This document shows positions 1-64,000 of a stretch of DNA of 64,000 bases, one piece after another. Position numbers and translations under genes: made by a program. Position 1 is the stretch's first letter. Every line of letters starts with the position of its first letter. Below the pieces are notes generated by a model. That model saw nothing but the letters and a program-made list of their open reading frames with translations, made no database searches and had not been told where the DNA came from. This DNA is from Amoebophrya sp. A120 (lineage: Eukaryota; Protista; Dinoflagellata): NCBI GenBank assembly GCA_905178155.1, contig CAJINV010000002.1:3973838-4037837 (forward strand). The letters run 5' to 3'.

Positions 1-103
1 TCATGTAGTTGCTGCTGGTCAGCTGCGTGTAAAAAGAGATTTTGCCCGCACGCAGATTTGCATTGGGGTCGTTGGGACCACGTACAACTTTTTACGCCGG
101 ATA
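1..103. mobile_element. Right end of a TAT..ATA introner truncated by the window start
   Basis: Ends ...CAACTTTTTACGCCGGATA like the other right TIRs; the coding frame resumes immediately after. Confidence 0.45.
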
Positions 104-107
104 TTAG

Positions 108-3100
108 GGAGGCGGGGGTGAAGATCCGAATTTCGATCATTACATGGACCAGATTGCGCTTGCCGGCAATTTTTCCGCAGAAGTTTTTGGCGAGCCAGGA
201 GGTTTTGACGCGGTTGCAGAAAAAATCACGGTCGATATCATATGCAAAAACGTCCCCACCCCATAGTCAAGATTGATGGGAACGTAGCAACACAAATCCA
301 GAAGTTTTTGGAGCCACGCATGACAAGTTGCAGTCCGTAGCGTGGTGCATGTTAGCAAGGACAGCCGCATCACAAATACATCTGTTTATACTGTTTGCAG
401 CATTACAAACAAGGTCATGGCGCGGGGACAGAGTCCCCGCGCTGCGACCTTGCGGCGAAGAAGGGCCACCCGCGGTGGCTTTTCTTGCCCATGATGCGGC
501 AGGTTTTTTTTTTTGCGACAGAACGGGGTGGCTTGGCGCCCGTGGTGCCGGCGCCCCCCCTGGAAAAATGCGGCTTTTTCTGCGCCCCTGGGCGGGGCGC
601 CCCCCCCAAAGGACTACCCACGACCAACCGAGGGCGCGGCCGTCCGGGAGGTTGTTCTCCCGAACCAGGGCGCGCGGGCCTGTTTCTGCGCCCCTCCGCG
701 GGGCGCCTCCCCCAATGGACTACCCAAGACCAACCGAGGGCGCGGCCTTACCTCCAGGGCGCGTGGACCTGTTTCTGCGCCCCTTGGCGGGGCGCCCCCC
801 CCAAAGGACTACCCACGACCAACCGAGGGCGCGGCCGTCCTGGAGGTTGTTCTCCCGAACCAGGGCGCGCGGGCCTGTTTCTGCGCCCCTCGGCGGGGCG
901 CCCCCCCAAAGGACTACCCAAGACCAACCGAGGGCGCGGCCTTACCAGGGCGCGTGGACCTGTTTCTGCGCCGCTGGGCGGGGCGCCCCCCCCGAAGGAC
1001 TACCCGCTACCAACCGAGGGCGCGGCCTTCGTGGAGCCTGTTCTCCCGAACCAGGGTGGGCGCGCGGACCTGTTTCTCTCTGCGCCCCGGGGCGGGGCGC
1101 CCCCCCCAAAGGACTACCCAAGACCAACCGAGGGCGCGGCCTTCCCAGGGCGCGTGGACCTGTTTCTGTGCCCCTGGGCGGAGCGCCCCCCCCAAAGGAC
1201 TACCCACGACCAACCGAGGGCGCGGCCTACCTGGAGCCTGTTCATTCTCCCGAACCAGGGTGGGCGCGCGGACCTGTTTCTGCGCCCCTGGGCGGGGCGC
1301 CCCCCCAAAGGACTACCCACGATCATGTGAGGGGGGGCGCGGCCACCTTCCTGGGGCCTGTTCTCCCGAACCAGGGCGCACAGACCTGTTTCTGCGCCCC
1401 TGGGCGGGGCGCCCCCCCCAATGAATAGGCAGCCAACCTTTGGCCCCCGGGGTCGGGCCTGACTCTTGAAAAGCGGCCCCCGGGGTCGGATGTTCCTTTT
1501 CCGAAGTCGGGTGGGGGGCATGTTTTGAGTTGTGCAGGAGGTTTTTGCCGATTCAGGTCGTGTTTGTTTGATACCCCGGAACAGGGGTCGGAACATACCC
1601 CGGAACACACCCCAGAACACACCCCGAAACACACCCCAGACCATGCCCCGAAAGCCACTTTCCGACAGTCAGGTCCGGGGTCGGGCCCGACTCTCGAAAA
1701 GTGACCTCCGGGGCCGGGTGTCACTTTTCCGGAGTCAGGTGTGGGGTATGTTTTGGGGGGTGCATGAGGAAATGGCCGAGTTAGGTCGTGATTGATACCC
1801 CGGAACATGGGTCGGAACATACCCCGGAACACCCCCCAAGTGATCACTTTTGGGCAGTTGCTGCAGTTTAAATAGTAATGCCAAAAGACGATAGGAAATG
1901 CCTCCCTTGGGGACGCGCATTACAAATGTTCCTGTAATTGCATATCTGCAGGACAGCTCTGGGGTGGGGACGTTTTTACACAGGATAGTCGATCAGGCTG
2001 CTCTCATGATTGTAGCCTTGAACGAGACAACCGACCAATTTGTGGCGCAGCTCATGGTTGGCCTTGTGATGCAAATGTCGGTATACAAAGTGATGCCCTT
2101 CTGTTGCACAGATGGCAGCTGGCTGCCGAAAAGAACTTTTGCCGGCGAAAATTATAAAGCCGACGTTGACTGTGGAAAGATGGCAGATGCCGTTGCGGCG
2201 CTGCAGGAGAAGATGCAGCAGCCGCCGCTGGTTAACACGGAGATGGGGCAGGAGTTCAGGAATAGGACTATCGCGATATGGATTGCAAAAATGTCTGGGT
2301 CTGGAAGATTGCCAGGTTTGTCATGCAGGTTTTCCATAACCCATGAGGTCTGGTATGTAGGACATAGCATGACAGATTCTGCGAAGCCTTTCCAATGCCT
2401 ATCCTGCGTGAGAAACTGCCTCTCGATTAGGTCAAAAGTGCACAACCTTTGGCAATCATGCAACACAGTTTTTTGCCTGATTCAGATTTAGCATGACAAG
2501 TTGCATTCTTCCAGACCCAGACATTTTTGCATTTGATACGCGAAGGAGATTTGCAATTCTGCGCCCGAAATTCACATTGCCGAGATGGCTTTGGATGCGG
2601 TGGAGGACAAACAACCAGGCGCTACCGCCGACGCTGCCTGCCTTTTCGTGAAAAACGCGGCCTTGGCCAACGCCAACAAGTGTTGCGAAGGAGCGCCGAG
2701 CAACACGTGGCGGGTCGTTTCGCAAGAAGACGGAGACGCTGAAAACTCCGCCGAGGGAAATGAAATCGGTGGAGACGAGGATGATTTTTATACAAGCCGC
2801 ACCTGCGGCGCCGTTTTCGAACTGCACTTTCGCATGAAAACGCACATCGAGAACGAAAAAGCAAACAGCGGAAAAAACAAACGAGGATCAAGAACATACC
2901 CTTGACGGACACTGCAAGCTGAGTGCTGACGGGGTTTTGGACCCCTTCGTGTTTCCGTCCTCGCTTAGTTGGCTGTGCACGGAGAAGTATGATGTTGCGG
3001 CACTCCATGATGTCGGGACGGTTTTGGCAATTGTGGAGGACGATGATCTACTTCCTGAAGATCCTGCCGCGGCGGGGGGAGACACAAACAACGACGACCA

Positions 3101-3898
3101 CAAAACAAGCACCACAAACTCATTTTCGCTGGATGTTGCGTGCCGGTCGTTGCAGAATGTGGTTAACGCAAAGTCTGCCACCTGTTGCAAGGACAATGAG
3201 TGGAAGGTGGATACTAGTACAACCACTGCGGCGGCGGGGGACGAATACGAAAGCGCTGAACAATACGAAGCCAAGATTTGTGGAGAAGTGAAAAAAGCGT
3301 ATGAACACGGTTAGTCCGTCCTTCCGACGTGCAGTGTGGCGAAAGTGGAGCTCAATGCTGCTTGCGCCCTTCCTCCGCCCGCCAAGGAGGAGCCGCCTGC
3401 ACTGGGCGGAGCATCCGAGGACGAGCGCTCCACATCCGGAACAAAGACCACTTCTGTTGAACCGCCTACCTCCACCCCCCAGCATCCTGACAACGATATC
3501 AAATGTGGAAACTACATGGGGTCTCTGGTGGGTGTGGAAGAATGCACATATAATACGGAAAATTTGCCTTGTTGAGTCTTGCATTTATTTGGTAGACGGG
3601 CAGTAGCGCATCTTCATAAAAAATGTGGATGTTTCGTGGCTGATTTTCGCAGATTTACTCGTACTGAGTCGCATGATAACCGCAACTCTGCCCTCTAGTG
3701 TGAGAAACAAGCCCGCTGGTCTTTGTCGTCAATGCAATACAACTCAGAGCCGTCTTGTCGGACGAGTCTGGCATGGCATTACAAATCCATCCCGCCAGAA
3801 TCACATTTGCAATGTCCATAGAACTCCTTTCCGCGTCGAAGGCTAACACGAAGATGGAGGAGGAGGACGAGGGAACCTTCCTTCTCAACTGCTGCTAG
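108..3898 (+). CDS. Cys-rich secreted/surface-type protein, 5' end outside the window; possibly a pseudogene. Paralog of the 6159 and 12000 genes
   Basis: Removing elements 236-1987, 2277-2538 and 3497-3820 (each +5 bp) joins GGGGEDPNFDHY...KITVDQAALMIV...TIAKEICNSAPEIH... and ends EEEDEGTFLLNCC*. It shares KVELxAACALP with ~8775. There is an apparent frameshift in the A-runs at ~2850-2880 and an in-frame TAG at 3312-3314. Confidence 0.6.
410..1878 (-). mobile_element. Non-autonomous Helitron-like element with GC-rich minisatellites
   Basis: On the minus strand it starts TTACTAT and ends CTTG, sits between host A and T with no TSD, and has a perfect 10-bp-stem hairpin GCGCGGGGAC-aga-GTCCCCGCGC at 420-442, 10 nt from the 3' end. 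Confidence 0.65.
575..1422. repeat. GC-rich tandem repeat, units of ~90-110 bp
   Basis: About 8 copies of GCGCCCCCCCAAAGGACTACCCA(C/A)GACCAACCGAGGGCGCGGCC...CCTGTTTCTGCGCCCC; the long ORFs over it are repeat artefacts. Confidence 0.9.
2277..2538. mobile_element. Introner family A (262 bp)
   Basis: TIR TAT..GCAAAAATGTCTGGGTCTGGAA; TSD CGCGA/CGCGA; removal restores frame. Confidence 0.93.
3497..3820. mobile_element. Degenerate introner, family A-like (324 bp)
   Basis: TATCAAATGTGGAAAC...CACATTTGCAATGTCCATA; the TSD is eroded, but removal +5 bp yields the family C-terminus EGTFLLNCC*. Confidence 0.6.
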
Positions 3899-4510
3899 AT
3901 GTTGAACCAGTAGCGAGACGAAAAGAGGACAACTATGTGACCACACGAAGCGATCGATGGCAAAAAAAAAAACTTCTAGTTTACGAATTACTAATCGGCG
4001 ACGCATATTAGCTCCTGTCTTCAGAGGATGTGGCTTTCTGCATAGTTTAGTCATTTGGACAAGGAGTTTTGGTTTTGGATTCTGCGACAACATTTTGAAC
4101 GATCATATCATACCTTCTGTTTTAGTTTTTTCTGGCTCCATATTAAGTACTTAAGTAATTACTCCTCCGTGTTTTGCATGTTTGAGTTTGCTTGCGTTTC
4201 ACTTGTATCATTTGAAACAGGCACTTGCCCCTTGAATACTTTCTTTTCGCATTTTTACAAATTCAAAGCTCTCGTCTGGTTCCTTTTTTTGCATTTTCTT
4301 CTGGATAGTCGTACGATGTAACCCCTGCATAAGGAAGTGGATCAGGAACAAAAGATAACCCCCAGTTTCACGACCCCATACACCCAAAAATAAACTTTCA
4401 CAAACTCAGCGTCCTCGCTCCACAAAAAGCAGATAGTACAGCAAATGCAAAGGCAGTAGCTGGCGAGAAGTAGATGTCGACTTTTTGGTATTTTGCTCTT
4501 CTGGCTCTTG

Positions 4511-5638
4511 TTTTCGGTGAAGGTCGGTATGGAGTTGGCGCTGAATAGATGGAACGGATTTTCTTGATTGTTTATCAATGAGTGTCGCTCACGTTGTAAA
4601 TGTAATGCACATGATGATGGTTGGATGTAAGTTTTGAGATGTAACATGATGGTTGGCCGGTTATTCTCTCTCACGCTCTTGTTCTTTCTGGTTTGTTATT
4701 GAAAAACGTTTTCGTCTGCTTGGTTTTCTACAACCTCGACGTTGTGCCGATATGACGGTGGATGTGGCTGGGGCACCGAGCAACCATCTCACACCTTCCT
4801 ACCCGCAGCCGCAGATTCAAAAGCAGCAGCATGCGGCTAGCAACCCGGGCACTTTGAACCGAATGTTACCTATTGGAGATCATGACGGCGGCAAATCCAA
4901 TTTTCAGCAAAGCACCCCGCTGCAGCATGCACAGGGGAACTACATACAGAACGACAACAATAACTACTACGGGAAGCAAATGCACATGAATTCCTCTGGA
5001 GGCGGGGCAAGCGCCCACACGCTCGCTATGGCGCAGAAACAGCTCGGGCCGCCTACCTACCACAACATCTCCACACCTGCTAATGCGAGGCAGGGCGGGC
5101 AACCACACGGGAAAGGGGGACAGCAGCGACAGTTCCGCCCGAAACCAGTGCCGAATGTGCCGGTGGTTTACAAACGCGATGATAGCGGCCGGGTTACTGG
5201 TTTGCTTGTGAATTACCTCCACACGTCCCAAGTCGGGTGGATTAAACCGCAGTACCAGCCCGCACCGGAAGACGGGACTGGTCAGCTAGTCGACCCTGGA
5301 TTAGGCGAAGCATATTTTAACGAGTCGATGCTGCGCCCGGACTGCGATAACTTGAACATGCCGAAGCAGTTCAACATGTTGTGTAGTTTCGTCCCGGCAT
5401 TTGGCACCCATCCCAGAAGTGGCAAGCCGTGTATCAACGCCTCTGACGTCATCATCCACGGTCACATCAAGAAGACTACTGACGAGCCTGGTTGTGGGGC
5501 TGAGGAGTTGAGGGCTATCGCGGAGGAAGCAGCACAGGCGAAGGTCGCCCCGTTTCAGGCTCAGCTCACGGCGATCGGCGGTAAGGTTGACGGGCCAACC
5601 TTGACATCTTCTTTTCGGTGAAGGTCGGTATGGAGTTG
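4511..5638 (+). repeat. 27-bp exact direct repeat bracketing the 4753-5621 ORF
   Basis: TTTTCGGTGAAGGTCGGTATGGAGTTG at 4511-4537 and 5612-5638. Confidence 0.85.
4753..5621 (+). CDS. Intronless protein with a Q/N/G-rich N-terminus and a divergent cold-shock/OB-fold-like domain
   Basis: RVTGLLVNYLHTSQVGWIKP...GEAYFNESML...MLCSFVP...GKPCINASDV follows the strand pattern of cold-shock domains (by-eye match only). Confidence 0.6.
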
Positions 5639-6158
5639 TCGCATTCAAGATCGTCGCTTGTCCTCCATTCAGGATCGTGGTTTGACCGATTCAGAAAGGT
5701 GTTTGTCGGTTTCAGGAAATTGTTTGTCGGTTAGAAGAAGTAAAGTTTCTCGGTATGAAGTATGCAAATTTCGGTTTGGTATAAAAAACAAAAAAAGTGA
5801 AGTAAAACAAAAAAATGCAGCTCGAAAAGCTACAGCATCGAGGTTTTGTTTTTTCTGGATCAAGCCGGTGCCAGCGGTCTACTTTACTAATTTGGTCCTT
5901 CATACTTCTTTTTCCCAAAGAACAGGTTTGTGTCTTCTTCTTCACCTCAACATCGAGTTGCGGGCACCCGCCATCAAGTCTGAACTGGAGCGGACAGTAA
6001 GTGAGTATCTTCTGCAGGGGTTTCTTTGCAATTGCATCCTGCAAAAAATTCATTTAGCGCCATTTTCAAAAGGAGACGACCTCTGAAATAGAGTATAAAC
6101 GGACCGGAAGCGAAGTAAGTTTAGTAGACCTAAACAGCACCTGCTTTTCCCTCCAAAA

Positions 6159-9100
6159 ATGAAAATCTACGTGTTCATGAAGACTCCTTGCCCTGTCGGC
6201 CGTTCTGCCGCCGCGGCGGCGTTTTTTATCACTATTGCGCTACAGGATCACGTGGTGAAGTTTTCCAGCGGACTGCGGGTGCAAGAAGTTGCGCGGCGGG
6301 CGGTGGCGCACGAAGTAGATGAAGAGCATGCTGGGAAGCAGGTTCTTCCCGGAGCACCAGCATTGGGCGTTGCCACCAGTCCAGCCTATCCAGACAACCT
6401 GGTAAACGCTGTGAGTGCCGCGGATGAAAAAGTAAAAAAAATTGACGTCGCCGACGGCGTATGAGAGTGCACAACTCCCCCTCCCCCTCATTTGTAATGC
6501 AAAAGCGTAAATCCAAGTGCTTCCCTGTGGCACTGTATGCATGAGAGATTTTTCCGGTAGCCCAAAGAGCACTACACTAGGTGCATGAACTTGTCATGCT
6601 CAGGCTCCACGTGTGCTGGTGTTTGTATTGCTGTTCATGCAGTACAAATGAGGGGGCGGGGGGGGGGTTGTGCACTGTCATACGGCGCTACCCTAGCTGC
6701 AGCCTCTCATGCGGTACACCAAGCCGTACCAAATGTAAAAATGTCTGGGTCTGGAAACTTGTGATGCTGGGTGGCATATCATGAGGAAACCACAAGTGCT
6801 GGCTCAGCATGAGAAGTTTCTAAGCTTCTAGGTATTGCCTATTCTGCATGACAAACTGCGTTTCTGCATGACAGAAAAGTGGCGCTCTTGGGTAACGTGC
6901 ATGACAGATTTGAGAGTCATGCCAGACACGCATGACAAACATGGACTCTTCCAGACCCAGACATTTTTACATTTGATAGGCCGGCGACGAAAACGACGCG
7001 TCGGCACGCGCTGGGGAGCCAAATTGTTGCAACGTCGAAGGAGTAGACCACCGCACGACCTGGAAGGCAACCGATGGTGCTTCCTGCCAGACGCTTTTCA
7101 CTGCCCTCAACACGTTGAAAACGGCCTGGAATACGCTTTCTCAAAAGGATATGGATGTGTCCGGATCGAAATCGACAAAATCGAAAAATTTGTAATGCCT
7201 AGAATGTAGGGCAAGTAAGGCCTGTGTTGGGGAGCAGGCAAATGAGACCGACTGCAAGCCTGTTTAGGGGAAGGCGATGCGCTGCCAAAGTAGCACGACA
7301 GGAGCAGTCTTCTTTGCCCAAACAGCATGACAGACTGGATTTTGGTGCTCCCGAAATTTGTCATGCGCCACTTGGAAACTGAGGCCCCAAGTGGTATCGA
7401 TTTTATGCATCACAAATTATTTCGATTTTGTTGATTTCGATCCTGACACTCCCATAAGAGAAAAGGGCAACGCTTTGAATGCCGGTTCCGGCGTGCCCGT
7501 CGACCTCGATCTGGCGGAAAAGTTTTGCAGAGAAGCGTATCAAATGCAAATGTGTCTGGGTCTGGAAAAGTGGAGCAAACTTGTAATGCGTGTCTGGTAT
7601 TCCTAGAAAATCTGTGTTGCGTGAGCAGCAGAAGAGCCGCTTCCTTTGTCATGCAAAAACGCGATTTGTTTATGCTTGTTAGACATCAGAAAGCGTTACA
7701 AAAACTCGTCATGCTTGGCTGCCATTGCAAGCGTTGCAATCAGCTGCAAATCAGCATCACATGTTTCCAGACCCAGACATATTAGCAACGCATAAAGCGG
7801 TACTTGCGAACGTCCGAGTCCTGGTGCGCGACCTGGATGCCACGGCTAATGCAACCGCTCAGGGGAATGCCTGCACGGCGGTCACGAATGTTATCCGTCG
7901 GACTAAGAACTGGTGTTGCCATTATGATACAGACGGCATTACGACTATCTGGTCGGACCCAACGGACAGAGCAGGGTCGCCTCTGAGCACATTGTGCGCC
8001 AGGATCGCCTCTGAGCAGAGCAACATGGAGGCAAAAATCAGCAATCTTGGGGGTGTATCAAATGCAAAGATGTCTGGGTGTGGAAGATTGCCAGGTTTGT
8101 CATGCTTGTCTGGCATGACCAAAAAGTTTGTGATGCGTGTCCAAGAAGAGACCCTTTTGCCTGTCATGCAAAAACGCAGTCTGTCATGCGAAAAACGCAA
8201 CACAAGGAAGCGCAGATATTTCTCATGCTTGCCTATGCATTACAGAGCATTCACTATTGCCAACGCAGCATTACAAGTTTCGGTTTCCAGACCCAGACAT
8301 TTTTACATTTGATAGGGTGGCATCCCCATCGATAGAAATGCGGTTCCGCAGTGTGGGGATTATCCCACGAAAAAAGTGTTACAGTTACACATTTGTTGGA
8401 ACTTCAGCAACACAAGCTTGCTCTAGTACATTACAGAGAAAACTTGCAATGCAGTGATCCTAAGGGAAAACGTGTATGAAACGAGGCTCGCATGGCTGAG
8501 GCTTTCCGGCATGAGAGAGGTTGTCTGTCATGCGCGTTCTGCAACGCAATGTGTAGCTGTGATACTTTTTTCTTTGCATAGGGATGGTATCCCTTTTGAA
8601 ATTGCACGCTTCATTACTAAGACCGAACTGGGTGCAGTGTGCGAGGCCTTCTTCATGTGCCATATAATGCACCTCCCTGAAGACGAAGTCAATGATGATG
8701 ATGATGATGATGATGACAGTGCCGAGTCCGAGATGTTGCCAGATGGCAGGGTGATGCCTGACAGTGCCGCGAACAAGGTGGAGCTCGATGCTGCTTGCGC
8801 ACTTCCACTTCCGCCCGCGGAGAAGATCCCCGCTGCAGTAGAGCATGAGGGGAACAAGGTTCTTTCCGGAGCACCAGCATTGAGCGTTCTTGCCAGTCCA
8901 GCCTATCCAGACAACCTGGTAAACGCTTATGACCCGCTCAGACGTTACAATCTCTAATCGGTTACCATAGAATCTGGAGTTTGTATTGCATGATGAGCAT
9001 GACAGATTCGGGTTCTGCCAGCATTCCACTTTCTGTAATACAAATTTTGCCAGATAAAAATTGTAGTGCGGTTCGGGACTCCGACTCCGGAACTTGTCAT

Positions 9101-10730
9101 GCGCAATCCTATAGGATGTGGCTAGATAATGCATTTCTTGCATCACAGATTTCCATATTCTATGGTAACCGATTTGAGATAGAGATTGTAACACCTGAGC
9201 AGGTTATGACGCTGTGAGTGCCGCGGATGAAAAAGTAAAAGAAATTGACGTCGCCGACGGCGTATGAGAGTGCACAACTCCCCCTCCCCGTCATTTGTAA
9301 TGCAAAAGCCTAAATCCAAGTGCTTCCCTGTGGCACTGTATGCATGAGAGATTTTTCCGGAAGCCTAAAGAGTACTACACTAGGTCCATGAACTTGTCGT
9401 GCACAGGCTCCACGTGTGCTGGTATTTGTATTGCTGTTGATGCAGTACAAATGAGGGGGCGGGGGGGGGGTTGTGCACTGTCACACGGCGCTACCCTAGC
9501 TGCTGCCTCTCGTGCGGTAGTGCAAGCCGGCGACGAAAACGATGCGTCGGCACGCGCTGGGGAGCCAAATTGTTGCAACTACGAAAAAGACCACTCTATC
9601 ACCTGGAAGGCAACCGATGGTGCTTCCTGCCAGACGCTTTTCACTGCCTTCAACACGTTAAAAACGGCGTGGGATACGGCTCCAGAAAGCGAAAAGGGCA
9701 ATGCTTTCTTGCATTTCGGTGCCGTCGTGGGAACGGATCTGGCGAAATCGTTTTGCACAGAAGCGTATGCATTGCAAAAGTATCTTCGCACTCGTATAAA
9801 GAAAATGCGTCACAAACTATTTCCTCAGCATGAGAAATGAAATTTGTAATGCGGATTTAGCTTGAGTAGAGCAAGGGCATTATAACTGCGAGTACTTACT
9901 ACGAGTGCGATACTTTTGCACAGGATAAAGCGGCACTTGCGAACGCCCAACAACTGGTAGGCAACCTGGATGCCACGGCTAATGCAACCGCTCAGGGGAA
10001 TGCCTGCACGGCGGTCACGAACGTTATCCATCTATCCAAGATGAAAAAAACTGTGTAAGTGTAACTTTGATGTGTTGCAGAAGAAAATGCAAACCTGTTT
10101 TTAATACACTTGTCATGCTGCACATGCATCCTCGGTAGAGGCTATTTATTTCGTACTTGTTGTTTTCAAGTACTTGCTACGCATGTATTTTCTGTGTCAT
10201 GCAGAGCAAAGAACTATGTGAAGATCATGCTATTTTTCCTCGTCCATAGAAGCTTACGCGTACGCAGTTTTTTCTTGCATACCATCGGACTAAGAACTAC
10301 TGTTGCAGAGAGGATACAGACGGGACTAATGATGCACAGAGGATGCGGGATAAGCTGCTCGGACCCGTCGGGTACCTCGGCACTGTCTGGTCGGACCCGA
10401 CGGGCAGCAGCACATTGTGCGCCAGGGTTGCCTCTGAGCAGAGCAAGATGGAGGCAAAAATCAGCAATCTTGGGGATAGCATCACCTCCATCGATAAAAA
10501 TGCGGTTCCGCAGTGCGACTCCCCGCCCTTTATTGCTAAGAGACTACTGGCCGGCGCATCTGCCTTAACACTGTGCGGGGCCACCTTGGAGGGGATGAAG
10601 GAACTTTCTTGGCGAAGAAGAAAGTCCGCTTCGAGGCCGTACGATGTAGTTTTCTCCTCGGAGGGGCCTTTCATTCCTCTGGGAGACGGAAGACGACGAT
10701 GAAGGGACCTTTCTTCTCAATTGCTGTTAG
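6159..10730 (+). CDS. Cys-rich secreted/surface-type protein with two tandem internal domain copies and 10 introners
   Basis: Removing 10 elements (+5 bp each) gives an open 687-codon frame from 6159 to 10702. It has an N-terminal hydrophobic segment, and the domain PAYPDNLVNAVS...EPNCCN...TWKATDGASCQTLF occurs twice. The family C-terminus EGTFLLNCC* (stop 10728-10730) lies one base out of frame at the G-run ~10681. Confidence 0.85.
6460..6682. mobile_element. Introner family E (223 bp)
   Basis: TIR TATGAGAGTGCACAACTCCCCCTC; TSD CGGCG/CGGCG. Confidence 0.92.
6727..6978. mobile_element. Introner family A (252 bp)
   Basis: Starts TAC; TSD AGCCG/GGCCG; the paralogous site at ~9524 is empty. 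Confidence 0.92.
7150..7456. mobile_element. Introner family H (307 bp)
   Basis: TIR TATGGATGTGTCCGGATCGAAATCGACAAAATCGAAA; TSD AAGGA/AGAGA; empty in the second domain copy. Confidence 0.88.
7538..7794. mobile_element. Introner family A (257 bp)
   Basis: TSD AAGCG/AAGCG. Confidence 0.92.
8056..8314. mobile_element. Introner family A (259 bp)
   Basis: TSD GGGTG/GGGTG; empty at ~10472. Confidence 0.92.
8361..8580. mobile_element. Introner family G-like (220 bp)
   Basis: TATCCCACGAAAAAAGTGTTACAG...CTGTGATACTTTTTTCTTTGCATA; TSD GGGAT/GGGAT. Confidence 0.9.
8928..9208. mobile_element. Introner family F (281 bp)
   Basis: TIR TATGACCCGCTCAGACGTTACAATCTC, ends ATG; TSD ACGCT/ACGCT; empty at 6406-6410. 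Confidence 0.9.
9263..9485. mobile_element. Introner family E (223 bp), duplicate of 6460-6682
   Basis: Near-identical sequence at the same site; TSD CGGCG/CGGCG; ends ACA. Confidence 0.92.
9766..9927. mobile_element. Introner family B (162 bp)
   Basis: TATGCATTGCAAAAGTATC...CGATACTTTTGCACAGGATA; TSD AAGCG/AAGCG. Confidence 0.92.
10033..10281. mobile_element. Introner family G-like (249 bp)
   Basis: TSD CCATC/CCATC; empty at ~7895. Confidence 0.88.
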
Positions 10731-11999
10731 ATGTAGGAACACGATGTGTCAGTCAATCTCGTGCTCGTCATTCCTGGCGCCTTAGACCGCTCGGCCAAAC
10801 TGTCGTCGACATCCCCTATGGAGTACGTAGAACTCGGCCGCTCTTCGTTCACGATCCTTCATTTTTCTTCTGCGACCATCGATCTTGAAATTAGTAGTGC
10901 GCAAATTTTTCTTATACCACATCACTTGTGCAGATACTTAGGAAAGTTTTCCTCCGGTCGTTATTTCACTACTAGTACATCTCATCATTTCATACGCGCG
11001 ACTGACGTCACATCATGACGCGCTAACATTCGACATTATTCCTCAACCTTGACTACAAGTGTCATAGTCATAGAAGTCATAGTGGATATAATATCGATGG
11101 TGATGCTACAATTTTGTATACACTCAGTGTCTATACACGACCACTCGCCTAGAGCATGTTTCTATCGCGTCAGTTGCACATCACAAGACAGCTGACAGGA
11201 CCTCTTTTTTTTTGGCTCGCAGTCTGGTGGGTAAAGACACAACTTAACTTCGCATTGGATAAGACACATCGATCCAGCCGCAAGTTTTTTCTCCTCCTTT
11301 TCACTTTCGGTGTTCGTTCCTTGGCGGTCGCGCTTCGCGGCCGTATGTTCATCCACAACTGTGTCGTGGGGTTCTCGTAGTACGCGGCTCACGCATGGGC
11401 ACCGCTCAACACGCGCCATTCGTATTGATGTCTGTCGTAGTTGCTTAAGGGCGAGGGCGAGGACCGCCCGATTGCTCTTGTATTTGTGTTTCGTCGTCAT
11501 GGAACATCGGTATTGTCGTACAACATGCTGTCGTTCAGAACGTAGTTTTACAGTTGGTCGCTCGGAACCAAAGTCTTGTCGTTCTTCTACGCTCGACTTG
11601 AAGTCGTGGAATTGTATTCGTTTTCATTTCATCATCCGTACGTGCACGTCTACGTTCACGCTCTGCTTCCCATCAGTCTCGATGAAAACTGAATGAAGAA
11701 TCGTTGTTTCGTCACATACCTTTTTGCACACAGCACACAAGGAAAAAAATCCAGCAGATTTATTGTGTCGTCTCCACGCACCTCATCTAGTCGGGATCTC
11801 CAACTCAGAAATCAAGCTGACGGTTGTAAGTGAGTACCTTTTATTTTAGGAGGTTCCTCGTAGTTGCATCCTGTAAAAATTCTACGCGCCATTTTTCAAA
11901 CCACCTTCGGAATAAAGTATAAACGAAAGCGAGGTTGTATTAAGTGCGACGAGTTTAGTAGACGGACAGCACCAAATCCAAAAACCAAAAATCTACGTC

Positions 12000-14112
12000 A
12001 TGAAGACTCCTTGCCCTCCTGTCCGTGGCCGTTTTCCCACCGCGGGGGCGTTTTTTGCCGCTGTCTCGCTACAAGATCAGGTGGTGAAGTTTTCCAGCGG
12101 ACTGCGGCTCGTGCAAGAAGTTGCACGTCGGGTGGCGCACGAAGAGCATGCGGGGAAGGTTCTTTCCGGAGTAGCATTGGCGGATGTTGTGGATGCAGCT
12201 GGCGCGAAAGCAGCAGCGGAAGATGTGGAAGACGCTACCTCGGCAGGAGACGCTTGTGTAGGCATCACCACATTTGCAGGCACGCTAGACGACGAATTAT
12301 GTTGCTCCGGCCAGACCTGGGACGTTTCCAATGGCGACGACTGCGAGAAACTCAGTCAAGCGTTTACGATTTTGAAACTGAACGTGAAAGGCATGCCAGG
12401 GAATCCCCCGCAGACTTGCAGCCCATTACGTTTGACCACTGAGACGTCGACGGCGGACGTCTGGTGTGAGGGCGTTGCCAGTGCGGATTCGGACGCGGAC
12501 TCGTCCGATACTGCCACTCCCGGGGAGTTAGATGTCAGCGGCATTTTAGCCGTGGCGGCAAACACCACCGAAGTGGCCGACGCTTGCATGTCGTATCGGA
12601 GAGAAAAAAGGAAGTAGTGTGATGGTACAGGACCACTTGTCTTTGTCAAGCACCCCAAGGTCGTCGGGACAGAAACAGAAAACTATTTTTGCATCTTGAT
12701 CATACAGTGCTGGACTTCTATCACGGTGCAATGAATGTCATTGGCCCGCCCATGATAGACCCTGTCAATAATCTCGCTTTCTCGCACTTTTCTCTGTGAT
12801 ACGTCCCTGAAGAGTCGGATGGCGGAGAATTCTGCTACGTGTTGCGGCGAAAACGGGTGGAATGCCACTGCCGACGCGATTTGTCAAGACCTGAAAGCCG
12901 CCCACGACCACGTGAAGAACATTCGGGACCAAAGCCAACCGAGCCCGGACATGTGTCAAGAGAACGTGATTGGCGCGACAGCGGGTGCGTTGGAATGCGC
13001 CGCACCAGTCGTAGGACCGGAGTTGACCTATGAGGCCCTTGAGGCGGCGACTCCGGGCGGGGGCACCAACCCCGAAACGCAGATCGCGTTCTGCACGTGG
13101 GTGGCGCCGATGTTGATCAGCGCGCAGGTATGCCTTACAAGTATGTCTGGGTCTGGATAAAAAGATTCATGCTGTTGAGTCTTGCTCTTGCATGACGAAG
13201 CAGCCTTGCGTACAGCGTGAGCGCATGCACTAATACAATTTTATTTTTGGGCCATCTCTTTGCCTTTGCGAGTTCATCTTCATTCGTACTCAGCGCGACA
13301 AACTGCCTTTACGAAAAGCTGGCCAACCCTCCTCGTCATGAACCACAGGCACAGATCTTCTTGGCACCATCTGTTAGCTTTCGCATCGCAAAAAATTCAG
13401 AGCCAGATACCATATTTGCGATGCATAAGAGGAGATCTGCTGTACGGACCAGGATGAATGGGACACTAACAAAGGCGGGGACGTAACGCTGGCCGACGCC
13501 TCCACACGGCCCCTCTGCGACCACCTTGAGAGGCATTTTGTGCATATTAATGGAAAAGGTTGGCCGGCCGCGGAGTGTACAAAACCCGAGTTGTTCCCCT
13601 TTCCCCTGAATTCGGCTTGCACCATGGCCCTCCCGGAGGTTCCCGGCGACCTCAACGCGGCAGGAATTCTAGCGGTGCAGGTGCTTGACCTTTTTCGGAT
13701 CCAGAGCGCCTGCAAGTCCCTGGCCCGTCTGATGAAAGCCACCAGCGCGGAAGAGTGCTGCGACTCGCAGACTGGTGAGTGGCAGTACTCAGCAAAGCCG
13801 CCGACCTGCCAAGAAATCACAGACGCGCACAGCCATGCTCTGACCCTGCGCTTGGGCAGCGCGGGGCCGGAGGCCGGTCTCTGTGCCGACGAGCTGATTG
13901 GCGGTCAGGGTCCGGGGGAAGTGGTTTGTGCTTCATCCGAGATCGTTGTGACTGAGACGCCACAGAACGGGACAAATTCGGGCAACCAGACCACGACCAC
14001 TACTACCACCACGACCGAAGACGAGGCGGTGAATATCGACGCAAAAAACGAATCGGTCTCCAACAGCACCACGTCGGCCCCAGAGGCCTCCCTTCACCTC
14101 CAGTGTTGCTAG
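12000..14112 (+). CDS. Cys-rich secreted/surface-type protein (~531 aa), paralog of the 6159 gene, with 2 introners
   Basis: The N-terminus MKTPCP...LQDQVVKFSSGLR is shared with the 6159 gene; removing 2 elements joins three ORFs; repeated CC motifs, a Thr-rich stalk, and ends LQCC*. Confidence 0.85.
12594..12801. mobile_element. Introner, G-like (208 bp)
   Basis: TATCGGAGAGAAAA...TTTTCTCTGTGATA; TSD TGTCG/CGTCC; frame restored. Confidence 0.8.
13129..13427. mobile_element. Degenerate introner family A (299 bp)
   Basis: TSD GCAGG/AGAGG; can also be read as a GT..AG intron 13128-13431. Confidence 0.8.
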
Positions 14113-15638
14113 AAAGAGGTGTGGGGAGAAATGGTCCTGCAGCTAGAAGAGGTTATGTTGACCACATGACAACGAAAACTACTACTAACTTCTACAAAGA
14201 TCTAGCTCATCGTACCAAGAAGCAGGAAAGGTTTTTATCACTACAGCACTACAACTCGTAAATGCCGCTGAATATCACTCGTTGCACTACATCTTGCCGC
14301 TCGGGTGTAGTAAGTACCAAAGCGCGTACTAGTCCGTCAATAAGAGTGGTGAAGAAAAATACAGGTTTTTTTTTGTTGTATGAAAATTTCGTCACAAGTT
14401 TCGTGTGCACCATTACGACTTTTACACAAATTAGTAGCCCGAGGACAGTTACTCGCTCCTGTTTTAGTACAGGACAGTACACCATGTCCTGTTTTAGCTC
14501 TCTCCACGAGAAGTGAATCGCACGACTCGCCACGTGCGTCCGAGATTTTTTCATCACCCTTTCAAATTTACATACTCTTCAGCTCTTTTAGAAAAACTTT
14601 TAGAAAAACTTTTTTTTTTGGCTATCGAAATGTATCTTTTCCATTCTATTTCTTCCGCATTTCCCTTTCGTGCAAGAAGAAGAACGCCAAACCAGAGAAA
14701 AATCGCTTTAGAGTTGTGCCCGCCCAACTTCCATTTCCCTATGACAAAAGCAAGACGTTTTTCAATCAGCAGCGCGCTTTTCAAATCTTGACCGCCCCCT
14801 TCAGCTGCTCCCCAAATTTTTTCCCGTGATGCAACTACTTAGTTTCTAGCTCCCCGCTACGATTGCGACCCGTGAAGATACTGAAACTCCCCTTCCGCCC
14901 ACGGCTACCGATGTTGAAACTCCAGCTCGAGTTTCATCGGCGGATCGGCTTTGCCTTTAGTTCTACTCGTCAGAGGAAGCAAATGGTCCTGGTCCTCTCG
15001 TTGAGCAGACAGAAAAACGAGTACAGGAAGGTATAGTACCTAACAAGTCGTGGTCAACCAAGAGCAACTACAAAAATCTTTTGTGTAGTACTTTTCGTTC
15101 TTCATAATCCGTGCGCCCGAAATAAATCCTCGTTTGGCAAAAGATAATATGAGTTGCGTGGTCACTCCACCTGATTGGCACAAAAAAATCGTTCACCTGG
15201 AGGTCGTTCTTTGGAAGATGATGTTACCCCCCGCATGTTGTCGTTTCTCACCGACGTCGTGGTTCTCTTTCTGGAAGGAAAGAAGAACTTTTATAGCAGA
15301 AGCCAAGGGCCTCGTACTTTATTTGCTCTCTTGCATCGTTCTTCGACGCCGTCGTACATGTAGTTTTTTTCTTCGTGACCGAGGAGGGTCATTCTTAATA
15401 AATACACTCCCAGGTTTAATAAACACTAAGTTTTGGCATTGGCGCCCCCCCGGACTACTCCCCCTGCAGTGCTAGACCGATGCAATCGTTCCACCGAAAA
15501 CGACCATATGGGCGATAAGACTACAACTTGACCTGATTTTCTTATATCGAAGATGAACCAATAGTTCACAACTCTTATCTTTTATTTCTTTGCACAAAGT
15601 ATACTTTTTTGTGTTTTTTTTTCAATCAAGGCAAAAAA

Positions 15639-18600
15639 ATGTGGAAGAAGCGGGAGCAGCGCAGCAGCTTGTCCCGGTCGTGCGGCTCGAAGCCCTGGGC
15701 AGGACTACGAGCACGTTTCACCCTCTTGTTTGCTCCACTCCTCACCTCCGCGCTGCAACTCCAGGTGGTCTCTCGGAACAAGAAGAAGACGAGCCGGGAT
15801 CTTCACGTTGCGGACCACAAGAATGATCAGCGGAAGGTGTTGAAGAAGAATATTAAAGCCACGACAGCTCCTTCTCCTTTGCACGGTGGTGGACTAGATG
15901 GTAGTAAAAATGAACAACCAGAAAGAGCAAGCAGCTCCTTGTCCTTGTCGTCACCGACTACAGCAGCTTCCGAACAAGAAGAACATGTTCATCAGAAGAA
16001 GATCCTCGGCGAAGAAGAAGAAGAAGAAGAAGTGGAGCAGCAAGAGCAACTCTCCCGTCGCTTGACGGCGGAGCCGCGACTGGATGAACGGGATGTTGAT
16101 CCAGCTGAAGGCGAACAAGAAATGTTGAGCCGGACGAGGACGTCGTTCACCTCCAAAAAGATGTTGACCAGCACCGCCGTCGCTGCGCGTCGAGAAAACA
16201 AGTCTACTAAACAGGCACGAGGACACCAGCACGCGATGATGGGGCGGACCACGGCGAGCCGCGGTCTTCGACAGCAAGAAGTTGTATCGGATCGACGCGT
16301 GCAGTATCAAGTGCAAATATGTCTGTGTCTGGAAAGTTGTGATGCAGGTCACTGAATCTTCATAGCCACACTGTATCTATGTAATGCGCCGCCGAGGCAT
16401 GACAAGTTTGTTTATGCTTCTGTGTTGCGTATTCCGCATGAGAGAGACACTGCGTGTAGTTTGCATGACAGGCAAGAGGAGCTCTTGGTTGCCACGCAAT
16501 ACAGATCCCAGAGTCAACATGCCAGACTAGCATGACAAATCTCGCAAGCTCCCAGCCCCAGACATAATATTTGCAATCCATATGCAGTCGTCGACAAGGG
16601 CGGAACCGGAAGACGATCCCAATATCAAAAAGAAAAATTCCCCCCCATATCGGAAACGAAATTTGTGATGCTGAATTTGAGTACACAAATCGACTTGTAT
16701 TGCTAGAAGGACAAGAGACGCACTTGCGGCCTGAATTGCAGGCAATTTGTCATGCTGTTTCCCACTGCCAGTTGCCTCGCGTCATGCTGGAGATGCAATA
16801 CTTTCCCACGCTAGCTAGCACTACAGTCCGCATCTTTTGCCTTCTAGCATCGCAAAGCTGATTTGTGACCACAAATCTGCATCACAGATTTCCGTTTTGA
16901 TATGGGGAGGGGGGATTTTTGTTCTTGATACACGATAGCTGCTTCTTCGAGGAGGGCGAATACCGGAGCACATGTACCTTATCCTAAGTAAAAACGTCCC
17001 CACCCCATTACTATCTATTATATTCATGCGAAAATATTGGCTAGAGAGGGTAAACGAGAGGTGGCCGGGAGGTCAAAAAGAGGTCAAAAAGAGGTCGACA
17101 GAGGTGGAGAGGTGGCGCGGGAGGTAGTTCGGGAGGGTGGCCGAGAGGTGGCGCGAGTATAGCCCGCCGAAGGGGTCGCCCTTTGGGGCCGCTAAGCGGC
17201 ACGGAGGTGGCCGAGAGGTAAAAAAGAGGGCGCGCGAGAGGTGGGCAGAGGTGCCGAGAGGTTGCGCGAATAAGGGCGAACCTCTCGCGCACCCTCTGGG
17301 CCACCTCTCGGCCACCTCTGTCGACCTCTACCGGCGAGTATAGCCGGATTATTCGCAACACCTCTCGGAGAAGGTGAAAAAGAGGGTCTGCGAGAGGGGT
17401 GCAAAAACTCGAATCCGCCCGGCACGCGGCCAATTTTGCTTGGGCCTTTTCATCGCGCAGGCCCGCACCCTTTCGCGCCACCCTCCCGCGCTACCCTCTC
17501 GCGCCACCCTTTCGCGCCACCCTCTCGCGCCACCCTCTCGCGCCAGCGATTTCCGCCGAGAAGCAAATAGGGCGGGGGCGGGTGGGTGATCAAAAAAGGG
17601 CATTGCGGCCCCCGTTCTGTTTCCTTCGGCATCTATGTCGGAGCGGCTTCTCTTCGCCCCCAAGCTTCGCTGCAGCTGCTCCCTGCGCATAGCGCCTGAA
17701 GGCGCGGGAAGCGCGCAGGAGGCCCAGCGGGTTGAGATGGCGCAAACCGGCGCCAGTATTTCCTTCGAACTATCACGCCATGCGCAAAGCTCTGGCGCTG
17801 TGGCGCGATCCGCAAATAGTCCTGCCCCGCCACAACAGCCGCTCGCCCCGGCGTCAGCCGGGGCATGGCTGGTAGCTGTCATGCAGATTTGCAGTGACAG
17901 GAAGATTTGTTTTTGTAATGCGCATTCCCATGAGAGGCATTGATTTCCAATCGGGTAGTTTTGGACTTCGTAATGCTCGTATACAGGATGAGTAGATGGA
18001 TTTGTCGTGTTGCAGCTTTACTTATCTAAACTGCACTACAATATACAGAGACGAACTTGTCATGCTGGATTCCCAAAACTTGTCGATTTGTGTTGCGAGA
18101 TCCCCATCTTGACTCCCGGGCGGGGACGTTTTTGCTCAGGATATACTTACGCTGATGTTGTGCGATTCACGGGCGTCGACGTGGATCTAAACAGTGAGGC
18201 ACTGGTATCGAGTGTAAATATTTCTGGGTCTGGAAGGTTGGATCTGTATTGCATGTTTCGCATTCCTAAAAAATCTGCATTGCATGAGCACCAAACAAAC
18301 TGCCACGCTTTCCTCGTGCAAAAGCGCAGTTCGTAGTGCGTTCTGCGTATCATGAGAAAGCGTTTGAAACCTTTGTGATGCTGCACTGCGCCTAGAGGCA
18401 CAGTCAATCATGACCATTCAGCATTACAAGTTTCCAGACAAATATTTGCAATCCATAAGTGGACGGCGTACTTGGCTGGTACCCGACCCCCGACCTGATC
18501 GAAGCTTGCTGTATGGCCTGCTCAAACGTTACAATCTCAACAAACGTTACAGTAGAATCTGGGTTTTGTGTTGCATGATGAGCATGACCATAGACGCGCA

Positions 18601-21600
18601 CAGCGTCCCACTTTTTGCAATACAAATTTCGCCAGATTCTAGTGCGGACTGGGGCTCCAGAACTTGTCATGTGCAATCCTGTGGGAGTAGAGTAGATCAT
18701 GCACTTCTTGCATCACAGATTTTCATATTCTATGGTAACGTTTGAGATGATTGTAACAGCTGAGCAGGTTATATGCTACAATGTGCTCTTCGAGATGCAA
18801 AAGGCCGAACATAAGTGCTGTACTGCGAAGACGGACGCGAACAAGTTAGGCGTTTGGGAGGATTTTTGGCAGGGTCAGGGCCACGATCTGGCTATACGCA
18901 TTGCAAATATGGTTGGGTCTGGAAGATTGCAACTTGTGAGGCTAACCTTGGACTCAAAAAAAATTTGTATAGCATGAGGTGCAAGAGGACTCCAGTTGTT
19001 GCTATGCGGAAACGGCATTTCTCATGCGGGATCAATAGGCATCAAGAAGCCCGTAAAAAACCTGTGATGCTAGGGCATTCATCACAAACATTATAATGGG
19101 TCATGCAAAATGTGCATGACAAACGTTCCACTCTTCCAGACCCAGACATATTTGCAGTTGATAGGCTACCCCGGGGATCAACGTGGCCCAGCTTCGCGAC
19201 GCAGTTGAAGCCAAGGTGGAGGAGATCGGGTCGGGCTTCCCGGACGATCTAGCAAAAGGTATAGACTACGTCGTCAGTGAGTTCCTGCGTCCGGCCAAGA
19301 GTATGAAGTTGCTCGACGAAGGCGCTGCAGGGGTTTTAACCGCGGAGCTGGTCAAAGCGTACACAACGCAGGATGGCACTGCAGACGAGCGGGCCCAGAA
19401 CCAGGCGTTGCACCTCCTCCTCGTGGCCAAACTAGTCACCCCGAAGCACCCCGATGCGGAAACCATCAAGGGGAAATTTGCCGAGGCAGACAGCGTCTGC
19501 GCGGGGTTCAAAGCCACCGGCTTGAGGTTGCTCGAGATGGGAGATTCAAAGTACCCAAACGATTCCAAGTTGGACGAGAACCAAAAAAGCGCCGCGTGGC
19601 TGAAGTGCCGAAAGCTCAGGGAAAAGTCGGTGGACCGCGGCCACGCGTGTTTCGACACGGAATCCCGAATCCGCGATCTGTATGCACTGCAAATATGTGA
19701 TCTGGGTCTCCTGGAAAGTTCCCAGGTTTGTCATGCAGACTTAGCATGACCACCCATGACGCCTGCAATGCATGACGTAGCATCACAGATTTTTCGAGGG
19801 CTTCCTGATGCCTACTCTGCATGAGAAATGCCCTCTCCAAGGGGTACGCTCTGGGGTTGTCCGTCATCGTGATAGGATCACCGGGCTTGATCAGTAGACC
19901 CCCAGTATATTTTTTTAGCGCGCAGCCGGTCACAAAAGTAAGACGGAGACCAAGTTTGTAAGACTATCCCGCCAAGGCCACACTGGAGCTCCACCGTGCT
20001 CGCGGGCTCGGATGGTAAGTCAGGTTTGCCACACGTAGCGCCCACTGGCCGTAGTTACGCGTAAGCAATCGATAGCGGTTTTGTGGATGCGGTCAGGTGG
20101 TAGTTAGGAAGAGGATCGGGTATCCACCTAGGGGTGTTGGCAGAGGCTAAATCTGTTCTAGCGCCCAGGTATTGGCAGAGGCTAAATCTGTTCTAACGCC
20201 CACCCGCCAGGAGTAAAATGGTCACTACTACTACGACTACTACCAACATGTAGCACAAACGGGACCGCTATCGCTGGTCATGCAACACAGATTTTTTTCC
20301 AGTCCGAAGACAGAATGACAAGTTGCAACCTTGTTCCAGATCCAGACATATTTTTGCAATGCATAAACTGCGAACCGGAGGCGGTGGCCTGCCCGAGGAA
20401 GCGGAGGACTACGCTGAGCTCATGTTTGCCGTCAACTCCATGATGTTCATTAACGGGATGACAGTGCCCGAGGACAAGGCCCTTGATGAATTTGGCTTGG
20501 TGAATGGTGTGGATTACGACGTGATTTTGAAAGACTCCGGCTGGGACAACGATGCTGCGAACGTTTGGTGCCAGATAGCACTGGACAAAATTCGGAAAAC
20601 GGACGACTGCTGCGCACCTCCGGCGGACGACTCCGTGGATGTCTCGCTCTATGAACTGCAAAAGTATCGTACTACTTAGTATAAATTGCAATACAAATTT
20701 CCTCAGCATGAGAAATAAAATTTGTAATGCCGATTTGCCTTGGAAACAAGATTTGTAATGCAAGACTTGCATTAGCATTTGTACGATTGCGATACTTTTG
20801 CACAGGATTCGCTCGTCTGGTACACGGACGAGAAGTATCAGATGCAAATATGTCTGGGTCTGGAAACTTGTGATGCTGTTTGGCGAATCATGTGGATGCC
20901 TTCATTGGCAGCCAAGCATGGCAAGTTTTGGAGTTGCTATAGTGTTGCCTATCTGCATGACAAACTGCGTTTTTCTGTTTGCATGGCAGAGAAATGTGGC
21001 TTTTGGGTGGCGTGCATGACAGACTTGAGAGCTGCCTTGCTAGCCGCGCATGACAAACCTTGCATTCATCTTCCAGACCCAGACATGCAATTTGCATTTG
21101 ATAAGAAGCCTGGCTGCAGGCAACTGAAAAAAGACGCGGAAAACCTGCTGCGCATTTACCTGCCGGACGAGGGCGAGAAGGACCCGACCAAACTGCCGCC
21201 CGAGGTTGTGCAGAGCATGGGAAACGACTGCCAACGCTATTACAGTGAAAAGTGCCCCCCAGAGCTGAAAATGCAAAAATTTGTGATGCGAAGTTTCCCA
21301 ATGAAAACTTGCATGAAAGGAGTATGAATCTTTCTGATGCAGAGTGTAGGCGTGTATCGCATCGATTGCATGACAAGCGCCGCTCTTGCTGGGGTCTTTT
21401 GCAATACAAATTTTTGCTATTCACGATTGGAAAAAACGCGTGATGCTGATAGATGCAAGAGGGCGAGTTGTGTATCATTTGGAAAGGTTTGCAATACAAA
21501 TGCTCCCAACAAGTTCGGGGGTGGGGGCATTTTTCATTGTAATAAACGCTTGTACAACCCCGATGAGTGGAAGGCTGAAAAAGGAGTTCTGCCGGACATT

Positions 21601-24600
21601 TGCACAGCCCCGCTCGACTCGTGGAAACGGATTGCGGGCCAGCTGTTTCTGAACTTCAAGTGGAAAGGAGTGACGTACGGAGTTGGCGATCCAGCCAACT
21701 CGAAAGTGTTAAACCCAGAATTCTACAAAGAAGATTCGCTTGACAAGACCAAGCCCGCGAGCCCTGAGGCAAAGGTGTGGTGTGACACCGTGCTGTGGGC
21801 TATCCAGGCTACCGAAAATGTCTCCGACCCGTGTTGCCCACACACACCGGGCGAAGACTGGCCGCAAGGAACCGATGACTCCCTCCCAAACGATGTTTGC
21901 GCGCAGCTCAAGCGTATCAAATGTAAAAATGTCTGGGTCTGGAAGATTACGAGATTTGTCATGCATATTTCGGATCACGCAAATGGCGTCTGATGCAGGC
22001 AAAAGCATCACAGGTTTTGAGCACGCCTCATGATGCCTGTCCCGCATGAGAAACTTCCTACCTGCCGACCAAGAAGTGGACAGGTTTTGGCGCTCATGCA
22101 ACACAAGGTTTTGCGTGTTCCAGAGTTTGCATCACAAGTTCCAACTCTTCCAGACCTAGACACTTTTACAGTTGATAAAGCGGACCGGGAACAAACTGAC
22201 CGACCGGCCACTGACCGACCGGAATGGGGACGAACTGCCCTATCAAATGTAAAAATGTCTGGGTCTGGAAGAATCCGAAATTTGTTATGCTGTTTTTGCA
22301 TGACACAGAATGTCTGTCATGGAAGCCGTAGCATCACAGATTTTTAGAGGCCTTCCTGATGCCTACTCCGCATGACAGATGCCCTCCACGCCTAGCACAA
22401 ACCGGACTCCTCCTGCTGGTCATGCAATACAGAATTTTTTAGAGTCCAAAGTTAGCGTCACAAGTTCCAACCTTCCAGACCCAGACATTTTTGCAATCCA
22501 TATGCCCGGCACCAAGCTGATGATCGGCATTGACGACCCCGAAATTGCGCCAGTAAAGTGGCCGATCTGCCACCGCCTCTACTCTCAGCCGGAATTCTAC
22601 CCCAACGAAGGATGGGACGTTATGGCGTTCTCAAGTGTTACATTCTCAACTGTTACATGAATTTGTCATGCAAAAACAGCAATAGGGAAAGGGGAAAGCT
22701 TGCAAGTCTTGCATCACAAGTTTGGCACGGATTTAGATGCTGTTTAGCACTTCGATAATTTGCCATGCGAAGCAGCTTGATCGTCTTGCGGCTCATGGTC
22801 ATTTTGCATGACAAATCATGTAACAGTTGAGAATGTAACGTTTGAGAGCGCCATAGACGTGTACAAGACGGGGGATGTGTGCAAATCGGACAAAGAGATC
22901 GAGAAGAATCTCGACTGCGTGCCCTGAGTAAAAATGTCCCCACACGACCAGAGTCAAGAAGATGCGAAATCTGCTATACAAATCCACCAGCTTTGGTTAT
23001 TTCGCATGACAAGTTTGTGTCCGTAGTGTAATCCTGTTTAGCTAGATCAGAAGCATCACAGATCCAGAATATGATGCTGATTCTAGCATCACAAATTCCC
23101 AAATACGAACAGAAAACGCTTCTCATGGGGCTTAGCATGAGAAACGTTCTTGGCATGCAGGTTGGCATGACAACTCTGGGGTCGCATTTTGTTTAGCATG
23201 ACAACTCTGAGGTGGGGACATTTTTCCTCACAATACTGCGACCTCCACGAGAGCGAACCAGGCAACCCACTGAACTGCCATTACTACAAGTCGTACACGA
23301 ATGTGCTGGCCTCCTTCATGACAGCGACCGAAGCGCATATGGAAGTGTCAGGATCGAAATCGTCAAAGTTGAAATAGTCTGTAATTAAACGTACTCGGAA
23401 CCGATACCAGCTGGAGCCCTAAATAATCTGTAATGCAAAAAAACGATACCAGCTGGAGCCCAATTTACAAGTGGCGCATGACAAAGGTACAAGGAGGAAC
23501 CAGGTACCCTACCGAACCAGGTACCCGGGACCAGGTACCCGGGACCAGGTACCCAGGACCAGGTACCCCGGACCAGGGACCCTGGGACCAGGTACCCGGG
23601 GACCAGGTACCCTGGGGCCAGGTACCCAGAAAACAACCCCCTCCCCAACCTGCCTCGACGAAGCTGCCCACCAGGCTGTCTTCGCGAAAACCAAAATCGA
23701 CACACTCCGTCGCAGTCCGGAACGACGCCGCCGAGTATGTCTGCGCTGCAGACTTGTCTGGGTCTGGAAGGTTGCCATGCTTGACCAGCGGTGACGTTGG
23801 CACCCGGACCGGTACCCACATCCGGGCATCCACATCTGCGCACCGGGTGCCCCCCGCCGGGCACCCGGGTCCGGAGATGTGGGCACCCGGTGCCCCGATG
23901 TGGATATCCAGATGTGAAACCGCTTGACTTTTCGCGTCGCTTTCTGCTAGCTAAAGTTGAAGAGGTGGGCTCCCACATTCGGCGGGCGCGAGGTGCTCAC
24001 ATCCTGGTACTCACATCTAGGCACCAGGCGCCCAAAGCCACAGCCGATATCCACATCTGGGCACCGGGTGCCCACATGCGGGCACCGCTACCCATATCCG
24101 GCCATCTACATCTGCGTACCGGGTGCCCACATCCGGGAACCCGGGGACGGAGATGCGGGCAGCCGGTGCCCAGGTGTGGACGTCCAGACGTGAAACCGCT
24201 TGAGTTTTCGTGTGACTTTTTTTTTTCAACTCAAAGTTGAAAAGGTGCCCACATCCGGGTATCCGCATCTCCGGTCCGGGTGCCCACATCCGGAGTACCC
24301 GGGTACCTGGTCCCAGGGTACCCGGTCCCAGGGTACCTGGTCCCAGGGTACCTGGTCCCGGGTACCTGGTCCCAGGGTACCTGGTCCCGGGTACCTGGTT
24401 CCTACCTCTACCCATGACAAACTTTGGCAGCGCGGCAATCCAATTCGTCATGCTCTTTGAGCAGAGACGACTGCTTTTGTCATGCTATTTTAGCAGCTCT
24501 GTCTCTAAGATCTCACACCCCAAGCAGGCTTATGATCGGCCTCAGTTGCCCTTGCCCTTGCCTGCTCTGCAAGACAGGGGCTTTGCGTCTAGCATTTTAT

Positions 24601-36700: not shown

Positions 36701-39700
36701 AAAAAGCTTTTTCACTGTAAACTTGTAATGCAGAAAATCTATGGCAGAAGCGGTTGTGTTGCTACAGATTGCAGGACAGTTGATTCTTAGGCGTGTTTTG
36801 CCCTAGGAAGCTCGCATGGCAAGTTTTGTTTGTGATGTAGAACAAACTTGTGATGCGAAGCCTGCAATTTACCTACAGCGAAACAGTTTTTGTGTGGGAT
36901 ACTGAAGCAGCACAACTGTCGCTCACTCACCGACTTGAAGCAAGGCCAATCCGAGGTGGTGAAAAAGTTCGAAAACGAGAAAAATGAGCTGGAACTCCTG
37001 ATTACTGATATGCGGAAGGAGTTTTTCCAGTTGGAGCAGAAGTGCAGCACGCTGCAGGATGAAAACGTGATTTTGCAGAATTTGGTGACGCAGCTAAAGG
37101 AAAGTTCGAGTGGGAGTTCGTCGTCGTCAGTGGAAGTGAACGTCGGGATGACTAATGCAATCGACCGCGAACACAACACTTGGGACCTCTCCTACTCCTC
37201 CGCGGGCGGTGGAGCAGAGGGTTCACACGGCGGGGAAAGAACGTTAGACGAACTGCCTTCCAGTCACTTTCTTCGACCCCCGAGCTACCGGCACTACACG
37301 CTCGATAGTACGACGGGAGATGTTGGGGAGATGAGTTCAGAATTTTTTGCAGAAGATCGACAGAATTACACCAAGCGGTCCACTAGCGCCGGAGCGTCTT
37401 TGAAAAGAGGAAAAACTTCTACAGCAGGGCACAAGAAGGGGAAAAAGAGTAAGACGTCGACGAAAGCGGTAGCTGGTGTTGGCGCATCATCTGCAAATAA
37501 ACGGAGTCGATCTTCTGATCACCATGTCGCTAGCATTTCCCGCGCTGGTAGAACTCGCAGCACGAGCAGCAAGCGAGCGAGGTTTGAAGACGACGAAAAT
37601 AATAGTGATCGCGTCGGGCTTCCAAACTTCCCCAGTGCCCGATCGCAGCTGGGGCAACAAGAAGGTACCCAAGGGACTGACAAGCACCAGCATCTCCGCC
37701 TCTACACGGCTCGGGACCATTATGAGAGTCCACAACTCCCCCTCCTCCTCAATTGTCATGCAAAATTCCATATCCACTCTTTGCCTGTTAGCACTGTTTG
37801 CATGACAGATTCCGGAATCTAAAACAGCAGTGCAATCGTCCAGGAATCTGTCATACAAAAGCTGCATTTTTGCCAGCGCTTGTGTTGCTGTTCATGCAAC
37901 ACAAATGAGGGTGAGTTGTGCACTGTCATAACCATATGCTCCGCAGCTCGATTTCCAGAACGAAAACGAGGGAAAACCAGTATGACCTGCTCAAACGCTA
38001 CAATCTCAAGCGTTACAATAGAGTCTGGAATTTGTCTTGCATATATGAGCATGACAGACTCGCAGACCATTCCACTTTCTGCAATACAAATTTCGCCCGA
38101 TTGTAGTGCGGTTTGGGACTCCGGAACTTGTCATGCGCAGTCCTATGAGACTTCCTTGGCTAGATCATGCACTTCTTGCATCACAGATTTCCAAATTCTA
38201 TTGTAACGTTTGAGATCATTGTAACGTTTGAGCAGGTCATAACCAGGAATGCCAAACCGAAGTAACAGGGTTACTTCACCGAGGAGCTGCTGCAACTGGC
38301 GCAGCCTATTTCTCCCCAACGCATTCCGATCTAGCACTCGACCAATACTTGCAGCAAATCGAGACCGGCGAATTGTACCTGCAGAACTCCAAGCTTTTCA
38401 TCGACCCCGTGGAGCACCAGCAGATCATTCTCAAATTGCAGAAAAGGCTGAAGAAATTCGAGACAGAGAAAACAGAAAACGAAAAGCAGCACGAGCAGTC
38501 CACTATGGAGAATGAGAAAGAGCAGCAGGAATTGTTCTCCCGGTTGGAAACGTTATTGACCGCGCAGAAGCAGCTGCAGGGGAAATATTTCAAATTGAAG
38601 GATTCGAAGAAACAGTTGCAGGAGAGAGTCGCAGAGTTGGAAGAGAATGCAAAATTGAACCAGATGTTGCTAGAAAACGACAAACAAGAACGGGAAATGG
38701 AAAGAGAAGAATTGGAAGAGAGATTGCGTAGGGAAATCAGCATGAGAATCAATAATGCTGATGTTGGAGGAGGTGCTGTCTCTACTGTCAACAACCAGCA
38801 TAAAAATCAGACTTCGTACAACGTCGGAGAAGTAGATGAATTTCATCCCGGGTTCGAACCCATCCCCCTGATAACAGAGGGAGAGCAACAGCGACACAGA
38901 GGTCAACTACAGGTGCCGACACTCTGTCCCTCGCCCGGCGCGGAGTCGGTGTGCGTGGATGACGCGAAACGACAGCTGGAGGCGGTTTTAGAGATCTCGG
39001 ATTACAACATCCAAGACGACGCGGAGATCGCTGCCGTCGAAGGAGCGCACGGTCCGACCGCTGCAGGCGTGGGAGTGCCGAGCGCAACTCTGTTCGGCGG
39101 TTCCGCACACGATTTGAACGACGCACAACTGGCGTTAGATGTAGACATTACAAGCAAAATGAAGCGTGTAGTTGTCAAGAACACGACCAAGAAGTTAGAA
39201 ATCGCTCACCTCCCTCCAGTATTGCTCGCTCCGGATCTTCAAGTAGAGAACAAGAAGCCGATTTCTAATACATCTGATTCCGGGACGCAAGTGGAAGCAA
39301 AGAAGCTGCAACTGTCCCTCCGCCCCGCCGGCGACCTTTCTTCCGTGATCAGTATTTTCCCAGATCCAGACTTCGCGCTGAAGCAGAAGGCCATAGAGGA
39401 GTTCGAGTTTGATATTTCGGGAAAGAGAACCACGTCGGCCGAACCTGGTTGTACAGCCGCAGGAGAAGGTTTGCAGCAGCTGCCAGGAGCTCCGGAAAGA
39501 GCGCAGCAGGGGGGCAATATCCAGGTTGTTGGTGTATCGGACAGTGCACATCAACATCACAAAGTACAAGGAGCGACTACAGCTTCTACCGTCCCGCAGC
39601 AAGGAGAAATACTAGCCATGACGACGAGCAAGATTACCGCTCAACACAAAGACCCTCCTTCCCTTGCGGAGGTGAATGGGCTGCTGTACGACGTGCAATT

Positions 39701-42700
39701 GGAGAAGAAAAAATGCGACACGAACAGCACGCTGCGGTTAGAATTAGAAGCCCTCCGCTACGACCACAGCTGCAATCTGGACGCACGGAAGCGCTTGGAG
39801 CATGAGAGGGGAGTTTTGCTGCGGGAGCTGGCTTCTGTGCAGGAGGAACGGAGTAAAGTTTTGGCGTCGATCGGCGCAGGCGACAGCCAGCATCAGACGG
39901 TGGTCACACAGAAACTTGCTATGCCTGGTGTACAACACCTAGCCGCTGCTGCTGCACCAGCAGGAGGTGCGACCACTGCGCCAGCATTGGTGGATAGCAC
40001 GGAAACGGTGGTCGACAGCCAGCAAGGAGCGACGCTGCCGCACGGTGCAGCAGCTCCATCCTCTGCGCATCTAGTACTCTCTGCGCGCGGCGGGGGAACA
40101 TCATCAAATGTTAAAGTCATCACCGAGGAGCAAGAGCAATCCCGGCTCCGCAAGCACAATGAGGAATTGAGGCAGTTGCTCGCATCCTCGCAGTATCAAC
40201 TGCAAAGATGTTTGGGTCTGGAAACTTCTCATGCTAATACATGAATGACAAACTACTGAAACTGATTGCATATGCGAAGCTGCACATGACAAGTTTTCCT
40301 AGCGATCCTGTAGTACTACGTCACGCGCATCAGAAACAACGCTTTTGCATCACAGAGGAGCAGTGCTATTCATCCGCACCATGCATTACAGGATTCAGAA
40401 GGATAGGTGTTCAGCATTACAAGTCTTGCGATCTTGCAGACACAGACACATTTGCAATGCATACGCAGAACAGATTTGAGGAACTGCGGCAGATTTGCGA
40501 ATCGTCCGAGGAATTGCAGGTGCAATTGAAATATCCTGTCCAAAAGTATCGTACTCGTATTGCAGTCATGCATTACAAATCTATTCCCTAAGGTAAATCA
40601 GCATTACAAATTTTCTTTCTCATGCTGAGGAAATTTGTAATGCATTTATACGAGTACTACGATTCTTTTGCCGTTCATATGAAAAACGCGGCGAATCGGG
40701 AGAACGTTTTGACCAACCAGTTGGAAATCGCTTTGAATGAGCAGACGGTTTTGCGGGAGGAACTACGGTTAAAATCGGAGGAGATGATGGAATTACGCTA
40801 CCGGGTTTTGCATCAAATGCAAAAACGTCTGGGTCTGGAAGGTTGGAACTTGTGATGCTAACTTTGGACTCTAAAAAAATCTGTATTGCATGAGCATGAC
40901 CAGCAAGAGGAGTCTAGTTCGTGCGACGCGGGGAGGGCATTTCTCATGCGGAGTAGGCATCAGGAAGCCCTCTAGAAATCTGTGATGCTAGGTCGTGCAT
41001 TACAGACATCCTAGGTCATGCAAAACATGCATGACATTGACAAGTCTCAGAATCTTCCAGACCCAGACATTTTTGCATTTGATATTTTGGAATATGAGGA
41101 AGCGTTTTTGGAAGGGAAAAAGATCGGGTACTTCAACTTCCGGCCGGTGGGGAGGGAGCTGCAGGCTCACATTAACGGTCGAAAACGTAGCAGGAGTTTG
41201 AACGGCGGAACTACGGGGAGTAGTGGCAAGACGAAAAATGCAAACAACAGCAGCAGTAGAAAACGGAACAGCTCCGGCCCATCGGCGGTCAGACAAAGAT
41301 CCAATTCCCGGTCTCCTGTCAAAGAACATCAAAGCAAGCTGCAGCGCACGACCAGGGGAGAGCTACAAGATCCGGACAGTACGAATTATGCGGAGATGAG
41401 CAACATGCAAAACTCCGCGAAAAAAGCCTCAAAAGCCGCAGCGCAGCACGCTGCGAGCGTAAAGCGTTTGCGGCAGCAAGTTTCTCGGGAGAAAGAGCGC
41501 GCGGATCAACTGAAGCAGAAGAATGAGCAATTGCAGTCGGAAAGGGACCTGCTTGCGGAGAGGCAGAAGGATATGGCAAACAGTTTGAAACTGGGGAAGG
41601 CGGAGTTGGAGTGCAAAAAACAGTTACTGCTATCGTTGCAGAGCAAAGAACAGAACGGAGCGACCGGCGCGGGAGAAAACACAGCTACTGGTAGCGGACA
41701 GGGTCAACATCCTGCTGACGCGACAGAAGCTGCATCAAGTGTTCAATCCCAGCTGAAAGCAGTGGAGGAAAAATCAGCTAAACTGGAGGAGAAAGTGCAG
41801 AAGCAGATAAAGGAATTGAAGAACAAGGAGGAGTTGCTTCGGTCTTGGAAGGAAAAGGAAAAGTCCGCAGCGGAAAAAGTTACCGATCTAGCACGAAAAC
41901 TTTCCACAGAAGAGGAGAAATCGAAACGGTTCAAGTCCGAAGTGGACAGGAAGGAGCAAATGCTGAAAGGGAAGGTGGCGCAGATGGAAAAGCTCAACGA
42001 AGAAGCGGAGCAGGTGAAACAGAAATTAGCGGAAAAGCAGAAACAAGTCGCGAAACTGCAGGAAGAAGGGGTAAAATTGAGAAATCTGCTCACCGCCGCA
42101 GTCGAATCGCCGGGGGGGATTGATTCGGAGGTTTTGGTCAGCAGTAAGTTGTTGACCAAAACCTCTTCGTCGCGCGGCGGAGCGACGACTTCGGACCATC
42201 ATCTTCCAGGCCCGGGTGGACAACTTCTACAAGGTACTGTTCTGTCGTCCGCTCGAGGCGTAGCTGGCGGACCGCAGAATATGGCGGGAGTTGTGTCGGC
42301 GAAGCTGGGCAGCAAAAGTGGTGGGGGCGATGCTGTTACGGAGGAGAAAATTATGCAGACACTGGTGAAAATGAACTTGGTTGTTCCGAGCAGTGCATCC
42401 AGTCCGGCGGCGACTTCGGGAGCAATGCCCATGCCGCAACCGCAAATGCACACTGGTGCCGCAGGCACGTTTACCACCGCGGCCCCTGAGGCGCCAGCAA
42501 GTGCACGCACAGGGAACAACAGTAACGCCTCCTACACAGCGACAGCGCAGATGACGCAACAACCCGACTCGCAGTCGCAACACGACATCGAAATGCGTTC
42601 GCCCTCGCGCAGTCTCTCCGCTTCGAGGCGAAGTAGAGTGGTCTTTAACAATAGCGCTAAGACAACGTCGACGACAACTACAAGTGCCGAACAGCAGCAG

Positions 42701-43876
42701 AGTCAAGACCAAACTCGTCGGGACCTGTCCCGTAGTCGCAGCCCAGCAACACAGCGATTGCAGCTTGGAGGTACTCGTGGGCATCAAAAAAATCCCAATG
42801 TGTTATCCGCCCGTAACGAGCGGAGCCGGGCAAGCGCGGCGCAGGAATTATTCGCAGAGATGGAAGTGGAGGAGGACGACGATGAGCTTATCCCGGCGAA
42901 GGTTGTAGTGCCCGCGTCCGCACGGACGAGACAAGAGGACAATTACAGTCGGGAGGAAAGCGGGCAGTATGTGGTCCGATCGGGATCTTCGTATCAGTCC
43001 GGGCAAGGAGGTACTTACTTTATTCTTTCGTCGTGTTCAATTTACCATTGTCATCTCTATGTCTTGATGCAGTCGAAGCAAGAACATCACAGATGCGTCT
43101 GTAGCTGTACGATGGATCATAGTTTTGCTTTTTCCACTTTACAAATCTGAATCATCACTATGATTTACCTTTTCGTTTTTGCTAACTCCAGGTCCCCCTT
43201 CCACCTCCACCGCCACGACCAATCACAACACGACTTCCAATGCTTTGACCAGTTCCCGCCCGGGCCTCCGCCTGGACAACGAAGATAGCAGTAGGGAACA
43301 CGAGCAAAATCCCATGTTATCCGAAAGTCACAGCACGGTGAGATTCAGCAGGGACAACAATTTCGTGGAAAACATAAACCTCCGCACCAGTAATTCTTCT
43401 ACCTCTCAAAGGCAGAGCCGTGAGTCAAGCTCAAAGGCAAACAACAAGCAAACCAACAGTCGCGAAAACTCGTCCAAGCTGCTCACGGAATCCGAGGAGC
43501 TGTTCGGGAAATCGTTTAACTTACGGGACTATCTACAGCAAAAGCATCGTCCTAGTAGAAATGGCATCACAAAGTTGGTCAGCGTGAAGAATGGAATTTG
43601 ATATGCTGGTTAGCGTACAAAGATTGAGCTGTTTTGCGTGACTGTCATTATCACGAGTGCAATATTTTTGCAATGCATAGGGACCGGCTGTCCGACAAAA
43701 TGAAATTGGACGCGGCGGTCTTGGACTCTTTGTCCATTTTGAATTTGACACTGGAAGACGTTCCGGCTTTTCTGGGGGGTAGTGGAGGTGGACACGACAA
43801 TCGGGGGACGAACGGTAATTCTGCGATGAACCACACCGGGTCTTCTTCTAGCTTAGAATACAGTAGGGACGAGTGA
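27789..43876 (+). CDS. Giant (~3938 aa) coiled-coil protein with an N-terminal MSP/ASH(PapD)-like domain; possibly centrosomal/ciliary
   Basis: Removing 17 introners (+5 bp each) and GT-AG introns 31858-32013 and 43011-43191 leaves 11817 nt = 3939 codons. N-terminal LKVTPGSLVF..RTLILENVS..RYEISPSPVIKVLQPREKRKITV, then long E/K/Q/L heptad segments alternating with S/T/A/G low-complexity tracts. Confidence 0.85.
28124..28352. mobile_element. Degenerate introner, G-like (229 bp)
   Basis: TATTGAAAGTGAAAAAAACTAC / GTAGTTTTATTCCACCGGATA; TSD eroded (ATCTC/CCCTT); frame restored. Confidence 0.72.
29500..29787. mobile_element. Introner family C (288 bp)
   Basis: TSD CGAGA/CGAGA. Confidence 0.92.
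29862..30114. mobile_element. Introner family A (253 bp)
   Basis: TSD AATGA/AATGA; reverse-oriented sister of 8056-8314. Confidence 0.92.
30167..30322. mobile_element. Introner family B (156 bp)
   Basis: TSD AGCAA/AGCAA. Confidence 0.92.
30825..31143. mobile_element. Introner family D (319 bp)
   Basis: TSD CTGAA/CTGAA. Confidence 0.9.
31503..31766. mobile_element. Introner family A (264 bp)
   Basis: Starts TAC; TSD GTGTT/GTGTT. Confidence 0.92.
31858..32013 (+). other. Canonical GT-AG spliceosomal intron
   Basis: GTATAA...pyrimidine tract CTCTCCTCATCCTCTTCACTGCAG; AT-rich, no TIR; needed to keep the frame. Confidence 0.75.
32023..32231. mobile_element. Introner family G (209 bp)
   Basis: TSD CCAAT/CCAAT. 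Confidence 0.9.
35631..35883. mobile_element. Introner family A (253 bp)
   Basis: TSD ACCAC/ACCAC; close sister of 6727-6978. Confidence 0.94.
35950..36154. mobile_element. Introner, G-like (205 bp)
   Basis: Ends ATG; TSD CCGAA/CCGAA. Confidence 0.88.
36347..36496. mobile_element. Introner family B (150 bp)
   Basis: TSD ACGGA/ACGGA. Confidence 0.92.
36692..36901. mobile_element. Introner family G (210 bp)
   Basis: TSD CTGAA/CTGAA. Confidence 0.9.
37721..37930. mobile_element. Introner family E (210 bp)
   Basis: TSD ACCAT/ACCAT. Confidence 0.92.
37981..38241. mobile_element. Introner family F (261 bp)
   Basis: TSD ACCAG/ACCAG. Confidence 0.93.
40194..40463. mobile_element. Introner family A (270 bp)
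   Basis: TSD CGCAG/CGCAG. Confidence 0.9.
40532..40679. mobile_element. Introner family B (148 bp)
   Basis: TSD TGAAA/TGAAA. Confidence 0.92.
40811..41084. mobile_element. Introner family A (274 bp)
   Basis: Starts CAT; TSD TTTTG/TTTTG; reverse-oriented sister of 47757-48035. Confidence 0.9.
43011..43191 (+). other. Canonical GT-AG spliceosomal intron
   Basis: AG|GTACTT...TTTTTGCTAACTCCAG|GT with a branch-point-like CTAAC; frame preserved. Confidence 0.8.
43530..43679. mobile_element. Introner family B-like (150 bp)
   Basis: TSD GGGAC/GGGAC. Confidence 0.88.
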
Positions 43877-45097
43877 ATTTTACTCAAACAACGGTTATAT
43901 ACGAATCACTTTGAAAGAACTATCAGACAACTTTTACAGATGATATGACTGGTAGTTGTAGTCAAATATTTTCAGAGAAAAGCAAAAATCGGAAAACTTC
44001 ATTAGCCAGGTTTTTTACAGAATTAACTTTTAGCAAATTTGATCGCACCAGAGTGAATCAGGATGTTTTATTGAATCGAGACTACGCGAGGACTTACTGC
44101 TCGCAGCTGAACCACAGGTTTATTTGAATCAAAGCTGATACAGCTAGAGCTACGAAAGCTACTGCTCCTGTTGTGCGATACATTTACAAGTGCAAGTTAT
44201 AGGTACTGACTTGCTAATGATATATGAAGTTTAGAAATAAAATGCATGGTTGAAGATATGCAGAAGGAAACGCGGTTTTTTAGGTATGGTCATGATGTCT
44301 GATAATTACGAATGCACGCGAGCTATGTGTGCACAGATTTTTACAAGAATGTCAGAAGGATCGATAAACCGCAATGTGTGGCCACGGTCCGTGATCGAAC
44401 AGCAGTGTGGGAAGCAAGAAAGTTGTTCGTAAAGATCTCTGCAGACAGTGACACCTTCGCTTTCGGTATGCCAGCTTTTCAACAGTATTCGGCTTTCTTG
44501 GAATATCGTCGGTTGTGATTCAACGAAAAGCCCGGCCCCTGTCGGAGCCTAAAAAAATTCATAATCGTTCTGCATTGAAGTACATCCACATCGTACCTGC
44601 GCGCTGGCAAGCTACAGAATAAAATCGGTCCTCCGTCCAAATTGTCTGCATGTAGTAGAGCAAAACGTCCACTGTACTAAGGATAACTCGTCTTCTGTTC
44701 GTCCTCGAATCTCGTATTCATTTTCATTAAATCGGTCGTCGTGACCTTCACAACCTTTGATGTTCTTCGCGTTTATACCAGCTACAGGCCCTTTCCACTT
44801 AGACTTAACCTTATCCTACTTACTTCCCCCTGCGTACTTACGTAAAGGTAATTTCACTTAGCCGTACCCCGGCTTCATGAAGGTTGACGTTGATAGTATG
44901 ATCGTTTCGCAAATTTTTCTCATTGCTGTAATGTCATTAACCCTCATGTTGACCCACAATCACAAAGAATTTTCCTCGAGTTCTACAGATACCTAAGCTC
45001 CTCTTTCAGCGCAACTGCGCTTTCTACTTGATCCTCACTTGTTGTTGTCCAACTTCACGCTCACCCCCCCTGTTTGCCCCGTATTAATTTCATTAAA

Positions 45098-48000
45098 ATG
45101 GACGGCCTTTTAAAAACCATGAATGTGTCGGCGAAAAAGAAGATCGCGCCCGCCGGCACAAACAACGACGAAAAGGGCGACGAATTGTCCGAAATGGCAA
45201 AAATTCAGAGCATGATGAATCGACTAGGAGAGATCCAGCAGGAACGGGCAGGAGCAAATGCACCGGAGGAGAAGCTTACCCTCAATATGCCGACATTACT
45301 TCCTCAGAAGAAAAATAAAGACCACAAAGCTTCTTCCTCCACCAAGCCTAGCAAGTTCGAATCCGTGGACGCGACCTTGGATGCGCAACAGGCGTTAAGG
45401 AATCTGCGCACAACCACGACTAATTTATTCGACACCGAGAACAAAGAGGTTTTGCTGGACGAAAATGGCAACCCGATGGAATCGTCAGGAAAAGCCAGGT
45501 CCCGCTGGTTGAAGATTAAAATGGGGGTGAAAGTTGCCTCCACCTTCAAGGGCGATTTAGCCGAGCAAGAGAAGCGCGCGGACCGGATTAAAATGGCGGA
45601 ATTGGAACGGGACATCATCTATGCATTGCAAATATGTCTGAGTCTGGCAAGTTGTGATGCTAATGACCGCATGATGCGCAACCTGTATTGCGTGGGCGCG
45701 CATGACAAGTTTTGGAGCGGCTATGTCTAGCGTTAATCGCATGAGAAATCGCCTTTTTGCATGACAAACAAGTGACGCTGTAGCACAAGAAGCATGCCAG
45801 CCTTTTCTGTCTTGTCGGCCAAGCATGACAAACTTACCTTCTTCCAGACGCACACATATTTGCACTTGATATCATGAAAAAGGACGAGGAGTTGTTCAAC
45901 GCGAGGTTGTATCCTGTGCAAAAGTATCGTACTCGTATAAATGCAAGTCTTGCATCACAAATTTTTGTCTGAAGGCTAATCAGCATTACAAATTTTATTT
46001 TTCATGCTGAGGAAATTTGTAATGCATTTATACGAGTACGATACTTTTGCAGTTCATAGGTTGGAGTTGAAGGAAAAAATCGCGTTTTTTGATAAGGAAC
46101 GGATGGCCACCCACACATTAGTGTCGAACGCGGTCGAAAGGTACCGGGAAGCGGAACTGCAAGCCAAGCAGACGCGGGACCTGCTGAAGCAGTCGATTCG
46201 CGACCACGAACAGATGCAAGAAGAGTACGAGCTGCTGGAAAAGCAGAAGGCGGCTTTGGAAGCGAAAGTGAAGATGTATTTCGACGTGATGGAGCAACAG
46301 AAATTAAAAATCCGGGAGTTATCTGTCGCTGTCGACCCCTTGACAGAAAAAATCGAAGAGATGGAAAGGGAAGCGACGAAAATGGAGAACCGCATCAAGG
46401 AGGACATGGAAGAACCCAAGGACGTCTCAAAATTAGACCGTATCCTGAGTAAAAACGTCCCCACCCCAGAGTTGTCATGCAAATGCGCAATGACAGGAAC
46501 ATCTGTAATGCGCAGCTCCATGAGAGCAGGCATTTCCAGTCGTGTTTTGGAATTTGTAATGCTGCGAAAAGGGTGAGAAAGTGGCTTTCTCATGCGGCTT
46601 CCCTTGCCAACCAGCACTACACTTCTGCAGAGGGCTACTTGTCATGCACAGCTACCAAAACTTGGAGATTTGTGTTGCCAGATTCCCAACTTGAGTATGG
46701 GGTGGGGACATTTTTGCTTAGGATAGACCGGGACCAGCTGGAAGCGGAGCTGCAGAAGTACTATTGAGAGGAAAAATCCCCCCTCCCCATATTGAAAACG
46801 CATCCGTCTGAAAATTTGTGATGCAGATTTGAGGTCACAGATCCTGTCTGTCTTGCAAGAAGGCAAAGCCGGAGAGTCCGCCGCATTATGCCGGCGGTTT
46901 GTGATGCTGTTGGGCTTACAGAGCCGACATCTGTCATGCTAGTCCCCTACGCCAAAGCCTCTCGATCCAGGCTTGTCATATGCCTGCAGTCCTCTCCAGC
47001 AAGACAGACCTGATTTGTGTACGCAAATCCAGCATCAGAAGCTTTGTTTCGATATGGGGAGGGGGGATTTTTCCTTTTGATAAGTACGCACTGAAACCCA
47101 ACCGAAACCCAAATTTGTCCGAGAAGAAGATCTATCAACTGCAAATATGTCTGGGTCTGGAATGTGGCAACTTGTCATGGTAAATCTGAAGCATGCAAAA
47201 ATCTGTGTTGCATGAGTGCCAAAAGCTGGTGCCCACTTTTGACCATAGATGGAAGGCAGTTTCTCACGCAGGATAGGTATGGAAGAGACCACCTCGCAGA
47301 GTCTGTCATGCTAAGTCCCGCATGTCACACCTCATGGGTCATGGAAAATCTGCATGACAAGTTTACACTTTTCCAGACCCAGACATTTTTGCATTTGATA
47401 AGGTCGACAAGGAGCTGCTGAACTTCGACGACGAATCGCGAAAAATTGTCGTGGAACAGCTGATATGCATTGCAAAAGCATCGTTCTAGCAGTACTTGCA
47501 TTACAAATTTGCTTAGCATTACAAACGAAATTTGTAATGCTCTTTTATCGATTAGGGAAGGAGATTTGTCATGCATAGCAGCAATTACTGCTATTACGAT
47601 GCTTTTGCAATTCATAGCTGAAGTGCCTCGTGCGGTTACAGAAGTTCAAAGACGAGGATATCGATTATCAACGGGACATCCACGAGAAGGGGGTGATTCT
47701 CACGGGAGAGATCGACGAGGAAAAGGTCATGAATGGAATCGACGAGGAGCACTGCATATCAAATGTAAAAATGTCTGGGTCTCCTGGAAGATTCTGAGAC
47801 TTGTCATGCATGTTTAGTTTTGTATGACCCAGAATGTCTGTAATGCACGACCTAGCATCACAGCATTTTTAGAGGGCTTCCTGATGCCTATTCCGCATTA
47901 CAAATGCCCTCTCCACGTAGCACAGTCTGGGCTCCTTTTCCTGGTCATGCAAGACAGATTTTTTTAGAGTCCAAAGATAGCTGCATGACAAGTTTGGATC

Positions 48001-48469
48001 CTTCCAGACCCAGAGAGACATTTTTACATTTGATACCGCAGGGGGGTCACGGTCTCGACGAATCCGAAAATGGTCAAGGATTTTGCCCGCTTTCTCGTCA
48101 ACGCGTACCGACGGAACCATATGAAATGCAAAAGTATCAGTATCTTACTCGTAGTATTGCAACACAAATTAGCTCAGCATGACAAATGGAATTTGTCATG
48201 CTGATTTGGCTTGAAAAAGAAATTTGTCTTGCATGACTGCAAGTCGTACGAGTACGATGCTTTTGCACAGGATAAACCAAGATAATTTTTCCGAATTGAA
48301 CGCGGAAATGCTGCGGTCGCTGCACGGGAGTTACCGAGATTTCCAGTGGAACGTCACCTGCGGCTACGCCTTGGTCCCGTGCCCGAAGCATTTGTGCACG
48401 TATTCTTTCTACACGAGGTTACCCCACAACTTCTGCTTCCACATTTTCTCCACGCCGGTGCCGTTGTGA
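45098..48469 (+). CDS. Coiled-coil protein (~489 aa) with a possible C-terminal dynein-light-chain(LC8)-like fold; 8 introners
   Basis: Removing 8 elements (+5 bp each) leaves 1470 nt = 490 codons. The C-terminus KMVKDFARFLVNAY...LHGSYRDFQWNVTCG...FCFHIFST resembles LC8 secondary-structure order (by eye). Confidence 0.85.
45620..45871. mobile_element. Introner family A (252 bp)
   Basis: TSD TCATC/TCATG. Confidence 0.9.
45910..46058. mobile_element. Introner family B (149 bp)
   Basis: TSD GGTTG/GGTTG; near-identical to 25406-25554. Confidence 0.94.
46441..46725. mobile_element. Introner family C (285 bp)
   Basis: TSD GACCG/GACCG. Confidence 0.93.
46762..47082. mobile_element. Introner family D (321 bp)
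   Basis: TSD AGTAC/AGTAC; reverse-oriented sister of 16623-16930. Confidence 0.92.
47133..47400. mobile_element. Introner family A (268 bp)
   Basis: TSD AGATC/AGGTC; reverse-oriented sister of 25073-25337. Confidence 0.92.
47464..47616. mobile_element. Introner family B (153 bp)
   Basis: TSD GCTGA/GCTGA. Confidence 0.9.
47757..48035. mobile_element. Introner family A (279 bp)
   Basis: TSD CTGCA/CCGCA. Confidence 0.92.
48120..48274. mobile_element. Introner family B (155 bp)
   Basis: TSD AACCA/AACCA. Confidence 0.92.
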
Positions 48470-49388
48470 TAGATAAGTAGATAAACTAGGACACGATAAG
48501 CTATCCGAGAATGGAAAGTTCTTTGATGATATCATGTCACACAACTACATCACCAGGGCACAATTTAGTAAGTCAAAAGTGTCAAACTGCTCAAACAGGC
48601 GTACACCACTAAGTACGGACGAAAAGAAAAATGATTATGCCACGAAAATGGCCTCCTCTGGGCACAAACACGCAAATTGTACGAACCATGAACAGGTGTA
48701 TTGGACGAACTTACCGGCTTTGCTAGCCTAGAAAACGGGGACGGTGACTTGTTGCTAGTGTCCCTCACCCGGTGCGCAGCGAGTCGCAATTGAGTTTTTC
48801 TGTTCTTTTTGAGAACGCAAGTTATGCGCTTCTGCACTGCTTGCTACCTAGCTCCGGCAGCCGTGCGTATAAATTTCCACCTGCATCTGCTCGCGATATC
48901 ATTATTAACTTGATCGAGCACAACAAACGCAGCGCCGCTTGAAAGGTCTCTAGGTATACAACGAATGTCCTTTTTGGCCTGCAATCACTGTTTGAAGATC
49001 GACCAAGCGGCTGTGGCGCAGCAGTTTCTTCGGTGCATCATGATCTATCATTGTACGGAGCTTGATCTTGCGGCGTTTTTCTGTTTTCAGATCTTCATCC
49101 GCGTTGCGATAACTGGAAGTTTTCGCCTTTTGGGCGGCGATGTGTGGATTTGAGTAGTTTGTTGACTTTTTTTTTGTGCATCATCAGGGATAGGAAGAAC
49201 AAGTAGACTCTCTCACTTTTTTAGTGAAGCCAAATTCGGTACTCCATCAGTTCTGCTATCTCGTAAGTGTGTACTTGACTGCGGTCGTGCTCAATTTTTT
49301 GCAATTGCACCTAGCCTAGAAAAATTTTTATTTTACACGTTTATAAATTTGGATTTCGGTTTCATACAACTACATTTTGCCATCCAAG

Positions 49389-51123
49389 ATGATGTTCCAC
49401 TCGCGAAAATCCCCAAAATGCCCGCGGCACCCCACATTGGCGGCAGCATCAAAGCGGTCCTCCTCCCAACACCGCATGTTGACGTTTCGACCGGTGCAGC
49501 TTCGGCTCCTATCGTCGACGGCGCTCCTCTACAGCTTCTTCGCAACTTCTCCCGTCGTGCAGGCTATCGCGTCGACAAACACAGACTATCAGCTGCGTAA
49601 CAATTTCCAGACGAGTGAGGCGAGTTTCTTGCGGAACAGCACGCTCGCAAATTTTGACGGCAAGAACCTACTGAATTCGGCATCACCTTCGAGCTACCAA
49701 AAAATTCGAGTAGGACCTCAGCAGGTCGTCCAAGAACCAGCCCAAACTTCTTTTCTCGGCCTTCCGAAGCGGCCCGATCATCTCATCCCTAGTTCTCTCA
49801 AATACCCCATCATCACCGGGTTCGCCGCGTCTATCTATGGCTTGGTGAACGCCCGCCGGGAGCAGATGCGCCGGCGGGAAAACCGGCTGAAAAGGCGGGA
49901 GCAAACACGACGGAACAGATACAATTTCCTGACAGGAGCAGCTGGAGCCCCTACAGCCCCCGCGCCGCCGGGCGCCGGTGACCTTACTGGCATGGTTTTC
50001 TATCCTCGCGGCGCGCGGGGCGCACTGTGGAACCCGTTTTTTCACGAAAATTATAACAACCTCCTCGCGCGCGGTAGTGGACATACACATAACGCAGTAC
50101 ACGGAGTCGCAGAGCCCCGAAGGATCAACATGCGGGATTTTCTGACCGCTTCCAACGCATCCTCCACCACCTCGGCGTCTGCCTCAAACTTGGTTTTATC
50201 CAGCTCTTCACCGCCATCCCGGTCTCGAACCATCTCGGGGTCCTCGGCCGGGTCGGCTTATTCCGAGGACGTCGGAGGTTTGTTCAGTGGTGGTGGTGGT
50301 GCGGCTGCTGGGAGTAGTACTAGCCCTGCTGGAGCTTTTGACAATACTTCTCTGCGTCTACTTCTGCCTGGAGCAGTTGGTAGTTCTGTAAGCAGTAAGA
50401 CACAAAAATCTGCAGTCCAACCGTTTGAAAGGAACTATCACACCGCGGCAGGAACAGCAAGCTCCCTTGAGCAGCAGCAGCAGCAACATCCGACGTACTA
50501 CAACGTCCACCACCACCCGGGGCCGACTACTTTTCCCGGTGTGGAACAACATCAGAAGAAGCACGGTTGCGACTTTGCAGCTCATCGTAGTACTACAACT
50601 GGAGGACAGCAAGACGGAATCCTCGATAGTAGAAACGACAGCAGCGGGGCCCATAGCCGAAGCAATTCCATGGAAGTAGATGTCAACACGACGATGCTGC
50701 ACCCTCCTCCCTCCTCTTCCGCTGGAGCCTCCCGCAGCTCGTGCACATTCGTGTCTGCGGACGGAGGGGGCTCTAGTGCGGCAACACTGCCAGAACAGCA
50801 AATGAATTTTCGTGCCGCAGCCGGAGCCGCGACTTCTTTCGCGACGGCGCAGAATGAGGAAGATGACGGGAGGACCTTGCAAGTAGAAGCCAGAACGCCT
50901 GCGACCAACAGCTTTCATTCCGTGCAAGAAGGAGGAGGTGGCACTCCTGTAGTACAACAAGCAGGAGGTGCTTATGCGCACGCAGGAAGGAGCTCTTTCG
51001 AAGATTTTTCCGAGTCGTTAGCCATAGCGGGGCTCGATGTGGTTGTTGCTCCACCTCCGCTGCCAGTCTTGCAAGATGTTTTCGCAGGAGATGTTCCAGG
51101 TGGTGGCTTCTACTCCGAGCGGG

Positions 51124-51155
<32 letters not shown>

Positions 51156-51479
51156 GGGTCTCACGCAGATTTCATGGACGATGAGGACCACATCGAACAC
51201 AGCAGGGGTATCAACAGGAACCGTGAAATGTTTTACGGCGAGGACAGTGTGCCGTGGTTTCACCATCTGCTGCGAATCAACGACATCTCAGTGCCAACTA
51301 CGGGAAGTAGAACGACATCAGCAGGTGCAAGTAGAGGACCAACAACTACTGCAGGGTCATCAACTACTGGAACTGCTGCTGCTGCTGCTGCTGCCACTCC
51401 CGAAACCTCGGCCGCGGCGACCATGCGGAGTTTCACCAATGCAGCGAGCTATTCGTACAGCTGTTTACCCCCCTGTTGA
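49389..51479 (+). CDS. Intronless ~696-aa low-complexity protein with a signal-like and a second hydrophobic segment; function unknown
   Basis: Single long ORF; hydrophobic stretches LLSSTALLYSFFATSPVVQA and YPIITGFAASIYGLV; S/G/A/D-rich remainder; ends LPPC*. Confidence 0.75.
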
Positions 51480-52539
51480 TGTGGACTTAGGTGGATAATC
51501 AGGGATGGAATGCAACTACTAGAGGAGAAAATGCAGTGTATGTTCAAGGTCTTCATGTTGAGGTAGAAGTACTAGTAGAACTAGAACGTCGGGGCTTTCG
51601 TGCTATAGGTTTCTTCACGAGAAGATGAGAATGACGAGGGATGGTGCAGCAGCACCCCTCGAAATGCAAATGCACACAGGAAATCATGCTTCTAAGGAGA
51701 AGTTTTTGATGTCGATATAGATGTGAATGCATTCAGATTGAATCTCTTCAATGAAAGACGAAGAATATTAGTACGTCGAAAATGTTTGTTTCTACTCCGC
51801 AGCAAAATGTACTTTTCCCCTTGCTTTTCTAGTACGGGCACCGGTACGCACGTTCGTTGTTCGCAGCATTTCGTACCACTGTTCTCCTTTTTCATGGTCG
51901 TAGAAATCCCCACGTAGTTTTCCGCAAGATGAAGGTGGCATTGACTTGTAGCATGGAAAGCATGTTAGATACATTTTTTGCTTATTGCACATCTTTAGGT
52001 GCAAGAGCTAGAGCATGAACTAAACCCCGTCCTCGTCCACTCAATCTACCTCCCCTTTCGGCTTACAAAGGAAACTGAAGAACTTCGTCCTCGTTGTACA
52101 TCAAAGAAGCACAAACCAGAAATCATGCTGTCGGTATGATATTTGCATTCCAAATATTGAAGATTTTCGGCGCTGCTCCTTCGCTATCGTCCAAAAGGAA
52201 AAAAAAATGAATTGCGTGCACCGTCGTGGGTCGTACATCGTCCTCTCGTTCTTCTCCGTAGATCGGTTGCGTTTTTATGGAAAATAACATTTTGAACGTA
52301 CAATGAAACGTACCTATCGGTCGTCATTCGTCCATCAAGCTGTTCGTCCACACGACCGTCGTACCACAACTATCATAGCTTGCTACAAGAAGCGATTTTT
52401 ATATACGGTTATTTTCATGATGCGTGTATGATGATAGATGACTTTGACGACTTCACCTATGTTGATTCCGACAACGTTTATTCCAGGTTAACAACCCAAT
52501 CTGTGAACAAGACTTCGAGTTCTTACACTCTAAACACCA

Positions 52540-52674
52540 CCACTACTCCTCGTTTTTTTCTCTCGAGAAATCAACAACTCCGACTTTTCTGTCTTCTGAC
52601 AACAACCACTACTGCTCCTCGTTTTTTTCTCTCGAGAAATCAACAACTCCGACTTTTCTGTCTTCTGACAACAA
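52540..52674 (+). repeat. Tandem duplication of a ~69-bp unit upstream of the 52813 gene
   Basis: CTCCTCGTTTTTTTCTCTCGAGAAATCAACAACTCCGACTTTTCTGTCTTCTGACAACAA occurs twice. Confidence 0.85.
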
Positions 52675-52812
52675 AAGTTTTCAACATCAACTGCGCTCAA
52701 CAAGTTAAAGCATCTGCTTAAGCTTGTTGCAAAACCAAGAACTTTTTCGTTCCCCCTACAACCAGTTCTAAAACCACTGTTCGCGTTCTCGCAAACACAC
52801 AACCCCATCAAA

Positions 52813-55800
52813 ATGGTTCTCACTGCCCAGAAGCTTCGCATCGCGGCTTTGGCCGCCGTTGCGCTCGAAGACCAGCGGACCCTGCACGCCTGGGCCGCGG
52901 CTTTGACGCGTGGCCGTCAAACGACCTCTCTCCGCCACGGCCGTGGGTCGCTGTTGCGTGAGTCCCGCGCCCGTCGCGAGCAGCTGGCCTCCGAATTCAT
53001 CCTGGTCAAAAAGCACACGAAGGCGCTAGAGGCGGGCGCTCTGACTGACCTGAAGACCGCGGTTGCGGCCGCTATGGATACACGCGATCAGACGGATGAC
53101 GCTAATGCGACGGATGACGAGAAAACCACTGCCGATGCTGATCTGCTCGCTGCTGTGACAACTGCAGTTGACGCCGCGTACCAGGCTGCGATCGACGCTA
53201 AGCAGATCACGGAGGCCGTCCCCGCCGAAGTGACACAACACATCACCGACATTATTACTGCCCGGGTTGCTGGCGAGGCCGGCGGCGGCGCGGCAGTCAC
53301 CGCTGCCATCGACGCGCTGTCCGCTTCGATTCCGGATGTTGTTGCACAACCCACGACGCTGGCCGAACAGTATCCAGGGGAAAAGTGCACCAGATGGTAG
53401 TTTTCACAAGTACTTAAGTGTTCATCCTGGCTGTGGAGGTGTTGCTGGATACGACTAGCACTATGTAAAATTGTGAATTTCAATATAGAATTATCGGTGC
53501 AAGGCGCACCCGCACGCGCAGGTCAGGACCAGGAGCTCGACGTGTACGCAGTTTGTCACCTGCTATGTAGTTCTGCTATATGGCCACTGACGCTATTGAT
53601 TTACATGTTCAGCATGTCGCGCTTTTACTTTTTTATAGATACTGTATCAGGATGCATGAGCATGTTGCAATCTTCTGTCCAGCACTACTTACAGGAGACA
53701 GAGACAGTGACACAGACAGACGACAGTGGCTACTCTTGTCAGCAACCGGTGCAAAAAATAAAAAACTAAAGTCTCTGCTTTCGCATTTTCCGGATTTCAT
53801 ACTTGAAAAAAGGATTTATACATTTAGATATGTTCTTGGAAGTGGAACTAGAGCATCGGTGCACTTTTGCTCTGGACAGCCCTGCTGACACTCTCGCGAC
53901 CACGATTGTGGATGCCGGCACCGACGATACGGCGGGTGCGGTCACCGCCGCGGTGGGAACGGCCTTAGACTCCCTCGTCGACAAGGAAATCGATGGCACT
54001 ACAATCACCCAAGAAATGGTCGACGCCGCCAAGGCTGACGTCGTTACCGCAGCGACCACCGCTAATGCAGACGCAGGCGCTATTTCAACGGCGATCCAAA
54101 CTGCCGTCCAAACGGCCATTGACGATGCTGCAACTGCGGCACCAACTTTTACGCCGACGGCGGACCCTACCAGCACGGCTTTGGTGAAGGACTTTGTCAC
54201 CGGCAATACCGAAACTGAACTTGATGACATCAAGACCGCACTGGGATCGGTTCTGTCTGTATCATAAGGAAGAATTCCCTCACTCCGTAGTTGTACTCGA
54301 AGTACAGATCATCTTAGGTGCAGCACCAGCACATGATGCTGCGTGATGTGGTACGCAATTGCAATGAGGCAGGGTTCTTCATTCATTTCGTATACGATGC
54401 ATAAACTATTTCGCTTGCCTGTTTATCGTTTTTTAGTTAGAGCCACGGGCGCAGCATGTCTGTGTAATAGGCGGGACTAGAAGAGTCGAGCTGCTATTAG
54501 CAATCTGGGACGTCGAGACGTCTCTTTTACATTAACTATAGCCGCAAGTAATTATGACGAAGACAAAGACTAGAGAAAAAGAAATGATCGCAATCGCTGT
54601 TTTTCTTTTTGTTTTTACAAAGTAAGACGAAGCGCCCGCCGCGCTCGTTTCCATTCATGCCGGACAGCAACCTCAGTCCTGCCCATCAAAACGCACAACT
54701 CGTGATGTAGTAGGTTAGATCGCGCAACAAGAACATCTATACATAGTTCATGGTTCTCGCAACGGTCTGCTTCGAGTAAATGCGGGGGGGGGGAGAGTTT
54801 TGCTAGTGACAGACCACGGCTGGCGTCCCCGCTGAGGCGGAAGGCTTGGACGACAAGATCACTACTCTCGCGGATTTGGTTAAAGCGGGTACCACCGTAT
54901 GCATCACAAATGATATGTCTGGGTCTGGAGCAGTAGTTTTGCCATAAGGTGAAGATGTGAGTAAAGCTGGATCATAGGAGGACAGTAGAAAAAGCTGTGT
55001 TGCGGATCAACAAGAAGAGCAAACACTTACAGTTGCACACCTTGTATGCTGTTCTCTTGGTGGTACGTACCTGTACGCAGTGAGCGATTTTGTAGTTTTT
55101 GAAAAGCGTACACCTACTTACTGTAAACTTGTAATGCTCTTGTGCGAATTTCAATTTTCGCACAAACCTTTACCTAAAAAACGCATCACAAACAAGCGCA
55201 CGTTTCCAGCTCTAGACATATTTGCAGTTGATACGCGGAGGGCGACGCCTATGAGGAGGCGGTCGACGCCCTGGCGCTGCTTGTGGACGCGGCTAAAAAA
55301 GCGGCGGCGGATGCTATCCTCAGTAAAAACGTGCATTCCAGCACTCCATGATATTGATTTGTCATGCAAATGACCTGCATGTTGATATGATGTTCCACAT
55401 GTGCATGTCGATTTTTCTACTCATGCGCAGTCCCATGAGGCATGCTTTCCAATGTTGCAGCTGTGGAATTCGACAATGCAGGAGCTGTGCCCTAATCAGG
55501 ATCGATAAGAGGGGCAACGCCAATCTATATCTGTGGCGCGGCTTTTAATATAGCCACGCACGACCACTTCTTCGCCTGCGTTGTCGAAATGTGAAGATGT
55601 CATGCGGAAATCACAAAGCTTTTGGATTTGTCTAGCAGATTCCCCATCTTGTTAGCTCTGGTGGGGTGCGGACGTTTTTACACAGGATAGTGGCGTCGAC
55701 CACGGACGCCCCGGTAAACGGCAGCGACGTTAACGCCACTATGCATTGCAAATATGTCTTGTCCTGGGTCTGAAACTGAATTATTAGCATGAATGCAAAT

Positions 55801-56172
55801 GTTCGGTCTGCAGGTTTCGCTTTATTCGCATCACCTTTCCAGAGGGCCGCTCCTCGGAATCAATGCGGGTTGTTCTAGCATCACAAATTCTATTGTTCAG
55901 AAGGTCTTTCCTCTTTGATCTTGATGCCTAGCTGTATCCTGCATGACCAATGTTGCCTCCTCGGGTGACGAAGAGTGGGCGCTTGTTTTGCTGTGTCCAC
56001 GACAAAAATGTACAGGTTTATTCTACTATGATGTGGTCCACCACCACCACGACCAGACCTAGCATCACAAAGAACTTGCCATCAAAGTCTTTCAGATGAG
56101 GACCCAGACACCTATTTGCAGTGGATAGTCACCACCACAGCTGCACCAGCGGCCGAAGCACCTTCCTGCTAA
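52813..56172 (+). CDS. Ala/Thr/Asp-rich helical secreted/surface-type protein (~391 aa); 5 degenerate introners
   Basis: Removing 5 elements leaves 1176 nt in frame, ending TTTAAPAAEAPSC*; paralog of the 60913 gene. Confidence 0.78.
53371..53878. mobile_element. Old introner (508 bp), TSD lost
   Basis: TATCCAGGGGAAAAGTGCACCAGATG / CATCGGTGCACTTTTGCTCTGGACA; also an in-frame GT..AG intron 53370-53879. Confidence 0.72.
54260..54811. mobile_element. Old introner (552 bp), TSD lost
   Basis: TATCATAAGGAAGAATTCCCTCACTCCG / CGGGGGGGGGGAGAGTTTTGCTAGTGACA; also an in-frame GT..AG intron 54259-54812. Confidence 0.68.
54898..55233. mobile_element. Degenerate introner family A (336 bp)
   Basis: TSD CACCG/CGCGG; the paralogous site at ~62803 is empty. 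Confidence 0.8.
55315..55689. mobile_element. Degenerate introner family C (375 bp)
   Basis: TSD GATGC/GTGGC; duplicated at 62882. Confidence 0.82.
55740..56127. mobile_element. Degenerate introner family A (388 bp)
   Basis: TSD GCCAC/GTCAC; duplicated at 63270. Confidence 0.82.
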
Positions 56173-56930
56173 GCGGTGGAGCACGAATTATTTCATCAGG
56201 AACAAGAAGCTGTGGAAGTAAATGAAACGGAGGCCTCCTCGTGTGGTCGCAGCATTTTCCACAAGGTACCTAATTCATTCCCAATCTAGGGGGCATCGCA
56301 TTCGAGACACCAAATTCTAAGCATCACACATCACATAGGACTAGGTCGCGCAGTCAGACCAGCGCGAACCTCGTGAGGGCCGGAATGGGTTAACCACCTC
56401 TGTGGCCCCATTTTTGTTCTCCCGTGGCCAGCCCCTGCCTACAAAAATGGTCTACGCCGTGGGAGTGCAGGAAGGGGACACACAGCCGTTGCCAACGCCA
56501 ATGCCCGCCACGCCCATAACGATGCACGACCTGGAAAGAAGATGAAGATGGCGCGCACGCATGCTAGAGAAGCATGCGCGGCTTATTCTCGCTCACCTCT
56601 TTTTTATGTTCACACACTAGAAAGGCACATCCTGACGTCTATGATGCGAATATGTAGAATCTAGCGGGCTCGTAGCCCCTCTCTCCGGCGACGTGGTGGC
56701 CGAGCAAGCTATGTGGGGGCACTCGCCTCTCGTAGCGAGCCGTCACCACTCGCTAGCGACCTCTGTTGGGGAGGGTCCGGGACTTGTTGCAGCCTCTGTT
56801 GCACCCGGCGTTGATACCTCTTTGCGCAGTGCTGGAGCACGGTTCGACCCACGTCTGTGGGCGGACAAGTGGGACGTCCCGCAGCCACCTCTGTGGCGCG
56901 GGCGTTGCGGTGCGGTCCCTGTTGCGCGCC

Positions 56931-57014
56931 CCGCGACTGCATTTAGTTGTACATAGGACGCTGCGACACTGCATTTAGTTGTACATAGGACGACTGCATT
57001 TAGTTGTACATAGG
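56931..57014 (+). repeat. Short tandem repeat ACTGCATTTAGTTGTACATAGG x3, with a fourth copy at ~58126-58163
   Basis: Directly visible exact copies. Confidence 0.8.
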
Positions 57015-58448
57015 TTTTGTGTTTCACTCTATATGCGTGGCGTGATCTCTCATGATGTCGTCCGGGCAGCAGAGCTCTTGATGGCAAGTCGGCCCGCCTC
57101 ATCCTTGGATTAAGGTACGGAGGTGAAGAATGCAGCGCCCTTGCCTCTTATCTTCCTCTGCTCGAGATATTTTTCCTACCAGTGTGTAACTATTCTCCAA
57201 GCCAGGAGGTAGCAGCATGGACGGCACGTAATGGAGCGAACACAAGACACGACAAACATGCAAATTCTTGAGCAGAGATTTGGGCGCAGGCACTGTTTTC
57301 TTCACTTGTGTGCATAGGATCAACTCTGGTCCTCCAGAGTGTCTGCGTTCGCAGCGTGGTGTCCTGATCTCATTCCGGCACTCCTCGTCTGTCCTATCTG
57401 ACTGCCTCCCTCTTCCTCCTCACTAGTACACTTTAGGGTGGTGAGAAGATCGCATCTCCTCGTACTATCGTTGTGGTAGAGCAACTCGAACATCGTCTAT
57501 CCCGCAACACGTTTCACAACTCATTCTGACCGATGACCGGTTCCCAGTCTCCTTCTTTTCATGTTCATTTTCATATCAATACTTTCCATCATGTTCATTT
57601 TGCATCTGAAGCTCCAAAAACAAATTATACACCTAACAAAAAATATCAAGTACTATCGCCCTTGCAGTACAACCAGTTGCATTTATACGAATCGGAGAAA
57701 TTCATTCTCCGAAACGTGAAAAATGAAAACTGTCAAACGGATTCAGAGACCGCAGCACACTTCTGTCATGCATGAAATTTTGCAACTAGTGTAGTACGAG
57801 CTAATTCGATACTTTTACACTGGATATCCCGTAGTTGCCCCCAAACCCGCTCATTGTGCTGTGCAACCCGAAGTTCTTCGGTTTGAACTTAAACGGCTTC
57901 ATGTGCTTGGTTTGGTTCTTGGCATGGATTGGTGGGAGGTTTGTTTTCGCCTGCGCCTGGTCATGGTGTGTGCTTTCGTGGTGTCGGTCTGTATCGTGGT
58001 TGTCTGACACCGTGGACTGGTTCCCGCCCGTGCGATAGAATGTGCTTGTCGGCGCTTGCTCGATGCTGTTCGTGTGCAGTGGCACCGTGCGCTCTGGGAC
58101 CTCTTCGAAGTAGGGGGAAAGCAACCCGCGACTGCATTTAGTTGTACATAGGACGCTGCGACAAAGCAGCACGGATACACTTTTCTACAGAACCCTAGTC
58201 CGCCACTGAGAAGGGTGTGGCCTTGACCTTTTGTTAAGAACATTCGGACTAGAGCTGCGACCCCATGCGGCCGCAGAGCTGCGGGGATTTGGGAATTTGT
58301 GTTCGCCTCACGATGACCAAAATGCTACCCAAATCACATCATGGATCAGGTATCAACAGGGCGGAAGCTGTGGAAGTAAACGAAACGGAGGCCTCGTCGT
58401 GTGGTCGCAGCATTTTTCCAGAAAACGTTTTTTCACCGATAATTACAT

Positions 58449-58724
58449 TATCCTGTGCAAAAGTATCTTATACTCGTACTAAAGTTTTGCAGTGAGTTGT
58501 TCCACTTCTACGTACTGCATGACAATAAAGCTGCGTCAGTGGTCACGGTTCTCCAATTTAGCATTGTAGGCAGCATTTTCTTCCCCCCTGAGATTTTTTG
58601 TCATGCGATAAGTACTTGATAGCAGTAGCACCAGGACCACTCAGTGTAATATCCACATCCAGGAGAGGACCACTCACTGTCACCCGATTAGTACGAAGGA
58701 GGTACGACTTTGCATCAATGCATA
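58449..58724. mobile_element. Family-B introner remnant outside any called gene
   Basis: TATCCTGTGCAAAAGTATCTTATACTCGTAC...TTTGCATCAATGCATA; no TSD. Another B-type right end lies at ~57795-57826. Confidence 0.45.
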
Positions 58725-60912
58725 ACCGATCACGACGAAGGACGACTTCCGCACGGAAAAAAAGGAGAAGACCACCACGTGAGCATCTACGTCTAAAGAA
58801 AACTGCTTTTCTCATATGAATTTTACTTAATGTTTAACTTTAACTTTAGTACAAATTTACAACCAAAGCGCCTCACTTCTCTCGTTCTTTCACGAAGATT
58901 TACAATAATTTCATTTTTCACCGTTTTTAGCAAGAATTTATTTGACTGTCATCACTTCACATGATCTAATATTTTTCAGAAGCATATGTCACAACATCAG
59001 TTTCGTCGAGGAAGTCAACTGTTTTTAATTTCCAAGTTTAACGTTATTTTCCAATGTGATTCACAACTCAGCGTTTAGAAGTTTAAGTTTTACAACATAC
59101 TCAACATGGTCCAGCACATCGGACGAAAATTTTTTGTTTCCATGATTTCAGATCCATTTTTAGCACATCATATTCTTTCAAGTAGTAGTTCCCCTAACGT
59201 ACATTAAATATTTTTCCCCCCCGGTCGTCCTCGTGGCCCTTCCGCTCTGCCTGTGGCTCCCTCTGGAGCAGCTTCGGAGTAAGTAGCTAGAAGTAGTAGA
59301 GCATCGATTTGATGTTCTCCACCTCTACTACAACTCCTGCTGCGCACTAAAAAAATCGCAGGTAGACAAGAAGGCCTGGAAGGGTCCAAGAGGCAAGCCG
59401 CAAACTTCTCGTGATTGCTTTTAACAATCCTCTTCAAATGCTTGTTTCAGCGCGATAATTATCGGATCCCGATAAATACTTAAGAACTAGGAAGAAAAAT
59501 AAAAAAAAGTCCAAGTAAGAATACAAATAGTATAGCTGTACCCCAGTTTTTACTATCAGTTTCTGTTTCACTCCTTGAACTTTATCCCTGTTTCACTACT
59601 AGTTTCCCAAGAACGGAGGTGGCTGTTGCAACATAAAGCAAGCTCGACGGAACAACGTACAAAATTACGACTAGAAGAGGTACTAGTCGAGAGCGACTTC
59701 TTGTTGTGTACAAATCGTCATTCACAGGCTTGTACGTACGCTAGATCTACTTCATGTAGCGGGGAATAGAAAGAAAGGATGAACATACGCCGTGCCCAAC
59801 CAGGCATAAACATCATAAATAATTTCGTCCACGCGCCGGCCGGGCGAGACTGAGGCTGAGACACCAAAAGCGCCGCCCGAAGTCATATGCTACAAGAACT
59901 CTAGCGGCCGTTAGAAATTTGCGGATCCCGTAATTTTCTGTTGCAACATCATGCTGCTGAACATGAAATAAATTTTTTCCCCCAAAACTACTATTTTAGA
60001 AAAAAGTAAAAAAACATCGCGGCAACGGCAAGCAGTACAAGTGCAACACGTTGTAGTACGAGAGCTGCTTTTAGTCCGTTTGCTTCTCGTTGTGCACCAG
60101 CAGCGACCTGTTCCTCCCTGTTTGATATTTCCGGACGGGGGAGGTGCAGCTGCTGGAGCGTTCTGTTCTCGACTGTGGTGTGTAGTTGTTCAGATCTTCA
60201 AAGTCATATTCGTCCGCCTCTCGTTCGATGGAACTACTACAAGCAGGTCGTTTATTTTCCTCGTTTCGCTACACTATTCATCGTTCACATCTCTATAACT
60301 TCTACGCTCAGCGATTCGTTCTCGCGTCGTTTGTTTCTTTGTTCAAGTTCGTGGATAGTTTGAAATTTTCGTTCGTCCGCATGACAAAAGTCGTTTTTTT
60401 GCGTAATGCATTATGGCAGCACATCAAACCCGCAGCACGGTGTTTAGAACACTTTATTTGCATATGATTATCGTAAAAATGTTTCGAGAATAAAGGGTTG
60501 CACTTGCTGCTGGAGCGATGAATTTCTTGCCGATTTACACATTGTCTTGTCCCGATAGTTGTACTTACTCTACGTGGTATTTTGATTTATTAATGTGAAC
60601 AGGTTATGTGTTGCGCTTGCGACGAAGTTTCAGTTTGGTAGGTATCGATTTATCATCCCGTATGGATAATTCGCACTTCCCTGCAGATCTGTAACCAACG
60701 CCTCTATAACAAACTCCCTGTAAGAAGAATCGGAGGAGGAATCTTGCTTATTCCTCGTCCCAGCTCCTAGGAAACTGCTTCACACGTCAACATAAAACTT
60801 TCAAGCATAAAACTACGGATCGCAACGAACAGTACAACTACAAGTACATCATCGCAGCACGACGACGAAGTAGTCCACGACGTCGCGAGAACAACAACAA
60901 CAACCTTCAATC

Positions 60913-63701
60913 ATGCTCAGTTCCGCGTCGAATTTCAAACGCCACCCTCGCGTCGTCACGGCCGCCCTCGCGGTTGTGGCAGACGTCGTGAGTTTTCAAC
61001 AACATGTGCTGCAGTCCTCGGCCGTCGCTTTGTCCTCCTCGTCCTCCTCGACACTCGTAAGGATCAAGACGAGCATGAGCAGCAGAAAAGGTGTAGTACC
61101 TGCGGCTGGTCCCAGCATCCGTGGAAGTAGAAGGACAACAAGAAAAACTCCGCCTTCGCTGCTGCAAAGGTATTTTTACGCGAAGATGAGGCATCATTCC
61201 TCGTCGTTGTTGCCCAGGACGAGTCGGGGACCCCACGATTTCTATGAGAAGATGACTTCTACACCCGGCCAGTTTTTGTCCGTGAAGGAGAAGAACTACA
61301 GCAAGGGTCAGAAGATGACTTCTACCACTTTGCTGTCGACGAGCGACTCATTTCCGGGTACGAAGGCGAGCGACGAGAGCACGAAAGAAGTCCAATATGC
61401 CGTGGCTTCGAGCGGTAAGTTTTCTCGGTGTACAACTCTTCAATGGGATGACCCGTCTGCTGTGCCCGCATGCGCAGAGGAGGCGAGGGATGACTTCAAG
61501 ATACTACTGGCTGAACAAGCGGGGTTCGGGATTGTTGACATACAGGGGATGGTCGACAAGATTGCGACGCTTGTGGATGCCCGGATTGTTCAATGTTCGT
61601 ACACTTGCAACCATTCTGCTACATTCGGCAACGGAGGAGCCAATTCGGAAAGACAGGATGAAATCAACGCGTACGTCCTAGCGGTGAACGACGTCGCTCT
61701 GCTCCTGGACGAGGCTAAACAGGCTTTGACTCCGGTTGCCGCACCTCCCCCAGCGACGCTGGCCTTGTTTTATCCCAAGGAAAAGAAGTTCCCCACGTCC
61801 ACCCAGGGTTTACTTACAAAGGTCATGCAACGATCAAAATCGTCGTGTACTTGCAAGTGCAACCTGGAGGCACTGCTGCATTCCATTGGTTCAACGCGAA
61901 AACTGTAGGCCCTCGTAGCAGCGAGACGAGGGACAACTCTGTTTTGCTTGTGCGGGGTTTCGCTTCTTATATTTTTCTGTCGCGTATGCAAATTTTCATT
62001 TTTAACTGCGTACAACTATTAGTATTACTGTTACTGTAACAGGAAAGCCAAGTAGAAACATTTTGATCTTGCGACTTCCCGATAAATTAGGGTGGCTATC
62101 GCTATTTCAGAAAAATAGTCTTAGCAATTCCATCGGTCGTGGCTGAAGATTTTACTTTTAGTCACTGTCGCTTTGTAAAGTAAAGTCGGAGACGAGGGGA
62201 ACGAAGTCACTCAGATTCAATCGATGCAAATATATGCATGTGAAAAGCCTAAATCGGATTTGATCGACAATGGTTTTACACTTGTGCTAGCTCCTCTGGG
62301 TGGGCTACTTTTATTGTTCTTTTCGATAGCGCTGCGGAGCTGACAGCGAAGGAGCTGTTCGGAATGAAAGACGAAGACGAAGATACCCTGACAACCAAAG
62401 TGACCAATGCCTTGACCGCCATTGTGGGCCAAAAGTACACTGCTGATGAAGTTGAAATCACCGCGGACATCGTTGCTGCTGTCGACACGAATGCCATCGT
62501 TGCTGCAGTGATGGCTGATGATGCAGATGAAGCCAGCATTCAAAAGGCGATCACGGACGCCGTCACGAAGGCCATTGACGATGCTGCCGGTGCTGGTTCC
62601 ACTTTCCAAAAGACCGCGTCCGATGAGAGCACCAAGACGGTCCAAGATGCCATTGACAATCTCGCCACCGACGCTAATACTTCTAACGCCATCGCGGAGG
62701 CAATCAAGTCGGCTCTGACCACCGCGGGCGTCGAAGCTGACGCGGTGACCGCCGCGGACGCGGAGATCCAAAATCTGGCCGCTCTTGTTGCTGATAGCAA
62801 CACCAAGGGCGACGACTACGCGAAGGCGGTCGACGCCTTGGCGCTGCTTGTGGACGAGGCGAAAAAAGCGGCGGCGGATGCTATCCTCAGTAAAAGCGTT
62901 CATTCCAGCACCCCATGATACAATATTGATTTGTCATGCGAATGACCACGACCTGCATGTTGATGTTCGGATGTGGTGCATGTAGAAGATGTCTCTACTC
63001 ATCCTGCGCAGTCCACCCAGGACCAGGAGGGTACTTAAGAGGGGCAACACGAATCTATATCTGTGGTGCGGCTTTTGATATAGCCGACCACGACCACTCC
63101 CTCTCCTGCGTTGTCGAAATGTGAAGATGTCATGCGGAGATCTTCACAAAGCTTCTGGATTTGTCTAGCAGATTCCCCATCTTGTTAGCTCTGGTGGGGT
63201 GCGGACGTTTTTACACAGGATAGTGGCGACCACGGACGCCCCGGTAAACGACACCGACGTTAACGCCACTATGCATTGCAAATATTTCTTGTCCTGGGTC
63301 TGAAACTGAATTATTAGCATGAATGCAAATGTTCGGTCTGCAGGTTGCGCTTTATTCGCATCACCGTTCCAGAGGGCCGCTCCTCGGAATGCGGGTTGTT
63401 CTAGCATCACAAATTCTATTGTTCAGAAGGTCTTTCCTCTTTGATCTTGATGCCTAGCTGTATCCTGCATGAGCAAAAATGTTGCCTCCTCGGGTGACGA
63501 AGAGTGGGCGCTTGTTTTGCTGTGTGTACGACAAAAATGTTGTACAGGTTTATTCTACTATGACGTGGTCCACCACGACCACGACCAGACGTAGCATCAC
63601 AAAGAACTTGCTAAAGTCTCTCAGATGAGGACCCAGACACCTATTTGCAGTGGATAATCACCACCACAGCTGCACCAGCGGCCGATGCTCCTTCCTGCTA
63701 A
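60913..63701 (+). CDS. Ala/Thr/Asp-rich secreted/surface-type protein (~495 aa), paralog of the 52813 gene; 3 introners
   Basis: Removing 61771-62328, 62882-63222 and 63270-63656 (+5 bp each) leaves 1488 nt in frame; the motif AVxxLALLxDEAK occurs twice; ends APSC*. Confidence 0.78.
61771..62328. mobile_element. Old introner (558 bp), TIR/TSD eroded
   Basis: TATCCCAAGGAAAAGAAGTTCCCC...TTGTTCTTTTCGATA; frame restored; equivalent position (after PxTLA) to 53371. Confidence 0.6.
62882..63222. mobile_element. Introner family C (341 bp), copy of 55315
   Basis: TSD GATGC/GTGGC. Confidence 0.82.
63270..63656. mobile_element. Introner family A (387 bp), copy of 55740
   Basis: TSD GCCAC/ATCAC. Confidence 0.82.
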
Positions 63702-64000
63702 GCGGTGGAGCGCGAATTATTTCATCAGGAACAAGAAGCTGTGGAAGGAAACGAAACGGAGGCCTCCTCGTGTGGTCGCAGCATTTTCCACAAGGTACCT
63801 AATTCATTCCCAATCTAGGGGGCATCGCATTCGAGACATCACATTCTAGGCATCACAGATAGGACTAGGTCGCGCAGTCAGACCAGCGCGAACCTCGTGA
63901 GGGCCGGAATGGGTTAACCACCTCTGTGGTCCCATTTTTGTTCTCCCGTGGCCAGCCCCTGCCTACAAAAATGGTGTACACCGTGGGAGTGCAGGAAGGG

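Follow-up and report, generated by a model that had tools for sequence, protein, structure and literature searches.

Inverted-repeat elements that interrupt coding sequence in Amoebophrya sp. A120 stay in the DNA and, in the gene that was checked, are absent from the mRNA to the base; GT-AG ends are not needed for this removal. The window analysed, a 64,000-nucleotide stretch of this genome, contains 67 such elements with TAT...ATA ends, catalogued from 236 to 63656 and so across its whole length. Judged by sequence, they are members of the introner class already published for A120, of which 29,850 copies were reported (Farhat et al. 2021, PMC7789003). As here, those elements have TAT-starting inverted repeats in which variable bases lead into an A-run, flanking direct repeats, non-canonical junctions supported by RNA-seq, and no internal transposase. 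The published repeats are 3-5 nt long with a variable splice position and those in the window are uniformly 5 bp, which is no difference in kind, and the window proteins are 99-100 % identical to A120 proteins (P0001 99 %, P0002 100 %). The elements being already published for A120, the finding is not a discovery, and its novelty was overstated in the first-pass annotation.

Element DNA amounts to 21,260 bp, or 33 % of the window (66 elements counted), in 10 multi-copy families and 11 singletons. The TAT..ATA termini are exact in 56 of the 67 elements, and the two copies of the target-site duplication (TSD) match at 5/5 positions in 42, 4/5 in 11 and 3/5 or fewer in 14. Terminal inverted repeats (TIR) paired at 14/20 or better with an exact 5-bp TSD were found 27 times in the window and 0 times in each of 20 dinucleotide shuffles. 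A scan that ignored the TSD gave 26 TAT-starting TIR pairs shorter than 700 bp, of which 18 were flanked by an exact 5-bp repeat and 0 by one of 3, 4 or 6-9 bp; TIR pairs not starting with TAT had a 5-bp flank repeat in 1 case of 164. Metagenome loci were likewise called without the TSD (420 both-end matches; 42 dropped for lack of exact ends or a position at the edge; 321 unique), and an exact 5-bp repeat was present at 252 of the 321, a 6-bp TSD at 0, with flank identity of 0.93 for a length of 5 bp, against 0.25-0.30 for all other lengths. There were 214 distinct TSDs among 294, with no hot spot, and the target bias was symmetric (C at TSD position 1 in 58/173, G at position 5 in 56/173). 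Empty paralogous sites with one copy of the 5-mer were found for five elements. The elements are non-coding, transposon-like inserts that duplicated 5 bp on insertion; catalogue, shuffles and metagenome flanks agree with the first-pass description of 67 TAT/ATA elements with a 5-bp duplication.

All but one of the 67 elements (66) sit within eight ORFs that are opened by deleting each element plus 5 nt. The first-pass annotation had listed seven genes opened in this way; the opening was confirmed, the ORFs number eight, and the one at 27789..43876 also requires removal of two GT-AG introns. Its element numbers for 15639-26145 (19) and 27789-43876 (17) were correct, as was its view that these are Amoebophrya-type inverted-repeat introners needing precise removal, since retention produces a stop or frameshift in 65/66 cases. 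Because the eight ORFs close with these elements and the two GT-AG introns only, no insert lacking such ends has been missed inside them. The features are as follows.

144..2905, + strand: ORF of 245 aa after removal of elements 236-1987 and 2277-2538; the weakest of the eight (frame only, no RNA).
6159..10702, + strand: internally duplicated ORF of 686 aa; elements 6460-6682, 6727-6978, 7150-7456, 7538-7794, 8056-8314, 8361-8580, 8928-9208, 9263-9485, 9766-9927 and 10033-10281.
12000..14112, + strand: ORF of 531 aa; old elements 12594-12801 and 13129-13427 (TSD 3/5, internal motif absent).
15639..26145, + strand: ORF of 994 aa; 19 elements starting at 16305, 16623, 16980, 18206, 18512, 18895, 19681, 20650, 20836, 21238, 21915, 22241, 22621, 22920, 23338, 24694, 25073, 25406 and 25608 (last end 26066); frame evidence only.
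27789..43876, + strand: ORF of 3938 aa; 17 elements starting at 28124, 29500, 29862, 30167, 30825, 31503, 32023, 35631, 35950, 36347, 36692, 37721, 37981, 40194, 40532, 40811 and 43530 (last end 43679); RNA contig and frame.
28124..28352, no strand assigned: old element with TSD 2/5, its ends predicted to be unpaired in sense RNA; a transcript piece begins at 28355.
31858..32013, + strand: canonical GT-AG intron inside a 963-nt transcript skip of ORF 27789..43876.
43011..43191, + strand: canonical GT-AG intron inside a 336-nt transcript skip of the same ORF.
45098..48469, + strand: ORF of 489 aa; elements 45620-45871, 45910-46058, 46441-46725, 46762-47082, 47133-47400, 47464-47616, 47757-48035 and 48120-48274.
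52813..56172, + strand: ORF of 391 aa; old elements 53371-53878, 54260-54811, 54898-55233, 55315-55689 and 55740-56127 (TSD 1/5 to 4/5).
58449..58724, no strand assigned: the sole element lying in none of the eight ORFs; its TSD copies match at 1/5.
60913..63701, + strand: ORF of 495 aa; elements 61771-62328, 62882-63222 and 63270-63656.

Element 236-1987 is 1752 bp long, enlarged by tandem repeats, and the three ORFs within it gave no Pfam match. In ORF 6159..10702, paralogous sites that lack the element and have the 5-mer once lie at 6406 (55/55 identical), 9525, 7895 and 10474. Boundary placement is least secure for elements 53371 and 54260.

Contig 9 of run X3 (12.4 kb) consists, over ORF 27789..43876, of seven exon pieces with zero mismatches. 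Its six skips equal element plus 5 nt for each element crossed, 16 elements in total, which is what the junction check proposed in the first-pass annotation had predicted; with one junction end at 28124, these make up the non-GT-AG removal seen in RNA. The contig also drops both GT-AG introns, and the bin depths of run X3 show no coverage between genes, for which reasons the run behaves as RNA, its label being itself a guess. This RNA evidence comes from one contig of one run and one gene, and two raw-read RNA runs gave only 11 and 2 partial reads on the window. The frame test fixes the removed length modulo 3 only (element+2 opens 7/8 ORFs and element+8 opens 6/8), so that the value of 5 nt is set by the RNA contig. 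A GT-AG pair is reachable at 2/61 junctions, as the claim of its absence at most junctions implied, and GY-AG at 4/61 (five elements left out), whereas in canonical spliceosomal introners GY and AG are either brought by the element or co-opted. In the public A120 protein P0001, elements 45620 and 45910 are removed as element+5, followed by read-through into 46441; contig 10 of run X3 stops at 45613. Public protein P0002 (495 aa) has the same four exon blocks as ORF 60913..63701, with element+5 removed at all three elements, including 61771, whose TSD copies match at only 1/5. In DNA, run X1 spans exon-element junctions at a depth of 38-46, and the DNA contigs of this one run retain the elements at single-copy depth. 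An element-free transcript contig alongside element-bearing DNA contigs places removal on RNA, not at an IES-like DNA step; of the two substrates allowed beforehand, RNA stood and DNA did not.

The elements share an end consensus of TAT followed by A at positions 12-13 (119/132 ends) and an internal motif, TTGTNATGC, with 124 matches inside elements versus 5 outside, present in 60/66 window elements and in 304/321 metagenome copies. Families that had been called unrelated, at least eight by TIR, are thereby linked. Same-orientation copies of the motif are spaced 31-33 nt apart in 252/636 gaps, and its columns are better conserved than the remaining interior columns in 5/5 families. Elements are removed in either orientation: among those removed from RNA, the copies per orientation were 3 vs 2 in family A, 3 vs 1 in family B and 1 vs 1 in a third family, and metagenome copies lay 66 one way and 58 the other relative to the coding strand (124/263 scored). 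In old copies TSD identity and the internal motif decay and the ends persist. In the 21 elements without a close copy the TSD match was 3.4/5 and the motif density 0.71 per 100 nt, but the ends scored 1.9 and 1.76 out of 2; for the 46 younger elements the TSD match was 4.7/5 and the motif density 1.66 per 100 nt.

The cut register was expressed as k, the number of TSD letters retained by the 5' exon. From RNA, k is 2-4 at 28124, because the transcript piece begins at 28355, and at most 4 at 45620, where P0001 agrees; from the P0002 model it is at least 4 at 61771 (residues common to paralog P0003), at least 3 at 62882 and at least 2 at 63270. Removal likely occurs at fixed distances from the element ends. 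There is thin evidence from the imperfect TSDs for a single fixed cut, with the 5' break 1 nt outside the element and the 3' break 4 nt beyond it (k=4, from five junctions, the sole case of k≥4 being a gene model at a TSD 1/5 site). At k=4, T at +2 and A at +3 (66/67 each) follow from the TAT start, and G at +1 (26/67) does not exceed the symmetric target bias, which gives no indication that GT is selected; the 3' ends of the 67 elements have no AG and no conserved last base. TSD mismatches were synonymous in 5/21 cases in the window and 24/37 in metagenome loci (58 tested; the two sets differ).

Overall, the elements are DNA-retained inserts that, in the gene checked, are removed from RNA as element+5 in either orientation, probably by a relaxed spliceosome that reads the symmetric ends and measures fixed distances from them; to this account as a whole we give an even chance. 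Splicing would, with good probability, need the end signature (TAT followed by the A-run, and at the 3' end a U-run leading to AUA), and neither TSD identity nor the internal motif. A fixed cut after which the 5' exon retains four TSD letters, with an intron of the form N-UAU...AUA-NNNN, is slightly favoured. In this register the donor would carry U at +2 and A at +3, and a U-tract would precede the 3' cut by 15-19 nt. A U2-type spliceosome with altered end recognition might be the catalyst, for which we consider the balance level. A120 has a near-complete spliceosome in which U1 snRNA was not detected (PMC7789003). Spliceosomal precedent is offered by Fritillaria borealis, whose MITE-derived introns are reported to have TIRs and TSDs, to lack GT-AG and to be removed by a modified U2 spliceosome (PMC11282704; preprint 10.1101/2025.08.15.670264). 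In Fritillaria there are preferred dinucleotides (AG-AC, AG-AT) and a duplicated U2AF, whereas the window elements have no preferred terminal dinucleotide.

A non-spliceosomal route, in which a nuclease reads the terminal stem or end motifs and cuts at offsets totalling 5 nt, a ligase joins the exons and circles are released, has been proposed for the nonconventional introns of Euglena and hemistasiid diplonemids. These introns share with the present elements the terminal inverted repeats, slidable direct repeats, lack of GT-AG, stem-cut spacers and suspected MITE origin, and those of Euglena have free N3 and N5-6 spacers around the stem and form circles (PMC12501133; PMC12621601). Their signature, N3CDG...CH'GN5-6|R (PMC12501133), is unlike TAT..ATA, the lineage is unrelated, and circles are shown for those introns. 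The missing AG, the unfixed first and last bases and removal in both orientations all suit this route, although symmetric ends would let sequence recognition work both ways as well. Element ends are predicted to pair in 54/59 sense and 52/59 antisense folds versus 0/59 shuffles, yet in four elements removed from RNA the predicted pairing of the ends is weak or absent (28124, 0.0; 36692, 0.0; 29500, 0.26; 40532, 0.39), and the k=4 register looks like a donor plus a U-tract. The 'structure-guided' excision of the first-pass annotation is not demonstrated by this pairing, which is not predicted for 28124 and 36692. To our knowledge no candidate enzyme exists, and the nuclease-ligase route seems to us possible but somewhat doubtful.

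If the two TSD copies instead served as homology, through a sliding cut or an RNA template jump, the register would differ from site to site. The splice position described as variable in Fig. 3 of Farhat et al. (PMC7789003), the synonymous majority among metagenome mismatches, which leans to a sliding cut, and a TSD identity of 0.91-0.99, above interior conservation within families, are in keeping with this. It is nevertheless improbable, given removal at TSD 2/5 in RNA and 1/5 in a public model, TSDs that decay while ends persist, and the low synonymous share in the window. A hairpin with a short direct repeat is a recognised setting for template-switch artefacts, and the data are cDNA contigs; skips of that origin, with ribosomes hopping over inserts retained in the mRNA, are nonetheless extremely unlikely, since one 12.4-kb contig lacks every element that it crosses, including those with unpaired ends or decayed repeats, and retained elements nearly always break the frame. 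In favour of hopping, a 5-nt repeat always contains one whole codon, but we know of no precedent for 17-19 ribosome hops per mRNA. Excision from DNA in the expressed genome, as with ciliate IESs, would accord with transposon-like ends and precise removal, and contigs lose rare variants (15 joints listed, 1572 others; one DNA run). Ciliate IESs are, however, absent from the expressed genome, whereas here DNA contigs run into and across the elements and the element-free contig is mRNA; we know of no germline/soma split in A120, and this too is very remote.

The uniform 5-bp TSD, common ends and common internal motif make a single mobilisation system behind many families plausible, as the first-pass annotation had proposed of a DNA-transposon-like system, although no transposase or transposase domain was found in the window elements or in 127/329 long ORFs of metagenome loci; Farhat et al. 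likewise found none in A120 (PMC7789003). The earlier view that the signature fits no superfamily does not hold. IS3EU/GingerRoot and Ginger2/TDD transposons have integrase-like DDE enzymes, that of IS3EU/GingerRoot being IS3-like and encoded by an autonomous partner. IS3EU/GingerRoot elements have TA..TA termini, as here, but usually a 6-bp TSD, and the 4-5-bp TSD of Ginger2/TDD matches the 5 bp of the window (PMC10045372). A120 introner family 38 is annotated 'Ginger; 5-bp TSD, TA/TA Termini', with ORFs similar to Copia/Gypsy and a reported integrase-like ORF, the A120 families, including 'TIR DNA, Unknown', have TIRs like those of the window and many are 146-340 bp, and the TSD lengths called automatically for them lie between 2 and 11 (Gozashti et al. 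2025, PMC12130899). No coding element like family 38 was found in the window or the metagenome loci. Ginger termini are TGT..ACA. Those of Ginger2/TDD are not matched, ACA standing at one end in only 3/67 elements. A fairly probable agent, which would move all families and bind TTGTNATGC, is a DDE transposase that is encoded elsewhere and is of the retroviral-integrase/IS3 type, in the neighbourhood of Ginger2 or IS3EU.

The removal route and the mobilising agent are thereby reduced to specific questions: the fixed 1-nt/4-nt register, the dispensability of TSD identity, and TTGTNATGC as transposase bait. As a tentative reading, a palindromic splicing code could be matched to the cutting geometry of one undescribed integrase-type transposase (TA..TA ends, 5-bp TSD), with TAT..A-run ends read either way, cuts offset by 1 nt on the 5' side and 4 nt on the 3' side, and all families driven through TTGTNATGC arrays about three helical turns apart. 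Because the offsets sum to the 5-bp duplication, any insertion would on this palindromic reading be silent even once the duplication has decayed. If the register, the dispensability of TSD identity and the motif's role hold, the splicing rule would be co-adapted to the transposon, making insertion into coding sequence nearly free, and would supply a design rule for scarless synthetic introns. The text of Farhat et al. (figures S19-S25 aside) was found to mention neither orientation independence nor the decay of TSDs relative to ends, nor the k=4 register or the internal motif, and these were not met in print among the portions of the literature consulted.

Two exon searches matched public proteins of Amoebophrya sp. 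A120, P0001 at 99 % and P0002 at 100 % identity, and the element system of this organism is already known. According to the available excerpts of Farhat et al. 2021 (PMC7789003), RNA supports 66,565 introns in A120, of which more than 60 % are non-canonical and 29,850 are repeated. The inverted repeats begin with TAT and finish in three or more As, the direct repeats measure 3-5 nt (5 bp in Fig. S19 of that paper), and no transposase or U1 snRNA was detected there. Inverted-repeat introners and non-canonical introns are established in Amoebophrya by the A120 set, as the first-pass annotation had stated, and in strains Kv and AT5 introns are mostly GT-AG (PMC12005148, in the part available). 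No earlier description was found, in the text of Farhat et al. or elsewhere in the accessible sources, of orientation independence, dispensability of the target site duplication (TSD), a fixed cut register or an internal motif, which Figures S19-S25 of that paper may hold.

A search of the window for inverted TAT...ATA ends flanked by an exact 5-bp repeat yielded 27 pairs in which 14 or more of 20 bases pair; 20 dinucleotide shuffles yielded none. A window scan that assumed neither ends nor repeat returned TAT/ATA more often than any other terminal pair; a 5-bp repeat flanks 18 of 26 short TAT pairs versus 1 of 164 other pairs. A tolerant scan gave 66 candidates; six low-scoring chance pairs (5780, 14647, 44257, 44715, 53253 and 58464) were discarded and seven elements were added by eye, giving 67 after scan plus inspection, the number first annotated. 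Their ends are exact in 56/67 and the repeat is perfect in 42/67. Other TSD lengths were ruled out by the assumption-free scan and by metagenome loci, and the 5-bp repeat is a true target duplication because at five elements a paralogous site is empty and has the 5-mer only once, with 55/55 bases identical in one case. Element lengths in the window and the loci bunch near 150, 210, 260 and 310 nt, in steps of roughly 50 nt.

Of the elements, 66 sit in eight plus-strand ORFs (245, 686, 531, 994, 3938, 489, 391 and 495 aa). Excising every element together with 5 nt, and also two GT-AG introns, frees all eight of internal stops, as had been claimed for element removal in seven genes. Removal of 0, 1, 3, 4, 6 or 7 extra bases left 5-187 stops per ORF, and of 2 or 8 mostly none. 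With one element shifted by one base the frame stayed open in 13 of 132 trials, all close to gene ends, and leaving a single element in was tolerated for 1/66. Two long plus-strand ORFs, at 49389-51479 and about 4750-5621, contain no element and have no Pfam match.

Four sequencing runs were compared with positions 27700-47699, the only part of the window with RNA junctions, so that six of the eight ORFs lie outside the RNA comparison. In run X3, whose identity as RNA is a guess, one 12,397-nt contig matches seven exon pieces with zero mismatches and skips 712, 963, 838, 481, 707 and 336 nt. These skips equal the summed lengths of 16 elements plus exactly 5 nt each plus two GT-AG introns, the outcome foreseen for transcript junctions; precision per element is read from sums, because several elements fall within each of five skips, and the sixth comprises a single element plus one canonical intron. 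The contig in X3 lacks the canonical introns, and the bin depths of the run exclude intergenic coverage. The public protein models are consistent with removal of the element plus 5 nt at five junctions. P0001 (355 aa), which overlaps ORF 45098..48469, runs on into element 46441 and then stops; its annotation is probably truncated, since removal of six downstream elements yields 489 aa. Raw RNA runs X9 and X10 matched with 11 and 2 partial reads, which point in neither direction.

Removal very probably occurs at the RNA level. Excision from DNA, which the first-pass annotation had offered beside RNA, is unlikely: contigs of the DNA run X1 pass from exons into and across elements at a depth of 38-46, like exon-only sequence, among the joints listed, with the reservation that the assembly may derive from X1 and that contigs hide rare variants. 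It is likewise unlikely that the skips are a reverse-transcriptase artefact, with ribosomes hopping over the retained elements. For removal from RNA, the register of the cut was examined at differing TSD copies, where the mRNA base reveals which copy stays. With k the number of TSD letters kept by the 5' exon, RNA limits k to 2-4 at 28124 and to at most 4 at 45620, the public model P0002 gives at least 4, at least 3 and at least 2 at its three junctions, and at 6727 and 54898 the empty-site 5-mer equals the left TSD copy at the differing positions. An intron reading N-TAT...ATA-NNNN (k=4) fits all of these, and only k=4 satisfies the RNA, P0002 and empty-site constraints together, the sole case of k at least 4 being a gene model at a badly decayed TSD site. 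The variable splice position published for A120 (PMC7789003, in the excerpts available) speaks against k=4 and would agree with a homology-guided sliding cut, which is considered unlikely. ORF 15639-26145 holds eight imperfect TSDs, of which that at 16623 can distinguish k=4 from k=3. TSD mismatches are synonymous in 29/58 cases overall, 24/37 in the loci and 5/21 in the window (codon-likelihood test). Homologs of two metagenome exons were sought for the register: none was found for that of L056, and the four matches to that of L053 do not bear on it.

At k=4 the intron start resembles the two canonical donors of the window, and a T-tract lies at -15 to -19. A GT-AG pair is reachable at 2 of 61 junctions, which upholds the earlier remark that most offer none. 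Among other TSD-bearing introners, GY and AG are mostly carried along or co-opted (PMC9860276, as excerpted). No selection for GT at +1 was seen, and G at +1 is not in excess beyond the target bias, a point against k=4. A relaxed spliceosome would remove the elements, a proposal given even chances and favoured because the spliceosome is retained, U1 is missing, the register is donor-like and Fritillaria introns provide a precedent (preprint abstract; PMC11282704). A nuclease-ligase route, of the kind proposed for Euglena and diplonemids (PMC12501133, PMC12621601, in the parts available), may operate instead and ranks next to the relaxed spliceosome as the somewhat less probable catalyst.

Elements removed from RNA occur in both orientations within three families, and metagenome copies number 66 versus 58 by orientation. 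The structure-guided excision suggested at first agrees with the end pairing predicted for 54/59 elements but not with 28124 and 36692, for which no pairing is predicted, yet which are both removed in the X3 contig. The families had been called unrelated; all share an end consensus and an internal motif, TTGTNATGC, present at 5.8 per kb inside elements versus 0.12 outside. Its first copy usually lies 33-49 nt from an element end, its columns are conserved above the remaining interior columns in 5/5 families, and same-orientation copies are spaced 31-33 nt apart in 252 of 636 gaps, about three DNA turns, which would suit a putative DNA-binding protein. Where no close copy exists, in 21 elements, decay has reached both the TSD (3.4/5) and the motif, with four elements lacking TTGTNATGC, while the ends persist; from this decay pattern we infer that the ends serve splicing and the motif transposition.

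A long element that encloses a transposase or recombinase ORF, for which the first-pass annotation had proposed a search, was not found in the window or the loci; those starting at 236, 16980 and 23338 belong to the families and owe their length to tandem or GC-rich repeats, and one in metagenome locus L024 is swollen by such repeats too:

236-1987 (window): long element swollen by GC-rich tandem repeats, not coding
16980-18143 (window): long element swollen by GC-rich tandem repeats, not coding
23338-24650 (window): long element swollen by GC-rich tandem repeats, not coding
505-1608 (locus L024): long element swollen by GC-rich tandem repeats, not coding

Over 556 nt, 16980 shares 85 % similarity with interior sequence of the L024 element, whose ends are different. 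Pfam recognised no domain in nine ORFs, and no transposase or integrase in the 127 long ORFs (out of 329 in the metagenome loci) that were selected on composition and under a size cap; three TIR patterns had no match in viral contigs. The TAT..ATA ends with a 5-bp TSD are not unplaceable, as first thought: in the supplement of Gozashti et al. 2025 (PMC12130899), where most A120 families are TIR DNA of unknown superfamily (58 A120 rows), A120 family 38 is annotated 'Ginger; 5-bp TSD, TA/TA Termini', and the available main text gives it Copia/Gypsy-like ORFs but without Ginger termini and TSDs. An excerpt of PMC10045372 describes TA..TA ends and 6-bp TSDs for IS3EU and GingerRoot, which share these ends with the window elements but differ from their 5-bp TSD, and TSDs of 4-5 bp for Ginger2, a range that includes 5 bp. 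On the grounds of TSD length, element ends and family 38, the mobiliser is a putative integrase-type DDE enzyme.

A search with one TIR pattern gave 162 loci totalling 596 kb, which, among the matches listed, all belong to the metagenome assembly JACKZZ01. In these loci the same element families recur, up to 96 % identical, and orthologues of the window genes are absent; the assembly could be a source of presence/absence polymorphisms for the A120 families. An exact 5-bp repeat flanks 252 of 321 metagenome elements called without use of the TSD. The TSDs are varied (214 kinds among 294), which rules out a target hot spot, with a mild, symmetric bias for C at position 1 and G at position 5. The first TSD base falls at codon position 3 in 86/173 insertions in the loci, with 38 % expected from target bias, and in 23/66 in the window, without bias. 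Elements 7538 and 9766 occupy paralogous sites of a duplicated gene, with the same 5-mer, which bears no sign of a hot spot, and near-identical flanks, and belong to two families (257 and 162 bp), so that either the two inserted independently at the same site or one element has displaced the other kind. P0002, encoded by ORF 60913..63701, matches no Pfam family. The paralogous Ala/Thr-rich genes 52813-56172 and 60913-63701 share old elements at the homologous sites 53371/61771, 55315/62882 and 55740/63270, and have a third paralog, P0003, beyond the window.
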